Made by a program: the position numbers and the translations under genes. Shown here one piece after another: positions 1-64,000 of a stretch of DNA of 64,000 nt. The notes below the pieces were generated by a model. That model was not told the DNA's origin, searched no databases, and saw only the letters and a program-made list of their open reading frames with translations. How positions within the stretch are numbered: position 1 is the first letter of the stretch; the number at the start of each line of letters is the position of its first letter. The DNA lies in assembly GCA_000999025.1 (NCBI GenBank), contig LCFM01000003.1, forward strand, positions 12,253 to 76,252. Direction: 5' to 3'. The stretch is from Parcubacteria group bacterium GW2011_GWA2_43_13 (GTDB taxonomy: Bacteria > Patescibacteriota > Patescibacteriia > UBA9629 > GWA2-43-13).

Positions 1-1
1 A

Positions 2-355
2 AAAGAGCCCATCATGACTGATGAAAAATGCGAAAAATGCGGCAAACCAATGGTGAAAAAAGACGGGCGGTTCGGCCCATTTCTGGCGTGCTCTGATTAT
101 CCAACCTGCAAAAGCACAAAAAATATCGAACAATCAACCGGTATTACCTGCCCGGCATGCAAAAAAGGCGAGATTATTGCAAAACGCTCACGCAGAGGCA
201 AACCGTTTTGGGCATGCAACCAATACCCTGACTGCGAAAACGCGTACTGGGGAAAACCAACTGGCGAAACCTGCCCTGTGTGCACATCACTGATCGTTCA
301 ATCAACAAAAGACACGACTGCGTGTAGTGACAAAAAATGCAGTTATAAAACGTAG
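2..355 (+). CDS. topA: DNA topoisomerase I, C-terminal zinc-ribbon region (3' partial)
   Basis: The reading frame is open from the window edge. It contains repeated CxxC...CxxC zinc-ribbon modules (CEKCGKPM, CPACKKG, CPVCTS) typical of the Topo I C-terminal domain. The stop TAG lies inside the family A hairpin. Confidence 0.5.
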   Translation, partial: KEPIMTDEKCEKCGKPMVKKDGRFGPFLACSDYPTCKSTKNIEQSTGITCPACKKGEIIAKRSRRGKPFWACNQYPDCENAYWGKPTGETCPVCTSLIVQSTKDTTACSDKKCSYKT

Positions 356-423
356 AGACGCCCCGCTGGGGCGTCTCAAAACGATATGTACTGAATCGAG
401 ACGTGCCAGCGGCGCGTCTCTAC
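352..423. repeat. Family A composite palindromic element (unit X GAGACGCCCCGCTGGGGCGTCTC plus unit Y GAGACGTGCCAGCGGCGCGTCTC inside outer GTAGAGACG/CGTCTCTAC)
   Basis: Read directly: GTAGAGACGCCCCGCTGGGGCGTCTC ... GAGACGTGCCAGCGGCGCGTCTCTAC. The same modules recur at 5406, 12691 and 39574. Confidence 0.8.
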
Positions 424-425
424 AG

Positions 426-878
426 TTACGACCGAATCTTTTTCGCGATCTCGGCAAGAACCGCGTCATCTGCTCGCGCGCTGTCATGCGAAGAAATATA
501 TCCTTCGTAATAATCAAAATATTTTTCAACATGCGATTTACGCTCTCGCCATGCGTCTGTTTTTGTTCCATGCATTGGGAATAATTTTACATGAAGATGA
601 TCCACGCCAAATCCTTCAAAAATCATTCCCGTCCTTCCCACATCGTCTAACTTTTCATCAATGAGTTTGCCAACCTTTTTTGCGACGAGCACTAATCCTG
701 ACAATACATCATCTGGCATATCAAATGCATAACTTGGATAATGGTCTTTCGTAATGACAACCGTAAACCCTTCCGTGTTCGGAAAAATACTTAAAAAGGC
801 CAGATATTTTTCATCTTCCCATACTGTATGGCATGGCGTTGTGCCTGCCACTATGTTGCAAAAAATACAGTCAGTCAT
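426..878 (-). CDS. HIT-family (histidine triad) nucleotide hydrolase
   Basis: MTDCIFCNIVAG N-terminus and an HVHLHV-type histidine triad (DHLHVKLFP). The start was chosen at the internal Met of ORF 426..1034. Confidence 0.75.
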   Translation of the reverse strand: MTDCIFCNIVAGTTPCHTVWEDEKYLAFLSIFPNTEGFTVVITKDHYPSYAFDMPDDVLSGLVLVAKKVGKLIDEKLDDVGRTGMIFEGFGVDHLHVKLFPMHGTKTDAWRERKSHVEKYFDYYEGYISSHDSARADDAVLAEIAKKIRS

Positions 879-1057
879 AGATAGAATAATACGCCCCCTT
901 TTGTCAACACTATCAAAATTTTTATATTTTGTATATACTCTCCTCAACAGGCGAACAACTGACAACGCACACAGGGGGGGGTACATATTGTCGCGACCAG
1001 CGCGATAAGTGTATCCCTCTTTTTTTTTTGACAAAAATATGCTTTAGTAAGAGTACT

Positions 1058-2539
1058 ATGTCTGATGTTTCCATAGAATCGCTGATAGAAATCATCAAAC
1101 TCAATAAACTCAATATTGACACTCAAAAAGTGAAGCAGGCGTTTGAATTTGCCCAAAAGGCGCATGAAGGTCAAACCCGCAAAACAGGAGAGCCCTATAT
1201 TACTCATCCGCTTGCCGTTGCCATGACTTTGGCTGACCTGCGACTGGACGAGGCAACCATTGTCGCAGGCCTTTTGCATGACGTTCCTGAAGATACAAAA
1301 AAAACGCTCATTGATGTACGCAAAGATTTTGGATCTGATGTCGCAATGTTAGTTGAAGGCATTACAAAATTAGGAAAAGTAAAATATCGCGGCATAGAGC
1401 GGTATGTTGAGAATTTACGCAAAATGTTTATTGCCATGGCCGCTGATATCCGCACCATTTTTATTAAATTTGCAGACCGCATCCATAATTTACAAACCAT
1501 TGAAGCACTGGATGCAAAAAAAGCAGAACGCATTGCAAAAGAAACTCTCACAATTTACGCTCCCATTGCAAACCGGCTCGGTATCAATGTATTAAAAGAT
1601 GTGCTTGAAGACCTCGCGTTTCAGCATGCCTATCCAAAAGAATATAAAAATGTTACTGCTCTTTTAGATGGAGGCCAAAAACAACGCGACCGATGTTATC
1701 TTTCTGTGCATACGGCGGTCTTAGACGCGCTAAACAAAGAAAACATTCAGGTTGTTTCATTTTATGGAAGAACAAAACAGCCATACAGTTTGTACCGCAA
1801 ACTCCAGCAACACAGCAATGATCCAAATAAAATATTCGATCTCCTTGCCATGCGATTGATAGTGCCGACAATTCAAGATTGTTATGCAGTGCTCGGCATT
1901 ATCAACGCCCTCTATCGGCCATTGCCCGGCAGAATCAAAGATTATATCGCCCAACCAAAACCGAATGGGTATCAATCATTGCACACCACGGTTTTGTGCG
2001 ATCGCTCTATTATTGAATTCCAAATACGAACACCTGAAATGCACGAACAAGCAGAATACGGTATCGCCTCTCACTGGCATTATGATGAAGAAGGGGCGCG
2101 CATTTCTGATAAAGATATCACGTGGGTACAGGAACTCGCGCGCTGGCAGGAAGAAATCAAAGATGAAAAAAAATATCTTGAATCACTCAAGATTGATGTA
2201 TTCCAAAATCGTATTTTTGTCTTTACCCCCAAAGGAGATGTCATTGATTTACCCGAGGATTCAACCCCTGTTGATTTTGCCTATCATATCCACTCTGACA
2301 TCGGCAATAAATGCGCTTCCGCAAAAATCAATGGTCAAATAGCAAAATTAGATGAAAAACTCAAAAGCGGCGATGTGATTGAAATTATTATTGATAAAAA
2401 CCGCAAAGGGCCGAACACCAACTGGCTTAAATTTGTCAAAACACAACAAGCGCGCGCAAAAATCCGGCAACACGCGCCCAAGCCGGTGTGGGAACAAGTC
2501 ATTTCCGGCGTCACGGAAAAATTCGGGAAAAAGAAATAA
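1058..2539 (+). CDS. rel: bifunctional (p)ppGpp synthetase/hydrolase (RelA/SpoT family, short form)
   Basis: HD hydrolase motif (HDVPEDT), RelA/SpoT synthetase core (YRPLPGRIKDYIAQPKPNGYQSLHTTV) and a TGS-like region. The start was set at MSDVSIESL. Confidence 0.85.
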   Translation: MSDVSIESLIEIIKLNKLNIDTQKVKQAFEFAQKAHEGQTRKTGEPYITHPLAVAMTLADLRLDEATIVAGLLHDVPEDTKKTLIDVRKDFGSDVAMLVEGITKLGKVKYRGIERYVENLRKMFIAMAADIRTIFIKFADRIHNLQTIEALDAKKAERIAKETLTIYAPIANRLGINVLKDVLEDLAFQHAYPKEYKNVTALLDGGQKQRDRCYLSVHTAVLDALNKENIQVVSFYGRTKQPYSLYRKLQQHSNDPNKIFDLLAMRLIVPTIQDCYAVLGIINALYRPLPGRIKDYIAQPKPNGYQSLHTTVLCDRSIIEFQIRTPEMHEQAEYGIASHWHYDEEGARISDKDITWVQELARWQEEIKDEKKYLESLKIDVFQNRIFVFTPKGDVIDLPEDSTPVDFAYHIHSDIGNKCASAKINGQIAKLDEKLKSGDVIEIIIDKNRKGPNTNWLKFVKTQQARAKIRQHAPKPVWEQVISGVTEKFGKKK

Positions 2540-2617
2540 ACATAAAAAAGAGGGGTGTGGATAAATAAGGAGATGAATAATTGAGGCGCATGGTGAGATG
2601 ATCTATACTTACGCTAT

Positions 2618-3034
2618 ATGAAACAATTTTTACAATACGTTATTACATTTGGAGTGCCTGTTTTAGTGCTTGCGTTGATGCTTGCACCTTTTTTTATTTT
2701 TAGAAAAGCGCGCGGTTGGCTGGGCTCTTGGCCCGGCGCGATTTTGCGGTGGGGAGTGGGGGTTGGGATTTGGTATTTAACAACAGATGTTTTTTTTAAT
2801 AAATTTTATTACTCTACATTACCTGGAATAGACAGTGCGAATATCGTCCTTATTTTAGGGTTATTTATATTTTTCCTTCTTTGGCCGTTCTTTGGATTTA
2901 ATCTTGCGCAAGGTAATAAACTAACCAAATCTATTATTTTTCAACTGATAGTAGGTCTGATAAATGTAGCAGTTGGTATTTTTATATTGATTATGGCTAT
3001 TCCATGGGGATTGGCCGGATTGGGAGGACTGTAA
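2618..3034 (+). CDS. hypothetical integral membrane protein
   Basis: 138 aa with several hydrophobic segments. No recognisable family. Confidence 0.45.
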   Translation: MKQFLQYVITFGVPVLVLALMLAPFFIFRKARGWLGSWPGAILRWGVGVGIWYLTTDVFFNKFYYSTLPGIDSANIVLILGLFIFFLLWPFFGFNLAQGNKLTKSIIFQLIVGLINVAVGIFILIMAIPWGLAGLGGL

Positions 3035-3082
3035 CCTCACCCCTACCCTCTCCTTATTAAGGAGAGGGAGACGACGGCACTC
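3035..3082 (+). repeat. Family B palindromic element (CCTCACCCCTACCCTCTCCTT-ATTA-AGGAGAGGGAGACGACGG)
   Basis: Perfect 10-bp stem CCCTCTCCTT/AAGGAGAGGG in the intergenic gap between 2618..3034 and 3089..5395. The right arm is a Shine-Dalgarno-like AAGGAGAGGG. Confidence 0.8.
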
Positions 3083-3088
3083 GTAATT

Positions 3089-5395
3089 ATGCGCAAAAAA
3101 ATTATTATCATCAACGTTATTTTATTATTAGGAGGAGGCATCTTGCTTCCGTTCCATTTTTTATCAGCCATAGATCAGCTGACTCCCATTATTATTGTAC
3201 CTGGTGTCGGCGCTTCGCTTAACTGGCAAACATTCACTGACCATGGGAATAATAGTTGGGATTTTGCACCAAGTGTAAATGACTATAAAACATTAATTCA
3301 AACACTTGAAGCACGTGGATATGTTTTAAACCAAAACCTCTTTATTGCGCATTATGATTGGCGGCAAAGTAATCTTTTATCAGCAACACAATATCTTAAA
3401 CCAGTGATTGATAAAGCAATACTAATCAATCGTACGAATGATGTCTATGTTATTGCTCACAGTATGGGCGGATTAGTAACACGATCATATGTGGAATATA
3501 ATAATGATACAAGAATTGCAAGCTTTATTATGCTTGGAACACCGAATTATGGATCCGGAGATACGTATACACTATGGGAAAATGGAACATTACCAGTAGG
3601 ATATACTGGAAAACGCGCATATGCCATCTTATTTTATCTCTGGTATCTTACAGCTTCTCAAAAATTATTTGGCGATAACTTTACTGCCGTACAACAAAAT
3701 GTCCAATCCGCAAAAGAGTTACTGCCGACATACGATTATCTCAAAAACGCAGAAACAGATGAAATAATTCCTTATGCAACGCATAAACGCAAAGCAAACA
3801 CCTTAAGCCGCAATTCGTTTTTAGAAAGTCTCAATGATCCATGGAGCATGCAAAAAATGATTGATCGTATTTTTAACACACACATTATCGCAGGCACTGG
3901 CGAGCAAACGCTAAAGTATATCCCTGTCGCGCCGGATAATGATACTAACAATGCGCAATGGACTGACGGTGTGCCATTACCTAATCCGCCACTAAAGGAT
4001 ACAGATGAGGGCGACGGGACAGTATTACTCGAAAGCGCGTTGATTAAAAATTTGGATATTCATAAACGGATTGTTTTGGTGCAGTCGTGGTGGAGGAAAG
4101 CGTTATCTTTATTCATACCTCACCCCTCCCTCTCCTTCTTAAGGAGAGGGAACGACGACGCCTCCGGACATCACCCCAACCCTCTTCCCAATCCGCCAGC
4201 TGGCGGATTGGGACAAGCTCTTGTAAAGGAGAGAGGGATTGACGTTGCCTACGCGCAAGAAGATGATGAAGGATATACGCATGAAGAATACATCCAAAAT
4301 TGCATTAATCGCGGAAAAACGCGGGAAGAATGCGAGCAACAACTTGAAAACTATTTTTTATCCAGCAGTTATCCAATTAAACTGCACACCATTGCCTCAA
4401 CCCATGGCGATTTGCCAACAACCGCGATCCCTAAAATCTTTGAAATACTTGGACTTGGCGCAGTGCCTGAAATACCGGCCCAACCATCCCCTATCCAACG
4501 ACTGCTCCAAGTATGGATTGGATCTCCTGTTGCAGTAGACATCACAGCCCCTGATGGAACCCCAATGAATGAAATAGAAAATATCGAAATCGCGACATCA
4601 GGTGGGGATGATCCGATTCAAATCATTTCCATCCCAGAACCGGAACAAGGGGAATATACTGTCACGCTTACTGGCACCGGAACAGGAGAATACCATCTTG
4701 CCGCCTCACTCATAAGCGATACTGAACAAACATTAACAACAAAAAATGGCACGACTGCGCCATCATTGCAAACAACATATACAGTAACAATCCCTGAACA
4801 ACCAGCAGAACCCACACAAAATCAAAACCTCTTTGAGCAAGAACCAACCACGGACTACACCCTTTCACTCTCGCAAGGATGGAATCTTATTTCTATCCCC
4901 TCTTTTATTTCCGACTCGTCTCCGGAATCATTCTTTGAAGAGAATATACAATCCATTGATTCTATTTGGTCGTATGACGCTTTGCAAGAAAATCCATGGC
5001 ACACATATTATCCGAACCGGCCGGAGCTCAACTCACTTACAACTCTCTCCCCCGGGTACGGCTATTGGATCAAATGGACATTGCAAGAGCCACTTACACT
5101 CACAAAACAAATAGCTCCGCTTGAGCAAGGGCCAATGACTCCGCCTTCACGCACACTCACAAATGGATGGAATTTAATCGGGCCATATCATCTCTTTAAT
5201 ACGCGATCAGGTGCTTTTGAAACAGCGTTTCAAACACTCACGCTGAATAATACCCCTTTATGGAAGTCCATACTTGGATATAATAATGACAGAAAAATAT
5301 TTCAACGATTTTCGGATGATGATTTTGACGATGCAGGCAATGGCTACTGGCTGTTTGTGCAAAATAAAAAAGGATCCTCTGTGTTTGCTCCGTAA
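3089..5395 (+). CDS. secreted alpha/beta-hydrolase (lipase/esterase, PGAP1/LCAT-like) with a large C-terminal domain
   Basis: N-terminal signal peptide and a nucleophile elbow GxSxG (VIAHSMGGLV). Residues encoded by about 4118-4212 come from family B and E repeat sequences in frame. Confidence 0.55.
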   Translation: MRKKIIIINVILLLGGGILLPFHFLSAIDQLTPIIIVPGVGASLNWQTFTDHGNNSWDFAPSVNDYKTLIQTLEARGYVLNQNLFIAHYDWRQSNLLSATQYLKPVIDKAILINRTNDVYVIAHSMGGLVTRSYVEYNNDTRIASFIMLGTPNYGSGDTYTLWENGTLPVGYTGKRAYAILFYLWYLTASQKLFGDNFTAVQQNVQSAKELLPTYDYLKNAETDEIIPYATHKRKANTLSRNSFLESLNDPWSMQKMIDRIFNTHIIAGTGEQTLKYIPVAPDNDTNNAQWTDGVPLPNPPLKDTDEGDGTVLLESALIKNLDIHKRIVLVQSWWRKALSLFIPHPSLSFLRRGNDDASGHHPNPLPNPPAGGLGQALVKERGIDVAYAQEDDEGYTHEEYIQNCINRGKTREECEQQLENYFLSSSYPIKLHTIASTHGDLPTTAIPKIFEILGLGAVPEIPAQPSPIQRLLQVWIGSPVAVDITAPDGTPMNEIENIEIATSGGDDPIQIISIPEPEQGEYTVTLTGTGTGEYHLAASLISDTEQTLTTKNGTTAPSLQTTYTVTIPEQPAEPTQNQNLFEQEPTTDYTLSLSQGWNLISIPSFISDSSPESFFEENIQSIDSIWSYDALQENPWHTYYPNRPELNSLTTLSPGYGYWIKWTLQEPLTLTKQIAPLEQGPMTPPSRTLTNGWNLIGPYHLFNTRSGAFETAFQTLTLNNTPLWKSILGYNNDRKIFQRFSDDDFDDAGNGYWLFVQNKKGSSVFAP
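4118..4212 (+). repeat. Family B element plus 26-bp perfect palindrome CCCAATCCGCCAGCTGGCGGATTGGG, inserted in frame within the hydrolase gene
   Basis: CCTCACCCCTCCCTCTCCTTCTTAAGGAGAGGGAACGACGACGCCTCC is nearly identical to the copy at 3035. It is translated as LSLFIPHPSLSFLRRGNDDASGHHPNPLPNPPAGGLGQ. Confidence 0.75.
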
Positions 5396-5405
5396 TGAGG
5401 GAGAT

Positions 5406-5469
5406 GTAGAGACGGGGTTAACCCCGTCTCTACGATTATTAAAAAGACACCCCGCTGGGGCGTCTCTAC
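5406..5469. repeat. Family A composite element (GTAGAGACGGGGTTAACCCCGTCTCTAC plus AGACACCCCGCTGGGGCGTCTCTAC)
   Basis: Lies between the convergent hydrolase gene and parB. Probably acts as a bidirectional terminator. Confidence 0.8.
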
Positions 5470-5499
5470 ACTACTCAAGATATGAGCCAAGCACGTGTA

Positions 5500-6399
5500 T
5501 TATTTTCCTACCAATTTCGCGACAATCGCCCCTAAATCCTCCTCACTATAAAACTCAATATCCACAGAGCCGCGCTCACCGCGCTTATGAATATGCACGC
5601 GCGTGCCAAGCGCTTCTTCAAGAGCGCTCTCCTGCGCGACGGTATCCGAACTTTTCCGCAAGGACCTATCATGAGTGCGTACTTTTATTTTTTGCACTTC
5701 CGCAAGCGCACGCGTGCCGGTCATCTCTCCTTTTTTCATCTTTTCCCATAATGCATTTCTCTCCTCGTCTGTTTTTAAACTCAACAAATTCCGCGCCTGA
5801 TACTCATTGATTTCACCGACTGCGAGCGAATGCTGAATAGCATCAGGCAGTGTTAATAACCTCAGCGTGTTTGCAATAACCGGACGACTTTTGCCCATTC
5901 GTTTTGCTATTTCTTCTTGCGTCAATCCAAACTCATCAGACAATCGGGCGTATGCTTCTGCAAGTTCAATAAAATTCAAATCAGCACGTTGAATATTTTC
6001 AATCATCGCAAGTTCGAGTTTTTCCATTTCATCGGTTTCCCGAATCACCGCGGGAATTGTTTTCAATCCGATTCGTTTTGCGGCCTGCAAACGCCTCTGT
6101 CCGGCAACCAAAATATATCCGCCAACAGGATCAATGCTTACAACCAAGGGCTGTAAAATACCATGCTGTTTAATTGATTCAGCAAGATCATTCAGCGCCA
6201 CGGAATTCATATCTTTGCGCGGCTGATATGGATTTTCTTTAATATCGCCAACGTCAATATGTAAAATCCTGTCTGATCGCACGTCATCATCGCTCTGACG
6301 TGGAGAAATATCATCGGTATCCCCTCTGTGATGCGCAGAAGATTGCGCCATTGGAATCAACGACGACAATCCTCGGCCTAATATTTGTTTTTTTGACAT
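5500..6399 (-). CDS. parB: chromosome partitioning protein ParB/Spo0J
   Basis: ParB N-terminal nuclease-like box (ILQPLVV ... GQRRLQAAKRIGL) followed by an HTH. Adjacent to parA. Confidence 0.85.
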   Translation of the reverse strand: MSKKQILGRGLSSLIPMAQSSAHHRGDTDDISPRQSDDDVRSDRILHIDVGDIKENPYQPRKDMNSVALNDLAESIKQHGILQPLVVSIDPVGGYILVAGQRRLQAAKRIGLKTIPAVIRETDEMEKLELAMIENIQRADLNFIELAEAYARLSDEFGLTQEEIAKRMGKSRPVIANTLRLLTLPDAIQHSLAVGEINEYQARNLLSLKTDEERNALWEKMKKGEMTGTRALAEVQKIKVRTHDRSLRKSSDTVAQESALEEALGTRVHIHKRGERGSVDIEFYSEEDLGAIVAKLVGK

Positions 6400-6489
6400 A
6401 CTGTTAAAAAATTCGAGCCCACCAGCTGGCGGAAAAATTCGAAACTATTTTTAATGTTATATTTTGAATGTCCTACTTTGTGCTTTTTC

Positions 6490-7272
6490 CTATGCCCTCA
6501 AGGTATCTAAAATCTCGCGCGTTAATTTTTCATACGCTTTAGCTCCTCGTGATTTGTCGTCATAATTGATAATCGGCAATCCATGAGAAGGCGCTTCAGC
6601 AAGACGGACATTGCGAGGGATAACGGACCGAAAAATCTTTTTAGGAAAATACTGATACAATTCTTTTAACACTGCCTCGGAGAGCCCGACTCTCTTGTCA
6701 TACATTGTAATCACCGCACCTAAAATATTCAACTCCGCGTGTAAATTTTGTTGCACAAGATTGATCGTATTTAATAACTGCCCCAATCCTTCAAGCGCAT
6801 AATATTCCGCCTGAACAGGAATCAACACATGCGTCGCTCCAACCAAACCATTGATGGTCAAAAGCCCTAAACTCGGCGGGCAATCTATCACAATAAAATC
6901 GTAATCATGAGAAAAGGATTTCAGCGCGTCGTGCAAACGATATTCACGACGCGGAAGATTAACAAGTTCCACTGTTGCACCGGCTAATTGAATCGTTGCC
7001 GGAGCCATATGCAGTCGCTCATCTGCTTTGCCTAAAATAACATGAGGAAACGGATGTACCCCGACCATTGCCTCATACACGCCCTTATCAAGCTCGCTAT
7101 GCCGAATCCCCATGCCACTGGTTGCGTTTGCCTGGGGATCAAGGTCAACCAAAAGAACTTTTTTTCCAAAGTATGCTAAAAACGTCGCAACATTGACCGC
7201 AGTCGTTGTTTTGCCAACACCTCCTTTTTGATTTACAACAGCAATACTATGAGCCATATTTACCTGTATCAT
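6490..7272 (-). CDS. parA: chromosome partitioning ATPase ParA/Soj
   Basis: Deviant Walker A (KGGVGKTTTAVN). The start was chosen at MIQVN; the ORF continues to 7302. Confidence 0.85.
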   Translation of the reverse strand: MIQVNMAHSIAVVNQKGGVGKTTTAVNVATFLAYFGKKVLLVDLDPQANATSGMGIRHSELDKGVYEAMVGVHPFPHVILGKADERLHMAPATIQLAGATVELVNLPRREYRLHDALKSFSHDYDFIVIDCPPSLGLLTINGLVGATHVLIPVQAEYYALEGLGQLLNTINLVQQNLHAELNILGAVITMYDKRVGLSEAVLKELYQYFPKKIFRSVIPRNVRLAEAPSHGLPIINYDDKSRGAKAYEKLTREILDTLRA

Positions 7273-7531
7273 ATCATACGGTTTCTCTTTAGGAAATGGC
7301 AATCAGTAGACAATCTGCAAAAATTCTATTAAAGTATGGATGGTAAGTATAGGCATCACTCTCCAGAATTGAACTTAGAACGCAGGGGAAATTGTGTCTG
7401 GCGTAGTTTTGGAACGAGGGGGATTTGAGCCGTATCCAATGATACGGCGAAAATTTCCTGACGTGAAAAACAAGCCAGGCGCAATCTTAACAAGTTATGG
7501 AGTGCTATTTTGGGGAGTGATGCCTATGTAT

Positions 7532-7615
7532 GCCGCCGTGGTGGAATTGGTAGACACGCAGGTCTCAAAAACCTGTGAGGGCAACTTCATGTCGGTTCGA
7601 CTCCGACCGGCGGCA
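7532..7615 (+). tRNA. tRNA-Leu (anticodon CAA), long variable arm
   Basis: Folded by hand. Acceptor GCCGCCG/CGGCGGC, D-arm with GGTAGAC, anticodon stem CAGGT/ACCTG with loop CTCAAAA, and T-arm GTCGG-TTCGACT-CCGAC. Confidence 0.8.
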
Positions 7616-7623
7616 ATTTTTCT

Positions 7624-7697
7624 ACCAGGGTAGCTCAGTTGGTTAGAGCGAGGGAATCATAACCCCTAGGTCGTGAGTTCGATCCTCACCCCTGGTA
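7624..7697 (+). tRNA. elongator tRNA with anticodon CAT (Met, or Ile2 if lysidinylated)
   Basis: Acceptor ACCAGGG/CCCTGGT, D-loop AGTTGGTTA, anticodon loop ATCATAA, and T-arm GTGAG-TTCGATC-CTCAC. There is an A31-C39 mismatch in the anticodon stem. Confidence 0.7.
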
Positions 7698-7867
7698 CTC
7701 ATTACACACTATGGTTGCTTGCATTAAAATATCATGAATGATATAGTCCCGTACAAAGTATTCGCCATAAAATGCTTTAGTATTTTATGGCGAGAGGAGG
7801 GGCAAGCGTAGGCTGAAGTGTGGCACTTTAGTGACACACGTAAGCCAAAGCTTTGACCCGACGACGA

Positions 7868-7939
7868 CGCGGGGTAGAGAAATGGCATCTCGCCTGGCTC
7901 ATAACCAGGAGACTGCGGGTTCGAATCCCGCCTCCGCCA
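7868..7939 (+). tRNA. initiator tRNA-fMet (anticodon CAT)
   Basis: Unpaired 1:72 (C/C) and A11:U24 are both hallmarks of the bacterial initiator. Anticodon stem CCTGG/CCAGG with loop CTCATAA; T-arm GCGGG-TTCGAAT-CCCGC. Confidence 0.7.
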
Positions 7940-7942
7940 ATC

Positions 7943-7976
7943 AAAAAACCGCCTCTCTCCATGTGCGGTTTTTTGA
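7943..7976 (+). terminator. rho-independent terminator after the tRNA cluster
   Basis: AACCGC-ctctctccatgt-GCGGTT followed by TTTTTT. Confidence 0.6.
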
Positions 7977-7990
7977 TATTCAAAAATAAT

Positions 7991-8371
7991 TTATCTGCGA
8001 TACCCTGACCGATATTCAGAACGATGGGTGTTAAACACAAGCGTAAACAATGAAAGAAGTATGCTAAACACCAATGCCCAACCGAAATTGGCAACTTCAA
8101 ACCCCGTAACAACCGCACTTGCCAACAAAATCAACATCGCATTGATAACAAAGGTTAACAGCCCGAGCGTTAAAATATTAATCGGCAACGTAAAAATAAT
8201 AAGAATAGGTTTAAGCACCGCATTGATAATACCAATCACAATCGCCGCAACAAACGCAGCCCAAAATCCTGCTACATCAACTCCAGGCAAAAGGTACGCT
8301 CCTGCCATAACCGCGACAGTATTCAAAAAAAGATTGATAATAATATGCATAGTTCTTATAGTATACCACAC
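7991..8371 (-). CDS. small 4-TMS membrane protein (phage-holin-4 / DUF360 / YvlD-like)
   Basis: Hydrophobic 126-aa protein. AGAYLLPGVDVAGFWAAFVAAIVIGIINAVLKPIL resembles family pfam04020. Confidence 0.5.
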   Translation of the reverse strand: MWYTIRTMHIIINLFLNTVAVMAGAYLLPGVDVAGFWAAFVAAIVIGIINAVLKPILIIFTLPINILTLGLLTFVINAMLILLASAVVTGFEVANFGWALVFSILLSLFTLVFNTHRSEYRSGYRR

Positions 8372-9441
8372 TATACAATTTCACACCACCCAAGATAATC
8401 TTCTTTTTCGCCATACTGAATGGCTGTCATATCATAATAAAACATCTCCGTCATCGGCCCTATCTTATTATTGTTGATATTCATCTCATTTCCATCATGG
8501 TGAATGAGCCCGATTGGAGCAATAACTGCCGCTGTTCCTGTCCCAAATGCCTCTTGTAACTTCCCTATGTGACCCGCGTCAAACACCTCCTGTATGGTAA
8601 TCGCTCGTTCCTCAACTATCATTCCCTTCTCTCGCGCAAGAGCAAGAACACTATCGCGAGTAATACCCGGTAAAATACTCCCTGATAACGCAGGAGTGAT
8701 CAGTACACTGTTAATAACAAAAAAAACATTCATCACGCCTGCTTCTTCAATAGTTGCATTATCATGGGCATTGAGCCACAAAATCTGGGAAAACCCTTGC
8801 TCATGCGCTTCTTTAAATGGAAGCATACTTGCGGCATAATTGCCTGCTGTTTTCACGTCACCAACGCCTCCGCGTACCGCCCGCACATACTCGCCTGATG
8901 TCATAAGCTTTACCGGCTTCATCCCTTCTGGATAATAATAGCCCATAGGAGATGTTAAAATCGCAAAACGGTACGAAAGCGATGGCTTCAATCCAAGAGA
9001 ATAATCAATAGCAAACACAACCGGCCGAATATACAACGACTTACCGCGTTCCTTCGGTATCCATGTTCTATCCAATTCCATGAGTGTGCGAATTGCTGAA
9101 ATAAAATGATCATAGTCAAACTGCGGAATGCACATGCGTTCGCATGAACGCATCAGACGTTTGTAATGATCACGTGGCCGGAATACGCGCACCTTACCGT
9201 CAGCGCCCCAAAATGCTTTCATTCCCTCAAACACCGATTGACCATAGTGAAGCGCGCTTAACGATAACGCCATGCCCACTTCACCATACGGAAGAATATG
9301 CGAATCGCCCCATACTCCGTCGCGAAAATCCATTGCGAACATGTGATCAGACATCTCTTTCCCAAAAACAAGGTTGTCAAAATCAACATTCTCTCTTCGA
9401 CTCTGTTGTGCTTTTTGTATGGTCATAAATATTTTTCCCAC
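8371..9441 (-). CDS. ilvE: branched-chain amino acid aminotransferase (PLP fold type IV)
   Basis: 356 aa; typical IlvE N-terminus and core. Confirmed by length and motifs. Confidence 0.85.
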   Translation of the reverse strand: MGKIFMTIQKAQQSRRENVDFDNLVFGKEMSDHMFAMDFRDGVWGDSHILPYGEVGMALSLSALHYGQSVFEGMKAFWGADGKVRVFRPRDHYKRLMRSCERMCIPQFDYDHFISAIRTLMELDRTWIPKERGKSLYIRPVVFAIDYSLGLKPSLSYRFAILTSPMGYYYPEGMKPVKLMTSGEYVRAVRGGVGDVKTAGNYAASMLPFKEAHEQGFSQILWLNAHDNATIEEAGVMNVFFVINSVLITPALSGSILPGITRDSVLALAREKGMIVEERAITIQEVFDAGHIGKLQEAFGTGTAAVIAPIGLIHHDGNEMNINNNKIGPMTEMFYYDMTAIQYGEKEDYLGWCEIV

Positions 9442-10190
9442 AGTTCTTCAAATATCCATTTTTGCGTGATAGCAAAATCACTTGAATGAACGATAAATCC
9501 TATAATATCATGCTTAAAACTTACCATTGCCACGCGATCGCCATACATATATACTTCGCTTGAAAAAGGATTTTCTTGGTGTGGTATCACCCGCGTTTCG
9601 CGGAAACATTTTTTATCTTCTTTCATCAATGCGTATGCCTCGGGCGTATCAGACGCGAGAACACGAATTTTAATTTTTTTTAGTATCCGCTCTCGAATAA
9701 AGCGCCTATGCTCAAGAGGAGAAAATACCCTACGCTCTTCTTTTTGATTCGAAAGCAACAGAACTTCGTTGCGCGCATGTTCCAAAACATCATCTGTAAT
9801 CTCTTTCAATCCATGTTTGCCTGAAAAAAACCGCAATACCGGTTTTGCGTCATGTTCAGAATATTCAGCCAACAATGCAGGCAAAATGGAATCAATCTCA
9901 TCAAATCGTTTTCGCAATGTTCTCATCTTTGAACGCAAATGCGAAGCAATCGCTTGAGGCGGACGAGCCCACACCTTTTTAATCGGTTGAGCAACATCTT
10001 CCTCTATCAATCCGTGATCCTTCAGCCGCCCAAAAGCAAGGTACGCAGATGAACGATCCATCCTTAACAGTTGAGCAATATCCCCAATACTCGACTTTCC
10101 CACACGATAACTGGTAAGATAGCATTGGATTTCATTCTTGCTTAATCCCAATTCAGCAAGCGCGCTTTTTAAACTATCAAGTGTATCCAT
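9423..10190 (-). CDS. TrmB-like HTH transcriptional regulator
   Basis: N-terminal winged HTH (LSKNEIQCYLTSYRVGKSSIGDIAQLLRMDRSSAYLAFGRLKDHGLIEE) with a C-terminal sensor-like domain. Confidence 0.55.
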   Translation of the reverse strand: MDTLDSLKSALAELGLSKNEIQCYLTSYRVGKSSIGDIAQLLRMDRSSAYLAFGRLKDHGLIEEDVAQPIKKVWARPPQAIASHLRSKMRTLRKRFDEIDSILPALLAEYSEHDAKPVLRFFSGKHGLKEITDDVLEHARNEVLLLSNQKEERRVFSPLEHRRFIRERILKKIKIRVLASDTPEAYALMKEDKKCFRETRVIPHQENPFSSEVYMYGDRVAMVSFKHDIIGFIVHSSDFAITQKWIFEELWEKYL

Positions 10191-10290
10191 AACTATAGCG
10201 TATTCCCCTCCTTTTGAATAATTATATTCATCAATACAAAAGCATAGTATTATAATATACCTTATATTAGATAAAAAACAACACTCAAAA

Positions 10291-10785
10291 GTGTTGAGGA
10301 TAATTCTACATTTTTATACATTATCCACACCTATGTACGTTACGATCCATTCGGTAATAGGGGCAGGTATTGGAAAATTCATTCCCAACCCATTCATTGC
10401 GTTCACGATAGCGGTTTTACTGCATTTTTTATGCGATGCCATTCCGCACGGTGATTCAAAAAACGGACTTGCGGATAATGAAAAAAAGAAACACATGATG
10501 ATTGCGTTTACTATTGATTCGCTTGCATGGATCGCAGTGATAGGAATTATTTTTCTCTTTGCGCCAATGACGCATCCGATCAGTATGGCATCAGGCGCTT
10601 TGGGAGGACTGTTCCCTGATCTCTTGCGCGTCCCGTATCTTCTTTTTCAATGGAAATTTTTTAAAAAATACTGCGTTTTCCATGATGCCATTCACAGGGT
10701 AGTACGTTACAATATTCCGATGCTTGCGGGAATCGTTGAGCAATCAATCGTTTTGGCCATCTTTTTTGCAATCATCTTCACATAA
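10291..10785 (+). CDS. hypothetical membrane protein
   Basis: Hydrophobic 164-aa ORF with no recognisable family. Confidence 0.4.
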   Translation: MLRIILHFYTLSTPMYVTIHSVIGAGIGKFIPNPFIAFTIAVLLHFLCDAIPHGDSKNGLADNEKKKHMMIAFTIDSLAWIAVIGIIFLFAPMTHPISMASGALGGLFPDLLRVPYLLFQWKFFKKYCVFHDAIHRVVRYNIPMLAGIVEQSIVLAIFFAIIFT

Positions 10786-10794
10786 CCCAAGCCA

Positions 10795-12306
10795 TTACAG
10801 CTCTTTCAAAAACCGCAACAACGTCCTAACGCCAAAACCGGTTGCGCCTTTTTCAGTATATTCTCTTTGTTCGATAGCCCAGGCAGGACCTGCAATATCA
10901 ATATGCGCCCATGGTGTCTCGCCGATAAAATTCTTAATAAACAGCGCGCCGGTAATCGCTCCGCCTCCCACAGCTCGTATCGCGGAAATATTCCGGAAAT
11001 CAGCAATATCGCTTTTCATCAACTTTTCATAACTTTGTTCAAGTGGCAATTGCCACATTTTTTCACCGGCATCATCTGCCGCTGTTTTTATTTTACCCAA
11101 AAGAGATTGATCAGTACCAAATAATCCTGCGATATCCGGTCCCAAGGCAACGATGCAAGCGCCGGTCAAAGTAGCAAGATCAATAATCATATCTGCCTTG
11201 TGATCAACTGCGTACGCGCACGCATCGGCAAGCACGAGCCGGCCTTCAGCATCAGTATTCAAAACCTCGACTGTCTTTTTATTGTACGCGGTCAAAACAT
11301 CACCCGGTTTGATAGCAGTTCCTGATGGCATATTCTCACATGCGGCAATAATGCCATGCACTTCAATTTTAGGAGAAAGCGTCGCAATCTGCGAAAAAAC
11401 GCCTAACACAGCCGCTCCGCCAGCCATATCCATTTTCATATTTTCCATGGAATCAGCCGGCTTGATTGAAATGCCTCCGCTGTCAAATGTGATGCCTTTG
11501 CCTACCAAAAATACCTTTTTCTTTGATGGCATTTTCGGAGTATAACTCAAGTGAATAAGATACGGCGGCTCATCTGATCCGCGCGCAACTCCAAGAATGC
11601 ACCCAAATCCCTTTTTCTTCAGTTCTTTCTCATCCAACACAGAGCACGAGATCTGTTTATGCCTCAAAGATATTTCTTGAGCATGACTCACCAATACCTC
11701 AGGGGTAATATGAGACGATGGCTCGTTCACCAAATCAGAGGCCTGCATTGCGCCTTGAACATACATTTCACCAAGCTCGACGGCGCGTTCTAATCCTAAG
11801 ACCTCACGCTTGTTTTCGTGACATAACACAGCGCGCTGTAAAGAGACGACGTTATTCTCGTTTTCTGATTTATATTTTTTAAATGAATACTGAGAAAGCA
11901 GTATTCCTTCAACAATATCAGGCACGACATCTTTTGCTGTTTCATTGTTTGGAAGATACGCCGCCACACGGAAAGCCAGAGTCCCAACCCCTGCTTTTGA
12001 CGCCGCTCGCGTGGCAAGCCCTGCCGCTTTTCTCAATGTCTCATCAGTGATATCTTTTTGAGGACCAATGCCAACAAGGATAATCCTGCGGCCGGGTTTG
12101 CTCATCCATAATGGAAATGAAAAAAGTTCACCTAATTTGCCTTGAAATTTTTCATGCTTTATTTCTGACACAAGCGTCGCTAATTCATCTTTATGTAAAA
12201 AAGAAAGTGATTTGCTAATTTCCTTTTCATCTTGAGGCACAAATACAGCATAGCCGTCTGTGTGTAATTGATTATTCCATGTTGGATTAATGGTTATCTT
12301 TGTCAT
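10795..12306 (-). CDS. pepA: leucyl aminopeptidase (M17 family)
   Basis: NTDAEGRLVLADA signature. 503 aa. Confidence 0.9.
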   Translation of the reverse strand: MTKITINPTWNNQLHTDGYAVFVPQDEKEISKSLSFLHKDELATLVSEIKHEKFQGKLGELFSFPLWMSKPGRRIILVGIGPQKDITDETLRKAAGLATRAASKAGVGTLAFRVAAYLPNNETAKDVVPDIVEGILLSQYSFKKYKSENENNVVSLQRAVLCHENKREVLGLERAVELGEMYVQGAMQASDLVNEPSSHITPEVLVSHAQEISLRHKQISCSVLDEKELKKKGFGCILGVARGSDEPPYLIHLSYTPKMPSKKKVFLVGKGITFDSGGISIKPADSMENMKMDMAGGAAVLGVFSQIATLSPKIEVHGIIAACENMPSGTAIKPGDVLTAYNKKTVEVLNTDAEGRLVLADACAYAVDHKADMIIDLATLTGACIVALGPDIAGLFGTDQSLLGKIKTAADDAGEKMWQLPLEQSYEKLMKSDIADFRNISAIRAVGGGAITGALFIKNFIGETPWAHIDIAGPAWAIEQREYTEKGATGFGVRTLLRFLKEL

Positions 12307-12341
12307 ATAATGCGAAATCTTTAGTCCCAGATAATACTCTA

Positions 12342-12614
12342 TTATTCCACATTCTCATTCTCGTAATTCTCTGTCAAATACTCCACCGCCTTTTCATCAT
12401 CATCCGCGATCACTGTATCTGTATTCGGATCAACCAACACAGGAACATATCGCTGTCCTGATACTTTTTCAAGTTCATCACGCTCTTCAAGATTACGAGG
12501 AACGTTATGAATAATATACGTCATCCCCAAATCAGTGAGCGCTGTTCGCACTTTCTTGCAATATGGGCATTCCTCAAACTGATACAATTCAAGCATTTTT
12601 TTTGACTGTTCCAT
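12342..12614 (-). CDS. glutaredoxin-like protein
   Basis: CPYC active site (FEECPYCKKVRTAL), 90 aa. Confidence 0.8.
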   Translation of the reverse strand: MEQSKKMLELYQFEECPYCKKVRTALTDLGMTYIIHNVPRNLEERDELEKVSGQRYVPVLVDPNTDTVIADDDEKAVEYLTENYENENVE

Positions 12615-12690
12615 AGTACTTTATTTTAATACGGGCTAAAAACATCTGCTATCATAACGAAAAAATCCCTTTATTGCAAGGGGGGTCGGT

Positions 12691-12754
12691 GTAGAGACGC
12701 GGCGGTGCCACGTCTTATAGATACAAGAGACGCCCCAACGGGGCGCGTCTCTAC
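12691..12754. repeat. Family A composite element (unit Y-like GTAGAGACGCGGCGGTGCCACGTCTTATAG plus unit X GAGACGCCCCAACGGGGCGCGTCTCTAC)
   Basis: Read directly. Sits in the intergenic gap between two minus-strand genes. Confidence 0.8.
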
Positions 12755-12757
12755 ACT

Positions 12758-13306
12758 CTAATATAATGTTTTTTTATTCAAAAAGATGACTCTAAAAAAT
12801 TTATGTCGCCGAAAAAAATACTTATCACATGACACTGCCTTCGATCCGCTTGCAAATAGCAAAACAACTCCTATCACAATCATCAAGAGATTCAGTGTCC
12901 ATCCGGCCGCGCTCATCCAGCCGGAGAGAATAAAAAACATGGCATTCAATTTTATACTGCCGATCGCCGCGATATTCACCAAAAAACCAAGAATCAACAA
13001 AACACCAATAGTAACCTCTGCCCATTGCAAGAGTGTGCCTGCGGTGTGTGCGTTGGGAAGAATATAGTTGTGAAACAATGATGAAAACCACACAGGGACA
13101 TCTCCTGAAAGCATCTTATTGAGCGTCTGTTCGATGCCATTAACAAAATCAGGACTTTTCACTTTTTCATACCCGGCATGCAACCACACCGCACCCATCA
13201 TAATGCGGATCACTGAAAGCCAAAATGAACTGTATTTATCCGGCGCATTTCCTACTGATATGGACATAGTCATTAAACCACAAAAAACAAGAAACAAATA
13301 ACACAA
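12758..13306 (-). CDS. DoxX-family membrane protein
   Basis: Multi-TM 180-aa protein with a DoxX-like hydrophobic profile (MMGAVWLHAGYEKV). Confidence 0.5.
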   Translation of the reverse strand: MCYLFLVFCGLMTMSISVGNAPDKYSSFWLSVIRIMMGAVWLHAGYEKVKSPDFVNGIEQTLNKMLSGDVPVWFSSLFHNYILPNAHTAGTLLQWAEVTIGVLLILGFLVNIAAIGSIKLNAMFFILSGWMSAAGWTLNLLMIVIGVVLLFASGSKAVSCDKYFFRRHKFFRVIFLNKKTLY

Positions 13307-13348
13307 AACTTAAAAATTGTTTACTGTTTTTTGTTTATTGTCGCTCGG

Positions 13349-13588
13349 TTATACTGCTACCACTTCTATTACTTCTGGTACAATTTCTTTGAGTTGTTTT
13401 TCAATGCCGAATTTTAAAGTGAGATTCGAAATCGGGCAGTGTTCGCACGCACCCTGCAACGCCACAGTTACAACTCCATTTGTATAACTCACAAACGACA
13501 CATCCCCGCCATCTTGCTGAATCAATGGGCGAATTCCTTGAATCACTTTTTCAATTTTTTCTAATTCTGACATAGATATAGTATACAC
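13349..13588 (-). CDS. nfu: NifU-like C-terminal domain protein (Nfu-type Fe-S carrier)
   Basis: ALQGACEHCPIS motif (CxxC), 79 aa. Sits at the end of the suf operon. Confidence 0.75.
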   Translation of the reverse strand: MYTISMSELEKIEKVIQGIRPLIQQDGGDVSFVSYTNGVVTVALQGACEHCPISNLTLKFGIEKQLKEIVPEVIEVVAV

Positions 13589-13592
13589 ATTT

Positions 13593-13982
13593 TCACATTA
13601 TTACACCACGACTCAACGCTTCTCTTAAAGCGTCACGAACCAAAAGTGCACACTTGAGGCGCACTGGGGTAAGGGAAATGCCTAATAAATCTGTTACTGT
13701 TTCCGACGTCATTTGCTCTACTTCTTGGATTTCCTTCTCTTTTGCCCATTCAGTCAATAGAGAAGCGCTGGCAATGCATATCGCGCATCCATGGCCATCA
13801 AACCCAATAGCGACAATATTTGACAATTGACAATTGACAATTGACATTTGGACCCACACTTCAACCTCATCCCCACACAACGGATTAGAAACCTTACCAG
13901 AATAATGCGTAAAATCATCCAACCTCCCTCGGTTTCGCGGGTTTTTGTAATGATCTAAAATCTGCTCACGGTACATTGACAT
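13593..13982 (-). CDS. sufU: Fe-S cluster scaffold SufU/IscU-like, carrying an in-frame repeat insertion
   Basis: HYKNPRNRG ... CGDEV ... GCAICIASAS conserved scaffold motifs. The loop between them is expanded by MSIVNCQLSNIV, which is encoded by the family C repeat. Confidence 0.75.
   Translation of the reverse strand: MSMYREQILDHYKNPRNRGRLDDFTHYSGKVSNPLCGDEVEVWVQMSIVNCQLSNIVAIGFDGHGCAICIASASLLTEWAKEKEIQEVEQMTSETVTDLLGISLTPVRLKCALLVRDALREALSRGVIM
13816..13852. repeat. Family C tandem repeat (TTGACAA x4) inside sufU
   Basis: atatttgacaattgacaattgacaattgacatttgga, in frame. Confidence 0.8.
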
Positions 13983-14034
13983 AAAATCATATTTATGGTA
14001 AGAGGTACCTTACCTCAACATAGAAAGGCGCAAC

Positions 14035-14442
14035 ATGTTGTCACGAAAGATCCGGCGCACGCCTCATAGCCCAGTGCCACAAATAACAGTGAGTTACAAT
14101 ATAGTACCACAGGCGAACCTCCGCTCTGCGGACCTCCGCGAGGCGGACCTCCGCTCTGCGAACCTCCGCGAGGCGGACCTCCGCTCTGCGAACCTCAGCT
14201 GGGCGTTCCTCAACTGGGCGGACCTCCGCTCTGCGGACCTCCGCAAGGCGAACCTCCGCTCTGCGGACCTCCGCGAGGCGGACCTCCGCAAGGCGAACCT
14301 CCGCGGGGCGTTCCTCAACTGGGCGGACCTCCGCTCTGCGGACCTCCGCGAGGCGTTCCTCAGCGGAGCGAAATACAATGCACAAACCATGTTCCCCGAA
14401 GGATTTGATCCGAAAACCGCAGGAATGATCAAACAGGAATGA
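14035..14442 (+). CDS. pentapeptide-repeat protein
   Basis: ANLRSADLREADLRSANL repeats (A[DN]LxxA[DN]L). The underlying DNA is a 30-nt-period tandem repeat, so the antisense frames are also open. Confidence 0.55.
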   Translation: MLSRKIRRTPHSPVPQITVSYNIVPQANLRSADLREADLRSANLREADLRSANLSWAFLNWADLRSADLRKANLRSADLREADLRKANLRGAFLNWADLRSADLREAFLSGAKYNAQTMFPEGFDPKTAGMIKQE

Positions 14443-14508
14443 TCAAATCCGAGAACTAACTCCCCCCTGCCGACGCGAAGCTGTATCTACAGTTCCGCGT
14501 TTTTTTTA

Positions 14509-15780
14509 TTACAACCGCTTCTGTACACTTTTTATACCAACCACCAACCTCTCAACATCCTCTTCGGTATTATATACCCATACGCTTGCCCGACACGATG
14601 CGACAAGTCCTAAGTATTCATGCAAAGGCATAGCGCAGTGATGACCAGCGCGGATGGCAATATTTTGTTCATCCAATAATTGGGCTACATCATGAGCGTG
14701 GATGTTAGGGAAGTTAAACGAAATCAAACCAGAGCGTTTTTCAATCTCGCGAGGACCAAGAATCCAGTTTTCAGTTTTCATCTGCCAGCTGGCGGATCGG
14801 TTTTCAAATTTGACATTTGATAACTGACAACTGATATTTGAAAGTATTGCCTCCTCGTGCTTCCGTATATCATTCCAGCCCAAACTCTTTAACCAATTCA
14901 CTGCCGCGGCAAGCCCAATCGCGCCTGCGATATGTGGAGTGCCTGCTTCAAATTTATGCGGAACATCATTCCAAACCGAATAATCGCGATGCACTTCGCG
15001 GATCATATCCCCACCAGTTATAAACGGCTCCATCTCTTGCAGGCGTGATGACTTTGCGTATAACACGCCAATGCCGGTTGGGCCACCTAATTTATGCCCG
15101 GAAAACACCAGAAAATCACAATCTAAATCTCCCACATCCACTTTCATGTGAGGAACTGATTGCGAAGCATCAATCAATACTGGCACATGATGTTCATGCG
15201 CTTGTTTGATGATTTCTTTTATTGGATTGACCGTGCCAAGCACATTGGAGACATGGGTAAGCGCGAGGAAATTGATTGACTCAAAATAATGGTCAGGAAT
15301 AATCAATTCTCCATTTGCATCAACTTCCAAGTACCGTAACGTACTACCTTTGACATTTGACAACTGACATTTGACAACCGACTGCCACGGCACAATATTG
15401 CTGTGATGCTCGGCAATGGATAACCCAATAACCGCACCGTCACCCCCTCCTTTTAAAGGAAAGGGGAGGGGGTGGTTTCGCAACCACGCGTACGCGACTA
15501 AATTGATCGCCTCGGTCGCGTTGCGCGTAAAAATAATCTCGGAAGGATGCGCGCCAATAAAGCTGGCAACATCCTCCCGCGCCTGCTCATACGCCGCGGT
15601 GGCGCGATTAGAAAGCGCATAAATCCCCCTATGAACATTCGCGCTGTATTCGGTGTAATACTTGTTCATCGCGTCAATCACGCACTGCGGTTTTAGTGCT
15701 GTCGCCGCGCTATCTAAATACACCAAATCTGGATGATGGTTAAATATCGGAAATTCTTTTTTAATACTTTGATCAAACAT
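14509..15780 (-). CDS. sufS: cysteine desulfurase SufS (PLP-dependent), with three in-frame repeat insertions
   Basis: RAGHHCA active-site motif and the PLP lysine region (SGHKLGGPTG). The start was set at MFDQSIK to avoid overlap with the upstream gene. Confidence 0.85.
   Translation of the reverse strand: MFDQSIKKEFPIFNHHPDLVYLDSAATALKPQCVIDAMNKYYTEYSANVHRGIYALSNRATAAYEQAREDVASFIGAHPSEIIFTRNATEAINLVAYAWLRNHPLPFPLKGGGDGAVIGLSIAEHHSNIVPWQSVVKCQLSNVKGSTLRYLEVDANGELIIPDHYFESINFLALTHVSNVLGTVNPIKEIIKQAHEHHVPVLIDASQSVPHMKVDVGDLDCDFLVFSGHKLGGPTGIGVLYAKSSRLQEMEPFITGGDMIREVHRDYSVWNDVPHKFEAGTPHIAGAIGLAAAVNWLKSLGWNDIRKHEEAILSNISCQLSNVKFENRSASWQMKTENWILGPREIEKRSGLISFNFPNIHAHDVAQLLDEQNIAIRAGHHCAMPLHEYLGLVASCRASVWVYNTEEDVERLVVGIKSVQKRL
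14771..14844. repeat. Family C/E repeat in sufS (GCCAGCTGGCGGAT plus TTGACA-type heptamers)
   Basis: ctgccagctggcggatcggttttcaaatttgacatttgataactgacaactgatatttg is translated as NISCQLSNVKFENRSASWQMKTENW. Confidence 0.75.
15348..15384. repeat. Family C tandem repeat in sufS
   Basis: ctttgacatttgacaactgacatttgacaaccgactg is translated as KCQLSNVKGST. Confidence 0.8.
15441..15474. repeat. Family B-like palindrome in sufS (CACCCCCTCCTTTTAAAGGAAAGGGGAGGGGGTG)
   Basis: Imperfect hairpin translated as PLPFPLKGGGDG. Confidence 0.65.
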
Positions 15781-15802
15781 AAAATTGTCATGACACTTTA
15801 TT

Positions 15803-16192
15803 TTAATGACCATTCTTGCCACATCCGCACTGCCCCCCGCAACAACCATCCTGTGCCCCACTACCTCCGCAACACTCGTCATCCTCAATCATCACCACAA
15901 CCTCATCTCCCTCCACCAAAACCTTATACGTTTTCAATGGATGCGTCGCAGGCAATGCAAGCACTTTGCCGGTTTTGATATCAAACCGCGCGCCATGGCG
16001 AGGGCACTCAATAATATGATCGTCAATAATCACGCCCTGCACCAAAGACGCTCCTTTATGCGTGCACTCATCATCAAGGGCAAACCACCCATCTTGAAGA
16101 TGATACACAGTAATCTTTTTTCCACTAATCTCAAACCTCTTTTTTTTACCAATAGAAATATCACCTATTGGAATATTTAACTGTTTTGACAT
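15803..16192 (-). CDS. Rieske [2Fe-2S] domain protein with a cysteine-rich C-terminal tail
   Basis: CTHKGASL and CPRHGARF Rieske boxes. The tail is ECCGGSGAQDGCCGGQCGCGKNGH. Confidence 0.75.
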   Translation of the reverse strand: MSKQLNIPIGDISIGKKKRFEISGKKITVYHLQDGWFALDDECTHKGASLVQGVIIDDHIIECPRHGARFDIKTGKVLALPATHPLKTYKVLVEGDEVVVMIEDDECCGGSGAQDGCCGGQCGCGKNGH

Positions 16193-16197
16193 AGATA

Positions 16198-16845
16198 CTA
16201 TGATTGAGGTATTAATTTCATCACTTCGAATAAAAATCCTTTGATGATCATTTCTTGCGCTAATGCCTTTTCTATACCACGACTTTGGAGATAAAACAAC
16301 TGCCTATCATCAATCCTACCAGTCGTTGCGGCATGGCTTGCTTTGACATCATTGGCTTCTATTTCCAACTCCGGCTTGCTTTCTGATTTTGCATGTTTTG
16401 ATAGCAACAACACCCGATTTTCTAAAAACGCGTTTGATTGCTGGGCTGGTTTATCAATTTTGATCATGCCGTTGAACACTTGTTTACTCGCATCTTTCCC
16501 CACGCCTTTGAATAATGTTTTTGATTGCGAGCGCGGACCAAGATGATGAACAGTAAGATTGAATTGATAATGACTATCGTGTTCAGCAAGAACTGCGCCA
16601 CAGATTTCTGCCCGTGCGTCTGCGTGGAGTTCAACGCGCAGAGTACGGCGCGTCATCGTACCCTCTCCTAATGTAGGAGAGGGTACGATGACACTCGTCG
16701 GTACAAAAAAATACCGCACAACTCCAAACGGCTCTACCGTAATCACCGCCTCTCCCGAAACTCCCCCATCATCAACCACCACCAACTCATCGTTGGGATT
16801 AACACAAATATTATTCATCATATCAGACCAATGCAATAACTTCAT
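16198..16845 (-). CDS. sufD: SufD-like Fe-S assembly protein (short)
   Basis: C-terminal SufB/D core ([27 protein letters not shown]). The ORF contains family B element 16651-16692, which also offers an internal SD+ATG (start MTRRTLRVEL at 16656). Confidence 0.65.
   Translation of the reverse strand: MKLLHWSDMMNNICVNPNDELVVVDDGGVSGEAVITVEPFGVVRYFFVPTSVIVPSPTLGEGTMTRRTLRVELHADARAEICGAVLAEHDSHYQFNLTVHHLGPRSQSKTLFKGVGKDASKQVFNGMIKIDKPAQQSNAFLENRVLLLSKHAKSESKPELEIEANDVKASHAATTGRIDDRQLFYLQSRGIEKALAQEMIIKGFLFEVMKLIPQS
16651..16692. repeat. Family B element (CGTCATCGTACCCTCTCCTA-ATG-TAGGAGAGGGTACGATGAC)
   Basis: 19-bp near-perfect inverted repeat. Both orientations read AGGAGAGGG-N4-ATG. Confidence 0.8.
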
Positions 16846-16881
16846 AGTCGTTCATTCAAACACCTCCCCCTACGGTTGGCA

Positions 16882-18276
16882 TCAGCCAACCGATCCCTCC
16901 ATCTCCAACTCAATCAACCGATTCATCTCCACCGCGTACTCCAAAGGCAATTCTTTTACAATCGGCTCTATAAACCCATTCACCATCATTAAACTTGCTT
17001 CTTGCGGCGACAAACCACGGGATTGTAAATAAAACAACTGCTCTGTCCCTATTTTAGAAACCGTTGCTTCATGGCCAATAGAAACATCATCATTGTCAAT
17101 TTCCATCACCGGATAGGTGTCCGAACGCGACGCCTCATCCAAAATCAATGCATCGCACTGTACATTGGATTTTACGCCATACGCCTCCGGATGAATTTTT
17201 AATAACCCGCGATACGAAGTTCTGCCGCCATGATGACTGATGGATTTAGAAACAATATGCGAGGTAGTAAGCGGAGCCACATGCACCACTTTACCGCCCG
17301 CGTCTTGATGCTGACCTTCGCCTGCCATTGCCAAAGATAAAATATCAGCGCGCGCGCCTTTGCCCATTAAATACACAGATGGATATTTCATGGTAACTCG
17401 GCTCCCAAAATTACCATCCACCCATTCCATAGTCGCATCCTCATACGCGACTGCGCGTTTCGTCACGAGGTTGTACACATTTTTTGACCAATTCTGCACC
17501 GTGGTATACCGCACACGCGCGCCACGCAATACAATAATCTCCACCACCGCGCTGTGCAAAGATGCTGATTGATAGATAGGCGCGGTACAACCTTCCACAT
17601 AATGCACAAAACTGCCTTCATCCGCGATAATCAAGGTCCGTTCAAACTGCCCCATATTCTGCGCGTTGATGCGAAAATACGCTTGCAATGGCGTGTTGAC
17701 TTGCACTCCTGGAGGAACATACACAAAACTTCCGCCGCTCCACACCGCGCTATTTAAAGCGGCAAACTTGTTATCCCCAGAAGGAATCACGGTGCCAAAA
17801 TATTGTTTTACCAAATCAGGATGCTCTCGCATCGCGGTTTCAACATCAGAAAACACCACCCCTAAATCAACAAGCTCTTTACGCATATTATGATACACCA
17901 CTTCACTATCATACTGCGCGCCGACTCCCGCTAAAAAATCCTGCTCCATTTGCGGGATGCCTAAACGATCAAATGTTTTTTTAATATCTTTAGGCAAATC
18001 AGACCATTCTTGCGTACTTCGCTCTGTTGGTTTGAGATAATAATACATCTCATCAAAATTGATGCCTGACAAATCCGCGCCCCAATGTGGCATCTTTTTT
18101 TTACAAAACACATCATACGCATGCAGGCGATACTCCAGCATCCATTGCGGTTCATTTTTATAACGCGAAATCATTTCCACAATCGCACGAGACAACCCCT
18201 TGGGGGTTTTAAAAATATGAGCTTCAGTATCCTTAAATCCGTATTGATAATCCGGTTGTATTTGAATAAATGACAT
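16882..18276 (-). CDS. sufB: Fe-S cluster assembly protein SufB
   Basis: 464 aa with a conserved SufB C-terminus ([20 protein letters not shown]). Confidence 0.9.
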
Positions 18277-18290
18277 AATGGATATAAAAT

Positions 18291-18343
18291 ATCAATTTTC
18301 AAATGTCAAATTTGAAAACTGAAAACTGAAATTTGACATTTGG
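18291..18343. repeat. Family C tandem repeat (CTGAAAA/TTGACA heptamers), intergenic between sufC and sufB
   Basis: atcaattttcaaatgtcaaatttgaaaactgaaaactgaaatttgacatttgg. Confidence 0.8.
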
Positions 18344-19075
18344 TTACTGACTTTCTCTATACCCCATTGCTTCAACTTGTTCTGCCAACTCCTTTCCTCC
18401 ACTCTCCATAATCCTCCCCTGTTTCATAATATGCACATGCGTTGGAGTAAGATATTTCAAGATACGATTATAATGAGTAATAATCAACACGGACTTTTCA
18501 GGCGACATCCACTCATTGATGGATTGCGCAACCGCTTGCAGTGCATCAATATCCAAACCGGAATCAATCTCATCTATCACCGCAAACTTAGGATCAAGCA
18601 TTTTTAATTGCAAAATCTCTGCTTTCTTTTTTTCACCGCCTGAAAATCCTTCATTCACATTTCGATCGCTAAACTCTTCGGCAATCCCTAACGGTTGCAT
18701 CGCAGATGTAATCTCTTTTTGAAATTCAGCAACCGAACCGACTTCGGCGTGCGTGCGCTGATACGCAGTGCGCAAAAAACTGGAAAGCGATACCCCCGGA
18801 ATCTCGACAGGATACTGAAAAGCTAAAAAGACGCCCTTGCGAGCTCGCTCTTCTGGTGAAAAAGTCACAATACTTTTGCCTTCAAAAAGAATCTCCCCAT
18901 GAGTAACCTCAAACCCGGGGTTACCTGCAATCACCTGCGCAAGCGTTGATTTTCCGCTCCCATTCGGCCCCATAATCGCATGAATCTCGCCTGCGCGTAT
19001 CTCCAAAGATAGATTATGAATAATCACTTTTTGTTCCACACAAACATCCAAACCACGAACAAATACCATTGACAT
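18344..19075 (-). CDS. sufC: Fe-S cluster assembly ATPase SufC
   Basis: Walker A GPNGSGKST, ABC signature LSGGEKK, Walker B ILDEIDSGLD. Confidence 0.9.
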   Translation of the reverse strand: MSMVFVRGLDVCVEQKVIIHNLSLEIRAGEIHAIMGPNGSGKSTLAQVIAGNPGFEVTHGEILFEGKSIVTFSPEERARKGVFLAFQYPVEIPGVSLSSFLRTAYQRTHAEVGSVAEFQKEITSAMQPLGIAEEFSDRNVNEGFSGGEKKKAEILQLKMLDPKFAVIDEIDSGLDIDALQAVAQSINEWMSPEKSVLIITHYNRILKYLTPTHVHIMKQGRIMESGGKELAEQVEAMGYRESQ

Positions 19076-19213
19076 ACTGCGTATTGTACTAAATAATAAC
19101 CATACTATGTTACTCTCTCGGGCAGGGAGAGTGCTTTCTCACACAAAGGACCACAACGGGCCTATGCGAGAAAGCGTTTTTTTATTTATGATGTATTCAT
19201 CCTCATTCATCTG

Positions 19214-20383
19214 TTATCCATGTTTTCGTTTTATCCCTTCCAAACACTTTTGTACAATCTTGACTGTTTTTTTAATTTCTTTTTCTGTTGTGTATTTTGA
19301 CAATGAAAATCGAATAAATGTTTGGGCATCGTCTTCATCATATCCCAAGGTCTGAATCACATGCGATGACGTATGCGCCCCAGACGCGCATGCGGAACCA
19401 GAAGATACTGCAAGCCCTTCTGCGTCAAAACGCGTTACAAGAACATCATGGTCAATTCCTGGAAACAACATACCTAAAATATGAGGAGCGCTATCATCAG
19501 GATTGATCACTTTCACAACTCCTTTGCATTTTTTTTCAAGTTTATGTTTGAGCAATAACCGCAAATCATCAACTCGATCTGTATATTCCGCGCCCTCATC
19601 GCTCACCACCATTGCCGCGGCACCAAGCCCGACAATCCCTGAAACATTTTCTGTACCAGGACGCATTCCGTATTCCTGACTTCCTCCATATAATATGGGA
19701 TGAAACGGAATTCCTTCTTTTAAATACAGTGCGCCAACTCCTTTGGGGCCATGGATTTTATGGCCACTGATAGTTGCGCAATCAACACCCAATGTTTCAA
19801 CCCTGCAATCCATATACCCAAACGCTTGCACAATATCTGAATGAACTATTGCGGCGGCGTTTTTCTTTTTTACAATCCGCACAATATCACCAATAGGCTG
19901 AACGCTCCCGATTTCATTATTCACCATCATAACAGAAACAAGCGTTGTCTCGCGTATTACCTCGGCTGAGAGTTGTTCAAGGTCAATCATGCCAGCTTTA
20001 TCAACAGGTATCACTGATACTGCCCAGCCCTCGCGTTCAAGATATTCAGCTGACTCCAAAATAGAATGATGTTCAATAGCAGAGATAACAATATGCCTGC
20101 CTTCTGATTGCCGCGCGCGCGCAATCCCTATAATGGCCATTACATTCGCCTCTGTCGCGCCACTGGTAAAAATAACTTCCCGAGGAGCGCACCCAAACAA
20201 CAACGCAACACGCGACCGCGCCTTATCAACAGCTGATCGCGCCTCCCTGCCAATACTATGAGAAGAAGACGGATTGCCAACCATACCCTCGCAATAGGGC
20301 TTCATGGCAACGGCTACCTGTTCATCAATCATTGTTGTGGCGGCATTGTCTAAATAAATCATAGGTCTTTGGTCACAACTCAC
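19214..20383 (-). CDS. cysteine desulfurase (NifS/IscS-like class V aminotransferase)
   Basis: PLP lysine region SGHKIHGPKGVGALY and SSGSACAS active-site loop. Confidence 0.85.
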   Translation of the reverse strand: MSCDQRPMIYLDNAATTMIDEQVAVAMKPYCEGMVGNPSSSHSIGREARSAVDKARSRVALLFGCAPREVIFTSGATEANVMAIIGIARARQSEGRHIVISAIEHHSILESAEYLEREGWAVSVIPVDKAGMIDLEQLSAEVIRETTLVSVMMVNNEIGSVQPIGDIVRIVKKKNAAAIVHSDIVQAFGYMDCRVETLGVDCATISGHKIHGPKGVGALYLKEGIPFHPILYGGSQEYGMRPGTENVSGIVGLGAAAMVVSDEGAEYTDRVDDLRLLLKHKLEKKCKGVVKVINPDDSAPHILGMLFPGIDHDVLVTRFDAEGLAVSSGSACASGAHTSSHVIQTLGYDEDDAQTFIRFSLSKYTTEKEIKKTVKIVQKCLEGIKRKHG

Positions 20384-20775
20384 TACATCATCTGCTGAAG
20401 AGTTACCTTATCAAGCGCATCCCAAACCCTGCGTTCAACATGAGCCCATATATCTTTCTTCGCGCACTTCTTTTGCGAACAATCACACCCTAATCGTTTT
20501 GTGCAGTTGCGCAATGACGGCTTTACCCGCTCAACTGTTTTTACAATATCGGCAAGCGAAACAGATTCTGCCTGTTTTTTTAGATAATATCCGCCGCGCG
20601 CGCCACGCACAGAGGAGACAATTTTTTTCTTTTTCAAATCCTGAGCGATTTTTTCGCAATACTCAAACGGCAACCCGCTTTCAGCCGCAACAACCCTCAA
20701 AGAAACAGGATGGTCTTCTTTGGCAAGAGCAACAAGAAGCACAACAGCATAATGGGCTTTAGTCGAAAAAAACAT
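20383..20775 (-). CDS. Rrf2-family transcriptional regulator (IscR-like)
   Basis: Rrf2 HTH N-terminus. ATGA overlap with the downstream desulfurase gene. First gene of the suf operon. Confidence 0.75.
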   Translation of the reverse strand: MFFSTKAHYAVVLLVALAKEDHPVSLRVVAAESGLPFEYCEKIAQDLKKKKIVSSVRGARGGYYLKKQAESVSLADIVKTVERVKPSLRNCTKRLGCDCSQKKCAKKDIWAHVERRVWDALDKVTLQQMM

Positions 20776-20831
20776 ATCGGAGTACTTTAGTGTGAATTAT
20801 AATGAGTATACGTCCCTCGCCGTGCGTTGTC

Positions 20832-20864
20832 AAAAAAAAGCCCTCTCAAGAGAGAGGGCTTTTG
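20832..20864. terminator. bidirectional rho-independent terminator (AAAAAAAAGCCCTCTC-AAGA-GAGAGGGCTTTT)
   Basis: Perfect 8-bp GC-rich stem flanked by an A-run and a T-run. The core CCCTCTC/GAGAGGG is related to family B. Confidence 0.7.
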
Positions 20865-20885
20865 ACAACATACGCCAGAGCGATA

Positions 20886-20987
20886 CTATGCTGCCATATC
20901 GCCGCCGACTTCTTCATCCGTATCATCATCCATGGTACAGGTACATGGATCGCTCCCGCAATTGGGACACATGTCTTCGTTCTCCAT
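20886..20987 (-). CDS. candidate 33-aa CPxCG zinc-ribbon-like peptide (MENEDMCPNCGSDPCTCTMDDDTDEEVGGDMAA)
   Basis: Small ORF between the response-regulator stop and the terminator hairpin. Translated by hand. Below the 60-aa cutoff of the ORF track. No clear SD. Confidence 0.2.
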   Translation of the reverse strand: MENEDMCPNCGSDPCTCTMDDDTDEEVGGDMAA

Positions 20988-21049
20988 ATCATGCGTGCGC
21001 CTGATGATGCTTTAAAATAAAGCACAATCAACGCATTATGAATAAAATA

Positions 21050-21427
21050 CTACAATAATTCTCCGGACAGAAACGCAATAATATCCCGCATTTCATGTTC
21101 GCCTTTGACAAAATACCCTTGCGCTCCAAGAGAGCGCGCTTCCTCATGGGTCACCAAGCCAGAAGTGCCTGAAAAGAAAACAACCGGAATCGTGCGCGAT
21201 TTCTCCCATTCCCTTAATTCAGCCAAAACGGTAAACCCATGTTTATCAGGTAAAATGACATCTAACAGAATACAATCAATCGCAATTTCTTTCAAGGTCT
21301 CCCGAAGATGAGACCATGAATACGCCTCATGCGCAACAAAACCCGCGCGCTCAAGTTCACAAGCAACATACGAAGCAAACAACTCATCATCGTCAACAAT
21401 TAAAATAACTTTTTTACTCTCCTCCAT
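21050..21427 (-). CDS. single-domain response regulator (CheY-like receiver)
   Basis: ILIVDDDELF, phospho-acceptor D in IDCILLDVILPD, 125 aa. No output domain. Confidence 0.8.
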   Translation of the reverse strand: MEESKKVILIVDDDELFASYVACELERAGFVAHEAYSWSHLRETLKEIAIDCILLDVILPDKHGFTVLAELREWEKSRTIPVVFFSGTSGLVTHEEARSLGAQGYFVKGEHEMRDIIAFLSGELL

Positions 21428-21429
21428 AC

Positions 21430-22257
21430 TTAGGGGGCTAACAAAGCTCGTATATATTCTACCACACGTTTTGACCTCTTTAGAAACAATACCACAACGC
21501 ACACAATAACCACACTAATACTCACAAAAAGAGGAAGCCGTATCCCGATGACCAAAGGCACTGCATCAATGCGTAACAGCTCCATCACGGCCCGAATCAT
21601 TCCAGTAACTAAAAAATAATACACAATCACATCACTCGCAGGCATGGCATCTTTCAAACGCACAACTCTTTTCAATAACACATATCCTAATATCAACAAT
21701 AAAAGCGATTCATAAAAAAAAACAGGATGATAATAGGCACTATGTTCAAACCCTTGCATGCGATGCGCGGAATCAATAAAAATCGCCCACGGAAGCTGGC
21801 TCGGCTGGCCGTATAATTCTTGATTGAAATAATTTCCCCACCTTCCGATTGCCTGACCTATCGCGAGCCATGGAACAAGCGAAGCAAAAACGAATGATAC
21901 GGCAAGGTTGTTTTTTTTACACACAATCACCCCAGCGATCAATCCTCCGATCAAGGCGCCATGGATAGCCAATCCTCCATGCCATATCGCAACGATTTCA
22001 AATAGTCGCGTACTATACCATGAATACTCATTCACCACATGATACAGCCGCGCGCCAATCATACCTCCAATCACTATCCAAAAACACAATGAATCAAAAC
22101 GCAATACATTCTTGCCTAACTTCATCATCGTCTTTTTCCAACCAAAATAGACAACACAAAACGCAACGGCAATAAAAAAACCATACCAATAGATATGGAA
22201 AAATCCTATTGAAAATAAAAGCGGTGATGGAGCAAAGGCATGCCAAAAAGCCAGCAT
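21430..22257 (-). CDS. lgt: prolipoprotein diacylglyceryl transferase
   Basis: Lgt signature (YYHPVFFYESL) and a multi-TM profile. Confidence 0.85.
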   Translation of the reverse strand: MLAFWHAFAPSPLLFSIGFFHIYWYGFFIAVAFCVVYFGWKKTMMKLGKNVLRFDSLCFWIVIGGMIGARLYHVVNEYSWYSTRLFEIVAIWHGGLAIHGALIGGLIAGVIVCKKNNLAVSFVFASLVPWLAIGQAIGRWGNYFNQELYGQPSQLPWAIFIDSAHRMQGFEHSAYYHPVFFYESLLLLILGYVLLKRVVRLKDAMPASDVIVYYFLVTGMIRAVMELLRIDAVPLVIGIRLPLFVSISVVIVCVVVLFLKRSKRVVEYIRALLAP

Positions 22258-22259
22258 AG

Positions 22260-23177
22260 TTACGCTTTGTCAGCTGAACCCAATAAACGTATTTTTCTCA
22301 TAACCTCGTGCTTCATAACATCTCGAGCAACGCCGATATACCCTCGCATATCAATTTCTTCAGGATGCAGAGCAAGCGCTTTGCGAATAGCAGACGTTGC
22401 GGCAAGACGCAAATCAGTATCTGTATTCACCTTACAAATCCCCAATAAAACAGCTCGCTTGATTGCTTGATCAGAGACACCTTGAGCATGCGGAACCGCG
22501 CCGCCATACTGTTCAATCGTGCGAATGATGGCGGATCGCACCGATGATGCTCCATGCAATACCAAAGGGACGGCAACAACTGCGCGAATACGCTTCAAAA
22601 GGGCGTAATCCAAACAAACTTTTGTGCGAGATTTTACCGGACCGTGCGCAGTGCCAATAGAAACAGCCAATGCCGCGCATCCTGTTTTTTGTACAAACTC
22701 ACGCGCTGATTCAGGATCTGTGTACAATAATTCTCTTCTCTTGACTGTAACCAAATCCTCTTTCCCTGGAATTCTGCCTAACTCCGCTTCCACTGAACTA
22801 CCATACTGCCGCGCCCATTGAACAACCTGCCGAGTGCGATGCACATTATCTTCAAATGAAAGGTGGGAACCATCATACATCACAGAGGTATACCCGGATC
22901 GAAGCGCGTGCCGAATAATATCAAGGTTTTTCCCATGGTCAAGATGCAAAACAACAGGAATGGAAGATTTTGCCGCAATACGAATAATCGCACTTAAATA
23001 ATCCATGCCAGCATATTCAATCGCGCCTTCACTGGTTTGCATAATCACTGGAGCAGACACTTCACATGCCGCCTGAATAATGGCCTGCGCCGTTTCAAGA
23101 TTATTCACATTAAAAGCGCCCACAGCATACCCATGGGCTTGCGCTTTTTTTAAGACTGAGGCAAGCGTTACCAGCAT
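22260..23177 (-). CDS. fba: class II fructose-bisphosphate aldolase
   Basis: GYAVGAFNVNNLE N-terminus and zinc ligands (HLDHG). Confidence 0.9.
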   Translation of the reverse strand: MLVTLASVLKKAQAHGYAVGAFNVNNLETAQAIIQAACEVSAPVIMQTSEGAIEYAGMDYLSAIIRIAAKSSIPVVLHLDHGKNLDIIRHALRSGYTSVMYDGSHLSFEDNVHRTRQVVQWARQYGSSVEAELGRIPGKEDLVTVKRRELLYTDPESAREFVQKTGCAALAVSIGTAHGPVKSRTKVCLDYALLKRIRAVVAVPLVLHGASSVRSAIIRTIEQYGGAVPHAQGVSDQAIKRAVLLGICKVNTDTDLRLAATSAIRKALALHPEEIDMRGYIGVARDVMKHEVMRKIRLLGSADKA

Positions 23178-23199
23178 AAATAGTCAACCATTCGCCATG

Positions 23200-23937
23200 T
23201 TACTCACTTTTAGCTCCTTTTTTCTTTTTCTGAATAATTTCACTATTCCGTATCCCCTTATACACAGGGATCATTGCAGCGCCAAATACAATGGCATACA
23301 CATATTCCTCCAGAGGGATAGTAAACACATACCCCAAACTCGTTCCTTGCGTCAATTGTAAATGCGTGCTTACAAATTCAGGAAACAGCCAATCAACAAA
23401 CAACAGTGTCATCAAGTACAGAGCTCCAAACAGCGAAGCGCCGTACAGCACTTCTCTTAAAATTTTTCGTTCGTTCCATACCACATACCAGAGAATAACA
23501 AGCCCCATAATAAGCGCGCCACGCACAACAGACAGTTGCGTAAAATAACTAATACTACTTGCGACAATCCCAGAAATTAACAGCAATACATAAATCACAA
23601 TAGCATTTGTTTTTTGCTGACGCGAAAGAAGTTCTGGTTTTTTAAACCTTAATTTAAAGACCTCTTCAAATAATACCGCAATAATACCGCCTAAAAAGAA
23701 AATCCACAAAAATCCTCCAATGTCAGTAAATGTTTCAAATTGTTCCCGCACGCTTGCATGCCAATACCCCGGCACAAAATACGGCTGTGTGAGGCCGAAT
23801 GGCAATAAAATCAAACTCATAAACAGCATGCGCTTTATAAAATTTCTCCGCGGCATATACGCGATTAACCACAGCACTGCCAAAATCAATGTCCAAAGCG
23901 TGTATGAATCAAAAATACCAGCGAATGAAATACTCAT
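23200..23937 (-). CDS. hypothetical polytopic membrane protein
   Basis: 245 aa with about 7 hydrophobic helices. Family not recognised. Confidence 0.4.
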   Translation of the reverse strand: MSISFAGIFDSYTLWTLILAVLWLIAYMPRRNFIKRMLFMSLILLPFGLTQPYFVPGYWHASVREQFETFTDIGGFLWIFFLGGIIAVLFEEVFKLRFKKPELLSRQQKTNAIVIYVLLLISGIVASSISYFTQLSVVRGALIMGLVILWYVVWNERKILREVLYGASLFGALYLMTLLFVDWLFPEFVSTHLQLTQGTSLGYVFTIPLEEYVYAIVFGAAMIPVYKGIRNSEIIQKKKKGAKSE

Positions 23938-23966
23938 AGATAGAATCCATCATCTTCCCATGGGAT

Positions 23967-24956
23967 TTACATCGAAAGAGAATGAGGATAAATTGTTTTA
24001 TATTTTTTCATCCATTGAAAAAGGACGCGCTGTGTCAACAGTCCATTGTGAGGTCCAATCTGCGACACTACTGATCCTGAATTAAGGATACCCCACTTCA
24101 GCGCGTCACGCCAGTGATTCCCCAAAACTAAAGAAGATACAAATCCGCTTGCAAAACTATCCCCAGCGCCAGTGCTATCAACCGCCTTAAACGGAAGAGC
24201 GTCAATCTGATATGCGTGCTCTCCATCATATCCGCACGCGCCTTCCCGTGAATTGGTCATCACAATAATTCCGCACCCAAGCGCGTGAAATTTTTTCAGC
24301 AACCCCACATCTGATGAAAGAGAGGTTGACAGCAATGTCTGCGCTTCATGCTTATTTACGATAACAACATCAGCGGCGCGAAGAGCCCACTGCCACGCGG
24401 ATAATCCGTCTTCCATTTGATGACTTCCGGGATTTATCGCAATACGATACCCGTATTTCTTTTTTCCTTCAACAACAGACCGCCATATCTTTTCATACCC
24501 CGACGCCATTGAGGTAAGATACACCCATTGAGTAGGAAAAAACGGCTTTGCCGTATACTGACGATCCGCATGATACGAAAGAATGGTTCTCTCTCCGCGA
24601 TACAGCAATATGGTGGAATAATTCGTTTTACTCTTTGCCTGAAGCGTTGTCAGTGACACATCAATCCCTTTTCGATCCAAGTCGTCGCGGATAAAAATAC
24701 CAAAATCATCATCTCCGAGTACGCCCCAGTACGCGGTTTTCAATCCAAAAGAAACGCACCCGCAAGCGACATTCGCGCCGTTTCCTCCAACCATGCGCAG
24801 TGGCTCGGCAATAGGAATCTTTTCTCCGAACGGGAGACAAATATTCGTGTGATTGCCTTTCGATTTTTGCACGCACGCATCATCAAGCATCACATACACA
24901 TCCTGCGTCGCATCGCCTATGACAATCACATCACAGTGTTTTTTTTGAAATAGCAT
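23967..24956 (-). CDS. PfkB-family carbohydrate kinase (ribokinase-like)
   Basis: GG dipeptide (VGGNGANVA) and the DSTGAGDSFASG anion-hole motif. Confidence 0.8.
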   Translation of the reverse strand: MLFQKKHCDVIVIGDATQDVYVMLDDACVQKSKGNHTNICLPFGEKIPIAEPLRMVGGNGANVACGCVSFGLKTAYWGVLGDDDFGIFIRDDLDRKGIDVSLTTLQAKSKTNYSTILLYRGERTILSYHADRQYTAKPFFPTQWVYLTSMASGYEKIWRSVVEGKKKYGYRIAINPGSHQMEDGLSAWQWALRAADVVIVNKHEAQTLLSTSLSSDVGLLKKFHALGCGIIVMTNSREGACGYDGEHAYQIDALPFKAVDSTGAGDSFASGFVSSLVLGNHWRDALKWGILNSGSVVSQIGPHNGLLTQRVLFQWMKKYKTIYPHSLSM

Positions 24957-24963
24957 ACTGACT

Positions 24964-25929
24964 CTATTTTTTTAATACGCGATTCAGAGCGTCCATAATA
25001 GCGGAAGAATCCAAATGATATTTTTCAATCAGCGCGTCAGCCGGCCCTGATTCCCCAAACGTGTCATCAATTCCGACCATTTCAATGGGAATGGGATACT
25101 CCTGCGCCATGTACTCTGCAATCGCGCTTCCAAGTCCGCCACTCTTTTGATGATCTTCAACTGTAACAAAGGCGCGCGTTTTTCTCGCGACAGTGCGCAA
25201 TGCCTCGGTATCAAGTGGCTTGATTGTTGCCATATTCATAACTTGAATATGAATGCCATATTCCTTTTCCATGTCCCGCGCGGCGCACAACGCCTGATGC
25301 ACAAGAGGCCCTGCGCCAATAATCGTCACATCACTTCCTTGTTTTATAATAGATGCCGCGCCTATCTCAAACGAACTTTTTAAAGATGTGATACAAGGAG
25401 TTTTCTCTCGTGTTAAACGGATATACACAGGACCCGGATAATGTGCCGCGGCGATTGTTGCTTTATATGCTTCGTGTTCATCGCATGGAACAATCACCGT
25501 CATATTGGGAAGCACTCGCATCAGCGCGATATCTTCAAGCGCCTGGTGCGTCGCTCCGTCCGCGCCGACTGTTAATCCGGCATGGCATCCGATAATCTTT
25601 ACATTCAGTTTACTATAACACACTGAAACGCGCACCTGATCCCATGTGCGGCCCGGAGAAAAAACAGCATATGCTGTTGCGAAAGGCACTTTCCCTTCCA
25701 TCGCAAGCCCTGCCGCAACGCCGATCATATTTTGTTCAGAAACGCCCATTTCAATAAATCTGTCTGGATATTTTTGAGCAAACCAATGCGTGCGCGTTGA
25801 TTCAGCGACATCTGCGCACAACACCACAACATCGTGATTCTTTTTCCCCAACTCAACCAATGCTCTGCCAAATCCGTCACGAGTTGATCCTTCTTTTAAT
25901 TTTTGTGATAACAGTCGCTCTTTATTCAT
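24964..25929 (-). CDS. tktB: transketolase, C-terminal (pyrimidine-binding) subunit
   Basis: Split-type transketolase subunit B, 321 aa. Confidence 0.85.
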   Translation of the reverse strand: MNKERLLSQKLKEGSTRDGFGRALVELGKKNHDVVVLCADVAESTRTHWFAQKYPDRFIEMGVSEQNMIGVAAGLAMEGKVPFATAYAVFSPGRTWDQVRVSVCYSKLNVKIIGCHAGLTVGADGATHQALEDIALMRVLPNMTVIVPCDEHEAYKATIAAAHYPGPVYIRLTREKTPCITSLKSSFEIGAASIIKQGSDVTIIGAGPLVHQALCAARDMEKEYGIHIQVMNMATIKPLDTEALRTVARKTRAFVTVEDHQKSGGLGSAIAEYMAQEYPIPIEMVGIDDTFGESGPADALIEKYHLDSSAIMDALNRVLKK

Positions 25930-26039
25930 ATTCTACTTTCCCTCTCAACTGACGCAACTCCTTAAGGGGGCTGTCGCCAAATGCTCTTTTGAGGAGAAAA
26001 TCTTAAATTACGCTTCGCGAACTTCGTGCGAGGAAATTT

Positions 26040-26840
26040 TTACGAAAAATTTTGAGGTAATTTTGGCGCTTTGCCATGCCATTGATACTGGCCTTCCATA
26101 AAATCAACGCCTTTCCCCGGAATCGTATGCGCGATAATCGCACACGATGTTTCTAACATCGCCTGCGCAGTATGACATGCGTCAATGATATGATTAAAAT
26201 TATGGCCATCAATTTCAATCACATGAAATCCAAAACTTTCTAATTTCTCTCGCAACGGCTCAAGTGGCATTACATCTTCTGTAACGCCGTCAATTTGAAT
26301 ATTATTTCTATCAATAATAACCGTCAAATTTGAAAGCCGATATTTTGCAATAAATAAAAACGCCTCCCATGATTGACCTTCGTCAAGTTCGCCATCACTC
26401 ATTAATACATACACCCTGTATGTCGCATGTCTCATTTTTCCGGCATACGCCACCCCTGCGGCAATGGAAATCCCTTGCCCCAACGGGCCTGCTGTATTTT
26501 CAATTCCCGGGGCTGACCGATAATGCGGATGGCCTTGAAGCCGTGAATCAATATCCCGCAGTGTTTTCAGTTCCTCGCGTTTAAAATATCCCGCATGCGC
26601 AAGCGTCACATACCATATAGGGCAAATATGGCCATTTGAAAGAATCACCCTATCGCGCTCGCGCCACCACGGTTTTTGCGGATTTTTTTTCAGAATATCA
26701 AAATAGAGCGCAGTAAAAATATCAGCCATGCCTAAACTGCCAGCGGCATGTCCGCTTCCAGCGGATGTTAATGTTATGATGCTGTCCGCCCGAATTTCTT
26801 GTGCCTTTTTTTCAAGAGTGTGTATTTTTTTTTGAATCAC
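26040..26840 (-). CDS. tktA: transketolase, N-terminal (TPP-binding) subunit
   Basis: GSGHAAGSLGMADI and a GDG-type TPP motif (MSDGELDEGQSWEA). Confidence 0.85.
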   Translation of the reverse strand: MIQKKIHTLEKKAQEIRADSIITLTSAGSGHAAGSLGMADIFTALYFDILKKNPQKPWWRERDRVILSNGHICPIWYVTLAHAGYFKREELKTLRDIDSRLQGHPHYRSAPGIENTAGPLGQGISIAAGVAYAGKMRHATYRVYVLMSDGELDEGQSWEAFLFIAKYRLSNLTVIIDRNNIQIDGVTEDVMPLEPLREKLESFGFHVIEIDGHNFNHIIDACHTAQAMLETSCAIIAHTIPGKGVDFMEGQYQWHGKAPKLPQNFS

Positions 26841-27466
26841 ATGGCATTTATTTTTTGTATGATTTCCTCAATAGTATCATGGTCAAATAATCCGCTTCCC
26901 ATCACCAACTGGTCTGCCCCGCTTTCAATAATCTGTTGAGCATTTTCATATTTCACTCCCCCATCAACCGCAATCGTTATGGTTGCGTACCGCGCCCGAG
27001 CCATACGAATACGATCATATGTTTGCTCTAAAAACTCCTGCCCTCCATATCCTGGATGCACACCCATAATCAAACAACCATCCACTTTTTCTCGATATGC
27101 ATCAATCATCGTCAGCGGTGTTTCCGGATTCAGGGCAAGAAATACCTGCTTGCCCGCATCGCGCACTTTTGCAATACAGGTCTCCATATCTTGCGTCGCT
27201 TCAATGTGCAGTGTAACCCGAGCGACAATCGGCGCAAGCCATCTGTCAATGATAATTTCAGGCAATTCTATCATTAAGTGAAGATCTATCTTCGCCTCTG
27301 TTGTAATCAAATCTAAAACTCCCGGATCATTCATTATTTCATCAGGAATAAAAACACCGTCTCCAATATCAAGGTGGATACAATCAGCAAGACCGGCAAT
27401 GCGATCGAGCTTTTCCTGAATATCGCCAACGCTCTGCTCTAATATCGCCGGAATAACCCGATTCAT
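26837..27466 (-). CDS. rpe: ribulose-phosphate 3-epimerase
   Basis: Rpe TIM-barrel motifs (HLDIGDG, MGVHPGYGGQ). The start was chosen at MNRVIPAIL. Confidence 0.85.
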   Translation of the reverse strand: MNRVIPAILEQSVGDIQEKLDRIAGLADCIHLDIGDGVFIPDEIMNDPGVLDLITTEAKIDLHLMIELPEIIIDRWLAPIVARVTLHIEATQDMETCIAKVRDAGKQVFLALNPETPLTMIDAYREKVDGCLIMGVHPGYGGQEFLEQTYDRIRMARARYATITIAVDGGVKYENAQQIIESGADQLVMGSGLFDHDTIEEIIQKINAM

Positions 27467-27476
27467 AAAATATACA

Positions 27477-27917
27477 TTAGCGTTCGAATAAAGAAATTTT
27501 TTGAATACGGCGAAGATGCCTTTCTTCATCCGATGGTTCAGTGGTTAAAAATGCTTCAACAATACGATTCATTTCTTCATCTTGAGCCCCCGCACCGGCA
27601 AGCGCAAGAATATTCGCATGATCATGCGAACGGGCTAACCGAGCGGACTCCTCATCCCATGCCTGCACAGCCCTGATGCCTGTCATTTTATTTGCCGCAA
27701 TAACCATACCTCCCCCACTCCCACAGAGTAAAATTCCCAACGACTCGGGAGTCCTTACCACCTCTTGCGCTACGTTTTGAGCAATATCAGGATAATCATC
27801 ATCTGGAATATATTCATATGCACCACAATCATTCAATTCATATCCATGATCAATAAGCAACGCTTTCAGCGCTTCTTTTGCTTTAAATCCGGCATGGTCA
27901 GCTCCAATGTAAATCAT
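27477..27917 (-). CDS. rpiB: ribose-5-phosphate isomerase B
   Basis: MIYIGADHAGF N-terminus and the catalytic CGSGGGM motif. Confidence 0.85.
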   Translation of the reverse strand: MIYIGADHAGFKAKEALKALLIDHGYELNDCGAYEYIPDDDYPDIAQNVAQEVVRTPESLGILLCGSGGGMVIAANKMTGIRAVQAWDEESARLARSHDHANILALAGAGAQDEEMNRIVEAFLTTEPSDEERHLRRIQKISLFER

Positions 27918-27942
27918 AGGTGATACGGATAGTATACCATTA

Positions 27943-28326
27943 TTACTGTTTTGTTTGAAAATACAGCCGAGCGACACGGCAGTCATTTTCAATCGCGTCA
28001 ATCAACAATCTGATTGAATCAAACATTTTAATGGGACGAATATAAGAAACAACTTCAACTTCAACATCCTTACCTACGACATTTTGATCAAAATCAAACA
28101 CATGCACCTCGCATGTTACTGTATCCGGCTCAAACATCAGCACTGGGCCAAAATGCATAACAGCGCCCCTCCACACATCATCAATGCATATACGACACAC
28201 ATAAATGCCATGCTGAATATTCGGGATATCCTGATACTGAATATTCATCGTCGGAATCCCCAAGTGCTTGCCTCTGCCTGCCCCTCGTACCACTTCACCT
28301 TTAATTTTCGCCAATACTTTGTACAT
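27943..28326 (-). CDS. riboflavin kinase (monofunctional, RibF C-terminal-domain type)
   Basis: GRGKHLGIPTMNI flavokinase motif, 127 aa. Confidence 0.75.
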   Translation of the reverse strand: MYKVLAKIKGEVVRGAGRGKHLGIPTMNIQYQDIPNIQHGIYVCRICIDDVWRGAVMHFGPVLMFEPDTVTCEVHVFDFDQNVVGKDVEVEVVSYIRPIKMFDSIRLLIDAIENDCRVARLYFQTKQ

Positions 28327-28329
28327 ACA

Positions 28330-29745
28330 TTATTCTTTTGTGATTTTCACCTGCGTTCCAATATCAGCCCAATTCCACAGCGCCTCGGCCGCGCCCACAG
28401 GCAAACGGATACACCCGCCTGAAACACGTTTCCCTAAATGATCAGCCCCTTCTTTTGCGCCATTCGGCCATTCAGGTAATTCATGAAACCCCCATGCCGG
28501 AATTTTATATGCCATCCAATAGGGCATATATAATTTCGCAAGACGGGAATACGGTCTACGATATTTATTTTCGATTTTAAACTCACCGATCGGCGTCGGT
28601 GTTGAGGGCTTGCCAGTTGAAACCATAACTGAAGCAATTTGAAACCCGTCATCATAATAACGCAAACGCTGATCGGTAATAGAAACCTCCATTAACTGTC
28701 CCTGCTTGCCAGTCACTGGTTTGGGAACTGCGGAATCATACACAATCAATTCCGGAAACACCACCCCTTTTAATGAAGTATAGATAAAATCCTGCGCCAT
28801 ATCGCTTGTGATGCCAGCCAACTGATATGCCTGCTGAAGTTCGCCAAATCCATTCAGAATCTTCATACGCTGATCCTTTTCTCCTGTTATCAATACAAGC
28901 ATCTCTTCTTTTTCATCACCCACAACATCTTCAGTTCCAATTGAAACAATACCTGACTCACTACTGACGAATACGGAAAATGAAGCAACCTCTGTTCCAT
29001 CTCCTCTGACAAGATGAACCATCCCTTTTTCATCAACGCGATTGGCAATAATAAGCTCTGATGTTCCATCGCCCCCAAGATCAATAGGCGCAACTAGCAA
29101 CCCTGATACATTCAATAAAGAAAAGTCAACCTTCATGGATATGCGTTTCCCTTTCGCATCAAACACGGCGATTGCAGGCATAAATCCTCTACCTGTGGAA
29201 ACAATAATCTCCGGTTTTGCGTCGCCTTGTATATTTGCAACAGCAATTGCGTATTCACCGAATTGCTGTTTGTCAAATGCGTAAAACGAACGCACTTCTT
29301 TCCCAAAACTATTAAATATTTTCACCTGCGGATGACCATCTGAAGCAGGAATAGTCACTATTTCAGGTTTTGTATCGCCATCAAAATCTGCAACCGCAAC
29401 CTTTACCCCTCCGCGCATTGTTGTGGGATACGCCTCAAAACTATTCAGCACAGACCCGTCATTCCGTAACAACCATACGCGAGGATCATTCCCTGCATAC
29501 GCGCCAATAATCAATTCTTTCAGCCCATCTTTTCCTAAATCCACAACAGCAACACTTGCAGGGCGCACACCTTCTAATGACATCGCACGACTTGAAGTAA
29601 AGGACTCTCCGTCAAACAACAGCAACTCATTGCGACTTTGCGCAAAAACAACATCAGATAAAGACAATACTCCACCATAGAATAATCCGCCTATGGCGGA
29701 AAAAAACAAAATATAAAACGCTGTTGCGCTCAAAAATTTCTTCAT
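28330..29745 (-). CDS. secreted L,D-transpeptidase (YkuD domain) with N-terminal FG-GAP/VCBS-like repeats
   Basis: C-terminal catalytic HLGKRVSGGCIRLP, with DFDGDTKPEIV and DLGGDGTSELI repeats. N-terminal signal/TM segment. Confidence 0.75.
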   Translation of the reverse strand: MKKFLSATAFYILFFSAIGGLFYGGVLSLSDVVFAQSRNELLLFDGESFTSSRAMSLEGVRPASVAVVDLGKDGLKELIIGAYAGNDPRVWLLRNDGSVLNSFEAYPTTMRGGVKVAVADFDGDTKPEIVTIPASDGHPQVKIFNSFGKEVRSFYAFDKQQFGEYAIAVANIQGDAKPEIIVSTGRGFMPAIAVFDAKGKRISMKVDFSLLNVSGLLVAPIDLGGDGTSELIIANRVDEKGMVHLVRGDGTEVASFSVFVSSESGIVSIGTEDVVGDEKEEMLVLITGEKDQRMKILNGFGELQQAYQLAGITSDMAQDFIYTSLKGVVFPELIVYDSAVPKPVTGKQGQLMEVSITDQRLRYYDDGFQIASVMVSTGKPSTPTPIGEFKIENKYRRPYSRLAKLYMPYWMAYKIPAWGFHELPEWPNGAKEGADHLGKRVSGGCIRLPVGAAEALWNWADIGTQVKITKE

Positions 29746-29784
29746 GCAATTAGTATATCACAAAAAATCAGCTGGGTGTGGTTC

Positions 29785-30240
29785 CTACACACCCAGCATC
29801 AAAACATCGGAGATGCCAATCGAAGGCAAGAAGTGGTCACCTGCAACAGTAACCGTAAACTGCACCACTCCATGCCGATGCACGTCCTCTAACTCGCGCC
29901 ACTGTTGCTCATACACCACATCCCATTCTTCTGGCTTTGCGGCTTTAAATCCCTTTCGGTATGCAATCTGACCATCAAAGATTCTCCGCGCCTCTTGAGA
30001 ATCTTCCGCATACCCTACATGCATACCAAAATGATGGGGATCAGAGTATATCTCTGGAATGGTCGCTTCGCACATTCCTATATACTCTGTGATAATGTAC
30101 ACACCTTGTGGAAGGCAGGAAAAGAGCATAATGGCGCACACGTTCCCTGTCCTGCGATCCCATAGAATCCGAGCGTCAATTAACTCCGGCCACGGATTCC
30201 CCCACATCGAAAGCCCCCTTCCCAAAAAGAAAAACCGCAC
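29785..30240 (-). CDS. hypothetical protein
   Basis: 151-aa ORF with no recognisable motif. Confidence 0.35.
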   Translation of the reverse strand: MRFFFLGRGLSMWGNPWPELIDARILWDRRTGNVCAIMLFSCLPQGVYIITEYIGMCEATIPEIYSDPHHFGMHVGYAEDSQEARRIFDGQIAYRKGFKAAKPEEWDVVYEQQWRELEDVHRHGVVQFTVTVAGDHFLPSIGISDVLMLGV

Positions 30241-30291
30241 TCAAAAAGTGCGCCTCCCATTCTTGTTAACCTGATTGATACGATTGAAGTG

Positions 30292-30735
30292 TCATAGCAG
30301 GTTATCAAGCTCTTTTAGCACGGCATCTGCATGGCCATCCACCGTTACTGCCAGAAAAAGCTTTTTCACAATGCCGTGAGTATCAATAACACATGTCGTG
30401 CGTTCCGCCATGCCGCTTTCTTTTAACACGCCGTATAATTTCGCAATCTCGCCTTTCTCATCCGCAATCAATATAAGATCAAGATGATGGTCGGTACAAA
30501 ATGTTTTATGAGAGAGTACCCCTTGCGTTGATATGCCGATTACAACAGTATTTCTTTTTTCAAATTCTGCTTTTTTTTGAGAAAAATCAATCGCCTCCCG
30601 CGTGCACCCGGGAGTATTGTCTTTAGGATAAAAATACAGCACCACGTTTTTATTCTCAAAATCAGACAATGAAACATGTGTGCCGTCCTGATCTTCTCCA
30701 CTCCACAATGGTGCTCGTTCCTCTGCTCGAACCAT
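30292..30735 (-). CDS. bcp: peroxiredoxin (Bcp/AhpC-TSA family)
   Basis: FYPKDNTPGCTRE peroxidatic cysteine motif. Confidence 0.85.
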   Translation of the reverse strand: MVRAEERAPLWSGEDQDGTHVSLSDFENKNVVLYFYPKDNTPGCTREAIDFSQKKAEFEKRNTVVIGISTQGVLSHKTFCTDHHLDLILIADEKGEIAKLYGVLKESGMAERTTCVIDTHGIVKKLFLAVTVDGHADAVLKELDNLL

Positions 30736-30778
30736 AGGGTGAATAGTAATGTGATATCTGATAACTGACATTTAGAAT

Positions 30779-31003
30779 TTACTTCTGTGGCCAGATTTGC
30801 ATGCCACTCTCATCTTCCACAATAATCGCGTCAACAGGGCATGACTTTGCCGATTCAAGCAACTCCGCATCACTGGTTTGCGAAACCGTGTCTTTTACAA
30901 TCGCCTTGCCCTCTGAATCGAGTTCAAAGGCCAAAGGAGCAAGCGCAACGCAAGATGCGGCGCCGATGCATAAATCACGGACTACACGAACTTTGTATGA
31001 CAT
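30779..31003 (-). CDS. small single-cluster ferredoxin
   Basis: CIGAASC ... SCP ligand pattern, about 74 aa. Confidence 0.7.
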   Translation of the reverse strand: MSYKVRVVRDLCIGAASCVALAPLAFELDSEGKAIVKDTVSQTSDAELLESAKSCPVDAIIVEDESGMQIWPQK

Positions 31004-31088
31004 AGAAGGTAAAGACAAAAAACTACTACACCCCCCCTTATAAAAAACAGAATACACCCTATTTTTTATATTTACAACTGTCTATAAA

Positions 31089-31118
31089 CACTCTTCCCGT
31101 AGAGACGTATAGAGCCAT
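31089..31118. repeat. Family A single hairpin (GTAGAGACGTAT-AGAGCC-ATACGTCTCTAC)
   Basis: 12-bp perfect stem. Confidence 0.8.
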
Positions 31119-31803
31119 ACGTCTCTACGAACACAAAACAACAACTCCCGCCTTGTTCAGGCGGGAGGAAAGAAGATGATTAACATCTGTCATGAATGAC
31201 AGTATTTATTTCTTCTTTTTTCCGCCTTTCTTCTTTTTAGCTGCCATAATACCAGTGTGATCGTTGCAGATGCGCTAACACAGGGTGCTCCCGAAGAAGC
31301 GTCAACGTGGTCGCATCATTAACAATCAATAATGCACGCAAGAATGATTACTCACTCTTGCTCTACACAAAGCACGCGTGTGCTTTTCAATTAATAGTAT
31401 ACATGAAAAATAAAAAAAATTCATCAATGTGGATAACTTTTTTTGACAGTGCTCGCGTAAAAATCCTTTACAGTAAAAAAATAAGGTGCTTTGCGCAAGC
31501 ACCCCCACCATAGAACGCCGTTGTTCTCGTCGTTCTATAGCATGATCATAGCCGAATGGCCATCCACGCCATCCCAAGTATGCCGCTATCAGACACACTA
31601 TAATGAACACAATGATACCAACGATCCACCCGCGTCTTTCGATAGAAGGAAGAATGATTTCGATCCTCGTATTGGCATCAGCATCTGATTCCTGTTTCAT
31701 GAAAAGTGCTCCCCTCTATGTATTTTGTTGTACTCCTTATACAAAAAAAATCAAATACAAAACTCCCCCGTTATACGCGAGGGAGTTCTTTGTCAGATTA
31801 AAT

Positions 31804-32154
31804 TTATCTGTCACGGTTACTGCGAAAACAATCGCGGCAATAAATATCTCGTGACGGATCTGGGTCAAACGGCAATTGGGTAATTGCAGTTCCGCACCCG
31901 GCGCATTTGATGTTCAAATGAGAAACATCTTTCAGCGGCCGAGGCATGTGCTGAGCACCGCCGCCTTGATATCTGCTTCCGCCACTTCCACCACCTGAGC
32001 GGAATGACTGCTGATTGCGATGGCAATCACGGCAGTAAACATCTTGGCCTGGGCGCGGCTGGAATGGCAATTGAGTAATTGCCGTATTGCAGGATGCGCA
32101 TGTCAGCCCCTGATCTGTTACGTCCACCATGGGACGGCTTGATTGAAAATCCAT
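31804..32154 (-). CDS. hypothetical tandem zinc-ribbon protein
   Basis: Two copies of CxxCxTAITQLPFxPxPxxDxYCRDC, separated by a Gly-rich linker. Confidence 0.5.
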   Translation of the reverse strand: MDFQSSRPMVDVTDQGLTCASCNTAITQLPFQPRPGQDVYCRDCHRNQQSFRSGGGSGGSRYQGGGAQHMPRPLKDVSHLNIKCAGCGTAITQLPFDPDPSRDIYCRDCFRSNRDR

Positions 32155-32332
32155 ACGTATTTCACCGATAGATTAGCTTATAAATTCGTTTCCGGTGAAA
32201 TACGCTTGATAATCGACTTACTATTGCCTTAATCAAGCATAATGCTTATTTAAGGACTTATCTCACAAATATTCCCCGATGAAACACTATTATTATACAC
32301 TACTTGAAATAAAAAGTAAAGCACCTGTACCT

Positions 32333-33607
32333 TCAAAACCGATATAACGAGGCCCGTGAGCCCAATTCTTCTTCTATGCGCATCAATTGGTTGTACTTGC
32401 ACAATCTGTCTGTCCGTGACATTGATCCTGTCTTTATTTGTCCAGTTCCCAGCCCTACAACCAAATCAGCAATCGTCGTATCTTCTGTTTCACCGGAACG
32501 ATGCGAGATAATCGCGCGCCAGCCGGCCTCATGCGCCATCTGAACCGTTTGCACCGTCTCGGTTACCGTGCCGATCTGATTTAATTTTACGAGCACCGCA
32601 TTTGCCCATTTTTCATCAATTGCTTGACGTAAAATCTTTGGATTGGTCACAATCAAATCATCGCCAACAATCTGGATTGTTTTCCCCAATCGCTCACTCA
32701 ATCGCACCCAATGCGCGCTATCATGCTCATTCAACCCATCCTCAATAGACCTCATTGGATATTTTGAGACCCATTGCTCATATAACCCAATCAATCCGTC
32801 TGAATCCAATGTGAGATTATCTTTTGATAACACATATGTGCCGTCTTTTGAAAATTGATCAGATGCCGCGTCTATTGCCAACACCACATCTTTCCCTGCC
32901 TCATATCCTGCCTGCGCAATGGCTTCCAAAATCACCTTAAATGCATCTTCATTCGAATCAAGCGTAGGCGCAAACCCGCCCTCATCTCCGACATTGGTAT
33001 TAAGCCCTCGTTTTTTTAACACTGATTTTAATGCATGAAATGTTTCTCCTGCCATTTGAACTGCCTGCCGTATTGATTGCGCGCCAATGGGCATAATCAT
33101 AAATTCTTGAATATCTGATGAATTATCAGCATGCGCTCCGCCATTTAAAATATTCACCATCGGCACTGGCAGTACATACGCGCCATCCGGGTTATATGTA
33201 TCGTGAATATACTCATACAACGGTTTTTCACTATCAAGCGCGCCGGCTTTCAGCACTGCCGATGAAACACCTAATATTGCATTTGCGCCAAGATGAGATT
33301 TATTTTCCGTGCCATCAAGCTCTATCATGCGCGTGTCTATTTTTTCTTGCTCTGTCGGATCCATGCCGGCGAGATCAGGAGCAATAAGCGTATGGATATT
33401 TTCAATTGCCTTCAGCACTCCTTTCCCGGCGAATCGTTTTGCATCCTCATCGCGCAATTCAATTGCCTCTTTTTCACCAGTTGATGCTCCGCTTGGCACA
33501 CTTGCCCGACTCCGTTGTCCGGAATCAAGAACAACATCAACTTCAACCGTCGGATTCCCGCGGGAGTCCAAAATTTCTCTTGCATGGATTTCTTTAATTT
33601 TTGCCAT
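32333..33607 (-). CDS. eno: enolase
   Basis: [23 protein letters not shown] and full-length conservation (424 aa). Confidence 0.95.
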
Positions 33608-33641
33608 AGAATAAAAATAGAATAAGAAAAGTTAATTCACT

Positions 33642-34184
33642 GTGATTATACCGCCTCTTATCCAAAAGTCCAGAAAAAGTATATACTATACAGATATGGT
33701 TCAAGAAAAGAAAAAACTGCGCATAGGGTGGTTTACATTCAGCTGTTGCGAGGATAGCACGGTTTTGATGACTGAAATTTTAAATGACCACTGGCAGGAA
33801 TGGGCGCCATTGTTGGATATCCGCCATGCGCGGGTATTGCAAAAAGAAAATATTTTAGATTCTATGGATGTCGCGTTTGTGGAAGGCGCGCTGGCAAGCG
33901 AAGAGCATATCGAAAAACTCAAAGAAATTCGCACCCTCGCGACCAAGGTGGTTGCCGTTGGCGCGTGCGCCTGCATTGGTATGCCTTCTGGAAACAGAAA
34001 TCAGTTTGATGATCACACTCAAGAAGAAATATCATTTTTAACCGCGAGATTTAGTCATTTGCCCAAAGTGTTAAAATTAGAAGATGTCGTAGCAGTTGAT
34101 GCAAAACTCCCCGGCTGTCCCATGAATGAACAGCAATTTATTCATTTGATGAAAGCGATGTTGCAGACATTTCGTATCACCTAA
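33642..34184 (+). CDS. [NiFe]-hydrogenase small subunit (group 3-like, minimal)
   Basis: Proximal-cluster motifs FSCCEDS and VAVGACACIG; VEGALASEE matches the HoxY/MvhG/HydD-type block. An alternative start at M19 (33696) is possible. Confidence 0.65.
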   Translation: MIIPPLIQKSRKSIYYTDMVQEKKKLRIGWFTFSCCEDSTVLMTEILNDHWQEWAPLLDIRHARVLQKENILDSMDVAFVEGALASEEHIEKLKEIRTLATKVVAVGACACIGMPSGNRNQFDDHTQEEISFLTARFSHLPKVLKLEDVVAVDAKLPGCPMNEQQFIHLMKAMLQTFRIT

Positions 34185-34200
34185 ATATTGCTGTATTCCA

Positions 34201-34267
34201 AATATCAAATGTCAGTTATCAGTTTTCAAATTTGACAACTGAAAATTGACAACTGAAAACTGCCAGT
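34201..34267. repeat. Family C tandem repeat between the hydrogenase subunit genes
   Basis: aatatcaaatgtcagttatcagttttcaaatttgacaactgaaaattgacaactgaaaactgccag. Confidence 0.8.
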
Positions 34268-35599
34268 ATGCACTTAATAGACCTCGACCTCACCATTGAC
34301 GAAATGACCAAAGTAGAAGGCGCGGCATCTGTTGATGTCAAAATTCGCAGTGGCGTGGTTGAATCAGTCAAGTTCGGCATCACAGAATACAAACGATTTT
34401 ATACCCAAGCCATGCGCGGAAAATCCATCACTGCCCTGCCCCAACTATTAGCCCGAATTTGTGGCACCTGCAGTAACGCGCATTTACTGTGCAGTATTGA
34501 AGCATGCGAACACGCGCTTGGCATCACCCCATCCCCTCAAACCCAAATTCTAAAACGACTTACCATGTATGGATTAAACATCCGAGATCACGCATTACAT
34601 TTGTATCTTTTTGTTGCTCCTGACTTGCGTAATAAAGACAATTTTTTAAGTTTTGACGAGCATGATCCTATAGAACACGATATGCTCCACGATGCATTTG
34701 CCATCAAAGCCGCTGGCAATCATCTCGCCCAAATCGTCGCAGGCAGAAGCGTGCATGGCATGTATCCTGCTATTGGAGGATTTACCAAAACCCCTACGCA
34801 ACAAGAAACGCAGTCAATTATTAAGCAACTTCAAGAGGTACGGCCACGCGTATTGCGACTCATTAAAACATTTGAACAATGCGATTGGAAATTTGATCGC
34901 ACAACCAAGTATATGGGTATGTCGGCTGATCATTATTCTTTTTTAGAAGGAGTTATCATCAGCGATACTGGCCAACGGATAGAAGAACAGGACTACCACA
35001 ATCATTTGGAACATGTCGTCATCCCCTATTCTCAAGCATCTGGATACAAACACGATAATGAATGTTATATGGTTGGTGCTCTCGCGCGTGTTAATTTATC
35101 AAAGGAAAAACTGCATCCGAATACAAAAAAAGACGCAAATTCTGCTATTGCGCTCTTTCCATCAACCAATATCTATCACAATAATCTTGCACAGGCGATT
35201 GAAATTTTGCATTGCATTGATGACGCGATTGACCTGCTTAATAATACCCAATTTAAACAAGAACCCCTCCCAAAACCGGTGTTTCGCGAAGCAATGGGCA
35301 TTGGAGTTGTAGAAGCGCCGCGCGGGATGCTGTATCATCGCGTGCATATTGATGATAACGGCATTGTGATGGAAGGCGATATTGTGGTACCGACCGGACA
35401 AAATCAAATCAATATTGAACAAGATTTAAAAACCCTTATTCAGCGATTGATTGATAATGATGTTGAAAATAAACATGAAATCCAGCACGAGATGGAAAAA
35501 CTCATCCGCGCCTACGACCCCTGCATGTCCTGCGCCAGTCATTTTTTAAAAATCAATTGGATAGAAAAAAATAACATCCTTACATTCTCAAGTTTATAA
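34268..35599 (+). CDS. [NiFe]-hydrogenase large subunit (group 3-like)
   Basis: N-terminal TKVEGAAS (RIEGH-like) and RICGTCSNAH (L1), with C-terminal DPCMSCASHF (L2, DPCxxCxxH). Confidence 0.8.
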   Translation: MHLIDLDLTIDEMTKVEGAASVDVKIRSGVVESVKFGITEYKRFYTQAMRGKSITALPQLLARICGTCSNAHLLCSIEACEHALGITPSPQTQILKRLTMYGLNIRDHALHLYLFVAPDLRNKDNFLSFDEHDPIEHDMLHDAFAIKAAGNHLAQIVAGRSVHGMYPAIGGFTKTPTQQETQSIIKQLQEVRPRVLRLIKTFEQCDWKFDRTTKYMGMSADHYSFLEGVIISDTGQRIEEQDYHNHLEHVVIPYSQASGYKHDNECYMVGALARVNLSKEKLHPNTKKDANSAIALFPSTNIYHNNLAQAIEILHCIDDAIDLLNNTQFKQEPLPKPVFREAMGIGVVEAPRGMLYHRVHIDDNGIVMEGDIVVPTGQNQINIEQDLKTLIQRLIDNDVENKHEIQHEMEKLIRAYDPCMSCASHFLKINWIEKNNILTFSSL

Positions 35600-35963
35600 G
35601 GATATTATTAATAGATTCTGCTATATCATTGACATCCATTCCTCCCGTCGGTACACCAATAATGGTGATTTTTTTTATTGTACCAAGTTTTTTCAGCCAT
35701 TTCAGATTTGCGACGACATCAAAATCATGCAAAGAAACAAGTGGCGTTTGTTCTATTTTTTCAAGATCATTAAATACCATCACCCCATCAATGCCTTGTA
35801 CCGTATCAATCATCACAAAATGTTCTGGAATCTCGCCCCATTCTTCATTAGGATCAAGATGAACAAAGTCGAAATTGGGAACTTGTTTTTTGAGTTGCGG
35901 CATGAGCTTGACAGGCAACGAATCTTCCTCAATATCTGGATTACCAAAGATGAATATTTTCAT
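35580..35963 (-). CDS. hydrogenase maturation endopeptidase (HycI/HoxW family)
   Basis: MKIFIFGNPDIEEDSLP N-terminus and a conserved D/H pattern. The 3' ends overlap convergently by about 20 nt with the large-subunit gene. Confidence 0.7.
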   Translation of the reverse strand: MKIFIFGNPDIEEDSLPVKLMPQLKKQVPNFDFVHLDPNEEWGEIPEHFVMIDTVQGIDGVMVFNDLEKIEQTPLVSLHDFDVVANLKWLKKLGTIKKITIIGVPTGGMDVNDIAESINNILINLRM

Positions 35964-35992
35964 ACATATCCAATAATGAGATTGTTTATACT

Positions 35993-37672
35993 TCACACTG
36001 TCCGGTTCGCCAGCGCCAAATGCATGTTAGTAAAGCGCGCTAAATTTGCGACTTGCCGCGCATGCAACCTCTCGCATGGCAAATCCCAGTGCATGGAAAT
36101 CCAATCACCTATAGCCGCATCATCCATTGACCCATCATCAGCCAAATGACGCCTGATAACGCGTTGCTCAACCGTAGCAAGATACAACTTCGCGCCATCA
36201 AACCGAATCGGCTGGCGCTCAACTGTAATTACTGGTCCGTCAATCGCAATCACTTTCCCCCAGCTAATCCTACAAGAATCAATACTCTCCACAGTATGCG
36301 GCTCCTCTTTATGCCCCATCCTCTGCCAGATGTTCATCACCTGAAACGAATGGTGCATTTTTGCCCCGCCAGATATTTTATCCTCAATATATCCAAAATA
36401 CTTACTACCAAACCGATCTTTTACTTTGAGTGTATCTTTCAAGTGGATATACATATCCTGCTTGGATGGTGTATCCAAAAGCTCATTTCCAACCCAATAC
36501 GCTTCAACCACTTTTTCATGCAAAGGGTCGGAAAGATGATTGGCGTCAGCAATGGCTTTTAAATAGGGATACATCACTTCAAACTGTGACAACAAATACC
36601 GCAGACCATAGTCCGCGGTGTTTTCGCCAAGATACGCCAACATCTCGCCCGATTTATCTGGTCCGCAAAAGTGCAATCTGTTCGGTGAAAACGCGTATCG
36701 CGCGCAACGAATAATCCCCTGCTCTTGAGATAGTAATTGAGGTGAGACCATAGAAACCATCGTCTCCCTCTCCTTTATTAAGGAGAGGGCTGGGGTGAGA
36801 TTTTTTTGTCGTGATGACATCACAAATACACCTGCTCCAGCCACAAGCAATATCATCGGAACAATCAATGCGCTTGGCCATTGTCCTGTTGTGATGTTTT
36901 GCAGTACAACCGTAATCGGAAACGCCAACACTAACACTGTTGATACAAACGAAGCGGATAATTTTTTTAATCCCGTATACCAACACGCAACATACCCACA
37001 CAACACCATACCTGTCACCAATGCCCAACCCACCTGCTCCCATGTTTGAGGAATCAACGCTTGTCCGCTCCCTTGAGCAATACTGTAAACAATCAAAAGC
37101 ACCGCACCAAACGCCATCCGTGCCCAAGCTCCAACCAGAGCCGGAATATTCTGCAATATTTTTTTTGCAATGATCGTCTCAATTGCCCATAAAATCGTAG
37201 CCCCCAATGCAAGAAAAAATCCTATTCCCCAGTCCCATCCCTTTAGGCCGCCTAACATCACCACGCCTATCATCATCACCACTATCCCAAGCCATTGCAA
37301 TCTACTCACCTTTTCTTTCAAGTAAACGGCAGACATAACAGCAACCCACACAAATAGGGTTTTATGAATAAACGCGGCTTGCGTTGCCGGCACCAACGTC
37401 AAACTCTTGAAAAATAAGACAAATGGCACAGAACCGCCAATCACACCGATTACAACAAGGTTGATCCATTGCTTCTTATTTAACAATTTCAATACTCGCC
37501 ATTGGGCAACCGCGCCCACCAACCCTGCCAGCAAACATGCGGCAATGATATTTTTTGTTGTTGTATACGCTACCGCATCAGACCAACTTCCCACACCAAA
37601 TTTATTGATAAACACCGCCACGCCACTGATAAGCGCTGTAATAAAGGGTAAAATAAATACATTATTTTTCAT
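35993..37672 (-). CDS. continuous ORF: N-terminal DMT/EamA-type transporter (about 37672-36800) joined in frame, through family B element 36758-36818, to a 255-aa unknown soluble domain (internal SD+ATG at 36760)
   Basis: Ten hydrophobic helices typical of EamA. The element reads AAGGAGAGGGAGACG-ATGGTTTCT on the coding strand. These are likely two genes, or a fusion created by the element. Confidence 0.5.
   Translation of the reverse strand: MKNNVFILPFITALISGVAVFINKFGVGSWSDAVAYTTTKNIIAACLLAGLVGAVAQWRVLKLLNKKQWINLVVIGVIGGSVPFVLFFKSLTLVPATQAAFIHKTLFVWVAVMSAVYLKEKVSRLQWLGIVVMMIGVVMLGGLKGWDWGIGFFLALGATILWAIETIIAKKILQNIPALVGAWARMAFGAVLLIVYSIAQGSGQALIPQTWEQVGWALVTGMVLCGYVACWYTGLKKLSASFVSTVLVLAFPITVVLQNITTGQWPSALIVPMILLVAGAGVFVMSSRQKNLTPALSLIKERETMVSMVSPQLLSQEQGIIRCARYAFSPNRLHFCGPDKSGEMLAYLGENTADYGLRYLLSQFEVMYPYLKAIADANHLSDPLHEKVVEAYWVGNELLDTPSKQDMYIHLKDTLKVKDRFGSKYFGYIEDKISGGAKMHHSFQVMNIWQRMGHKEEPHTVESIDSCRISWGKVIAIDGPVITVERQPIRFDGAKLYLATVEQRVIRRHLADDGSMDDAAIGDWISMHWDLPCERLHARQVANLARFTNMHLALANRTV
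36758..36818 (-). repeat. Family B element (reverse orientation relative to the 3035 copy)
   Basis: The reverse complement reads CTCACCCCAGCCCTCTCCTTAATAAAGGAGAGGGAGACGATGG. Confidence 0.8.
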
Positions 37673-37798
37673 AGAGAATATGCGTTATTGCATGCAATAT
37701 ACCATAAAAATTGCGCAAAAAAAAGCTAATGCTATACTATTTACAAAACAAAACAATCCCTCTATGATAGACACCAACCTCGTATCAAGGAGAAACAC

Positions 37799-38320
37799 AT
37801 GACCTCCCATAAGCGATGTGCGTTGTTTACGGTCATTGCGTTGTTAACGGTCGTAAGCTGTGGGACTCTCCCAGTCCCGGCAACCAGCGTCAATGTGCTT
37901 ATCATTGATGAAATCGGGATCACGCGGCCAGAGGCGATTTCTCTGGCAAAACAAACTACCCAATCGTACCGGTTTGATGCGATCATCTTCATTTCCGACC
38001 CCTCCGCCTTCCCGCCCCCTGAAGATGGGTTCATCCCGCAATTTCATGGAGCAATCATCCATGCGTTTACCGAGCAGGACACGATTAAAGAGGCCATTCA
38101 TAGGGCTACTGATTTCATCAACGAACGCGCACTCCCCAAAAGGAACAAAGGGGTGATCGTGCTCTATACAACATCCACAGTACGGGAAAATAATATCGAT
38201 ACCCTTGTAACTGCACAGGAACAGGGGATTGATATCTTCATTCTCAACCCTGAACCCAAACCTCGCCTCAACGCCCGTAGCGCACCGTCCACGCGCTACG
38301 GGCCTCATTTTATGTATTGA
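37799..38320 (+). CDS. hypothetical lipoprotein
   Basis: Signal peptide with a lipobox-like LTVVSCG. 173 aa. Confidence 0.45.
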   Translation: MTSHKRCALFTVIALLTVVSCGTLPVPATSVNVLIIDEIGITRPEAISLAKQTTQSYRFDAIIFISDPSAFPPPEDGFIPQFHGAIIHAFTEQDTIKEAIHRATDFINERALPKRNKGVIVLYTTSTVRENNIDTLVTAQEQGIDIFILNPEPKPRLNARSAPSTRYGPHFMY

Positions 38321-38353
38321 ATATACCTCAAATATCGCCTATACTACCAAGAT

Positions 38354-39577
38354 ATGCAAAACTACGATTACATCATTATCGGTGGTGGAGTGGCAGGTAC
38401 GGTTGCCGCAGAAACCATTCGGCAGAATGATACAAACGGGACAATCGCCATTATCTCGGATGAACCATACCCGTTTTACTCCCGCATCATGCTATCAAAG
38501 CCAAACTTTTTTTTAGGCAAAATGTCGTTTGAGTCAATTTTCCGGCATGATAAGCAATGGTATATTCAAAACAATATAGATTTAAAAAATAGTATCAGGG
38601 CAACTACTCTCAATACTGATACAAAAAAGGTTACACTCAATACTAACGAATCCCTTACATACAACAAACTCCTCCTTGCCCTTGGCGTCTGCGCCCGAAC
38701 ATTAGGACTCCCAAACGAAACGATAAGCGGTGTCTATTGCGTTCGCACGCTTGATGATGCAAAAGGCATCATGAAAACCATAAAAACGGCAAAAAAAGCC
38801 GTTGTTGTTGGCGCTGGATTTATTGGGTTTGAAATGTGCGATATTCTCAAACTCGCTGGCCTTGATGTTACCCTCATTATCCGCGAGCCATTCTTTTGGG
38901 GACACCTCTTACATAACAAGGCCGGAAGTATTATAGAAAAAGCAATAACTGAAAAAGGAGTAACTATCATAAAAGAAGATGAAGTCGCAACTATTGAAGG
39001 CGCGGAAATAGTAACTGGTATCACAACAAAAAAGCAGGTCCATCTTAATGCAGATCTCCTTGCGATTGGTGTTGGATCCGTATGTCCTAAAGATATCCTT
39101 TTACAAAAAACAATGGAAACAAGAAATGGCATTATTGTGAACGAATATCTTGAAACCAATATGCCTGATATATGGGCCGCTGGTGATTGCGCTGAATATT
39201 TTGATACTATTTTGGATGAATATATCCAAATGGGAAACTGGGCAAATGCGCAATTGCAAGGAAAAATTGCCGGCCTCAATATGACTGGCACAAAAACTGC
39301 TTTTAGCGCCGTAACTAATTATACGTGTAGCGGATTTGGGCTTTCAATCGCTTTTGTAGGAGATGTAAAAAGCGGAGAAGGTAAAGAGTTAATAGAACGT
39401 ATGCCAGACGACACACATTCGTATGGCCACTTTATTCTTAAAGATAACCGCATTATTGGCGCGGCGCTCATTAACAGAACATCAGAACTGAATACCATTA
39501 CTACATTGATACAAAACAAAATTGATATTTCAAATAAAAAAGAACTCCTTGTATCAGGAGATATTGCAATATCGTAG
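38354..39577 (+). CDS. FAD-dependent pyridine nucleotide-disulfide oxidoreductase (NADH oxidase / rubredoxin reductase-like)
   Basis: Two Rossmann motifs (IIGGGVAGTVAAE and VVVGAGFIGFEM). The stop TAG is part of the family A hairpin. Confidence 0.75.
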   Translation: MQNYDYIIIGGGVAGTVAAETIRQNDTNGTIAIISDEPYPFYSRIMLSKPNFFLGKMSFESIFRHDKQWYIQNNIDLKNSIRATTLNTDTKKVTLNTNESLTYNKLLLALGVCARTLGLPNETISGVYCVRTLDDAKGIMKTIKTAKKAVVVGAGFIGFEMCDILKLAGLDVTLIIREPFFWGHLLHNKAGSIIEKAITEKGVTIIKEDEVATIEGAEIVTGITTKKQVHLNADLLAIGVGSVCPKDILLQKTMETRNGIIVNEYLETNMPDIWAAGDCAEYFDTILDEYIQMGNWANAQLQGKIAGLNMTGTKTAFSAVTNYTCSGFGLSIAFVGDVKSGEGKELIERMPDDTHSYGHFILKDNRIIGAALINRTSELNTITTLIQNKIDISNKKELLVSGDIAIS

Positions 39578-39656
39578 AGACGCCCCACTGGGGCGTCTTC
39601 AGGAAAATGCGACAATAGTGCATCTCTCATAAAGACGTGCCATCGGCACGTCTCTA
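39574..39656. repeat. Family A composite element (unit X GTAGAGACGCCCCACTGGGGCGTCTTC plus unit Y AAAGACGTGCCATCGGCACGTCTCTAC)
   Basis: Same architecture as 352-423. Lies between convergent genes. Confidence 0.8.
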
Positions 39657-39662
39657 CAAACA

Positions 39663-40943
39663 TTAACGAACTTTCAACACAACCAAGTGTTCAATATGCG
39701 GAGTATGCGGAAAAAAGTTATACCCGCGTGAACATACCACAGAATAAGTATCAGCAAGCAATGCGATATCTCTTGCTTGAGTAGAAAGGTTGCATGACAA
39801 ATACATCATAGTACGCGGACGCGCTTTTTTTAATTGTTCAATGATTCTATGATGTAACCCCGCGCGGGGAGGATCAACAATCACAGTTGAATCACTATCA
39901 ATCGCGGTTTCATAATCCTCTGCCCTGCCTTCAATAATCTGCGCATGATCATAGCCATTCATCTTGCTATTCTTTTTTGCAGACGCGCAGGCAAAAGTAT
40001 CATTCTCAATCAACACCAATTCTGACGCCTGACGCGCGATAGACAATCCGATTGATCCAACCCCACTATACACATCAACTACGCGACCACTCTCAACCCA
40101 TTGCGCAATATCTTTTAATGCCAAAACGTACACTGGCACATTTACCTGAAAAAAACTTAATGGAGAATACGAAAATACACATTCACCAATATCATCAATC
40201 AAATCATCACTCCCATACCGTGCCAGTACTTTTGTCGGCACAGACGCAGGGCTTTTGTGCGTTGAATAATATACTGTAAACGATTCAAGTGGTTTTTCTA
40301 TAACAAATTCAGGAAGCGAGATATCGTCTTTTTTAATAAACAATGCCGCGTGCACCATTCCTTTTTGTGTTGCTCGTACAATCAATGATTTAACATGCCA
40401 GCCACGAATTCCTGCTATTGCTAACTGATCCCGAATATCTTGCGCTACCTGATTGATTTCATTTTTTGCCAAACAACACCCTAAAATAGGAATTTTCCGT
40501 TTTCCGCCACGGCTAAAAAAAGCAAGCGAAAGATCGTTCTCTGTCTCTGACCAAAAACTAAACTCCATTTTATTGCGATACCCGTACTCAACCCCATCTG
40601 TCACAATGGCATCAGGAGAGAGATCAACATTTTCGCGTGCAAACGCCTCCTGTATAATTCTTTCTTTCCATTTATTTTCTTTGCTAAAATCCAAAATTTG
40701 CCACGGACTGCATGAAAGAAAATGATTTTCACGCGCATCGCGCCGCTGTGGAGATGAGGTAATAATGTGTTCAGTAACTGCCTCTCCGTAATCAGGCTTA
40801 TTTTTGGTAACACGCGCTTCAACAGTTTCTCCAGGCAGAGCATTCCACACAAAAAATTTCTTACCGTCAACTTCTCCCATTCCTTGCCCGCCAAACACTA
40901 ATCTATCAATCTTAATCTTAATAGTACTCATATAATATGCCAC
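39663..40943 (-). CDS. TRAM-domain RNA (uracil-5-)-methyltransferase (RlmD/TrmA family)
   Basis: N-terminal TRAM domain with a SAM-methyltransferase C-terminus (VVDPPRAGL, catalytic Cys region). Confidence 0.8.
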   Translation of the reverse strand: MAYYMSTIKIKIDRLVFGGQGMGEVDGKKFFVWNALPGETVEARVTKNKPDYGEAVTEHIITSSPQRRDARENHFLSCSPWQILDFSKENKWKERIIQEAFARENVDLSPDAIVTDGVEYGYRNKMEFSFWSETENDLSLAFFSRGGKRKIPILGCCLAKNEINQVAQDIRDQLAIAGIRGWHVKSLIVRATQKGMVHAALFIKKDDISLPEFVIEKPLESFTVYYSTHKSPASVPTKVLARYGSDDLIDDIGECVFSYSPLSFFQVNVPVYVLALKDIAQWVESGRVVDVYSGVGSIGLSIARQASELVLIENDTFACASAKKNSKMNGYDHAQIIEGRAEDYETAIDSDSTVIVDPPRAGLHHRIIEQLKKARPRTMMYLSCNLSTQARDIALLADTYSVVCSRGYNFFPHTPHIEHLVVLKVR

Positions 40944-41836
40944 TTTCCTTTATGGAAAACCATACATCCTTCCCGAGTGAGCGCGTCTAAAATATCCCCT
41001 AACTCATGGGCGTATTTCTCCAAATACGGATTACCTGCACATGATTTCAAAATCTCTTGTGATGATGCTTTTTTATGTTCCAAAAGATACCGCACAATAT
41101 GTGCGCGCACATACCGTTTTGATCCTTCAAATTTTGACTGCTTTATATAGTGTTTACTTTTTCTGTTAGGATTGAGAATTCCCTCCATTGCCAATGCCCC
41201 ATAATCCATCAGTGCTGAATACCACATCCGCGGGTCTTTTTTATACAGATATTTTTCTATCAAAGGCATTAATTCTGCGTCTGACACTATTCTGTCATCG
41301 CGAGGATTCTCCCGAAGGGGAAAGACGTGGCGATCTCGAGATTGCTTCGTCGCCTGCGGGCTCCTCGCAATGACAGAAGAAGTAAAAAAGAAATAAATAA
41401 ACACCCTCCTCACATTCGTCTCAATCAGCACCTCTGGATTATTAAACGCAAATACGCTCACTGCCCGAGCAGTATACGGCCCCACACCTGGTAGTTTCTC
41501 CAATTCTTGCGCAGTACGAGGAAACCTGGCGCCATACTCCTTTTGCACCACCTGACACGCGCGCTGTAAATACAACGCTCTACGATTATACCCTAACCCC
41601 TGCCACGCTTTCAAAACATCAGCAACTTTTGCCTGTGCCAAAGCCCGCGCGGTTGGGAAGTTCTTAAGAAACGCGCTATATTTTGGAATTACGCGATCCA
41701 CCTGCGTCTGTTGCAACATTAATTCAGACACCAAAATCCGATACGCTGACTGGTTCACCTTCCTTCGCCATGGCAACGTATGCCTCCCGTTTTTCTTATA
41801 CCAACTTAAAATCTCTTTTTGAAATTCAGCAGACAT
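40928..41836 (-). CDS. HhH-GPD DNA glycosylase (MutY/Nth-like, no Fe-S loop) carrying an in-frame MITE-like insertion
   Basis: QTQVDRVIPKY ... LPGVGPYTARAV helix-hairpin-helix GPD core. An inserted segment at 41291-41377 is translated. Confidence 0.7.
   Translation of the reverse strand: MSAEFQKEILSWYKKNGRHTLPWRRKVNQSAYRILVSELMLQQTQVDRVIPKYSAFLKNFPTARALAQAKVADVLKAWQGLGYNRRALYLQRACQVVQKEYGARFPRTAQELEKLPGVGPYTARAVSVFAFNNPEVLIETNVRRVFIYFFFTSSVIARSPQATKQSRDRHVFPLRENPRDDRIVSDAELMPLIEKYLYKKDPRMWYSALMDYGALAMEGILNPNRKSKHYIKQSKFEGSKRYVRAHIVRYLLEHKKASSQEILKSCAGNPYLEKYAHELGDILDALTREGCMVFHKGKWHII
41291..41377. mobile_element. Family D MITE-like element with 16-bp terminal inverted repeats (TCTGTCATCGCGAGGA ... 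TCCTCGCAATGACAGA)
   Basis: The TIRs match at 15 of 16 positions. Internal hairpin TCCCGAAGGGGA. In frame within the glycosylase gene. Confidence 0.65.
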
Positions 41837-41845
41837 AATCTATTT

Positions 41846-42493
41846 TTACCGAAGCGCTAAAATCACAGGATCATCTGTTAGGTGTACTTTTCGCGCTGGA
41901 GAATATTTCCTTCCGTATTCGATCATGAGATAGGTGAATTCAAACCACTGTTTTTTCGGAACAATCTGCATAAGATCTTGTTCGATTTTTTTAGGATCAT
42001 TGTTATCAGTCAAACCGAATTTTTGAGATAACCGGCGCACATGCGTGTCAACCGCAATTCCTTCAACAACACCATATGCGTTCCCCAACACCACATTTGC
42101 TGTTTTTCTGCCAACGCCAGGGATTGTCATCAATGTATCCATAGTGCGAGGGATAACACCGCTATATTTTTCTTTCACCATTTTCGCGGCTTGTAAAATA
42201 TGTTTTGCTTTATTTTTATAAAATCCTGTTTTAAAAATATCCCGCTCAAATTCCGCGCGATCTGCGTTCACATAATCATCTAATGTTGTATATTTTTGAA
42301 ATAATTTTTCTGTCACGTGGTTGACCATCACATCAGTGCACTGCGCAGAAAGAATGACAGCAACAAGCAATTCCCATGAATTGGAAAATTTCAAAACTAT
42401 TCCCGCTACAGGGAATAGTTTTTTTAATTCTCGAATAACCAATCGCACTCGTTTTTTTCTTTGTGCCAATACGGCTGAGGGCATATATGTCAT
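41846..42493 (-). CDS. nth: endonuclease III-like HhH-GPD glycosylase
   Basis: LVAVILSAQCTD and IPGVGRKTANVVL motifs. No C-terminal 4Cys cluster visible. Confidence 0.8.
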   Translation of the reverse strand: MTYMPSAVLAQRKKRVRLVIRELKKLFPVAGIVLKFSNSWELLVAVILSAQCTDVMVNHVTEKLFQKYTTLDDYVNADRAEFERDIFKTGFYKNKAKHILQAAKMVKEKYSGVIPRTMDTLMTIPGVGRKTANVVLGNAYGVVEGIAVDTHVRRLSQKFGLTDNNDPKKIEQDLMQIVPKKQWFEFTYLMIEYGRKYSPARKVHLTDDPVILALR

Positions 42494-42498
42494 CCTGT

Positions 42499-43101
42499 TT
42501 ACACACTCAACCCAACTTGCGACAATTCCTGCTTTAGTTGATCCGCATTTCGAAAATAAATAGCATGAATACCTAAACTTGTGGCAAGTTTTGCAGAATC
42601 CTCATCATCATCAATAAACACAGTTTCATCCGGTTGAACGCCAAAATGTTCAAGCACCATTTTATAGGATCGTTCCGTTGCTTTGGTAAATCCGTTTTCG
42701 CATGAAAAATACATAAAATCAAACAACTGCATTGATGGGAATGTTTTTTTAATCCAATCAGCCCGCTCAAAAAAATTATCAGACATCACGGCAACTTTTT
42801 CAACTTGGGATTTTACTTTTTTCACCAACTCAAAATGTTCCATCACTTCATGCGTACCCTCTGTTTTAAACCATAAATCAAAAAACTCCTGCTCATTCAC
42901 ATGCAAACCCCATACAGAAAGATACGGCTCCCATGCGGGAAACGAAGGCGTGTTGATATCGCATTTTGGCGGCATTACTCTGCCACGCAAAATACCTAAA
43001 AATTCCGGCTTGGAAACATGATATTCTTTTTCCAAAAAATCGCTAAATCGCGATCCTTGGAGCAAAAATCCGTCAAGATCAAATATCGCAAGTTTGATCA
43101 T
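42499..43101 (-). CDS. HAD-superfamily hydrolase
   Basis: DxD motif I (IFDLDGF) and motif IV DD (FIDDDEDS). Confidence 0.8.
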   Translation of the reverse strand: MIKLAIFDLDGFLLQGSRFSDFLEKEYHVSKPEFLGILRGRVMPPKCDINTPSFPAWEPYLSVWGLHVNEQEFFDLWFKTEGTHEVMEHFELVKKVKSQVEKVAVMSDNFFERADWIKKTFPSMQLFDFMYFSCENGFTKATERSYKMVLEHFGVQPDETVFIDDDEDSAKLATSLGIHAIYFRNADQLKQELSQVGLSV

Positions 43102-43102
43102 A

Positions 43103-43195
43103 CCCTCGTTCCCCTCCCCTATAATCGGGGAGGGCAGGGTGGGGTATATGACCTCCCTCTACCCCCTCCTTCACAAGGAGAGGAAGATATTATCG
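43103..43195. repeat. two Family B-like hairpins (CCCCTCCCC-TATAATC-GGGGAGGG and CCCCCTCCTT-CACA-AGGAGAGG)
   Basis: Intergenic between the HAD gene and pgk. Confidence 0.7.
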
Positions 43196-44389
43196 CTATC
43201 CGTTATTCAACGCTTCAAACCCAGGCAATGTGCCTTGTTCAATAAACTCAAGCATTGCCCCTCCACCAGTTGATATGTGAGTAATTTTTTCCAAATATTC
43301 TTTTTTAGATACAGCGGCTAATGTTTCACCCCCACCGATCACGGAAACAGCATCCTTATTCTGCGTGATTGCATAATAAATAAAATCAGTGCCACGGCCA
43401 AATGCGGGATTCTCAAACAAACCAACCGGTCCATTCCATATAATGGTTTTTGCTTTTGCAATAATTGCCCCAAACCGCGCCTGCGTTTCTGGGCCGATAT
43501 CTAAAATATACCCGTCTTGTGGCACTTCATCAACTTTTTTAATTTCTCCGCCTTCTTTTGAATTATCCGGCTCGCCGATCACAACATCAGATGGCAACAC
43601 CACTGCAGTGTTTTTTTGCGCGGCCATATACAAAATCCTGCGCGCATTTTCAATTTCTTCATACTCAACCAAGCTCTTGCCAATTTCAAATCCCTGCGCC
43701 GCGATAAAATTATTCGCCAATCCGCCACCGACAAGCAAATAATCGGCAAGTTCAAGCAACCTGCCTATGAATTTAATTTTCCCTGAAATTTTTGCGCCAC
43801 CGATAATGGCAACCAACGGCTTTTGCGGTTTGGCGATAACGGATGAAATCATTTCAATTTCTTTTTTCAACAGCAACCCGCCATATGATGGAATCAATGC
43901 CGCAACACCGACAACCGAAGTGTCAGTCCGATGACACACCCCAAACGCGTCGTTTACATACACATCTGCAAGTTCTGCTAATTTTTTTGCAAATTCAGGA
44001 TCATTCTTTTTTTCTTCGGCATAAAATCGGATATTTTCAAGTACCAATATCTCATTCTCTTTTTGTGCGGAAAATGTTTCCTTGGGTTCAATCAAAAAAT
44101 CATCAACTAATTTTACAGTAAAACCATCAAGATATTCTTGTAAACGAGCAACAACAGGTTTTAACGAAAGTTTAGGATCGCGTTTTTCAGGCCTATCGAG
44201 ATGAGACACCAATATCAATTTATTGCCTTTTTCAAGTAAATATTTAATCGTAGGCAGACCCTGTTGAATACGGGCATCGTCCGCGATAGTAAGATTGTCA
44301 TGCAACGATACATTAAAATCAACCCGCAATAATACCCGTTTATGCAAAATATCATGCTCATCAATAAAATGAATGTTAAAATCCGTCAT
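43196..44389 (-). CDS. pgk: phosphoglycerate kinase
   Basis: Full-length Pgk with conserved N- and C-lobe motifs (RVDFNVS, GGGA). Confidence 0.9.
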   Translation of the reverse strand: MTDFNIHFIDEHDILHKRVLLRVDFNVSLHDNLTIADDARIQQGLPTIKYLLEKGNKLILVSHLDRPEKRDPKLSLKPVVARLQEYLDGFTVKLVDDFLIEPKETFSAQKENEILVLENIRFYAEEKKNDPEFAKKLAELADVYVNDAFGVCHRTDTSVVGVAALIPSYGGLLLKKEIEMISSVIAKPQKPLVAIIGGAKISGKIKFIGRLLELADYLLVGGGLANNFIAAQGFEIGKSLVEYEEIENARRILYMAAQKNTAVVLPSDVVIGEPDNSKEGGEIKKVDEVPQDGYILDIGPETQARFGAIIAKAKTIIWNGPVGLFENPAFGRGTDFIYYAITQNKDAVSVIGGGETLAAVSKKEYLEKITHISTGGGAMLEFIEQGTLPGFEALNNG

Positions 44390-44416
44390 AGAATATCATG
44401 TATCAACAAAACCAAT

Positions 44417-44444
44417 GTAGAGACGGGGTGAACCCCGTCTCTAC
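44417..44444. repeat. Family A single hairpin (GTAGAGACGGGGTGAACCCCGTCTCTAC)
   Basis: Read directly. Confidence 0.8.
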
Positions 44445-44455
44445 ACAGTATACCT

Positions 44456-45562
44456 CTAATCGTGCTTCAACTCAAACGTGCTATCAAGACGATTCAATCG
44501 TTCCACAATGCCGCCGTATTCCAATTCTTCGCGCGGAAGCATAGATGGCTCGGTAAAGCCCTGTTCACGCATGGCAATAGATTTCTCCGCGGCTTTTTGA
44601 CGAACATAATCCCAGAATGGATCAACAAACACATCTACCCACTCTGTCATCTTTCCATTACGCATTGAAAACGTTATGCCTTGAACAATTGGAATGCAAT
44701 AATGCACAGATGCGGGCGAATTTATCGGCACCGGCATCAACGGCTGTTGGTGTGATCCGCGACAGTCGCCACCAACATAATGCGCATTGCGAAAGCACGC
44801 TCCCATTTCTTCTGTTGCCGGAAACATCTTTTGCACGCGCACCAATGCCACAGGATCATCCTTGCCAACGTATTTCCCTGCAATATGTTTTAACCGCGTT
44901 GTGGCTACAGAAACCACATGCTGATCTGGATACTTGCGAGAATAAATCGAGCGAACCACATATCGCCGTGTTTCCCGCAACAGCGCCGCGATATCATATA
45001 AATCCTCTGGCGCGTTTAATCGAATAACTTTGTCTGCTTCCAAATATTCTGTATCAATAATTTCAAAGGTAAAGCCCTTGTTCATTTCAGGCGCCACCAA
45101 CAGACCTGGAGACCACATTGGATCTGCGAACGCAAGATACATGGGCAAGTTAAACGCGCCCGGCTCGGTTTTATCCATAGTAAACACCATCACGGATTCA
45201 TTCGGCCGCTCTTCAAATTCAATTTCCGCAACCCCAGGCCCCATCCCTTGAATATTGCCGGTAAACGCGTCTTTTAATAAATCCTGCCCAGCGCCGTACA
45301 GACCTTGTGACTTTGCAACTTCAGTGCCTGCCACAAACGCGTCCCATACTAATTGATGAATCTTTTCATGCTTTGGGCCGTTGGTATGAGTCATCAGCAC
45401 TGCAATATCATCGCCAGTATAAAACACGCGGTGATCAGTTAAAAGATACTGGCCTTTTGCTTCAATAAAAGCGCGAACTGTTTCCAAAACTTTTTCTGAC
45501 GGTTTTGTATGCCCGCCAACCCCTCCGATATCTGCTTTAATGAGTGATAGTGTTATTTTCAT
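44456..45562 (-). CDS. fbp: bifunctional fructose-1,6-bisphosphate aldolase/phosphatase (archaeal-type, FBPase class V)
   Basis: MKITLSLIKADIGGVGGHTKP N-terminus, diagnostic of the FBP aldolase/phosphatase family. Confidence 0.8.
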   Translation of the reverse strand: MKITLSLIKADIGGVGGHTKPSEKVLETVRAFIEAKGQYLLTDHRVFYTGDDIAVLMTHTNGPKHEKIHQLVWDAFVAGTEVAKSQGLYGAGQDLLKDAFTGNIQGMGPGVAEIEFEERPNESVMVFTMDKTEPGAFNLPMYLAFADPMWSPGLLVAPEMNKGFTFEIIDTEYLEADKVIRLNAPEDLYDIAALLRETRRYVVRSIYSRKYPDQHVVSVATTRLKHIAGKYVGKDDPVALVRVQKMFPATEEMGACFRNAHYVGGDCRGSHQQPLMPVPINSPASVHYCIPIVQGITFSMRNGKMTEWVDVFVDPFWDYVRQKAAEKSIAMREQGFTEPSMLPREELEYGGIVERLNRLDSTFELKHD

Positions 45563-45624
45563 AGCCCCAATACAATACACTTTTGACTTATTTTTGTCAA
45601 AAAAATGCGTGAAGAAAAAAATCC

Positions 45625-46305
45625 TCACGCACGCCTTTGATACTCCTGCCGCAAGGCATCTACGGCCTGTTCAAGTGCCTTTGTCAGCGCTTCCTGCGTT
45701 CCATACAAATGAGAATCAATCGCCTGTCCCAATCTCACTTGTATGCGTGCGCGAAATAGCATTGATAAAGAAAAAAGCCGGCTCTTTTTCGACCACACGA
45801 GATGCGTCCCGAAGATAAAAATCGGGACTACTTGCAAAGGAACAAGCTCGGCCTTGCGAACGATGACTGATACCCCATCCTTAAAAGGCATGCCACGCAA
45901 AGGATCTGACTGCCGTCCCCCTTCTGGATACATAATAAGCGCATGCCCCTGATGAAGCACGGTGTTAATCAGGGTCAAATCCTTTCCAAGTTGATACCCG
46001 CGCGCGTTGCTTCTTTCAATAAGAAGCACATGAAAGCACTCGCACATAAACGCTCGAATCCGACCTTTTATGCCCCAATAGTCGCGCGCTCCGACAACAT
46101 AGAGCTCAACCCCTTGCAGTTTTGCCCACTGTGTAAGCAAGGAAACAAGCAAGGGAGTGTCAAAGTGGCTCGCGTGGTTCGACACAAACACCACTGGCGC
46201 TGTTTTCGGAAGATTCTCCCATCCGCAAACCTCAACGCGGTATAAATACCGCGCAATGTTTTGAAGGAGAGGAAACATCACCCTTTGTTTCAACCACTGT
46301 TTCAT
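45625..46305 (-). CDS. plsC: 1-acyl-sn-glycerol-3-phosphate acyltransferase
   Basis: HxxxxD catalytic motif (NHASHFD) and a PEGG-like block (YPEGG). Confidence 0.8.
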   Translation of the reverse strand: MKQWLKQRVMFPLLQNIARYLYRVEVCGWENLPKTAPVVFVSNHASHFDTPLLVSLLTQWAKLQGVELYVVGARDYWGIKGRIRAFMCECFHVLLIERSNARGYQLGKDLTLINTVLHQGHALIMYPEGGRQSDPLRGMPFKDGVSVIVRKAELVPLQVVPIFIFGTHLVWSKKSRLFSLSMLFRARIQVRLGQAIDSHLYGTQEALTKALEQAVDALRQEYQRRA

Positions 46306-46326
46306 CTCTCCGCCTCCTTCGCGTAA

Positions 46327-46740
46327 CTAAATCGCCACAACAAGAATTGATTCAAACTGGCCTTTGTTGTTTTGTGAAACCTCCCGCTCATGCCGTTCCA
46401 CCTTTGGCATCAGTTCTATCTCTTCCTCCAAAGGAAAGCCCTCAAGTTCTGCCTCCAGATACGTCTCTGAAAAATCACTAATAATAATATTAGTGTACAC
46501 TTCATTATACGAGCGTGAAAGCCCTAATAATTCGTTTACAAAAGATACAAGCAAATCGGTCTCATCATCCGCCTCGAGCGCGAGTGTCCGCGTAATGGTC
46601 GGCTCCTCCACAGGAGCATCCAAAGCAAGTAAATTCATCGCGCCTTCGAATGCTGAATAAAAAATATCTTCTAACTCTTTGCCATGAAGGTGTAAGTGTA
46701 ACCCTTCTTCATGGTCTTCTATTGAATACGGCATATTCAA
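46327..46740 (-). CDS. archease-family protein
   Basis: 137 aa with a MPYSIEDHEEG archease-like N-terminus. Acidic. Confidence 0.6.
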   Translation of the reverse strand: MNMPYSIEDHEEGLHLHLHGKELEDIFYSAFEGAMNLLALDAPVEEPTITRTLALEADDETDLLVSFVNELLGLSRSYNEVYTNIIISDFSETYLEAELEGFPLEEEIELMPKVERHEREVSQNNKGQFESILVVAI

Positions 46741-46936
46741 AAAAAATAATTAACTAAACCTCCGCGCGTTATCATTGCGATCCCCCACACAGGGATAAGC
46801 AATCTCGGAGAAAATAACGAACAAAAAAACAACCGCTCTTATTGTTAGATGATCTGTCAAAATTGTCAAGGAAAACAATATTGAAATAAAAAAAATCGAG
46901 TGGTTTCTCGTTCTTACGATTGAGAAACCACCTATA

Positions 46937-49900
46937 CTATGATGATCGTCGTGATAATACCTTATCAACTTCAGCAAGCACCTTCTGTGGATCAATATCG
47001 GATGCTCCTATTCGCCTACCATTTTCTTCAACAAAATGAGAACTTTTATATTCATCAGCCCATGCCTTATTGTAGGTACTCCCCCCTTGTTTGTAAATTC
47101 CCCGCGCTACAGGATGCAAAACTCTTCTCGTCGCAGGACCAGACCATGTGATGGGGTTTCCAAGAATCATCATAATATTTGGTGTGCCATACATTGAAGA
47201 AATATGGCCAATACCAGTATCCGGGGTAATAGTCATATCAGCAATATGAACAAGTACGCCGATACTCCCAAGGTCTTCTTTCGCCCGAGTAATATGATAA
47301 CCCTTATCACGAATCAGGCGATCCACCAGTCCTTCACTATACATACTCACCCGTTCTGGCCGAGTATCGTCGAGAAATACAATATGTGCATCAGGATACT
47401 TAGTGCAAATCCCGTCAAAAACCTTTTCCCATTGATCAGGATGATATTCCTTAGGCATAACAGACGAACCTGCAGAAACCACAATCACACGCTCTCCTGA
47501 TTGGATATTATACTTATCTCTTAACGCTTGTTCTCGTTGCGGGAAGTCATGACCTGGTTCCCAATAACGCTCTATTTTATTGATATTGTCAAATAACTTT
47601 TGTCCAAACATCACTTCAAAATTTCTCAAAATACGAGCAGGAAGCATATCATATCGAGTAATTCCTTTAGACACTGCTTTCTCATATACCGTATCTCTCC
47701 TCCTGCGAGGAGCTTCTTCAAGCCGCCAACTCGCATAGTCAATAGACATAACCCGAGAAGAATCAGTAATATCATTTTCACTCAACCCTAATATGTCATA
47801 GCTCTCAAAATTCTTATCAGCGTTTATGAGAAATCGCTCTTTACGCCCCTCCCACACAAAAAATTGTTTCATGCCACCAACTCCATATACTGAAACACCA
47901 GGAAACTGATTTTCCAATGGCTTCATTAAAGAAACCTGATTATTAGCAACAAAGACACGAATTGGCTTTCCTGAAATATTATTCCGTTTCATATATTCAT
48001 GCAACGCCATAATCATAGGCGTTGTAAGTACTGCGTCGCCAATAGGATGATCTAATATAACAACAATTTCTTCAGCGCGCTCAATGCCAGCAATAAGAGG
48101 GCTACGATCATAATATTCCTGTTCAAATGGACGCAATCCGATCCGTGTTTCTTCTAAATAAATATTTTCTATTTGATAATGGATTCGCCGTAACTCTTGT
48201 TGCACGAATGCATCCAAAGAATTATTTTTACCATATTGCTTGTTATATTTCTCAAGTTCTTTTTCATATTTCTGCCGCTGTACTGCCGAAATCGTTGAAA
48301 TCTGTTGCAACTCATGATATCTCTTTATTAAATAATCATATCTCCCCTTCAAACGAGAATCTGCAGCAAACCGCTCAAAGAACTTCTCACTTTCTGTGAG
48401 TGAATGACGGTACACTGCCATATCTGTATAATGTTTTTTCACTTCTCCACGATAATAATCAGGGGTCCGTTCAGGTCCATCTGGAGTTGGTTGCCGAGGT
48501 GGCATAGATGGCCCTCCACGCAACGGTGCGGCTTTGAGTTGGTTGCGTTTCCAGAATGGGAGCGCCCATGGCGACTCAACTGGCCCGCCCGGTGCAGGGG
48601 GCATGATGAGCGGGTTATGTATTGTCGCTTCTATCAACTGCTTTGTCATGTCATTGCCGATTGTAGTAGCTAATGCATGCCCATCTAACCGAATCTCCAT
48701 AAATTTCACCGGATGATGAAGATAATGCAAACTCTGCTCTGTGGTAAACAGTTTTGCGATTTCAGGCGGAAGTGTCAAACGGCCGTCAGGACTTGCGCCG
48801 TCAACTAAAATACTTAACCCCTTTTTATTTAATTCATCTGTCGGAAAAATCGCAAGTTGTAAGTGTTTTAATAATGACCCTTCACTATTCCACTGCCGCA
48901 ACTGATCCCGCAAATGTTCTAATTTGGAATCAAAACTTCCGTCCGGATTTCTGCCAAATTTGTCAAACGCATTTTCCGCGTTTTTCATCAAATTATTGGC
49001 AATGCCTCGAATGTCAAAATAGACCTTTCCATCTGCGGATTTATGCACATACCCCATTTGCTGTTTGCCTTCAAATTCAATCAAGCGATTAAAGAAATTA
49101 CTAAACCGCTTGCCGGGCTCATCATGCCAATCAGCGCGCGCATGTTTATCCAGCATGTCTTTCACATAGTCCATCGGATCAACCACCTTGCTTTCTTTTG
49201 TAATAACATCTTCCATGTTAAATCCATGCTCTTTGAGTTGCGAGATAGTATCTTCGGTCAAACTTCCATCCGGGTTGAAATGCAAATTTTCAAAAATCAC
49301 TTTGCCTTTTTCATTTACCAAATCAAATCCATCTCCTTTGCTATCGGGAATAATATTCATCCCGTCCGGTATTTTTACATTCACATCCTCTGCCCCGGGC
49401 AAATCAACATGCACATCATGAAACCCGGGACGGGGCGCTAACTCTTTAGCATGCTCTGCCACCTCGCCTGCGGCGCCTCCGGCGCCTTGCGCAACCTCAT
49501 GCGCCACGCCAGCGCCTCTTTCACCACTGCCGGTCATGTGATGCCACAACGCCTCAATATAACTGTCAGTTTTCGGCGCATGGCCAACTGCCTCTAATCC
49601 CTTAAACCATGCAAACTGCCCAACCGTTCCGGCTAACCCGCCTACTGCCACGCCAGCCAGCCCTGCGATAACTGCCTGGCCTCTTTTATACCTATCAAAT
49701 GCTTTATCATTCTCTTGGATATTTGAAACCAATGCATTCTTGCGATTATTAAAACGATTCAGAATTTCTACTGGGAGGTTATCATCATCTTCGAATCCAA
49801 ATTTTTTACGTACATCGCGCAATCGAATTTTTACATCAGTCATTGCAATTTCTTTTGTTTTATGCGGAAGGCCATACTGCACACCAATTAAATCAACTGA

Positions 49901-52453
49901 TTTTTTTTGCTCAACCTGAATCCGCGCCATAATATCTGCGACATAATCACGATCAGCATCAGCTAAACTACTTTGCGCATAAATCGCATCAAGTCGAGGA
50001 ATAACTGTTTCCGCTTTAATATGATCGTAATGAAACCGCTCAAGCGCTTTACGCTGGCGATCATTGGCCACTGTTTCCGCTCCAAGCGTTGATTGCCTTA
50101 TCGCAAGCCCGCGATCATATTTCAAATCCCTCATCCTGCGCATTGCCACAAACGCTCCACCGACTGCCATACTTGCAAGCAAAGGTGCCCAGGCAGGAGC
50201 CGTACTTGCAACGGTTGCAATAAATCCAGCAGTCGCAACTGCTTTTGCGCCGCGTCGAAACAAAGCATTGCCGACAAATCCACCTAATACGCCATATGCA
50301 ACTGGATTCGCAAGCACTTTACCGGCATGCTTCCCTAATACAGGAATATTTTCAACAAAATCAACATATTTTTCAAACCGAGTCAGAACCTCTTTAGGCT
50401 TATTATCATACAAATCACGCTGTTTTAATCCGAGCTGAATATCTAATGCCATTTCACGACGCAGATGAGTGAGAACCTTTTCCTCTTCTCCAGGATATTG
50501 TTCTGTAAGCTCTTGAATCCGTGCGCGGTATTCTTGCGCCAATTCCCAAAAATTATTTGCAAACAACAGCCCCCTTGCCTCGCGCTCGCGCGTTGCATCA
50601 TCTGAATAATTCTTTCCATGCAACAATGGTAATAATTGATGTTCAAGTTCCTCATCAAACGCTTGTCGCGTCATGGGATGCATGGCATGACGATAAAATA
50701 AATCAGCCGACACACTATTAATAGTTGCATTATCAGAAACGACCGCGCCTTTTTCATTTTGTTGGTTGATTTCTTCTGCAAATTGACGAATGACTGCGTC
50801 CAACACCTGATACGAAATATCTTGGCTTCCCGCATCAATCTGAATATTACTGTCGCCGCGAACTTTTGCTTCGATTTGTGTAAGTAAATTCTTATTACTT
50901 TGAATTGCGCTTAACGCCTCTTGATAGAATTTAATCAAATACCCTTTCTCGCTTGACCGTACCCACCAGCGTTTCACCATATTAGAATTATCAAGTAAGA
51001 CACGAAGTTTTTCTTCTGCCTCGCGCCATGCGTAGGCCTTTGCGATTTCTGACACATCAATAAGATACGCTTTCTTTTTGCCCAACGGCTGTGGTTGACG
51101 ACGTTCCGGAGTTGGCGTTGGAGTTTGCTCGGTTGGAGGTGTTGGAGTAGGTGCTGGGGTCGGGGACTGAGTTGGTACTGGCGCGGGCGATGTCGCAACT
51201 CTCGGCCGCGGAGTTGCGAGTAAATATTTCCAATGTTTGTGAGGTGTAATGGCTAAAAGGTTGAATGTTTTAGGATCCAACTGCACATGCCCAGCGGCGT
51301 CAACTGTCCCCAGCTGTTTTAGCGTATCAAGCATGACTTGTATATTATGCACATGACTTTGCCATACGCTGTCAACTAATGTTTGTATTTCCGGGGATGA
51401 CCGGGCCATGGTGCGCAAACTTGGATGCCCACCAGAAGCTTGAGCCAAGTAATCATAGATACCGTTTTCCTGCGTCAAAAGCGTTAAGAGCTGATCAAGC
51501 GATATATGGTTTGAATAGGTGTATGCTAACACTTCTTCTTTCCCCCACTTGGCAATATGTTCAAATACAATACGACCAACATGCGAGGAAATAACATCAC
51601 GTATTGTCTTATCAGGAAGTGCCTGCCACCAATCTACAATATTCCAATCCTCCGGTACCTGTGCATTCGGATCACCTATTTTTTTACGAATATTTTCAAC
51701 TTCATTTTGAATACCCCAGTGATCAATATGCTCAGGGAACATTGCTGAATTTGCCCGATGCCGCCATTCATGGCTTTGAATAGTAGCACCAGAAAGAGCA
51801 CCTGTTGTTGATCCATCTACAACAATGATACATCCTCGTAAATCAGGAGCATTCTTTGTAATGCGTGGATCACTATAGGAAAGAAATGCAGCGAGCCCGC
51901 CACTCCCAATAATAGTAATGTAATCGCGCTTATCATAAAAGGTAATATTGATGGTCGAAGGCGTAGGGCTTGTAATGTCAACATCGCCATATAATGACGT
52001 TTCAAAAATATCTGATGCCCATTGTTTGGGATCAGACATCATTTTTTGTGTCCGAAGTACAGCTGCGCATTGATCCACCACTAACCGCACTCGTTGTTCA
52101 ACAAGTTTTCGTTGATAAGTGGTTAATTTATCCATCTGTTCAGGAACCAATACCTCTCTCTCAACTTCTTGATACGTAATAGTCCCTGTCGGTCCGCCAC
52201 TGGGATTATTTTGACGAAACCCTTCAATCACCTCTATGGCATGATCAACAATCCCTGCCATAACCTTATATTCCACAACTAACTCATCGCGCGTATTTTT
52301 ATCAACACGATCTCTACGCGACGGCTCTCCCGGCGCAACAGCCACTAATAGTTGATTGCGGTACTCAGCCAAATCATAATTTGGCGTGGTATCTTGTGAG
52401 TGCGATGAGTCATCCGCTCTACTGATACCAATATACTCTCTTGTTTCTCCCAT
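46937..52453 (-). CDS. giant multidomain protein (1838 aa): membrane-anchored, Pro/Thr-rich linker, HExxH-containing N-region, and a C-terminal GT9 (heptosyltransferase-like) glycosyltransferase domain
   Basis: C-terminus VVILDHPIGDAVLTTP ... IADMTITPDTGIGHISSMYGTPNIMMILGNP matches ADP-heptose:LPS heptosyltransferase (GT9) motifs. Also an HEWRH motif, a PTPAPTPTPP linker and two hydrophobic segments. Confidence 0.7.
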   Translation of the reverse strand: MGETREYIGISRADDSSHSQDTTPNYDLAEYRNQLLVAVAPGEPSRRDRVDKNTRDELVVEYKVMAGIVDHAIEVIEGFRQNNPSGGPTGTITYQEVEREVLVPEQMDKLTTYQRKLVEQRVRLVVDQCAAVLRTQKMMSDPKQWASDIFETSLYGDVDITSPTPSTINITFYDKRDYITIIGSGGLAAFLSYSDPRITKNAPDLRGCIIVVDGSTTGALSGATIQSHEWRHRANSAMFPEHIDHWGIQNEVENIRKKIGDPNAQVPEDWNIVDWWQALPDKTIRDVISSHVGRIVFEHIAKWGKEEVLAYTYSNHISLDQLLTLLTQENGIYDYLAQASGGHPSLRTMARSSPEIQTLVDSVWQSHVHNIQVMLDTLKQLGTVDAAGHVQLDPKTFNLLAITPHKHWKYLLATPRPRVATSPAPVPTQSPTPAPTPTPPTEQTPTPTPERRQPQPLGKKKAYLIDVSEIAKAYAWREAEEKLRVLLDNSNMVKRWWVRSSEKGYLIKFYQEALSAIQSNKNLLTQIEAKVRGDSNIQIDAGSQDISYQVLDAVIRQFAEEINQQNEKGAVVSDNATINSVSADLFYRHAMHPMTRQAFDEELEHQLLPLLHGKNYSDDATREREARGLLFANNFWELAQEYRARIQELTEQYPGEEEKVLTHLRREMALDIQLGLKQRDLYDNKPKEVLTRFEKYVDFVENIPVLGKHAGKVLANPVAYGVLGGFVGNALFRRGAKAVATAGFIATVASTAPAWAPLLASMAVGGAFVAMRRMRDLKYDRGLAIRQSTLGAETVANDRQRKALERFHYDHIKAETVIPRLDAIYAQSSLADADRDYVADIMARIQVEQKKSVDLIGVQYGLPHKTKEIAMTDVKIRLRDVRKKFGFEDDDNLPVEILNRFNNRKNALVSNIQENDKAFDRYKRGQAVIAGLAGVAVGGLAGTVGQFAWFKGLEAVGHAPKTDSYIEALWHHMTGSGERGAGVAHEVAQGAGGAAGEVAEHAKELAPRPGFHDVHVDLPGAEDVNVKIPDGMNIIPDSKGDGFDLVNEKGKVIFENLHFNPDGSLTEDTISQLKEHGFNMEDVITKESKVVDPMDYVKDMLDKHARADWHDEPGKRFSNFFNRLIEFEGKQQMGYVHKSADGKVYFDIRGIANNLMKNAENAFDKFGRNPDGSFDSKLEHLRDQLRQWNSEGSLLKHLQLAIFPTDELNKKGLSILVDGASPDGRLTLPPEIAKLFTTEQSLHYLHHPVKFMEIRLDGHALATTIGNDMTKQLIEATIHNPLIMPPAPGGPVESPWALPFWKRNQLKAAPLRGGPSMPPRQPTPDGPERTPDYYRGEVKKHYTDMAVYRHSLTESEKFFERFAADSRLKGRYDYLIKRYHELQQISTISAVQRQKYEKELEKYNKQYGKNNSLDAFVQQELRRIHYQIENIYLEETRIGLRPFEQEYYDRSPLIAGIERAEEIVVILDHPIGDAVLTTPMIMALHEYMKRNNISGKPIRVFVANNQVSLMKPLENQFPGVSVYGVGGMKQFFVWEGRKERFLINADKNFESYDILGLSENDITDSSRVMSIDYASWRLEEAPRRRRDTVYEKAVSKGITRYDMLPARILRNFEVMFGQKLFDNINKIERYWEPGHDFPQREQALRDKYNIQSGERVIVVSAGSSVMPKEYHPDQWEKVFDGICTKYPDAHIVFLDDTRPERVSMYSEGLVDRLIRDKGYHITRAKEDLGSIGVLVHIADMTITPDTGIGHISSMYGTPNIMMILGNPITWSGPATRRVLHPVARGIYKQGGSTYNKAWADEYKSSHFVEENGRRIGASDIDPQKVLAEVDKVLSRRSS

Positions 52454-52457
52454 AGGG

Positions 52458-52769
52458 CTAACTGTTTAAATAAATATCCCGAAACTCCATCATGGTTTTT
52501 GCCATAATTTCATCAATACTCGGAATTCGTTCATGTAAAAATGACTGTACCTCTTGGCTATTGAAATCATGATTCTCTATGAGCTTTTCAAAATCCTTCG
52601 CATCCTGCGATGAGAATTCCTGAAAAATCGCCGTACCGATATACGCGTTCAAGCGTTGAGTAAGACCTGCCATCATATCTTGACGCAAATTATCTGATAC
52701 TCCGCCCTGTTCTGCCTCATCAATCAATTTTTCTAAAAAATCATGAATAAATTGTTCTCCTTGTTCCAT
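52458..52769 (-). CDS. hypothetical acidic protein (first gene of the giant-protein operon)
   Basis: Ends 4 nt upstream of the giant gene start. The start was set at MEQGEQF to exclude the family A hairpin. Confidence 0.45.
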   Translation of the reverse strand: MEQGEQFIHDFLEKLIDEAEQGGVSDNLRQDMMAGLTQRLNAYIGTAIFQEFSSQDAKDFEKLIENHDFNSQEVQSFLHERIPSIDEIMAKTMMEFRDIYLNS

Positions 52770-52779
52770 AGAAGCGTAT

Positions 52780-52807
52780 GTAGAGACCGGGTGAACCCCA
52801 TCTCTAC
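52780..52807. repeat. Family A-like single hairpin (GTAGAGACCGGGTGAACCCCATCTCTAC, degenerate)
   Basis: Two mismatches relative to the 44417 copy. Confidence 0.7.
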
Positions 52808-52828
52808 AGATTATATCAAAAACAAACA

Positions 52829-53086
52829 CTACGTGCCATTATCTCCATTCCCTCGATCGCTTTTTGCGATTCTCATAGAAAAAAATGCAACAATACCAGT
52901 AATAATCAACGCATAGATAATCTTTGCCATAACTGTTCCGCGGTCTAATGGGAAAATCTCTTCAATAAGCGCCACGATGGCATCGTTCCACGCAAGTCCT
53001 GCTACAACTCCAAGGCCTGCCACAATATAACCCAGTGTTTGCCTATGTAGTTCCTTGGTTAATTTGTCTTGTTTGTTTTTTTTCAT
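52829..53086 (-). CDS. small two-TM membrane protein
   Basis: 85 aa with two hydrophobic helices. Confidence 0.45.
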   Translation of the reverse strand: MKKNKQDKLTKELHRQTLGYIVAGLGVVAGLAWNDAIVALIEEIFPLDRGTVMAKIIYALIITGIVAFFSMRIAKSDRGNGDNGT

Positions 53087-53607
53087 AGTTCAGCTAATAC
53101 CTCAATAACTGTCTTCATAAATACTGGTAAATCATCTGGTTTGCGCGAAGTGATCATATTCCCATCCTGCACTACGGCTTGATCTTCCCAATCGCCTCCT
53201 GCGTTTTTCATATCATCTTTAATTGCAAAAAAAGATGTAACCCGCTTTGCGCGAATCACATCCGCAGATACTAACATCCATCCGCCATGGCAAATCGCGG
53301 CAACCACTTTTCCCGTTTGCGCCATCTGGCGCACAAAATCAACCATTTGTTTGTGGCGACGCATGTAATCAGGAGCAAAGCCACCAGGAATAATCACTGC
53401 ATCAAAATGATGTTCAACAAGTTCATCCATTCCCATCTCCGCAATTGCCTCATATCCGTACTTTCCTTTATACATTTCTCCCTTTTTCACGCCAACAAAA
53501 AATACCTGCGCTCCTTCTTCTTTTAAGCGGTAATACGGATACCATGCTTCCATATCCTGATACAGCGTCTCCATTAAAATCGCAACTGTTTTCCCTTGAA
53601 GTAACAT
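53083..53607 (-). CDS. DJ-1/PfpI-family protein
   Basis: Nucleophile elbow AICHGG and the VIIPGG motif. The start was set at MLLQGK, downstream of the hairpin. Confidence 0.8.
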   Translation of the reverse strand: MLLQGKTVAILMETLYQDMEAWYPYYRLKEEGAQVFFVGVKKGEMYKGKYGYEAIAEMGMDELVEHHFDAVIIPGGFAPDYMRRHKQMVDFVRQMAQTGKVVAAICHGGWMLVSADVIRAKRVTSFFAIKDDMKNAGGDWEDQAVVQDGNMITSRKPDDLPVFMKTVIEVLAEL

Positions 53608-53646
53608 AGATTCTTTCTGTATTGTAACAGAAATCTCCCACCAGTT

Positions 53647-53675
53647 GTAGAGACACCCCCCTGAGGCGTCTCTAT
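53647..53675. repeat. Family A-like single hairpin (GTAGAGACACCCCCCTGAGGCGTCTCTA)
   Basis: Read directly. Confidence 0.7.
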
Positions 53676-54226
53676 AATCCCAAATCATCAGCAATGTCTT
53701 TCATGGCCTCAAGCTCAAGCACAACTAATTCTTCAAGCGTCATACCAAGCAGTTCTTGGCATCTGGCAATAAGATCGCGATCTACTCCGCGAGCAAACCC
53801 CGGTGTTTTAAATTTTTTCAATATTGATTCAGAAATAACTGATGCGAGTTTTTTATCCGGCTGTACCAATGCGCACGCTACAATCAACCCGGTCAATTCT
53901 TCTGCACAATACAATGCCTTTTCAAGCATAGTTTGCGGTTCAATCCCATGCAAATGATTATGCACATAAATCGCTCGGACAACGTCATCATCCACTCCTG
54001 CTGTTTTTAAATATCCTTGCGACATAATGGAATGTTGCAAGGGATCATCTGCTGTTTCTTCCCAATCAATATCATGCAACAGTCCTGCAAGCGCCCATTT
54101 TGCTTGATCTTGTTCAAACCTTTTTGCCAGCGCTTTCATAACTGCTTCTGCCGCAACCATGTGTTTGATTAAACTTTCATTTTTTACATGTTCTCGTAAT
54201 AATGCCATTGATTGTTGTTGTGTCAT
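53672..54226 (-). CDS. HD-domain phosphohydrolase
   Basis: HD motif LLHDIDWEE with additional conserved His and Asp residues. 184 aa. Confidence 0.7.
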   Translation of the reverse strand: MTQQQSMALLREHVKNESLIKHMVAAEAVMKALAKRFEQDQAKWALAGLLHDIDWEETADDPLQHSIMSQGYLKTAGVDDDVVRAIYVHNHLHGIEPQTMLEKALYCAEELTGLIVACALVQPDKKLASVISESILKKFKTPGFARGVDRDLIARCQELLGMTLEELVVLELEAMKDIADDLGL

Positions 54227-54242
54227 AGTATTATTTTCATAC

Positions 54243-54350
54243 CACCCCCTCCTTATACAGGATGGGGAAACTGATACATCACCTCTCCTTTACAAAGAGA
54301 GTGCCCATACGTCTCCCTCTCCGTTGCAAGGAGAGGGTAGGGTGAGGTTT
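54243..54350. repeat. cluster of three Family B hairpins (last copy reverse: CCTCACCCTACCCTCTCCTT-GCAAC-GGAGAGGGAGACGTAT)
   Basis: Intergenic between the HD gene and the MazG-like gene. Also encodes the last residues of the MazG-like ORF. Confidence 0.75.
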
Positions 54351-54678
54351 ACCGACCATCCCCGCTCCCACCTAACACACCACGGTCTTTGCGAGAAAAT
54401 AATTTTTCAATATTTGCTTGCGCGATATCATCTAATGATAATCCAAATTCTGTTGCGCATTGTGAAACATACCACAACACATCACCAAGCTCGCTCTTAA
54501 TATCTTCGCGTTTCTCATCAGATACAACACCACTATCATCCCGCATTATTTTTTTCACTTTTCCGGCAACCTCGCCTGCCTCGCTCGCAAGGCCCAATGT
54601 CGGGTAAATAAAATTCTTTCCCACATTGGGATACAGTGCCGTTGTTTTCGATTTTTGCTGATACTCTTCAAAGTTCAT
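54349..54678 (-). CDS. MazG-like nucleotide pyrophosphohydrolase
   Basis: ASEAGEVAGKVKK ... ELGDVLWYV all-alpha NTP-PPase motifs (EExxE...DxxW). Confidence 0.75.
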   Translation of the reverse strand: MNFEEYQQKSKTTALYPNVGKNFIYPTLGLASEAGEVAGKVKKIMRDDSGVVSDEKREDIKSELGDVLWYVSQCATEFGLSLDDIAQANIEKLFSRKDRGVLGGSGDGR

Positions 54679-54760
54679 AGGATAAAAATAATATCATTAT
54701 CAATATTTTAATGCAAAAAAACAGCTGTCCCGTACGACAGCTGGTGAGAGAAGTCAACGA

Positions 54761-55078
54761 TCAGTACAGTAAGAGAACAACACCTTGTGGGAAACTGATA
54801 ACAAGCACCTTGGGGCATACCGCCTGCAACCACAACGATTGATATATGACAATCGCATCTCGCAACCGAGAAAAGAATCGCTGTTTCACAGATCTGCTAA
54901 GTTGTTCCCACAAAAAACCGACACCCTCCAATGCCATACACGCACACTCAAGGGAATAGCATACCTCCATCTCACCCTGCGCTCGGACAACTCCGCGCAA
55001 TTCATAGATGAATTGTTCGAGCACGCCATCAAAAGCAATGGCGAGATCCGACTGGTCCATGAAAGTCCCCTTCATCAC
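54761..55078 (-). CDS. hypothetical protein
   Basis: 105-aa ORF immediately downstream of the OLD-family gene. Confidence 0.35.
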   Translation of the reverse strand: MMKGTFMDQSDLAIAFDGVLEQFIYELRGVVRAQGEMEVCYSLECACMALEGVGFLWEQLSRSVKQRFFSRLRDAIVIYQSLWLQAVCPKVLVISFPQGVVLLLY

Positions 55079-55137
55079 GTTGTGTTATTTTTATGATACT
55101 CTTCTCCGCCACCACTGTCGAGAAATAAAAAAATACA

Positions 55138-56448
55138 TTATAACACGTCTAAAATGCTCTTAATCACCCGCATTTCTTGTGTATCCAAATCCTGCGCCGT
55201 AATGCCGTGCGCGGCGCGCAAGGCATTGATCGGCTTTTTATCATCTCTCCGCTGATACTTACGCGGATAGCTTTTTTCCAAATCGCCATTAAGAATAAAA
55301 ATATTCGCTCGGCGCAACAGCTGTATCTTTTTATTCCGATTGGCGCGTTCATTCCCATACAGTGTCTGCGCAATCACATCAGACCAATGGCTCCGCAAAG
55401 CATCACCATCCAACATAATCAGGTATGGGATTTTAAACGCCTCAAATACTTTTGCGTAAATATCAATATTATCCTTACTATTGGCATACATAACTTTCAC
55501 ATCCAATTCGCCATGATAAAACCGGTCAATCAATCCGCGCATTAAAATTCTGTCAGACACGCCTTCTACCAATAACACTTGATCCGCAAAAAACATTTCA
55601 GAATTATCAGCATCAAGTTCTTGCTCAAGGCGGTTGGTGTTAATGGCAATACCAGAGTCGGTAAGTTGGTATATTTTTGTATTCCTGTTTTCATCGCGCG
55701 CAACCCGCCATAAATGCGCAATCTGCTGGGGCTGAACAAACACAGGGCTATGCGTGGTTAAAAATATCTGATTATTCAATTTTTTATCCTTTAATACCCG
55801 AACAAATTTTTTGATCAGCGTGGGATGAAGATGCGTTTCCGGCTCATCAATCAGCACAATATCATAATCAGGATGATACACATAAAATAACATCACAAAT
55901 AATCGCTTAAATCCTTCACCCATGCGCCCTAATGGACGATCTTTGCGATCTGAAAACACGGTTGCCAAAAACAGGCGATCGCTGATTTCAATATCATTAA
56001 AATATTCTTTGAGCATCGCGCAAAATTGAGCATATACGGCAGGATGCGTGGATGAAAACTGTTTCAACTCTTGCGCTACTTTTAATGTGTCTGTCTTCTC
56101 TACTCCAATCCGTATCACGCGTTTTTGAATATGTAAGATCGTAGATGTATTTTTTTGCACTTTTCCCCCATCTATCAACCATTGTTGAATATTTTTATGC
56201 TGTTTGATGCTAACATATTCTCCGCTTTTCAAACGCAGAGTAAGTTCCAAATCAGCGCGCGAATCATAAAATCGGTCAGGATCAGGAGATGGATTAAAAA
56301 ACTGCTCAATCGCATCTAATACATTGGTTTTGCCGGAATTATTTGGGCCGATCAAAATCTGAAGATGCGAAAAACGATCAAGCACAATCGGCTCTTCAAC
56401 TGTTTTGTAATGATTGATACGCAACGCTTGTATATGCATAGTAATCAA
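55138..56448 (-). CDS. OLD-family ATP-dependent endonuclease (ABC-type ATPase plus Toprim)
   Basis: Walker A LIGPNNSGKTNVLDAI, Walker B with the OLD signature VLIDEPETHLHP, TTHSP block, and C-terminal Toprim LLVEGVSDRIL. Confidence 0.75.
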   Translation of the reverse strand: MITMHIQALRINHYKTVEEPIVLDRFSHLQILIGPNNSGKTNVLDAIEQFFNPSPDPDRFYDSRADLELTLRLKSGEYVSIKQHKNIQQWLIDGGKVQKNTSTILHIQKRVIRIGVEKTDTLKVAQELKQFSSTHPAVYAQFCAMLKEYFNDIEISDRLFLATVFSDRKDRPLGRMGEGFKRLFVMLFYVYHPDYDIVLIDEPETHLHPTLIKKFVRVLKDKKLNNQIFLTTHSPVFVQPQQIAHLWRVARDENRNTKIYQLTDSGIAINTNRLEQELDADNSEMFFADQVLLVEGVSDRILMRGLIDRFYHGELDVKVMYANSKDNIDIYAKVFEAFKIPYLIMLDGDALRSHWSDVIAQTLYGNERANRNKKIQLLRRANIFILNGDLEKSYPRKYQRRDDKKPINALRAAHGITAQDLDTQEMRVIKSILDVL

Positions 56449-56499
56449 AATATCAGATTTCGATTCTCACATATCAAATTCTCTACGATTAACGCGGTC

Positions 56500-56536
56500 G
56501 TCATTTGAAAACTGACATCTGACATTTGATAATTGG
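56500..56536. repeat. Family C tandem repeat
   Basis: gtcatttgaaaactgacatctgacatttgataattgg. Confidence 0.75.
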
Positions 56537-56539
56537 ATA

Positions 56540-57778
56540 TTATTCATACCGCAACGCCTCGATCGGGCTTTTTCCTGCGGCCTTTTTTGCGGGATACAAG
56601 CCAAATACTAATCCGATAAGAGCGGAAACCCCCAGTCCTAACAGAGCCGCGTCAATAGGGAACACAAATGCCCACTGCATGGTTGCAAACCGCGATAACA
56701 GAAACGACGCGCTCCACGAAAGAAAAGCGCCAAACGCAATACCCACTATCCCGCCGATACCAGTAAGCATCACTGCCTCGCATAAAAATTGTATCAAAAT
56801 ATCGCGATCCCTGGCACCCACTGCCTTTCGTAACCCAATTTCGCGCGTCCGTTCCGCAACTGCCACAAGCATAATATTCATAATACCGATACCGCCCACA
56901 ACCAACGATATCGCCGCAACCGCACCCAACAACAATGTCAGTACTCCAGTTATAACTCCAACCCGCTCAATCGCGTCCGCCTGGGTAGTAACATGAAAAT
57001 CATCTTTTGATGGATCAGCAATCCCATGCGTCTCCCGTAATGTAAGCTCCACATCGCGTGCAACCCGCTCAACGCTTTCATCCGTCACCGCTTGCGCAAT
57101 AATGGAATGATAATAATTGATGCCGAGTAAATATTCCTGCGCCGTGGTGTAAGGAATAAAAATAATATCATCAACATTAACCAGCGACACGCGCCCCTTT
57201 TTCCCCATCACACCAATCACGCGTAAAGATTGATTTTTGACTTTAATTTTTTCGCCTATCGCATTTTGGCCATTAAATAATTTATTTTTTATTTCCGCGC
57301 CAAGCACTGCAACTGACGCGCGCTGGCGTACATCTTCATCCGTAAACATGGCACCTTCGGCAGGCCGAATATCCAAAATATCAGTCAACAAATCGGAAGA
57401 TCCCCATACTGTTGTTCGCACTGATTCATTTTTATAATTCACAGACGCGGCAACAGTAACAACCGGCGTCATATCTTTTAAATCCTGTACATTTGCGAGT
57501 TTGCTCAATGCGCGAATATCTTTTTCTGTTAACGAATCAGTATACATTTCAGCAAAATCAGATGGGCCTTGTGGTTCTCTCCCCGGCTCTATCGAGATTG
57601 TACGGCTCCCCCACCCTTGAATTTGGCTCAAAATCAATTCCTGCGCTCCGGCGCCGATTGCCATCACCATCATAATGGCGGTAATGCCGATCACAATCCC
57701 CAGAATAGTCAAAGCAGATCGAGACCGATTCGATTTTAACCCATGTACTGCTTGTATGATTGCGTAACGAAGCTTCAT
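56540..57778 (-). CDS. ABC transporter permease (MacB/FtsX-like)
   Basis: N-terminal TM, large periplasmic domain, and C-terminal FtsX 3-TM block. Confidence 0.85.
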   Translation of the reverse strand: MKLRYAIIQAVHGLKSNRSRSALTILGIVIGITAIMMVMAIGAGAQELILSQIQGWGSRTISIEPGREPQGPSDFAEMYTDSLTEKDIRALSKLANVQDLKDMTPVVTVAASVNYKNESVRTTVWGSSDLLTDILDIRPAEGAMFTDEDVRQRASVAVLGAEIKNKLFNGQNAIGEKIKVKNQSLRVIGVMGKKGRVSLVNVDDIIFIPYTTAQEYLLGINYYHSIIAQAVTDESVERVARDVELTLRETHGIADPSKDDFHVTTQADAIERVGVITGVLTLLLGAVAAISLVVGGIGIMNIMLVAVAERTREIGLRKAVGARDRDILIQFLCEAVMLTGIGGIVGIAFGAFLSWSASFLLSRFATMQWAFVFPIDAALLGLGVSALIGLVFGLYPAKKAAGKSPIEALRYE

Positions 57779-57798
57779 AAGTGTTCATGAACCCACTC

Positions 57799-57893
57799 CG
57801 TCATCCGTAGGGTGGCACCTCTCCTTGTTAAGGAGAGGAGGACGACGGCGTATCCCCCCTCCTTAACAAGGAGGGGGTAGGGGGTGGTCTACC
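57799..57893. repeat. two Family B elements head-to-head (forward copy ...CACCTCTCCTT-GTTA-AGGAGAGGAGGACGACGGCG; reverse copy CCACCCCCTACCCCCTCCTT-GTTA-AGGAGGGGGG)
   Basis: Intergenic between the ABC permease and ATPase genes. Confidence 0.8.
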
Positions 57894-57896
57894 TCC

Positions 57897-58613
57897 TTAT
57901 TTTTTATACTCTCTCTTCTCTCCATCTTTCCCAACACGCCGATCATGCTCAACATGGCCGTCCTTCATGGTGATAACCCGATGCGCGAATGCGGCAGTTA
58001 CTGTTTCGTGGGTAATAAGAATAATCGTTGTGCCTTGTTTTCTATTCACCTCATCCAAAATAGTCATTACTGCTTTCCCAGACACGGAATCAAGATTCCC
58101 GGTCGGCTCGTCTGCAAAAATCACTTCTGGATCCAGCACTAACGCGCGCGCAATGGCAACACGCTGTTTTTCACCACCAGAAAGTTTTGATGTATGAAAT
58201 TGAGAACGATGCGAAAGCCCGACTGCATCAATCGCGTGTTCAACACGATTATGCCATTCTTTTTTAGAAATACGAGAATATAGCAAAGGCAAAGTAACAT
58301 TTTCATACACTGAAACACGCGCAAGGAGATTAAATGCCTGAAAAATAAACCCCATTTTCTCGTTACGCACCAATGCTATTTCATCTGATGAGTACTCATC
58401 CATTGTTTTGTTTTCAAACCGATACACGCCATCAGTATGGCGGTCTAAAAAACCCAATACATGAAGCAGTGTTGACTTACCTGATCCAGACGGCCCCATA
58501 ATCGCGACAAACTCGCCCTTATCAATTGCAAAAGAAACACCGCATAACGCATGTGTTTCAACCCCGTCTGACTCATACACTTTGGTAATATTCTCTATTT
58601 CCATCAGCGCCAT
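57897..58613 (-). CDS. ABC transporter ATP-binding protein (MacB/LolD-type)
   Basis: Walker A GPSGSGKST, signature LSGGEKQRVAIARAL, Walker B IFADEPTGNLD. Confidence 0.9.
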   Translation of the reverse strand: MALMEIENITKVYESDGVETHALCGVSFAIDKGEFVAIMGPSGSGKSTLLHVLGFLDRHTDGVYRFENKTMDEYSSDEIALVRNEKMGFIFQAFNLLARVSVYENVTLPLLYSRISKKEWHNRVEHAIDAVGLSHRSQFHTSKLSGGEKQRVAIARALVLDPEVIFADEPTGNLDSVSGKAVMTILDEVNRKQGTTIILITHETVTAAFAHRVITMKDGHVEHDRRVGKDGEKREYKK

Positions 58614-58622
58614 ACTATCGAA

Positions 58623-60383
58623 TTATTTTTCTTCAATAAATGAAATAATCGTATCCCCTTTGGCAATGCCTTGTGTAATTTCCGTATTGCCGTCAGACCC
58701 TCGCAACCCAATGAGGATATCTCGCTCCTCATAGAGCGGATTTCCTTTTTTATCTTTACCTGTTAACACGCGGGCAAACCATTTTCCATCTTTTTGCACC
58801 AATGCGCGTTGCGGAAGTATAATCACTCCTTCCCGCATATCAGTCAGAATATCAATATTTACTGTCATGCCTGATTTTATGCGATTGTCATCTTTCTCAA
58901 ACTGCACCTTTGTCATATATGTTGACACACCGTCAACCGCGGTTTCAGCAGGGTCAATAGTAACAACATGCCCTTGAAATGTAATGTCAGGCCCATACGC
59001 GTCAAGCGTCATGACAACAGGGTCAGAGATAGAAACAAAAGAAATATCAACTTCTGGAATATTTGCTTCTATTTCGTATTGAGCATCCGATATAACCGTA
59101 ACAACAGGACTACTCGCAGAAACAATTTCTCCGCGCTTCGCGCTCACCTGCGTCACAACGCCTGTGATGGGAGAGCGAATCATCCTTTTTGCAATTTGTG
59201 CCTGAATAGATCCAATATTCGCGTCCGCTTGCTTAATAAGCGCTTGCTGGGATTTGACAGTTGCCTCTGACTGACTAAGTTGCGCGCGCTGAGCTTCAAC
59301 CTGCTCATCTGTCGCGCCTGCTTTTTTCAACGCAAACTCGCTTTGTGCCAATGCCAATGCGTTTGTTGCGTCAGTCACTTGCGCCTGCGCAGATGTAATC
59401 GCTGATTCATTTGTCGCTTTTTGCACGGCAATGGCTTGTTGTTTCGCAGATGCTGTAATAATCTCGGCGTTAATGTTTGCTTTTTCCGTATTCAGATTTG
59501 AAGTATTCGCCACTGACACTCGATTCTCAATAGCAACCGAAGTCAATGCCGACTGAATGGCAAATAACGATGTTTTCATACTGCTGATTGCTTCGTCAAT
59601 ATCCGCATGCGATTGAGAACGTTGGGCTTGGATAACCTTCCCACGCGCACCGTTTTCTATCGAATTCATAAATTCTTTCGCCATTTGCCTGCCATTACTC
59701 TCTCCTAAAAAAAGAAAAATAGCATCCGCCTTTGCCTGGGCTAAGACAAAACTATTGGTATCATTATTTAAAAAATAGGCAAACTGAATATCAGTCAGCG
59801 TGTACAACGCACCTAATCCAATACTCACAGATTGAGACAGCGCGGATAACGCATTTTGATATGCCTCATTGATATCTGCCTCTGCTTTTTTTTGCGTTGA
59901 TATCAGCTCTGATTGAGCATCTTTTACCCCCTGCTCCGCATGGGCAACTTTGATTTGGAAAATAACAAGCTCTTCACTGCGCATGCCCTTAATCACTTCA
60001 TTTAATTTTACTTGCTGGGATTTTACACCAGCTTGATACTGCAATAATAAAGCACGCGCGCTTTCCGCGCTGGCCTGCGCCTGCCGAAGTTGCGCTCCCA
60101 GTTCCTGCGTTTCCAAAGACACTAACAACGCGCCCTGTTGCACATAATCTCCAACTACTGCAGGAAGTACGGCGATTTTCCCACCCACTTCAAACGCCAA
60201 ATCAACCTCTGTTGCAGGTACAACTTTACCGGTCACACTCACTTCATGTGTTACATCTTGAATGCGCGCTTCTGTTGTTTCAAATTGCACCGGCTTCTGC
60301 GACCCTATTACAATAAGTCCAATTCCTCCGGTCGCAATAACAAAAACAATAATCATGATGATGATTTTTTTCATTCTTTTCAT
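58623..60383 (-). CDS. HlyD/MacA-family periplasmic adaptor with extended coiled coil
   Basis: N-terminal TM, long alpha-helical hairpin region, C-terminal beta-barrel/MP domains. Confidence 0.75.
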   Translation of the reverse strand: MKRMKKIIIMIIVFVIATGGIGLIVIGSQKPVQFETTEARIQDVTHEVSVTGKVVPATEVDLAFEVGGKIAVLPAVVGDYVQQGALLVSLETQELGAQLRQAQASAESARALLLQYQAGVKSQQVKLNEVIKGMRSEELVIFQIKVAHAEQGVKDAQSELISTQKKAEADINEAYQNALSALSQSVSIGLGALYTLTDIQFAYFLNNDTNSFVLAQAKADAIFLFLGESNGRQMAKEFMNSIENGARGKVIQAQRSQSHADIDEAISSMKTSLFAIQSALTSVAIENRVSVANTSNLNTEKANINAEIITASAKQQAIAVQKATNESAITSAQAQVTDATNALALAQSEFALKKAGATDEQVEAQRAQLSQSEATVKSQQALIKQADANIGSIQAQIAKRMIRSPITGVVTQVSAKRGEIVSASSPVVTVISDAQYEIEANIPEVDISFVSISDPVVMTLDAYGPDITFQGHVVTIDPAETAVDGVSTYMTKVQFEKDDNRIKSGMTVNIDILTDMREGVIILPQRALVQKDGKWFARVLTGKDKKGNPLYEERDILIGLRGSDGNTEITQGIAKGDTIISFIEEK

Positions 60384-60399
60384 ATACTACTGATGCTGA

Positions 60400-60999
60400 T
60401 TACTTTTCCTCTTTCAACCCTATCAATGCGCGATACAACCACATGGCAAGAACCGCACCGACAATCGGCCCTACAAGATACATCACGTTACGCGCTCCAA
60501 ACACAAGCGCGACAGCAGGGTTCAGAAGCCCCAATGAAACAGTAGAGGCAACGCTGATACCGATAAGAAACGCGCCTCCAATAACAACGCCTGATAATGA
60601 TTGAGAGGCCTTTTTCTCAATCACCGCGCTCACACCAAAAGCCAACACGAACGCGCCGATCAATTCTGCAAGACCGACAATGCTGGTATTTTTAACCAAT
60701 GGATTCATTGGGCTTATGATAAATACCCCTGCCAGCGCCGCCGCAAGCCCGGCGCCTGCTAATTGCGCGATGATATATCCAAGCGCATCCTGAACACCTA
60801 TTTTACGCACAGAAAATACCGCAAGCGTAATAGCGGGATTCAAATGCGCTCCTGATACCATGCCGAGTGTATACACGCAAAAACCGAGCACAAGAGCGGC
60901 AAGCGCCGGTGTGCCGATGCGGGTAATAAGTCCAGTTGAAACAAGCACGCTGAATGCAAGCAAAAACGTGCCGATAAATTCTGCAAGATATTTTTTCAT
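60400..60999 (-). CDS. aquaporin / MIP-family channel
   Basis: Two NPA boxes (AHLNPAITLA and LNPAVALV). Confidence 0.85.
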   Translation of the reverse strand: MKKYLAEFIGTFLLAFSVLVSTGLITRIGTPALAALVLGFCVYTLGMVSGAHLNPAITLAVFSVRKIGVQDALGYIIAQLAGAGLAAALAGVFIISPMNPLVKNTSIVGLAELIGAFVLAFGVSAVIEKKASQSLSGVVIGGAFLIGISVASTVSLGLLNPAVALVFGARNVMYLVGPIVGAVLAMWLYRALIGLKEEK

Positions 61000-61010
61000 A
61001 GTATCGCGAT

Positions 61011-61073
61011 CCCCTCCCCTTGGTAAGGGGATGGCAGGGTGTCACCCTGCGGGTGATCCCCCGAAGGGGGAAG
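61011..61073. repeat. degenerate Family B-like hairpin cluster (CCCCTCCCC...AAGGGGATGG, CAGGGTGTCACCCTG, TCCCCCGAAGGGGGA)
   Basis: Three short GC-rich hairpins. Confidence 0.6.
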
Positions 61074-61106
61074 GTTTAATTTTACAAAATAAAAATTTTT
61101 ATCAAT

Positions 61107-62792
61107 TTAATGCCGTACTCCACCCCACTCAACCACAGTAAACCCTTTCCGAGGAATAGTCCGCAACATAAGTGGCTCAACATCAATCGGCTGATCAAGT
61201 GGGATGAAATCCATTAAGACACGAATAACCGTATCTGGTTGCGGATCCACAGTCAAAGGCGCCAAAGCATCCATGGCTTGATTTCCCATAAAAGTAACAA
61301 AATAATACGGCTTTGCCTGCATTTCAGGAACCCAGTACTCAACAAAATCATCTATTTCCGTATTATTCAATCCGATCAATGACAACTTCTCGCGCAATAA
61401 TCGCTCAACGCCAACGCGTTCAACCACAAACCCTTGTTCTGGAATCTCATAATATCCACCTCGCCCTTCCCAAAACAAGTAAGGATATTCTTTCCTGCTA
61501 TGGGTATCAACCAACCTGCCGTCTGGAAACGCTATCACGTCCCAACCGCCGTTATACGCTGGCTCGGAATAGGTGAATCCGCCTTCTGGTTTTAAATCCA
61601 CAGTAACGCGCTGTTCTTGTTGAGGATACAAATAAATAACCGGTTTTGCGCATTCTGCCACAGGCAAAAATGCTCTGCTTTGGAATTTAATAATCCTACC
61701 AAACGAATCTTTCCAAAAAAATACCGGATGTTTTTTGACAAACTCATCATACGAAAGTTTTTGCGCTCCAGTCCCATCGTAATCAATGACAAAATACTCT
61801 TCATCATATATTTTTTTCAGCAATGGATGGTCTGCTTTTTTGAATTCCCACATCACATCTCCTTGAGTATTCTTTCCTGCTACCACCAAATCATTTTTAG
61901 AGTCAATATCTTTTGCAGTCATCACAGAAGCAACATTTGATGATCCGCATCCTCCGATATCTGTTGAACTATATTCGCCTCTATTGCGCGTGCCATCATT
62001 CCATATCACCTGCGGAACAGCGTCTTCTTCACTCACAAAATCAATCGCCAGTTTATAGGCAATCTCGGTCCCATCAGGGGACTTAAACGAAAACCCATGA
62101 CCTGCATTTTCATACACTGTGCCATAATCAGGATGTATGAATGCAACAGTTTTATCCTTACTATCAAACCAACTCATCCCCGTCCAAAAAGGATTATACC
62201 TATTTAATGTTTGTCTTGATTTTGGACCGTATATGGTATCCGGGAAAATCAATTCTTCTAAAATGATATTCTTTGCAATAAATGTGTGGCTCGTATCGAT
62301 GGTTGTCTCATATACTTGCGCAGTGACCATGTCCGAAGAATGCACCTCAATAATATAATTTGATCCGTTATGAACAATAACATAATAATGCTCACTATCC
62401 ATGCCGTAATCCGCCAAAACCAGAACCAACTCATCTCCTTCGAACGTACCTGATTTTTTAACCTTTCCTATCGTTGAATAAGTAATTGACTCATACCTTG
62501 GAGCTATGAGCAAACCCAATGACGCACGTTCTTGATGTTCAATCCATTCTATATCGCTTTTTTTAAAAGTATCGCTCTCATCAAAGAAAGAAAGCTTTGA
62601 TGCCTCGCTTTCGTCTGTCGTGTCAAAAACGCCAGAATCACTCACTGGTGATTGTTGTTCTGATTGTGGTTGAGATACATTCACAGCATCACGCTGTATC
62701 AATGCATATCCCCAATACCCGACACCAACGCCGATAATCAATAATGCAACCCCCATAAGCGCTAATCGAAACACTGTTATAACAATTTTCAT
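61107..62792 (-). CDS. hypothetical membrane-anchored extracytoplasmic protein
   Basis: N-terminal TM/signal anchor. 561 aa with no recognised domain. Confidence 0.4.
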   Translation of the reverse strand: MKIVITVFRLALMGVALLIIGVGVGYWGYALIQRDAVNVSQPQSEQQSPVSDSGVFDTTDESEASKLSFFDESDTFKKSDIEWIEHQERASLGLLIAPRYESITYSTIGKVKKSGTFEGDELVLVLADYGMDSEHYYVIVHNGSNYIIEVHSSDMVTAQVYETTIDTSHTFIAKNIILEELIFPDTIYGPKSRQTLNRYNPFWTGMSWFDSKDKTVAFIHPDYGTVYENAGHGFSFKSPDGTEIAYKLAIDFVSEEDAVPQVIWNDGTRNRGEYSSTDIGGCGSSNVASVMTAKDIDSKNDLVVAGKNTQGDVMWEFKKADHPLLKKIYDEEYFVIDYDGTGAQKLSYDEFVKKHPVFFWKDSFGRIIKFQSRAFLPVAECAKPVIYLYPQQEQRVTVDLKPEGGFTYSEPAYNGGWDVIAFPDGRLVDTHSRKEYPYLFWEGRGGYYEIPEQGFVVERVGVERLLREKLSLIGLNNTEIDDFVEYWVPEMQAKPYYFVTFMGNQAMDALAPLTVDPQPDTVIRVLMDFIPLDQPIDVEPLMLRTIPRKGFTVVEWGGVRH

Positions 62793-62852
62793 AGATAAAA
62801 AAATAAAATACTTACTTTCTTAAGAATACCACTCAAAAACATAATAATCAAC

Positions 62853-63749
62853 TCACTCTACCACAAACACCCCGGTGATATAACTCGTTGCGTCAGGGAT
62901 GTCTTTGCCAATCAATTTTGCGGAATTAGTGTTTTCAAATAACTCAAAACGGCGCGCTCCATATTCGTCAAGTAATTGCAGTACTACAGCAAGCGCAGGC
63001 CTCGAATCAACAGAAACATCCATAATATGAGCATAATCAAACTCCTGAACAACTTTTTTGCTCACTTTATCTCGCGTTTCGGCAACAGACGATGGGGCAT
63101 TATGCGAAAAATCAAGAGACGCGATAACAATAGCGTCATCAGGGAGCAATGGTGCCACTGCGCGAGCAAACTCCCGCGCCTGATCAATAGAAAGAGTATC
63201 TTTAAAAATAATCGGGATAATACGCGCTTGTGGCAGTTCTTTTTTTATCAACGGAACAATTCCGGACACTCCGTGTTCATGATCAAACGGCACAGGATCA
63301 ATCACCGCCATTCCGGTACGAGCAATGATTGTAATCGTTTCAGCGTCTGCTGACAAAATACCATAGGGTGTTTTCCAATCATAAAAAGTTGTTGTAATCC
63401 GGCCTTTGCCTGCGAAAAAATGATCAGGACTCAACACCACCACAGTCACTGGTTTGTCTGTATGAAATTGATGCAAAATATCTACAATGGTACGCAAAGA
63501 CAGCAGATGATGATTCACTATCCCGCCGCGAGGAACGCCTGCAAATTCCCTGACAGGAATTGCTTTTACATACGCCTGCTCAAAAAATTCCCTTTGACTA
63601 AACAATGAGCGATGCATAACATAAGCATCTTCACCTCTATTCACGCGATGCGTGGAACCATACGCATATATACCAACCCCTATTCCAAGCCCCAGCGCCA
63701 CCAAAGCGCCAACAAACATCAACCCCAAAAAACCTTTTATTTTATTCAT
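62853..63749 (-). CDS. MEMO1/LigB-superfamily protein (AmmeMemoRadiSam protein B-like) with N-terminal membrane anchor
   Basis: His-rich motifs NHHLLS, SPDHF, FDHEHG, DFSH spaced as in the Memo family. N-terminal hydrophobic segment. Confidence 0.45.
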   Translation of the reverse strand: MNKIKGFLGLMFVGALVALGLGIGVGIYAYGSTHRVNRGEDAYVMHRSLFSQREFFEQAYVKAIPVREFAGVPRGGIVNHHLLSLRTIVDILHQFHTDKPVTVVVLSPDHFFAGKGRITTTFYDWKTPYGILSADAETITIIARTGMAVIDPVPFDHEHGVSGIVPLIKKELPQARIIPIIFKDTLSIDQAREFARAVAPLLPDDAIVIASLDFSHNAPSSVAETRDKVSKKVVQEFDYAHIMDVSVDSRPALAVVLQLLDEYGARRFELFENTNSAKLIGKDIPDATSYITGVFVVE

Positions 63750-64000
63750 AAAACATGTGTAGTGTATCTTTTTTCACACTTTGACGCAAAAACGAAATGT
63801 TGACATGAGAAAATCATGAGAGTATAATACCCAACGATGTATGAATTACACCACCCCACATTACTGCACAGACCGATTCCGCATGAGATATCTTTTCTCA
63901 CATTGTTCATAACCCTGCAAGGGTTATTTTTTTATGCTATGAAACATTGTATCTCTATTGCTCAATTTTCACGACAAGACATCGAAACGCTTTTGCAAAA

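Follow-up and report, generated by a model that had tools for sequence, protein, structure and literature searches.

Short palindromic repeats within and between genes of a Parcubacteria genome: probable selfish elements rather than portable ribosome-binding sites

Introduction

A 64-kb window of DNA from a CPR bacterium (Parcubacteria/Candidatus Jacksonbacteria), that is, the whole stretch analysed here, contains dispersed palindromes, one arm of which includes the string AAGGAG. An initial annotation proposed that each palindrome is both a hairpin and a portable ribosome-binding site: that is, that AAGGAG recruits ribosomes, and that ATG codons in or near an element become start codons, split genes, and create antisense genes. 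The question raised by the locus is whether the palindromes are signals for translation initiation or are repeats of another kind in which a Shine-Dalgarno (SD) string happens to reside.

Results

Anatomy of the repeat family

The window contains 14 copies of a repeat unit of ~45 nt. The consensus, with flanks read copy by copy, is asymmetric, (A)ACCTCACCCC-NN-CCCTCTCCTT-loop-AAGGAGAGGG-(A)GACGACGG; CCCTCTCCTT and AAGGAGAGGG form a 10-bp hairpin, and 2 nt lie between ACCTCACCCC and the stem. The exact palindrome CCCTCTCCTT-N3-7-AAGGAGAGGG occurs three times in the window (3046, 4128, 36766) and not once in 100 shuffles, and arms with at most one mismatch occur 25 times, as compared to 2.3 expected and a shuffle maximum of 6. 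The results confirm that the palindromes form a family far above chance at the places where the initial annotation had put them, with loops of 3-4 nt, when arms are taken as 10 nt, rather than 4-5 nt. Folding bears out the strong hairpins (predicted dG -17 to -40 kcal/mol). Two sub-types occur, one with a CCCTCTCC stem and CTCACCCC flank, and the other with a CCCCCTCC stem and CCACCCCC flank. The ATG that follows the right arm in two copies (16656, 36760) is real, and arises from a right-flank variant, ACGATG, of the consensus ACGACG. Contigs near-identical to the window's occur in four independent assemblies, and thus the copies are not assembly artefacts; these assemblies differ in no element, and no strain-level presence/absence polymorphism was found. 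The copies, with predicted dG in kcal/mol, are:

E1, 3037..3078, + strand: exact palindrome with flanks CCTCACCCCTA and GAGACGACGG, dG -18.2; fills the spacer between ORF 2618..3034 and lipase-like gene 3089..5395
E2, 4120..4163, + strand: in frame in the lipase-like gene, encoding IPHPSLSFLRRGNDDA
E2b, 4168..4240, + strand: split hairpin, dG -25; in frame in the same gene as E2
E3, 15438..15480, - strand: CCCCCTCC sub-type; in frame in sufS, encoding NHPLPFPLKGGGDG
E4, 16652..16692, strand undefined: perfect palindrome with 19-bp arms, dG -40; in frame in sufD, encoding insert peptide VIVPSPTLGEGTMT, with internal ATG 16656 inside the copy
E5, 36756..36800, - strand: bridges EamA/DMT and DUF6390 genes, encoding NLTPALSLIKERETM; ATG 36760 in right flank
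E6 (- strand) and E7 (+ strand), 43103..43146 and 43150..43192: inverted pair folding at -43.4; nearly the whole 94-nt spacer between pgk (43196..44389) and a HAD hydrolase gene (42499..43101)
E8 and E9 (both degenerate) and E10 (- strand), 54243..54272, 54278..54303, and 54306..54348: three copies filling one 122-nt spacer between a MazG-like gene (54349..54678) and an HD-domain gene (53672..54226)
E11 (+ strand) and E12 (- strand), 57808..57848 and 57849..57890: REPIN-like inverted pair forming one long hairpin at -45.9; in the 118-nt spacer between an ABC ATPase gene (57897..58613) and a permease gene (56540..57778)
E13, 61009..61045, - strand: degenerate, CCCCTCCCC stem; upstream of a MIP channel gene (60400..60999)
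Non-member, 20836..20863, strand undefined: intrinsic terminator-like hairpin AAAAGCCCTCTC...GAGAGGGCTTTT (A-run, stem, T-run; terminator scan)

E2b is an addition to the initial list, and two supposed degenerate relatives leave it: the hairpins at 20840 and 19118 both are without CTCACCCC and GACGACGG flanks, the former being an ordinary intrinsic terminator and the latter a weak, unrelated hairpin. The two pairs had been described as head-to-head; they are indeed inverted, but opposite ends meet, since CTCACCCC-type ends face each other in the pair at 43103/43151 and GACGACGG ends face each other in the pair at 57808/57849. An intrinsic-terminator identity was considered for the family and rejected: no T-run is present 3' of the stem at any family copy, and the non-member at 20840 alone has the terminator form. 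Stem sequences hardly vary and show no covariation, that is, no compensating changes. Rfam covariance models find only tRNAs in the window at gathering score, with no rRNA gene, and find only spurious miRNA-precursor matches, far below threshold, in the long hairpins. A + strand ORF, 54159..54500, spans E8-E10 and overlaps both neighbouring genes. The window also contains another family, of canonical REPs headed by GTAG (GTAGAGACG...).

By context, the copies fall into two groups: 6 of the 14 are intragenic, in frame, and stop-free (SufS, SufD, lipase, and the EamA-DUF6390 junction), and the other 8 fill five short spacers, always between codirectional genes.

Shine-Dalgarno strings and translation starts

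An SD core (GGAG, GAGG, or AGGA) is present at -18 to -4 in 7 of the 58 long ORFs of the window, as compared to 8-10% of random or internal-ATG controls, and 2 of these 7 cases are elements themselves. For genes called by public assemblies, an SD-like 4-mer is present upstream in 2 of 26, and in only 1 of these at SD distance from the start. A position table of the 58 starts shows no purine (G/A) peak upstream and shows T at -1 in 44. At -1, the element-borne ATGs 16656 and 36760 both carry G, and ATG 36751, which comes next in the DUF6390 part, carries T. In predicted folds, the AAGGAG arm is fully paired in the stem. The window genome shows no sign of SD use. The description of the right arm as a strong SD holds for the literal string AAGGAG and fails for a working SD site, since there is no SD enrichment and the arm is locked in a hairpin. 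Copies lie close to start codons because they fill whole spacers of 54-122 nt. Apparent initiation without SD sites probably explains the tolerance of many SD-like strings within genes.

ATG 16656 had been assigned as the start of sufD; it is internal to a conserved ORF, in which the 50 codons upstream of it are conserved in four lineages and, in L009, are contiguous with the remainder. The antisense ORF 16688..17032 contains stop codons in L005 and L008. We conclude that donation of start codons by a portable ribosome-binding site is not supported.

Comparison of in-frame copies with orthologues

In the lipase-like gene, orthologues P0244-P0246 have no insert at the E2 site, P0243 has no E2 copy, and the remaining three genomes differ in nesting or tandem arrangement. 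The E2b hairpin is interrupted by a nested, unrelated 33-nt insertion carrying the palindrome TCCCAATCCGCCAG/CTGGCGGATTGGGA (4186-4213); in DNA alignment, the L198 orthologue has the E2b copy intact, without the nested insertion. In SufS, the E3 insert is confined to the clade of the window, and clade-specific inserts with peptides of element type are present at four sites; in an AF2 model the insert is a coil between H88-102 and E117-121, with a 10-residue block at pLDDT ~60. In SufD, the site of the window's insert is empty in L009 and holds different inserts in L005 and L007. In all three proteins, insert lengths vary by lineage and the frame is always kept. The filled and empty sites compared come from diverged species only, and no clean target-site duplication is seen among them. 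The alignments show gain, loss, duplication, and nesting of copies on the timescale of divergence of related species, and conservation of the ORFs suggests that intragenic copies are translated as extra peptide segments.

E5 yields a single 559-codon EamA/DMT-DUF6390 ORF, found only in this genome; other DMT homologues all have 307-327 aa, and homologues of DUF6390 stand alone, at 245-265 aa. The proposal that an element can fuse genes is thus upheld for one copy, E5, which, on homologue lengths, joins two ancestrally separate genes.

To place these copies in a wider setting, we consider a CPR sample of 265 kb of related DNA with 94 hairpin copies, scoring a copy as in frame if the ORF runs for 60 or more codons to either side of it. 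The sample contains 48 copies (51%) that lie within ORFs, in frame and without stops, 37 that are not spanned, and 9 that lie at gene junctions, with long ORFs on either side interrupted by a stop or frameshift; among these 9, the cases from the window and L005-L009 are gene boundaries or non-family members. All six orientation/frame classes are occupied, with 4-11 copies each. The arms are pyrimidine-only and purine-only, and stop-free in every frame, making all six reading frames tolerable. Host genes include bona fide essential ones (ValRS, LeuRS, LepA, RecJ, CysRS, TruB).

Spread across phyla and phages

The core occurs at at least 120 loci in Cyanobacteria, Bacteroidota, Ignavibacteria, Armatimonadota, Chloroflexota, Patescibacteria, and others, with many of the cross-phylum matches in Nostocales, and at 45 phage-contig loci, between structural genes. 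CTCACC lies within 16 nt of one arm in 95 of 139 copies, as compared to a chance rate of 0.7%. In 28 of the 139 cross-phylum copies, the element takes a composite form bounded by 10-bp inverted repeats, ACCTCACCCC...GGGGTGAGGT; the window pair at 57808-57890 has the same bounds, and the majority of copies in the window are single and asymmetric. The GACGACGG 3' tail is a feature of this lineage, and the CGTC tag is absent from copies in other phyla.

No RAYT-like ORF (motif HUH...Y..NP) is present in 1.66 Mb of fetched loci, and no transposase, parent IS, or other mobilising enzyme was identified in the data examined. Copies closely flank, on both sides, all four DUF559 genes in the fetched loci, which come from CPR, Bacteroidota, and one further genome. 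We regard these bracketed DUF559 nuclease genes as a lead to a candidate mobiliser.

Discussion

We consider it probable, with good confidence, that the palindromes are small, non-autonomous, selfish repeats, with REP/MITE-like anatomy and with behaviour like that of Rickettsia RPEs. According to this hypothesis, a trans-acting nuclease or transposase that recognises the hairpin and flank would spread copies, two inverted units would form a longer, TIR-bounded hairpin, and only harmless copies would survive selection. Survivors would be of two classes: copies that fill tiny spacers between codirectional genes, and intragenic copies that are stop-free, add a multiple of three bases, and would be translated as loops of 8-17 residues of type Pro/Ser/Leu...Gly/Glu/Arg/Lys. 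Occasionally a copy would remove a stop/start boundary and fuse neighbours, as suggested for EamA-DUF6390. AAGGAG would be a by-product of the repeat sequence, and not a ribosome-binding site.

Three other readings were considered. The portable ribosome-binding site draws on the canonical SD string of the arm, on the in-frame ATG 9 nt past AAGGAG in two copies, and on the HAD and MIP genes, which start 11 nt downstream of GGAGG within copies. In addition, the element at the DUF6390 junction lies over the place of the ancestral N-terminus (the start of P0361, the closest homologue, is 4 codons upstream of M305), such that an element-borne start is conceivable there. We nevertheless judge this reading very improbable. 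SD cores upstream of starts are at background, starts have T at -1 and both element-borne ATGs have G, the arm is buried in its stem, and the spacing to real starts (3089, 43101, 60999) is 11-20 nt; moreover, about half of CPR copies lie deep in genes, in all six frames, the sufD ATG is internal, and the antisense ORF is not conserved. The arm shares with SD sites the string AAGGAG(G) but, unlike SD sites, shows no upstream enrichment, is sequestered, and lies mostly inside ORFs; we conclude that the string is a property of the repeat, in an organism without signs of SD use.

A host-selected RNA element, as proposed for REPs, would make the repetition itself functional, with copies serving as 3'-end stabilisers, processing sites, or attenuators between cistrons. 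Very stable stems, conservation of stem sequence across phyla, the phage copies between structural genes, and the occupation of whole spacers between codirectional genes by all eight intergenic window copies are in accord with this reading, and copies between genes could act at the RNA level. As an account of the family it is unlikely, since it explains neither why half of the CPR copies lie within coding sequence, in every frame, nor the nested and tandem insertions, since T-runs, covariation, and Rfam matches are absent, and since relatives manage with empty sites (SufD, lipase). The least probable reading, to which we give almost no weight, is that intragenic copies are intervening sequences, cut from mRNA or skipped by the ribosome. 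CPR bacteria carry intervening sequences in rRNA genes, a precedent of sorts, and compact hairpins could be substrates for double-strand RNases. However, removal of inserts would make stops harmless, and thus the stop-free state of the 48 gene-embedded copies, with only 9 interrupting ORFs, counts against removal, as does the maintenance of frame by inserts of lineage-varying length; simple hairpins are not known to be spliced from bacterial mRNA.

The preferred reading, selfish palindromic repeats, can be set against known systems. RPEs (Ogata et al. 2000/2002), in the available descriptions, are palindromes in frame in many unrelated, often essential genes, and between genes, are translated as extra loop segments in a small, reduced genome, and have no known dedicated transposase; RPE-1 is ~100-150 bp, and RPE-4 and RPE-6 are short CGTC-REPs (PMC10969869, PMC3733652). 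Like RPEs as so described, the window family is in frame and stop-free in conserved protein-coding genes of a reduced genome, and the 51% intragenic share in the CPR sample is at least that reported for RPEs. Unlike RPEs as described there, the family has copies in all six frames and a core and flank present in many phyla and phages; its ~45-nt unit and CPR host differ from RPE-1, and its stems are, by description, unrelated to the CGTC/ATTCC-type stems of RPE-4 and RPE-6.

With REP/REPIN sequences (RAYT Y1, TnpA-REP), the family shares a short palindrome, a conserved unpaired motif at one foot, high copy number, and, in inverted dimers, long folds (43103-43192 at -43 and 57808-57890 at -46 kcal/mol); it differs in that half of the copies are not extragenic and, from GTAG-type REPs, in that consensus copies have no GT[AG]G at the foot, their feet being CTCACCCC-NN and (A)GACGACGG. 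REPs of RAYT subclass 2.4, found in Cyanobacteria, Bacteroidetes, and scattered phyla, and inserted in frame into the RAYT gene itself (PMC3116915, PMC6006769), are similar in phylum distribution and in-frame insertion. In CGTC-1 to CGTC-4, positions 1-2 of the 8-9-bp stem are A-T pairs, and the tail is CCA (Di Nocera et al. 2013, PMC3733652). As in CGTC-REPs, the opposite strand of the window family reads CGTC(T)-stem-loop-stem, with CGTC 1-3 nt before the stem in ~6 of 10 clear copies, and there are ~9-10-bp stems, short loops, dimers, intragenic copies, and no associated transposase known (PMC3733652); unlike those of CGTC-1 to CGTC-4, window stems begin with C-G (CCCTC/GAGGG), and the tail is TAGGGGTGAGG, not CCA. 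The composite with internal hairpins, bounded by inverted repeats, recalls MITEs (Correia/NEMIS, ERIC, RUP, Nezha), as do the non-coding, dispersed nature of the family and its ability to create in-frame fusions (PMC10969869). Unlike in typical MITEs, the single unit is shorter, and no target-site duplication or parent IS was found in the data examined.

Elhai and colleagues, in 2008, reportedly described very small dispersed repeats in Nostoc/Anabaena that nest in one another and in hairpins. The family here is likewise very small and nested, with many matches in Nostocales, and identity with an SDR family of Cyanobacteria is possible.

Simple selfish spread does not account for a stem that hardly varies across phyla, which is also unusual among REPs. 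We raise, as a speculative proposal that we rate as doubtful, that ACCTCACCCC plus the CCCTCTCCTT/AAGGAGAGGG hairpin may be one sequence-constrained module of at least eight phyla and phages, recognised by a candidate small DUF559 (Vsr-like) endonuclease, thriving specifically in SD-independent lineages, and, in CPR, contributing heavily to gene fusions and to lineage-specific insertions in proteins, aminoacyl-tRNA synthetases among them. REP-like repeats do not usually have one core in distant phyla and phages, and such sharing would require a recognition protein or vector common to them.

For annotation and phylogenomics of CPR/Patescibacteria, the probable implication is that many lineage-specific insertions and odd fusions, housekeeping enzymes included, come from one repeat family and not from adaptive domain evolution, and that ORFs 54159..54500 and 16688..17032 are repeat by-products. 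A genome with many perfect AAGGAG strings within its genes and no SD signal ahead of them offers a natural test of internal SD-like motifs in an SD-independent system. If the preferred reading is true, the family would be a second example, after that in Rickettsia, of large-scale colonisation of coding sequence by palindromic repeats, and once more the genome is a reduced one.

Family B is a real family of asymmetric hairpin elements

The palindrome family described in the initial annotation, family B, is real: its exact core, CCCTCTCCTT-N3-7-AAGGAGAGGG, occurs three times in the window and not once in 100 shuffles, and its arm, with no more than one mismatch allowed, is found 25 times in the window vs. 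2.3 expected. Alignment of the copies shows that the unit is asymmetric and ~45 nt long, comprising (A)ACCTCACCCC, 2 bases, a 10-bp stem, a 3-4-nt loop, and (A)GACGACGG, and that it occurs in two sub-types.

Sub-types of family B
Sub-type 1: stem CCCTCTCC, flank CTCACCCC
Sub-type 2: stem CCCCCTCC, flank CCACCCCC

The window contains 14 copies in all. One of these, at 4168-4240, was absent from the initial list; a nested palindromic insertion of 33 nt, which is missing from the orthologue in L198, interrupts its hairpin, and the inserted palindrome (4186-4213) is perfect (14+14 nt, TCCCAATCCGCCAG/CTGGCGGATTGGGA), with the 33 nt added in frame to the lipase-like gene. Two sequences formerly counted as relatives, at 20840 and 19118, are excluded, the former being an ordinary terminator; the two reported inverted pairs exist, with arrangements that are opposite to each other and not alike. 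Predicted folding energies are −17 to −40 kcal/mol for single units and −43 to −46 kcal/mol for inverted pairs. The stems are almost invariant, leaving little variation to score in a covariation test, and family B matches no RNA family in Rfam.

Source names and closest relatives ('Parcubacteria group bacterium GW2011_GWA2_43_13' and 'Candidatus Jacksonbacteria') assign the host to Patescibacteria/CPR, and 19 public contigs encode a SufB protein identical to that of the window. Across 21 kb, the window is matched at 99.6-100% identity by four loci, two of them from NCBI MAGs and two from ENA assemblies; since these derive from separate assemblies, we conclude that the family B copies are not assembly artefacts. 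Among the near-identical assembly sets (L001-L004, L005/6, L007/8, and L009/10) we find no strain-level presence/absence polymorphism of family B and no target duplications; within the sets, the differences are confined to tandem repeats unrelated to family B and to a tRNA region. In the gene encoding the N-terminal half of transketolase, the window (26058-26062) is missing 111 nt of the 3' end that L002-L004 contain, and L001 has a run of N at the matching site; the explanation is a deletion in the strain or else a difference between assemblies.

Family B copies are inserted in frame within genes

Six of the 14 window copies lie inside long ORFs, all of them in frame and stop-free. The copy in SufS encodes NHPLPFPLKGGGDG. 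In a 12-sequence alignment, SufS inserts are confined to the host clade, where they occupy four different sites and have peptides typical of the element (PSPxxGEG, PLLxKEGxGGG), and are found in none of the other bacteria and archaea. In an AlphaFold model of SufS (mean pLDDT 74), the insert is modelled as coil, with helix 88-102 before it and strand 117-121 after it.

Conceptual peptides at element junctions
SufS, element-junction sequence (tryptic peptides): ...NHPLPFPLK / GGGDGAVIGLSIAEHHSNIVPWQSVVK
SufD, element-junction region: ...VPSPTLGEGTMTR

In SufD, four lineages share conserved sequence over the 50 residues N-terminal to the copy, the site is empty in the Jacksonbacteria relative L009, and the inserts in the window, L005, and L007 differ in length and content, all being in frame. 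Because the upstream 50 residues are conserved and L009 has no insert, the ATG at 16656, originally proposed as the sufD start, is internal to a conserved ORF and is not a start codon. The proposed antisense gene at 16688..17032 is likewise rejected: the relatives L005 and L008 carry stop codons in it. The lipase-like ORF (768 aa), which has full-length orthologues, is a single genuine gene. In three of these orthologues, the site at which the window adds 40 residues is empty; when DNA from three relatives is aligned, copies at that one site are seen in tandem, as dimers, and nested. Family B has thus been gained, lost, and nested between related species, and it persists in genes with the frame kept and without stops, with one ORF fusion (see below). 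The in-gene inserts would be translated.

SufS also carries a different repeat. The TGTCAAATGTCAA repeat, which is heptamer-like and forms tandem or inverted arrays (window 14111-14370, 18282-18339, and 34205-34256), occurs twice in frame within SufS, in codons for CQLSNVK; the homologous protein P0003 has a different repeat, YQVSGIGLKPE, at both sites. Its tandem arrays vary between strains, and its inverted arrays lie upstream of genes.

In-gene copies are frequent in CPR genomes

We extended the analysis to a CPR sample of 265 kb containing 94 hairpins, made up of the window, syntenic loci, and 21 loci from metagenome contigs scanned for the lineage-specific variant. About half of the hairpins (48/94) sit within ORFs that continue for 60 codons or more on either side, keeping the frame and adding no stop; 9/94 are at gene junctions, and 37/94 are not spanned. 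Host genes include those for ValRS and LeuRS (three copies each), LepA, RecJ, CysRS, TruB, a radical-SAM enzyme, and glycosyltransferases. The in-gene copies encode PSPxxGEG, PLLxKERG, LSxLRRG, and the reverse-strand equivalents, and use all six orientation/frame classes (4-11 copies each), which argues for simple tolerance and against a selected protein module. Outside CPR, only 14/139 copies are embedded in ORFs, which marks dense occupation of coding sequence as a trait of the compact CPR genomes.

A ribosome-binding-site role for family B is not supported

According to the initial annotation, the AAGGAG arm is a portable ribosome-binding site that can donate start codons, as at 16656 and 36760. 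Eight of the 14 window copies take up the whole length of five spacers (54-122 nt), all between codirectional genes, which accounts for the apparent association of copies with start codons. An SD-like 4-mer is present upstream of 2/26 genes called by public assemblies, and within SD range of the start for 1/26. GGAG, GAGG, or AGGA occurs at −18 to −4 of 7/58 long ORFs, against background rates of 8.4% for random 15-mers and 10% ahead of internal ATGs, and two of the seven matches are family B elements themselves. A position table for the 58 window genes shows no purine peak upstream of starts. The host thus does not use SD sites, as far as gene upstream regions show; the lack of SD-type recognition had been named in advance as evidence against the ribosome-binding-site reading.

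Start context and folding point the same way. The start codon is preceded by T at −1 in 44/58 genes (e.g. 3089, 43101, 57778, and 60999); both element-borne ATGs come from the flank variant ACGATG and have G at −1, and the next ATG in the DUF6390 part (36751) has T at −1. The AAGGAG arm is paired in every family B copy. SD statistics, the context of starts, the pairing of the arm within the hairpin, and the comparison with orthologues all lead us to reject the portable ribosome-binding site. AAGGAG would instead be tolerated because initiation in the host is SD-independent. Separately, a TAnAnT box 10-20 nt upstream of starts is modestly enriched (10/58 vs. 4%), a hint that leaders are short or lacking.

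An element copy fused two neighbouring genes

The proposal that elements split or fuse genes and reset their starts holds for fusion and not for starts. The EamA-DUF6390 ORF of 559 codons is found in the host genome only; the remaining DMT homologues have 307-327 aa, and DUF6390 homologues, save for a few longer proteins, stand alone at 245-265 aa. Since a copy sits exactly at the EamA-DUF6390 junction, we conclude that the element fused the two neighbours. One of the longer proteins, P0362 (563 aa), is an independent EamA/DMT-DUF6390 fusion from a distant lineage, and its linker does not resemble the element; its existence indicates that the two genes are probably functional partners. The 113-codon ORF at 54159-54500 (+) consists mostly of three element copies, runs over the ends of two genuine genes on the minus strand, and is a spurious product of stop-poor repeats.

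The core is distributed across phyla and phages

The exact core occurs at no fewer than (at least) 120 loci in species-representative genomes, isolates and closed chromosomes included. Hosts among the matches listed are Nostoc, Rivularia, Scytonema, Calothrix, Bacteroidota, Ignavibacteria, Armatimonadota, Chloroflexota, several Patescibacteria, Acidobacteria, and one Bathyarchaeia MAG. CTCACC lies within 16 nt of one arm in 95/139 cross-phylum copies (0.7% by chance), and the inverted partner GGTGAG lies within 60 nt in 28/139, a MITE-like form. In addition, 45 phage-contig loci (IMG/VR) carry the core, mostly with the flank, between phage genes. L132, L161, L168, L171, and other IMG/VR loci have the hairpin with the CTCACCCC flank between genes, reaching five copies within 7 kb in L132. 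Judged by sequence, some of the proteins encoded nearby on phage contigs look like phage structural proteins, and phages are a possible vehicle for cross-phylum spread.

DUF559 is a candidate mobilising enzyme

Family B would be mobilised in trans by an enzyme that recognises hairpin and flank. In a search for cargo genes recurring between or beside copies, DUF559 (Vsr-like nuclease) alone recurred: all four DUF559 genes in 1.66 Mb of loci have copies close by on both sides, and they come from CPR, Bacteroidota, and one further genome.

DUF559 genes bracketed by copies
L009 9531-9970
L019 430-900
L100 2380-2880
L190 5800-6056

The L009 gene stands in place of the suf-operon Rieske gene, and its stop codon lies between flank and stem of a copy. 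DUF559 is accordingly a lead, a candidate for the mobilising enzyme. A motif search of the same 1.66 Mb found no RAYT-like ORF.

The window also contains a second family, canonical GTAG-headed REP/REPIN (GTAGAGACG...), of the form GTAGAGACGCCCC-loop-GGGGCGTCTC, in inverted pairs or 'double-foot' palindromes (GTAG...CTAC); GTAG heads number 20, vs. 4.4 expected.

GTAG-headed REPs in the window
352-423
5406-5469
12691-12754
31099-31128
39574-39657
44417-44444
52780-52807
53647-53675

These REPs suggest a RAYT-type system in the host CPR genome. GAGACG, the start of their stem, recurs in the family B 3' tail.

Relation to known repeats

Family B is of the REP/MITE/RPE kind, in a CPR bacterium. 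Nearest in behaviour are the Rickettsia palindromic elements, which likewise insert in frame in many genes of a reduced genome (PMC10969869). REPs/REPINs are similar in anatomy, but family B lacks their GT[AG]G foot (PMC6006769); CGTC-tagged REPs (Di Nocera et al.; PMC3733652) are also similar, but family B stems do not start with A-T and have no CCA tail. With these defining feet and stems absent, membership in either group is rejected. Overlap with a cyanobacterial SDR family is possible. We found no description of such repeats in CPR in the literature covered, the 15 best-ranked CPR papers listed having no MITE or REP term. Literature matches to the motif string were primers only. The portable ribosome-binding-site and start-codon reading is not supported, save for gene fusion. 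What is noteworthy is that one nearly invariant core is common to several phyla and phages, that, in CPR, about half of the copies lie inside housekeeping genes, where they would be translated, and that DUF559 is a recurrent neighbour.

What the first reader, a model, noticed from the sequence alone, without database searches (positions are those of the whole stretch)
4118..4212. Hydrolase gene carries a family B element plus a perfect 26-bp palindrome; GCCAGCTGGCGGA motif recurs
Inside the 768-aa alpha/beta-hydrolase gene, a family B copy at 4118-4165 is followed by the perfect palindrome CCCAATCCGCCAGCTGGCGGATTGGG at 4187-4212. Both are translated. The core GCCAGCTGGCGGA(T) recurs between parB and parA (6418-6432, flanked by direct AAAAATTCGA repeats) and inside the sufS insertion (14782-14800). 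This looks like a fourth small repeat family (E). The copy between parA and parB could be a protein-binding site.
Basis: seen in the sequence. Interest (0 to 1): 0.5.

Follow-up and report, generated by a model that had tools for sequence, protein, structure and literature searches.

The report
Small palindrome nested inside hairpin repeats
A 16-28 base GC-rich palindrome has recently been copied into three places in this candidate-phyla-radiation genome, two of them inside working genes and one in the middle of another hairpin repeat, and the identical 18-base core turns up in many unrelated low-GC bacteria, so it looks like a tiny selfish DNA insert whose means of spreading is unknown.

Summary
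The window comes from a Candidatus Jacksonbacteria genome.

The lipase-like hydrolase gene carries about 41 extra codons between its catalytic Asp and His, and distant orthologues lack them. The extra codons are two tandem family B hairpin repeats, which carry a CGTC tag like REP elements. The second copy is interrupted by a perfect palindrome that is 28 nt long, not 26.

The nearest relative has both B copies intact and no palindrome, a difference of 33 nt. The sufS copy is also absent from that relative, a difference of 12 nt. The relative instead carries the core in the loop of a B element in sufD, where the window's B is intact. All these differences keep the reading frame.

The 18-mer ATCCGCCAGCTGGCGGAT occurs in at least 105 loci of Patescibacteria, Bacteroidota and Cloacimonadota; fewer than 2 are expected by chance.
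- About a fifth of copies sit at the centre of longer hairpins.
- In genes it is usually read as PPAGG.
- It has no constant target duplication and no conserved flank.
- No transposase is linked to it.

Best reading: a selfish nested palindrome copied by template switching or short-patch conversion. The parS/protein-binding idea has no support.

The parts
3089..5395 (+). Host gene: secreted LCAT/PGAP1-like alpha/beta hydrolase, 768 aa. Catalytic Ser125 (AHSMGG), Asp309 (GDGTV) and His439 (STHGD).
   Evidence: Pfam LCAT 5.5e-18. S125, D309 and H439 are invariant in 9 orthologues. 100% identical to a Candidatus Jacksonbacteria protein.
4118..4160 (-). Family B copy 1: hairpin CCCTCTCCTT-CTT-AAGGAGAGGG. 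Its CGTC tag (CGTCGTCGTT) and GGGGTGAGG tail read on the minus strand. Translated as PHPSLSFLRRGNDD.
   Evidence: DNA hairpin -11.1 kcal/mol, z -3.2. Present in P0002, absent from P0003 and from all more distant orthologues.
4170..4244 (-). Family B copy 2, in tandem with copy 1, split by the E insert. Left part 4170-4185 (ATCACCCCAACCCTCT); right part about 4221-4244 (TTGTAAAGGAGAGAGGGATTGACG).
   Evidence: Relative L001 has the intact form CACCCCAACCCTCTCCTTGTAAAGGAGAGGGGGATTGAC. In the RNA fold the B2 stem encloses the E hairpin.
4186..4213 (.). E copy 1: 28-nt perfect palindrome TCCCAATCCGCCAGCTGGCGGATTGGGA. The whole extra segment relative to L001 is about 4186-4220 (35 nt replacing 2, net +33 nt, 11 aa, read as PNPPAGGLGQA).
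   Evidence: DNA hairpin -14.2 kcal/mol, z -5.9.
6417..6432 (.). E copy 2, degenerate (GCCCACCAGCTGGCGG), in the 90-nt parA-parB spacer.
   Evidence: Folds no better than shuffles. Not terminator-like. Not present in the relative's spacer.
6407..6442 (.). Direct repeats AAAAATTCGA (6407-6416 and 6433-6442) flanking E copy 2. They look like a 10-bp target duplication or a slippage product.
   Evidence: Flanking direct repeats are not a general feature of the family.
14780..14797 (.). E copy 3 (ATCTGCCAGCTGGCGGAT) inside sufS, at the edge of a heptamer-repeat insert. Read on the minus strand as SASWQM.
   Evidence: Relative L125 has GAAAACCGA-AAAC-TGAAAAC where the window (minus strand) has GAAAACCGA-TCCGCCAGCTGGCAGA-TGAAAAC, net +12 nt.
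14509..15888 (-). Host gene sufS (cysteine desulfurase). It carries three separate small repeat-derived inserts.
   Evidence: Pfam Aminotran_5 3.5e-127. Alignment to solved SufS structures. Orthologue alignment.
16653..16690 (-). Intact B element inside sufD (ORF 16198-16845). This is the 'empty' counterpart of the relative's B-plus-E composite.
   Evidence: Window has CCCTCTCC-TACATTA-GGAGAGGG. L125 has CCCTCC-TCCGCCAGCTGGCGGA-TAGGGGAGGG at the orthologous site, net +9 nt.
5500..7302 (-). parB (5500-6399) and parA (6490-7302), the genes flanking E copy 2.
   Evidence: Pfam ParB_N/HTH_ParB and AAA_31/CbiA.

Best explanation
Family E is a very small selfish DNA insert. Its core is the GC-rich palindrome TCCGCCAGCTGGCGGA (16 nt), which often extends to 18, 24 or 28 nt and folds into a tight hairpin.

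Shown:
- New copies have arisen recently and independently in this Jacksonbacteria lineage and in its sister lineage.
- They land preferentially in DNA that is itself hairpin-forming or slippage-prone. Such targets are the loops or inner stems of other REP-type repeats (family B here) and AT-rich heptamer arrays.
- Each insert replaces a few bases rather than duplicating a fixed target.
- In every filled/empty comparison inside a gene the net length change is a multiple of three.

Inferred:
- Copies are made by a templated DNA process, either copy-choice (template switching) during replication of hairpin DNA or short-patch gene conversion between hairpins. This process would use 2-3 nt microhomologies such as TCC/GGA or GA(T)/T. 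It would not be cut-and-paste transposition.
- Because the core has no stop codon in any of the six frames, copies that fall in tolerant surface loops of proteins and keep the frame survive selection and are translated, mostly as the flexible peptide PPAGG.

The hydrolase segment is the result: two B repeats, with an E palindrome nested in the second, in a variable loop between the catalytic Asp and His.
For: In the window:
- There are three copies against 0.1 expected.
- All filled/empty comparisons favour insertion: hydrolase +33 nt against L001, sufS +12 nt against L125 with outgroup L128 also empty, and the reciprocal case in sufD, where the relative carries E in the B loop and the window's B is intact, +9 nt.
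- Where orthology can be judged, no E site is shared between the two lineages.

Nesting in other hairpins:
- B loops twice.
- A different REP type in L001.
- GTAG-type and GCAATGAC-type hairpins in other genomes.
- The hairpin tip of two pseudo-5S fragments.
- Flanks of 93 low-GC copies are more complementary than permuted flanks: 29% against 12% at or below -12 kcal/mol, p = 6e-4.
- Twenty-one copies have arms of 12 nt or more, against about 2 expected.
- The 24-mer occurs in 14 metagenome contigs, with site-specific arms extending perfect palindromes to 34-44 nt.

Against fixed-end transposition:
- The copied length varies (16, 18, 24, 28 nt).
- Direct repeats of 6 nt or more flank only 5% of copies.
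- No base is conserved beyond the 18-mer.
- No protein family recurs near the copies; the best is 5 of about 120 loci.
- No transposase, RAYT or reverse transcriptase is in the window.

The identity is set at the DNA level:
- Perfect 18-mer in about 105 loci against about 15 for the one-mismatch variant, and fewer than 2 expected by composition in low-GC genomes.
- LeuRS of two CPR genomes share 18 of 18 bases, while flanking third codon positions are 36% identical. None of 119 other LeuRS sequences has the insert.

Selection filter in genes:
- Only the gene's frame is open.
- In low-GC genomes the reading is PPAGG 18 times, against 7 for the other two frames.
Against: - No step of the copying mechanism was observed. 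The microhomologies are only 2-3 nt, and the hydrolase junction cannot be resolved cleanly.
- Template switching does not by itself explain why the same 16-18 nt are identical across phyla. That pattern would be easier to explain by a conserved protein that recognises the hairpin.
- About 60-80% of copies elsewhere have neither complementary nor repeated flanks, so the hairpin-loop preference is a tendency, not a rule.
The fold enrichment therefore rests on a composition model and on the one-mismatch internal control.
- Translation of the inserts is inferred only. The structure model is poor (mean pLDDT 56).
Confidence: 0.45

Rival explanations
1. E is a non-autonomous element moved in trans by a dedicated enzyme encoded elsewhere in the genome. 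One candidate is a single-strand-specific HUH/Y1 transposase of the IS200/IS605-RAYT kind. The enzyme would recognise the hairpin and insert it into single-stranded DNA, such as hairpin loops, without target duplication.
For: - The exact 16-18 nt core is identical across Patescibacteria, Bacteroidota and Cloacimonadota, which suggests recognition by a conserved protein.
- There is no constant target duplication, and IS200/IS605-type transposition makes none (established knowledge; PMC3333891).
- Copies prefer DNA that can become single-stranded.
- GTAG- and CGTC-tagged REPs coexist in the same window.
Against: - There is no conserved unpaired tag or target tetranucleotide next to the hairpin.
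- The element ends vary: 16, 18, 24 or 28 nt.
- A few host bases are replaced at each junction.
- No Y1 transposase or other candidate is in the window or recurs near 120 loci. A single-copy gene acting in trans would not be expected nearby, however.
Confidence: 0.25
2. E is a functional cis-element kept by selection. It would be either a binding site for a conserved DNA- or RNA-binding protein or a stabilising or terminating RNA hairpin.
For: - The 18-mer is conserved at the DNA level in two diverged LeuRS genes.
- Some Bacteroidota copies form the tip of hairpins followed by T-runs, like intrinsic terminators.
- The hairpin is very stable.
Against: - Positions are unrelated to one another: inside sufS, sufD, a hydrolase, LeuRS, Pth, AsnB, REP loops and pseudo-5S fragments.
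- Presence or absence differs between close relatives at every site that could be compared.
- The parA-parB copy is the most degenerate, does not fold, is not parS-like and is not conserved.
- Rfam has nothing at these sites.
Confidence: 0.1
3. E accumulates like a DNA uptake sequence: biased uptake of DNA carrying the motif, followed by recombination, spreads it through genomes that rely on natural transformation.
For: - Uptake sequences are conserved at the DNA level, occur inside genes in preferred reading frames, and often form inverted pairs (established knowledge for Neisseria and Pasteurellaceae).
- The PPAGG frame bias fits that pattern.
Against: - The half-site CTGGCGGAT is not enriched outside the palindromes: 18 against 11.4 with one mismatch, and all exact copies lie within E.
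- Density is about one copy per 15-20 kb, far below known uptake sequences.
- The same sequence occurs in unrelated phyla.
Confidence: 0.05
4. Chance recurrence, or an assembly or adapter artefact.
For: - The sequence is short and has sharp boundaries.
- It is identical in data sets from many laboratories.
Against: - 0 of 100 shuffles reach the observed number in the window.
- Copies are internal to contigs, with continuing and often in-frame sequence on both sides.
- They occur in cultured isolates and in long-read assemblies.
- Degenerate copies and tandem derivatives exist.
- Hits in high-GC genomes are ordinary IRQLAD coding and account for only about 15 loci.
Confidence: 0.03

Closest known systems
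Intragenic REPs, including Rickettsia RPE-4/RPE-6 (GTAG- and CGTC-tagged REP superfamilies; Di Nocera et al. 2013, PMC3733652)
   Same: - Short hairpin repeats found singly, as dimers or in groups inside genes, read through in frame and adding 20-80 amino acids.
- Family B here carries a CGTC tag, a stem, a short loop and a tail.
- In the hydrolase B forms a head-to-tail dimer.
   Different: - E has no GTAG or CGTC tag.
- It is a loop-less perfect palindrome of 16-28 nt.
- It is nested inside other REPs.
- Its core is identical across phyla, whereas REP families are mostly specific to a species or genus.
- The host is a CPR bacterium, and the paper search found no report of REPs in CPR.
Rickettsia palindromic elements (RPE-1 type)
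   Same: Palindromic repeats inserted in frame into housekeeping protein genes, on tolerant surface segments.
   Different: - RPE-1 is 100-150 bp and confined to Rickettsia.
- E is 16-28 nt and spans several phyla.
- No sequence relationship was looked for or seen.
Mobile GC clusters of yeast mitochondrial DNA and repetitive hairpin elements of sponge and fungal mitochondria (PMC4478555, PMC2800124)
   Same: - Tiny GC-rich palindromes scattered in AT-rich DNA.
- Polymorphic between close relatives.
- Occasionally found inside genes and rRNA.
- No transposase of their own, and the mechanism is unresolved.
   Different: - These are organellar, not bacterial.
- They are 30-60 bp and are often associated with short AT-rich target duplications.
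- The sequences are unrelated.
MITEs
   Same: Non-autonomous, inverted-repeat structure, dispersed copies.
   Different: - MITEs are 50-500 bp, with terminal inverted repeats matching a parent insertion sequence and target duplications of fixed length.
- E has none of these.
parS centromere sites
   Same: A palindromic 16-mer next to parAB.
   Different: - The sequence is unrelated to TGTTNCACGTGAAACA.
- This copy is degenerate.
- It is absent from the relative's parA-parB spacer.

Membership tests
REP elements (GTAG/CGTC-tagged, RAYT-associated) | Palindrome of 20-40 bp able to form a stem-loop | tested here: met
   E copy 1 is a 28-nt perfect palindrome, -14.2 kcal/mol, z -5.9. B copy 1 is -11.1 kcal/mol.
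REP elements (GTAG/CGTC-tagged, RAYT-associated) | Unpaired GTAG or CGTC tag at one end | tested here: not met
   E: no base is conserved outside the 18-mer in 188 half-flanks. B, by contrast, meets this feature: CGTC(GTC)-T-CCCTCTCC in most of about 11 copies.
REP elements (GTAG/CGTC-tagged, RAYT-associated) | Cognate Y1 transposase (RAYT) in the genome | not testable with these tools
   None is in the 64-kb window and none recurs near 120 loci. The rest of the genome was not available.
REP elements (GTAG/CGTC-tagged, RAYT-associated) | High copy number, mainly extragenic, downstream of genes | tested here: not met
   E has three copies in 64 kb, two of them intragenic. In other low-GC genomes roughly a quarter to a third of copies lie in long ORFs.
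MITE | Terminal inverted repeats plus a target-site duplication of fixed length | tested here: not met
   Flanking direct repeats of 6 nt or more occur in 5% of 93 copies. The sufS, sufD and hydrolase junctions show replacement of 2-7 nt and no duplication. Only the parA-parB copy has a 10-bp direct repeat.
Rickettsia palindromic elements | In-frame insertion into protein-coding genes that stay intact | tested here: met
   Net +33, +12 and +9 nt. Catalytic residues are invariant and only the gene's frame is open.
Rickettsia palindromic elements | Element length of about 100-150 bp with the RPE consensus | tested here: not met
   E is 16-28 nt.
parS / ParB-binding site | Match to the TGTTNCACGTGAAACA consensus | tested here: not met
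   No match within 3 mismatches near parAB. The single weak hit in the window is at 28933.
parS / ParB-binding site | Conserved in relatives at the par locus | tested here: not met
   The parA-parB spacer of L125 is 290 nt, cannot be aligned and has no E.
Intrinsic terminator | GC-rich hairpin directly followed by a T-run | tested here: not met
   No terminator-like site is called at any window copy. A few Bacteroidota copies elsewhere do have this form.
DNA uptake sequence | Non-palindromic 9-12-mer strongly over-represented genome-wide | tested here: not met
   Half-site: 18 against 11.4 expected with one mismatch. Exact copies occur only inside E.
Known RNA families (Rfam 15) | Match at the gathering score | tested here: not met
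   Only three tRNAs are found in the window.

The most novel reading that the evidence does not exclude
The 16-18-nt palindrome TCCGCCAGCTGGCGGA is a cross-phylum 'infectious hairpin'. On this reading it is the smallest known self-propagating DNA element. It would spread within and between genomes of Patescibacteria, Bacteroidota and Cloacimonadota by invading the tips of other hairpins and tolerant protein loops. The means would be either a transposase-independent templated process or a still unknown conserved hairpin-specific enzyme. It would also be a general source of lineage-specific PPAGG-type insertions in housekeeping proteins.
Probability: 0.3. Interest if true: 0.8.

Novelty: new variant of a known kind. 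Interest (0 to 1): 0.6.

Why it matters
- It shows, with filled and empty sites side by side, how lineage-specific insertions in CPR housekeeping proteins can arise from selfish hairpin DNA rather than from adaptive protein evolution.
- It documents repeats nesting inside repeats.
- It points to one exact 18-mer shared by distant low-GC phyla. That calls for either a common mobilising activity or a sequence-intrinsic copying advantage, and both can be tested in cultured Bacteroidota that carry the element.
- In practical terms, such inserts create spurious 'conserved motifs' (PPAGG, SASWRI, IRQLAD), disturb alignments and phylogenies, and could serve as strain markers.

Tried and rejected
- **parS or protein-binding site for the parA-parB copy.** Rejected.
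- **Known RNA family.** Nothing in Rfam.
- **Literature.** No paper in the library contains the sequence CCGCCAGCTGGCGG, and none reports REPs in Patescibacteria. Searches for PPAGG and for loop-insertion wording gave nothing relevant.
- **Linked mobilising gene.** All-against-all comparison of 1,403 ORFs within 3 kb of the copies found no family in more than 5 loci. Pfam annotation of nearly all window ORFs found no transposase.
- **Control counts in viral contigs.** Only one hit, in high-GC coding sequence, so this collection could not calibrate the enrichment.
- **E as a genuine 5S rRNA feature.** The true 5S gene in L066 has a normal tip. The two E-bearing copies are downstream 5S fragments.
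- **Uptake-sequence idea.** The half-site is not enriched.
- **Structure model of the hydrolase.** Too poor to place the insert; it shows only that the insert is predicted as low-confidence coil.
- **LeuRS homologue search.** It returned mostly fragments. It did show that none of 119 sequences has the insert, but it found no further carriers.
- **Constant target duplication.** Not present.
Full report
**Source and setting.** The window has about 43% G+C and a uniform negative GC skew. Its 768-aa hydrolase is 100% identical to a protein of Candidatus Jacksonbacteria bacterium RIFCSPLOWO2_02_FULL, so this is a candidate-phyla-radiation (Patescibacteria) genome. The genes around the finding are relA/spoT, a small ORF, the hydrolase, parB, parA, a tRNA cluster, and then the suf operon with sufS and sufD. 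The window is rich in small hairpin repeats of several kinds.

**The observation.**
- The palindrome is one pair longer than stated: 28 nt, at 4186-4213.
- The 13-mer GCCAGCTGGCGGA with at most 1 mismatch marks three sites (4192-4207, 6421-6433, 14781-14796). Only 0.10 matches are expected, and none of 100 shuffles reaches the observed number.
- CAGCTG on its own is at background.
- No further convincing copy lies in the remaining 49 kb.

**What the hydrolase segment is.** The gene encodes an LCAT/PGAP1-type alpha/beta hydrolase. Ser125, Asp309 and His439 are invariant in nine orthologues. The repeats lie between the Asp and the His.
- Orthologues at 46-49% identity have nothing there: 'L-G-I/F..AHAQ' in place of about 41 residues.
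- P0003 (73% identity) lacks the first B copy, has the second, and has a different extra element.
- P0002 (74% identity) has both B copies and no palindrome.

At the DNA level the relative reads CACCCCAACCCTCT-CC-TTGTAAAGGAGAGGGGG. The window reads CACCCCAACCCTCT-TCCCAATCCGCCAGCTGGCGGATTGGGACAAGCTC-TTGTAAAGGAGAGAGGG.

Family B has the consensus CGTCGTC-T-CCCTCTCC-loop-GGAGAGGG-TAGGGGTGAGG and about eleven copies in the window. That gives it the architecture of the CGTC-tagged REP superfamily described by Di Nocera et al. (PMC3733652). Those authors also documented intragenic REP dimers and groups.

As RNA or DNA, the 139-nt region folds into the B1 hairpin plus a B2 stem that encloses the E hairpin (-60 kcal/mol, z -5.4). 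Of the three plus-strand frames, only the hydrolase frame stays open through the region. The structure model is poor overall (mean pLDDT 56). It predicts the insert as low-confidence coil, which fits a surface loop but is weak evidence.

**The other two window copies.**
- *sufS.* Alignment to solved SufS structures shows a roughly 15-residue insert made of heptamer repeats plus E. The closest relative, L125 (77-82% identity, syntenic), has the heptamers but reads GA-AAAC-T where the window has GA-TCCGCCAGCTGGCAGA-T, a net gain of 12 nt. The outgroup L128 also lacks E.
- *parA-parB spacer.* This copy is degenerate and flanked by a 10-bp direct repeat. It folds no better than shuffled sequence and is not terminator-like. 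It is unrelated to parS, and the window has no parS-like sequence near parAB.

**Reciprocal evidence for mobility.** The sister lineage has E at other places.
- In sufD it reads CGTCGTT-CCCTCC-TCCGCCAGCTGGCGGA-TAGGGGAGGG, that is, E in the loop of a B element. The window's orthologous B (16653-16690) is intact, with the loop TACATTA, a difference of 9 nt. The outgroup has heptamer repeats at that same spot.
- Another E 16-mer sits in the centre of a different hairpin repeat in L001.

At every site where orthology can be judged, E is present in one lineage only. All three differences inside genes are multiples of three. This implies recent activity in both lineages and purifying selection on the host genes.

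- About 105 loci carry the perfect palindrome and about 15 the one-mismatch variant. The variant has twice the sequence space, so this serves as an internal control for palindrome-specific excess.
- About 15 hits lie in high-GC genomes and are ordinary coding for IRQLAD.
- The other roughly 90 lie in genomes of 24-50% G+C, where composition predicts fewer than two in the whole collection (my calculation). They comprise 33 loci of Patescibacteria, about 45 of Bacteroidota (cultured Niastella, Pedobacter, Sphingobacterium, Olivibacter and Aquiflexum among them), 6 of Cloacimonadota, and some low-GC bins labelled Gammaproteobacteria.
- Flanks differ from locus to locus, and no base is conserved beyond the 18-mer.
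- The 24-mer version seen in the hydrolase occurs in 14 metagenome contigs at about ten distinct loci. There the site-specific flanks usually extend the perfect palindrome to 34-44 nt.

**Where copies sit.**
- Flanks of 93 low-GC copies are more complementary to each other than permuted flanks: 29% against 12% at or below -12 kcal/mol, p = 6e-4.
- Twenty-one copies have perfect arms of 12 nt or more, against about 2 expected.
- Recognisable hosts are GTAG-type REPs, GCAATGAC-type hairpins and terminator-like stems.
- In one Chitinophagales bin, the hairpin tip of two 5S rRNA fragments downstream of a normal 5S gene is replaced by E.
- A second common context is AT-rich short-period repeat arrays, as in sufS.
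- Target-duplication-like direct repeats are rare (5% at 6 nt or more) and mostly reflect tandem-repeat contexts.

**In genes.**
- The 18-mer has no stop codon in any frame.
- In low-GC genomes it is read as PPAGG in 18 cases, against 7 for the other two frames.
- Two CPR LeuRS genes carry it between the cysteines of the CxxC zinc knuckle (C-DPPAGG-C). None of 119 other LeuRS sequences does.
- In those two genes the flanks are 60% identical and third codon positions 36% identical, yet all 18 bases of E are identical. From that third-position rate, six identical third positions have a probability of about 0.002 under protein-level constraint alone.
- Two peptidyl-tRNA hydrolase genes also carry it in the same loop.
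- The sequence is therefore set or maintained at the DNA level.

**Mechanism.** Several points argue against classical cut-and-paste transposition with fixed ends:
- No transposase, RAYT or reverse transcriptase is in the window.
- No protein family recurs near the copies.
- The copied length varies (16, 18, 24, 28 nt).
- A few host bases are replaced at each junction.
- E's outer TCC/GGA overlaps the inner stem of B in sufD.
- Conservation falls off in steps from the centre outward.

These points fit copy-choice or short-patch conversion between hairpins. Growth of the palindrome outward by the known quasipalindrome template-switch process would be a plausible sequel.

The chief weakness is that such a process does not explain identity across phyla. 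A trans-acting hairpin-specific enzyme of the IS200/IS605-RAYT type, which also leaves no target duplication, remains a serious rival. A selected cis-function, an uptake-sequence-like drive (the half-site is not enriched), chance and artefact are all less likely.

**Comparison with what is known.** Intragenic REPs and RPEs are established (PMC3733652), so the B part of the finding is a new instance of a known phenomenon in a new phylum. E resembles these, and it also resembles mitochondrial GC clusters and hairpin elements (PMC4478555, PMC2800124). It differs from all of them in several ways:
- Its size.
- The lack of a tag.
- Nesting in other repeats.
- Its cross-phylum identity.

I found no paper containing the sequence and none on REPs in Patescibacteria. 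I therefore classify it as a new variant of a known kind.

**Limits.**
- The genome scan was truncated.
- No equal-composition control palindrome could be scanned.
- Only 64 kb of the source genome and about 75 kb of its relatives were available.
- Translation of the inserts is inferred.

Noticed in passing
window 14509-15888 (sufS), especially 15335-15381 and 15438-15472: Besides the E-plus-heptamer insert, sufS carries two more small repeat-derived inserts relative to solved SufS structures. One is a B-like hairpin read as PLPFPLKGGGD. The other is a TTGACA-type heptamer block read as CQLSNVKG, and the same peptide appears twice in the protein.
   Followed up: partly
window 13806-13857, 14796-14847, 15335-15381, 18291-18352, 30748-30770, 34218-34269, 56484-56535: A family of AT-rich 7-nt-period repeats (TTTGACA / TTGACAA / CTGACAA). 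Copies are partly inverted relative to one another, and several lie inside genes. Similar short-period arrays flank the E core in many other CPR genomes.
   Followed up: partly
window 351-376, 399-424, 5404-5441, 5440-5469, 12690-12748, 39573-39599, 44415-44452, 52778-52815, 53646-53671: GTAG-tagged REP-like palindromes (GTAGAGACG...CGTCTCTAC) of at least two subtypes, mostly just downstream of genes. In another genome (L015) the E core forms the tip of this type of hairpin.
   Followed up: no
window 16560-16800 compared with L125:8920-9140 and L128:330-560: The same spot in the N-terminal part of sufD holds three different inserts in three lineages: an intact B element, B with E in its loop, and GGTTTCA-type heptamers. 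This is an insertion hot spot, like the Asp-His loop of the hydrolase, where P0003 has yet another element.
   Followed up: partly
L064:3696-3790: A tandem array of four 22-nt units (GTCCGCCGACTGGCGGATTGGC) derived from the E core, in a Patescibacteria contig that also holds an exact E copy at 5336.
   Followed up: no
L062:2189-2322; L057:4716-4810 and 7561-7760: In one Patescibacteria genome, two E cores bracket a roughly 100-nt unit. That unit is itself made of small hairpins (GTCATCCTGAC-GAAA-GTCAGGAT and ATTCTGAA-TCAA-GTTCAGAAT). The composite is repeated at several loci and is flanked by AT-rich heptamers.
   Followed up: no
L066:5250-5460: Two tandem 3' fragments of 5S rRNA lie downstream of the real 5S gene. 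Each has its helix tip replaced by the E 18-mer and is followed by a terminator-like hairpin.
   Followed up: partly
L019:143, L105:2425, L111:5894, L040:4655, L104 near 4200: A second GC-rich palindrome, (A)CCTGCCTGCCGGCAGGCAGG(T), recurs in unrelated CPR and other low-GC contigs. In L104 it lies directly beside E. E may be one of several cross-genome palindrome 'words'.
   Followed up: no
window 2618-5395 compared with L125:19250-21362: In the syntenic relative, parB is followed directly by relA/spoT. In the window, the hydrolase and a 138-aa ORF with no Pfam match lie between them. In the relative this gene pair sits elsewhere, next to an RHS/toxin-immunity cluster (L001).
   Followed up: no
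window 14035-14442 (+): A pentapeptide-repeat protein gene lies between nifU and sufS (Pfam Pentapeptide, 9.7e-31). It accounts for the 15-nt tandem periodicity at 14082-14396.
   Followed up: yes
window 46937-52453 (-) and 55138-56448 (-): An 1838-aa ORF with no Pfam match, and an OLD-family AAA/TOPRIM nuclease gene. These are the only defence-like or unusual genes in an otherwise housekeeping window.
   Followed up: no

What the first reader, a model, noticed from the sequence alone, without database searches (positions are those of the whole stretch)
13593..16845. Short repeat elements inserted in frame into essential Fe-S assembly genes (sufU, sufS, sufD)
sufU, sufS and sufD each carry repeat-derived sequence that is translated in frame without disrupting the conserved catalytic motifs. 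The sufU loop between CGDEV and GCAICIASAS is expanded by MSIVNCQLSNIV, encoded by the (TTGACAA)4 repeat at 13816-13852. sufS contains three such insertions: 14771-14844 gives ISCQLSNVKFENRSASWQMKTENW, 15348-15384 gives KCQLSNVKGST, and 15441-15474 gives PLPFPLKGGGDG. sufD contains the family B palindrome at 16651-16692. The same repeat families also occur in intergenic positions at 18291, 34201, 56500, 3035 and elsewhere. This closely parallels Rickettsia palindromic elements, which create new peptide segments inside housekeeping proteins. In-frame insertions of this kind are known in few lineages.
Basis: partly seen in the sequence, partly recalled or inferred. Interest (0 to 1): 0.85.

Follow-up and report, generated by a model that had tools for sequence, protein, structure and literature searches.

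The report
Repeat DNA translated inside Fe-S genes
In an uncultivated groundwater bacterium of the Candidate Phyla Radiation, tiny hairpin and 7-base repeats that normally lie between genes also sit in frame inside three intact iron-sulfur assembly genes, and related genomes carry different repeats at the same protein loops.

Summary
sufU, sufS and sufD (minus strand) carry five repeat-derived segments. All five are in frame and free of stop codons, and the catalytic residues are intact. The same repeat families fill the window's intergenic spacers, far above chance.

An independent assembly reproduces the region at 99.83% identity with no gaps, so the segments are not artefacts.

The closest named relative is a Candidatus Jacksonbacteria genome. 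It lacks these inserts in SufU, SufD and SufS sites 1 and 2. In 107 other SufS homologues the three loops have almost fixed lengths. Closer relatives carry different elements at the same loops, and one small palindrome is nested inside another element.

Structure models place the inserts in the only low-confidence loops of SufS and at the tip of a beta-hairpin in SufU. dN/dS is about 0.1.

Best reading: selfish hairpin and heptamer mini-elements, like REPs and Rickettsia palindromic elements, are translated in certain loops and turn over there. Translation and the means of mobility are inferred.

In-frame REPs are already known in several species. New here are the host lineage, the translated heptamer arrays, the recurrent sites, and one hairpin that recurs in very diverse metagenome contigs.

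The parts
13593..13982 (-). sufU (129 aa, NifU_N domain). The three Cys ligands C36, C66 and C111 are intact.
13816..13852 (-). Family H. A direct heptamer array, (TTGTCAA)x4 on the sense strand, translated as SIVNCQLSN. It forms the tip of the beta2-beta3 hairpin of SufU.
14509..15780 (-). sufS (423 aa, type II cysteine desulfurase; E=8e-111 to B. subtilis SufS). The PLP lysine K230 and the catalytic C382 are intact.
14771..14844 (-). SufS site 4 (aa 313-338). An imperfect heptamer hairpin from family H that is orthologous to one in L061. Only 1 of its 6 reading frames is open, and that is the frame used.
14780..14797 (-). An 18-nt insertion carrying the mini-palindrome TC(T/C)GCCAGCTGGCGGA (family P4), nested inside the site-4 element. 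The orthologous site in L061 is empty.
15348..15384 (-). SufS site 2 (aa about 134-146). A direct heptamer array from family H, translated as VKCQLSNVK.
15441..15474 (-). SufS site 1 (aa 103-115). The hairpin CACCCCCTCC..GGAGGGGGTG (family P3), with a predicted RNA folding energy of -21 kcal/mol. L061 and L064 have a related hairpin at the same site, and L064 reads it in a different frame.
16198..16845 (-). Short sufD (215 aa, SUFBD_core domain at aa 62-204).
16650..16694 (-). Perfect palindrome GTCATCGTACCCTCTCCTA-ATG-TAGGAGAGGGTACGATGAC (P1-like), translated as VIVPSPTLGEGTMT. Predicted RNA folding energy is -42 kcal/mol, z = -9.
18282..18343 (.). Intergenic family H hairpin made of inverted heptamer arrays, between sufC and sufB. 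None of its 6 reading frames is open.
34198..34265 (.). Intergenic family H hairpin between the two hydrogenase subunit genes. None of its 6 reading frames is open.
56495..56540 (.). Intergenic family H array.
3033..3078 (+). Intergenic copy of family P1: ACCTCACCCCTACCCTCTCCTTATTAAGGAGAGGGAGACGACGGC.
4117..4160 (+). Family P1 copy in frame inside the 768-aa LCAT-like hydrolase gene (3089-5395).
4170..4236 (+). Second P1-like copy in the same gene. It is split by a nested P4 palindrome, TCCCAATCCGCCAGCTGGCGGATTGGGA (4186-4213).
36755..36800 (-). Family P1 copy in frame (NLTPALSLIKERE) in the linker between the EamA and DUF6390 domains of gene 35993-37672.
57816..57879 (.). An intergenic pair of P1/P3 hairpins. 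Further intergenic copies lie at 43107-43194, 54246-54344 and 61005-61041.
5404..5470 (.). Family P2, GTAGAGACG..CGTCTCTAC. There are about 11 copies, all intergenic or at gene edges. Others lie near 351, 12690, 12723, 31098, 39573, 39630, 44416, 52780 and 53646.

Best explanation
The genome belongs to a Jacksonbacteria-related bacterium of the Candidate Phyla Radiation. It is colonised by several families of very small repeats.
- H: arrays of heptamers of the type TGACAWY, often as inverted arrays that form a hairpin.
- P1 and P3: GC-rich hairpins built on CCCTCTCC or CCCCTCC.
- P2: GTAGAGACG..CGTCTCTAC hairpins.
- P4: the 16-nt palindrome TCCGCCAGCTGGCGGA.

Shown:
- Most copies lie in the short spacers between genes, as REP elements do.
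- A minority lie inside genes.
- Every in-gene copy preserves the reading frame and has no stop codon on the sense strand.

Inferred: these in-gene copies are translated and add a few residues to surface loops of SufS and SufD and to a beta-hairpin tip of SufU, far from the catalytic residues. The genes stay under purifying selection.

What is maintained is the nucleic-acid element, not the peptide. The same hairpin is read in different frames in different genes and genomes.

Once a loop has been colonised it behaves as a landing pad. Related genomes carry different elements at the same loop. Elements insert into the tips or bodies of resident elements. Heptamer arrays at orthologous positions have genome-specific units, which points to continuing homogenisation or replacement.

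Inferred, not shown: how the elements move (a RAYT-like single-strand transposase, or slippage and template switching), and whether the proteins really contain the extra residues.
For: Real, and not an artefact:
- An independent assembly from another sample (L066) matches window 13725-16683 at 99.83% with no gaps.
- The relative's proteins are identical in three separate assemblies, L061, L062 and L063.

The families are far above chance.

Lineage-specific insertions:
- SufS loop lengths are nearly invariant in 107 non-clade homologues. The window has +8, +5 and +12 aa.
- SufU of L001 and of L067/P0124 has an ordinary loop.
- SufB and SufC have no inserts.

Recurrent sites with different content:
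- SufU loop: window (TGTCAAT)x4, L061 (ATATCAA)x5, L064 198 nt made of three palindromes.
- A more distant SufU (P0126) has a family H type peptide in the same loop.
- SufD loop: a palindrome in the window, two or three elements in L061, inverted heptamer arrays in L064.

Nesting:
- An 18-nt P4 insertion is present in the window's site-4 element and absent at the same place in L061.
- P4 also sits inside P1-like hairpins at window 4186-4213 and at L061 9021.

Selection for translatability:
- Complete intergenic family H hairpins have 0 of 6 frames open.
- In-gene copies are open only on the sense strand.
- All 7 in-gene P1 copies share one orientation, in two different frames.

Structure:
- The AlphaFold2 model of SufS has mean pLDDT 92.4, and its only weak blocks are the three inserts.
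- In the SufU model (pLDDT 90) the insert is the tip of an elongated hairpin, strands E39-49 and E52-64.

Functional genes: dN/dS is 0.10, 0.09 and 0.14 for SufS, SufU and SufD, similar to neighbouring genes.

Generality: the P1 20-mer occurs in at least 120 metagenome contigs. It lies in frame in ORFs with Pfam domains of valyl-tRNA synthetase, UvrA, a RecG-like helicase, methionyl-tRNA synthetase and KsgA.

Precedent: intragenic REPs and RPEs are described in PMC3733652, PMC1779305 and PMC10969869.
Against: - There is no proteomic or transcript evidence that the segments are translated.
- No transposase was found in the 64-kb window. A search of all fetched loci with an IS200 TnpA sequence recalled from memory found nothing.
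- No target-site duplication is visible at the one clean filled/empty pair.
- Five of the eight in-gene elements sit in 3.9% of the coding DNA (binomial p about 5e-6, a post hoc test). The same three genes are hit in four genomes. Pure selfish spread plus tolerance does not fully explain this, because these loops have fixed lengths elsewhere in the family.
- Hairpin complementarity persists at orthologous sites although dS is above 1. That could reflect selection on an RNA or DNA structure rather than parasitism.
Confidence: 0.72

Rival explanations
1. The hairpins are kept in the suf operon for a regulatory purpose. As mRNA structures they could set the relative stability or translation of sufD, sufS and sufU. 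As DNA structures they could act in some other way. On this view the extra protein residues are a tolerated by-product.
For: - The elements cluster in sufS, sufU and sufD in four genomes.
- A further family H hairpin lies between sufC and sufB.
- The sufD hairpin is very stable: -42 kcal/mol, z = -9.
- Complementarity is retained at orthologous sites while the reading frame, and so the peptide, changes, even though dS is above 1.
Against: - The content, number and even the family of the elements differ between close relatives at each site.
- The direct heptamer arrays in sufU and at sufS site 2 do not fold better than shuffled sequence, with z = -1.7 and -0.6.
- L001 and P0124 do without the SufU insert.
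- The same families occur in unrelated genes and spacers.
Confidence: 0.12
2. The heptamer arrays act as phase-variation switches. One unit is 7 nt, so gaining or losing a unit by slippage would shift the frame and switch sufU or sufS off and on.
For: The repeat unit is not a multiple of 3, and the arrays lie inside coding sequence with 4-5 nearly perfect copies. Heptanucleotide phase variation is documented in Haemophilus influenzae (PMC8262952).
Against: - L066 and the window show no difference in copy number (0 gaps).
- L061, L062 and L063 encode identical proteins.
- The arrays are short.
- The genes are Fe-S assembly genes under purifying selection.
Confidence: 0.04
3. The segments are not translated. 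They are removed from the mRNA or skipped by the ribosome, as intervening sequences or translational bypass elements.
For: Several of them form stable hairpins. No protein-level data exist.
Against: - Every in-gene copy in five genomes keeps the frame and has no sense-strand stop, including a 198-nt insert in L064 sufU.
- Forms whose frames are all closed are found only between genes.
- The SufU insert is modelled with high confidence as a regular extension of a beta-hairpin.
Confidence: 0.05
4. The elements are not mobile. They arise in place by replication slippage (the heptamers) and by template switching that perfects quasi-palindromes. The family resemblance would then reflect a shared mutational bias.
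For: - Heptamer units are genome-specific at orthologous positions.
- No target-site duplications were seen.
- No transposase was found.
Against: - P1 copies share about 45 nt, including asymmetric tails (ACCTCACCCC.. and ..GACGACG), at unrelated loci.
- The same 20-mer recurs in contigs with GC content from 21 to 73%.
- A discrete 18-nt P4 unit appears at four unrelated places.
Confidence: 0.07

Closest known systems
Rickettsia palindromic elements (RPEs)
   Same: Both are interspersed palindromic repeats found between genes and in frame inside housekeeping genes. Both add peptide segments that are compatible with the protein fold, and both proliferate in particular lineages (PMC1779305, PMC10969869). 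RPE ends carry a CGTC tag (PMC3733652). The P1 copies in this clade end in GACGACG, which reads CGTC on the other strand.
   Different: - RPEs are 100-150 bp. These elements are 21-74 nt.
- The host is a Candidate Phyla Radiation bacterium, not Rickettsia.
- Several unrelated families share the same loops.
- Three of the five suf inserts are tandem heptamer arrays rather than palindromes.
- Sequence similarity to RPE models was not tested.
Intragenic REPs of the GTAG and CGTC super-families (Di Nocera et al. 2013, PMC3733652)
   Same: Both are 20-40 bp hairpins in high copy, mostly just downstream of genes, with a minority inside known genes and encoding extra residues. That paper found them concentrated in repair genes such as uvrA and uvrB. 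My metagenome hits include UvrA (Pfam-confirmed), a RecG-like helicase (Pfam-confirmed) and apparent UvrB. CGTC REPs have no known transposase.
   Different: - P1 has a stem of 10-11 bp, a loop of 3-4 nt and a 12-nt tail. The described CGTC families have 8-9 bp stems, 4-5 nt loops and a 3-nt tail.
- In P2 the GTAG is base-paired rather than unpaired.
- Candidate Phyla Radiation hosts are not among the phyla named in the passages I read.
- Recurrent use of the same loops was not mentioned in those passages.
Cyanobacterial short tandemly repeated repetitive (STRR) heptamers and small dispersed repeats (recalled from my own knowledge, not checked against a paper here)
   Same: Both involve dispersed arrays of tandem heptanucleotides, and very small elements nested inside other repeats.
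   Different: The unit sequences and the host phylum differ. I know of no report of STRR arrays translated inside essential genes, or paired as inverted arrays in this way.
REPINs and RAYT transposases (PMC3116915, PMC3733652)
   Same: This is a plausible mobilisation route: single-strand hairpin recognition by an IS200-like tyrosine transposase. The P1 tail GGGGTGAG fits the GGGGWSAS motif reported in the terminal repeats that flank RAYT-like genes.
   Different: No RAYT gene was found in the window or in the fetched loci. The match to the motif is a lead, not a test.

Membership tests
Rickettsia palindromic elements (RPE) | Interspersed repeat of 100-150 bp (PMC1779305) | tested here: not met
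   The elements are 21-74 nt.
Rickettsia palindromic elements (RPE) | Copies occur both between genes and in frame inside protein-coding genes | tested here: met
   There are 8 in-gene copies, all in frame, and more than 20 intergenic copies in the window.
Rickettsia palindromic elements (RPE) | Sequence match to the RPE-1 to RPE-10 family models | not tested
   No RPE models or sequences were available in the tools. Rfam at gathering threshold found only three tRNAs.
Rickettsia palindromic elements (RPE) | CGTC tetranucleotide at one end (PMC3733652) | tested here: inconclusive
   P1 copies end in GACGACG(G/A) at 3033-3078, 4117-4160 and 57818-57849, and in L061 and L064. In the sufD copy the tag is base-paired. 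Families H and P3 have no such tag.
REP elements (GTAG and CGTC super-families) | Palindromes of 20-40 bp in high copy number | tested here: met
   In 64 kb there are at least 14 P1/P3 copies and about 11 P2 copies, against 0 expected.
REP elements (GTAG and CGTC super-families) | Mostly extragenic and close to the 3' ends of genes | tested here: met
   Most copies lie in the 7% of the window that is non-coding. All P2 copies are intergenic or at gene edges.
REP elements (GTAG and CGTC super-families) | Unpaired GTAG or CGTC tag, with the stem, loop and tail dimensions of the described families (Table 1 of PMC3733652) | tested here: inconclusive
   P2 begins with GTAG, but that GTAG pairs with CTAC. 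P1 has an unpaired GACG tail, but its stem is 10-11 bp, its loop 3-4 nt and its tail 12 nt.
REP elements (GTAG and CGTC super-families) | Association with a RAYT (IS200-like tyrosine transposase) gene | not testable with these tools
   No such gene appears among the window ORFs scanned with Pfam or in the fetched loci (using a seed recalled from memory). The rest of the genome is not available.
MITE | Terminal inverted repeats plus a target-site duplication | tested here: not met
   The one clean filled/empty pair, the 18-nt P4 insertion (window against L061), shows no duplication. The elements are whole palindromes rather than sequences bounded by terminal repeats.
Cyanobacterial STRR heptamer repeats | Dispersed tandem heptanucleotide arrays | tested here: met
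   Period-7 arrays lie at 13820, 15349, 18287-18342 and 34228. L061 and L064 also have them.
Cyanobacterial STRR heptamer repeats | The STRR unit sequences and a cyanobacterial host | tested here: not met
   The units here are TGACAWY, TGAAAAC, AATATCA and GGTATCA. The closest named relative is Candidatus Jacksonbacteria. The STRR unit sequences are recalled from memory only.
Phase-variable simple sequence repeat (contingency locus) | Copy number differs between closely related strains or within a population | tested here: not met
   L066 against the window shows 0 gaps. L061, L062 and L063 give identical proteins. Read-level data were not available.
SufS / SufU / SufD (functional Fe-S assembly genes) | Catalytic residues conserved and purifying selection acting | tested here: met
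   SufS K230, C382 and H125/H126 are invariant, as are SufU C36, C66 and C111. dN/dS is 0.09-0.14. The operon is syntenic in four genomes.

The most novel reading that the evidence does not exclude
Two linked ideas remain open.

1. The SufS, SufU and SufD loops are long-lived landing pads. At least four families of mini-elements insert into one another there and replace one another. That would imply a mechanism that targets hairpins.

2. P1 belongs to a hairpin of about 45 nt (ACCTCACCCCAGCCCTCTCC-loop-GGAGAGGG) whose 20-nt left half is identical, and whose partner arm is conserved in nearly all hits, in genomes ranging from 21 to 73% GC. It sits in frame in genes for tRNA synthetases, UvrA, a RecG-like helicase and KsgA.

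Together these would describe an unrecognised class of horizontally spreading elements, with no known transposase, that reshapes housekeeping proteins across uncultivated bacteria.
Probability: 0.3. Interest if true: 0.75.

Novelty: new variant of a known kind. Interest (0 to 1): 0.6.

Why it matters
It extends the Rickettsia picture of selfish DNA inside protein-coding genes to the Candidate Phyla Radiation, a large group of bacteria with small, gene-dense genomes and little room between genes.

It shows that tandem heptamer arrays, as well as palindromes, can apparently be read through as protein. It also shows that certain loops of essential enzymes are used again and again.

This gives a natural system for three questions:
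- How do proteins acquire new surface segments?
- How do ultra-small repeats move?
- Why does one particular hairpin recur in such different genomes?

There is a practical point too. Such inserts lengthen proteins and can mislead orthologue alignments, domain boundaries and gene calls in metagenome-assembled genomes.

Tried and rejected
- Source genome. The genome-contig scan did not contain it. The best hit was a Jacksonbacteria genome at 57% SufS identity. I reached closer relatives through the protein database instead.
- Rfam at gathering threshold found only three tRNAs, so no known RNA family explains the hairpins.
- Literature. Searches for Candidate Phyla Radiation or Patescibacteria together with palindromic repeats, in-frame insertions or MITEs found nothing relevant. 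Searches for the P1 sequence itself found nothing. Searches on cyanobacterial small dispersed repeats and STRR were unproductive. PMC186582 (Ogata 2002) is not held in the library.
- Transposases. Pfam scans of about 60 of the 71 ORFs called in the window found no transposase. A phmmer search of 8,173 ORFs from all fetched loci found nothing. Its seed was an IS200 TnpA sequence recalled from memory, so this is a weak negative.
- Assembly artefact: rejected.
- Ancestral low-complexity loops: rejected. Relatives have empty sites, and loop lengths are fixed in 107 homologues.
- Pseudogenisation: rejected.
- The 11-aa gap in ParB between the window and L061 lies in a disordered N-terminal linker. 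I did not inspect its DNA, and the window-wide repeat scans found no family member there.
- The apparent in-gene copies at 30748-30770 and 53646-53671 sit upstream of where the Pfam domains begin. They are probably in 5' leaders, so I did not count them.

Full report
**What is there**

Window 13349-19075 holds a suf operon on the minus strand:
- sufC, 18344-19075
- sufB, 16882-18276
- a short sufD, 16198-16845
- a Rieske-domain gene, 15803-16192
- sufS, 14509-15780
- sufU, 13593-13982
- a NifU-domain gene, 13349-13573

A pentapeptide-repeat ORF on the plus strand (14035-14442) lies between sufS and sufU.

**More than chance**

- The heptamer pattern has 31 matches in the window against 1.27 expected.
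- The CCCTCTCC..GGAGAGGG palindrome has 18 matches against 0 expected.
- GTAGAGACG..CGTCTCTAC has 3 matches against 0 expected, and looser copies bring it to about 11.
- TCCGCCAGCTGGCGGA has 3 matches against 0 expected.
- Hairpins with arms of at least 10 nt number 34, against 4-17 in simulated sequence.

I call the families H (heptamers), P1 and P3 (GC-rich hairpins), P2 (hairpins starting GTAG) and P4 (the 16-nt palindrome). About 93% of the window is coding, yet most copies sit in the spacers between genes. Eight lie inside genes:
- one in sufU
- three in sufS
- one in sufD
- two in an LCAT-like hydrolase gene (4117-4160 and 4170-4236)
- one in an EamA-DUF6390 gene (36755-36800)

**Not an artefact**

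A contig assembled independently from another sample (L066) matches window 13725-16683 at 99.83% identity with no gaps. That stretch covers four of the elements completely and most of the sufD palindrome.

**Whose genome**

- The closest named relative is a Candidatus Jacksonbacteria genome, in the Parcubacteria group of the Patescibacteria, with 57% SufS identity and the same gene order.
- The protein database gave closer, unnamed relatives. Their SufS identities are 77% (contigs L061-L063) and 72% (L064, L065). A third relative, L067, has a SufU about 67-70% identical.
- All are syntenic with the window.

**Lineage-specific, with recurrent sites**

- In 107 SufS homologues outside this clade, the three loops have almost fixed lengths. 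The medians are 16, 11 and 20 residues, and 96, 104 and 105 of the 107 sequences have exactly the median. Control segments never vary.
- The window exceeds those medians by 8, 5 and 12 residues. P0002 (L061) exceeds them by 11, 33 and 8, and P0003 (L064) by 35, 9 and 7.
- The Jacksonbacteria sequences exceed the medians only at site 4, by 23 residues. They also have an insert at a fourth site, where they are 7 residues longer than the window.
- SufB and SufC have no inserts in any of these genomes.
- Among 24 orthologous pairs between the window and L061, sizeable gaps occur only in SufS (35), SufD (31) and ParB (11). The ParB gap is in a disordered linker.

Codon-level alignment shows that the same loop holds different DNA in each genome.
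- SufU loop: (TGTCAAT)x4 in the window, (ATATCAA)x5 in L061, 198 nt made of three palindromes in L064, and nothing in L001 or L067. A more distant SufU, P0126, has a family H type peptide there (VIKCQLSSVNRMQKTENRKLT).
- SufD loop: a perfect palindrome in the window, two or three elements in L061, and inverted heptamer arrays in L064.

In L061, L064 and L001, GC-rich family-type hairpins inside genes occur only in SufS, SufU and SufD. In the window, five of the eight in-gene copies fall in 3.9% of the coding DNA. The binomial p is about 5e-6, but the test is post hoc.

**Signs of turnover**

- The window's sufS site-4 element is orthologous to the one in L061, but it contains an extra 18 nt (TCCGCCAGCTGGCAGATG). 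This is a clean filled/empty pair.
- The same mini-palindrome is nested inside P1-like hairpins at window 4186-4213 and at L061 9021. It also occurs alone at 6418.
- Within each genome, the heptamer elements at SufS sites 2 and 4 resemble each other more than they resemble the orthologous element in another genome. L064 has the identical 24-mer at both sites.

**The element is conserved, not the peptide**

- P1 is read as NLTPALSFLRRG in some genes and as TSPQPSPxKGEG in others.
- The site-1 hairpin is read in a different frame in L064 than in the window and L061.
- Complementarity survives at orthologous sites although dS exceeds 1.

**Are the segments translated?**

This is inferred, not shown. 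The evidence is indirect.
- Every in-gene copy in five genomes keeps the reading frame and has no sense-strand stop codon. That includes the 198-nt insert in L064.
- (TTGACAA)n contains TGA in all three frames, so only the opposite orientation can be read through. All in-gene arrays have that orientation.
- Complete intergenic family H hairpins have 0 of 6 frames open. The sufS site-4 copy has exactly one open frame, and it is the one used.
- All seven in-gene P1 copies share one orientation (two-sided p = 0.016).

Structure models point the same way.
- The AlphaFold2 model of SufS has mean pLDDT 92.4, and its only weak stretches are the three inserts.
- In the SufU model (pLDDT 90) the heptamer-encoded residues form the tip of an elongated beta-hairpin, strands 39-49 and 52-64. 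C36 and C66 lie at the other end of those strands, so the tip points away from the cluster-binding site.
- dN/dS between the window and L061 is 0.10, 0.09 and 0.14 for SufS, SufU and SufD, much like neighbouring genes.

**RNA folding**

- The sufD palindrome would fold at -42 kcal/mol (z = -9).
- SufS sites 1 and 4 would fold at about -20 kcal/mol (z near -2.7).
- The direct heptamer arrays in sufU and at sufS site 2 do not fold better than shuffled sequence.

**Wider distribution**

- The 20-mer CTCACCCCAGCCCTCTCCTT, the left half of P1, has at least 120 exact matches in metagenome contigs.
- The host contigs range from 21 to 73% GC, and nearly all hits have the partner arm.
- Many low-GC hits lie deep inside long open frames.
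- Five such ORFs have Pfam domains of valyl-tRNA synthetase, UvrA, a RecG-like helicase, methionyl-tRNA synthetase and the rRNA methyltransferase KsgA.
- So P1 is not private to this lineage, and in-frame copies in housekeeping genes are common.

**Comparison with what is known**

- Rickettsia palindromic elements are 100-150 bp repeats found between genes and in frame inside them (PMC1779305, PMC10969869).
- Di Nocera et al. (PMC3733652) described 20-40 bp REPs tagged with GTAG or CGTC in more than 80 species. A minority lie inside genes, often repair genes such as uvrA and uvrB. They also noted that RPE ends carry CGTC and that CGTC REPs lack a known transposase.
- The present elements behave like those intragenic REPs. 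P1 ends in GACGACG and P2 begins with GTAG. Stem, loop and tail dimensions do not match the described families, and the GTAG of P2 is base-paired.
- The tail of P1 (GGGGTGAG) fits a motif reported in the repeats that flank RAYT-like genes. That is a lead only.
- No transposase was found in the window or in the fetched loci.
- I found no paper reporting such elements in the Candidate Phyla Radiation.

**Verdict**

The kind of thing, selfish hairpin repeats translated inside genes, is already known. New here:
- the host lineage
- tandem heptamer arrays apparently read as protein
- repeated use of the same loops of SufS, SufU and SufD, with nesting and replacement
- the very wide distribution of one hairpin

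Still open:
- why these three genes are the ones hit
- how the elements move
- whether the hairpins do anything for the cell

Noticed in passing
window 14035-14442 (+): A pentapeptide-repeat ORF (135 aa; Pfam Pentapeptide, E=1e-30; DNA with a 15-nt period at 14112-14349) sits on the opposite strand between sufS and sufU. A similar ORF is present in L064 and L067 but absent in L061 and L001. Other genomes have different genes inserted in the operon: a HicA/HicB pair in L064, a 122-aa ORF in L001 and a 143-aa ORF in L061. The whole operon therefore looks like a hot spot for insertion.
   Followed up: partly
metagenome loci L068-L187: The P1 20-mer CTCACCCCAGCCCTCTCCTT occurs with its hairpin partner in at least 120 metagenome contigs whose GC content ranges from 21 to 73%. 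It is often in frame in housekeeping genes. One leucyl-tRNA-synthetase-like ORF (L122) carries several such inserts. A valyl-tRNA synthetase (L074) also has a heptamer-type peptide, CQMSNAKCQMS.
   Followed up: partly
window 35993-37672 (-): A single 559-aa ORF joins an EamA transporter domain to a DUF6390 domain. A P1 element lies in the linker, followed by ATG codons. A stop-free repeat may have fused two neighbouring genes.
   Followed up: no
window 2540-5521: This stretch holds a 138-aa ORF with no Pfam match and a 768-aa LCAT-like hydrolase that carries two in-frame elements. It is absent from the syntenic position in L061, where relA and parB are adjacent.
   Followed up: partly
window 351, 5404-5470, 12690-12750, 31098, 39566-39658, 44415, 52778, 53646: The GTAGAGACG..CGTCTCTAC family has about 11 copies. 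All lie between genes or at gene edges, mostly just after 3' ends, although most copies have open reading frames. L061 has one at 14723-14751.
   Followed up: partly
window 13280-13341; L064 4594-4664: A-rich heptamer arrays in opposite orientation (ACAAAAA, then ATTGTTT) lie in the spacer between the NifU-domain gene and the DoxX gene. Similar arrays occupy the equivalent spacer in L064.
   Followed up: no
L064 2068-2091 and 2629-2652: The identical 24-nt hairpin GGTATCGGGTTAAAACCCGAAACC occurs at two different loops (sites 2 and 4) of the same sufS gene. It gives the peptide YQVSGIGLKPE twice.
   Followed up: partly
window 1-64000: GC skew is negative along the whole window, so the cumulative skew falls almost steadily. 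Nearly all genes are on the minus strand, which suggests the window lies within one replichore.
   Followed up: no
window 46937-52453 (-): An ORF of 1,838 aa has no Pfam match at E<=1e-5.
   Followed up: no
window 30748-30770 and 53646-53671: Repeat copies overlap the annotated 5' ends of the AhpC/TSA and DJ-1/PfpI genes. The Pfam domains begin at aa 18 and aa 33, so the true start codons are probably downstream and the repeats lie in the 5' leaders.
   Followed up: partly
window 55138-56439 (-): An OLD-family nuclease gene (AAA_21/AAA_15 ATPase domains plus an OLD-like TOPRIM domain), a candidate defence gene, is followed by a heptamer array at 56495-56540.
   Followed up: no
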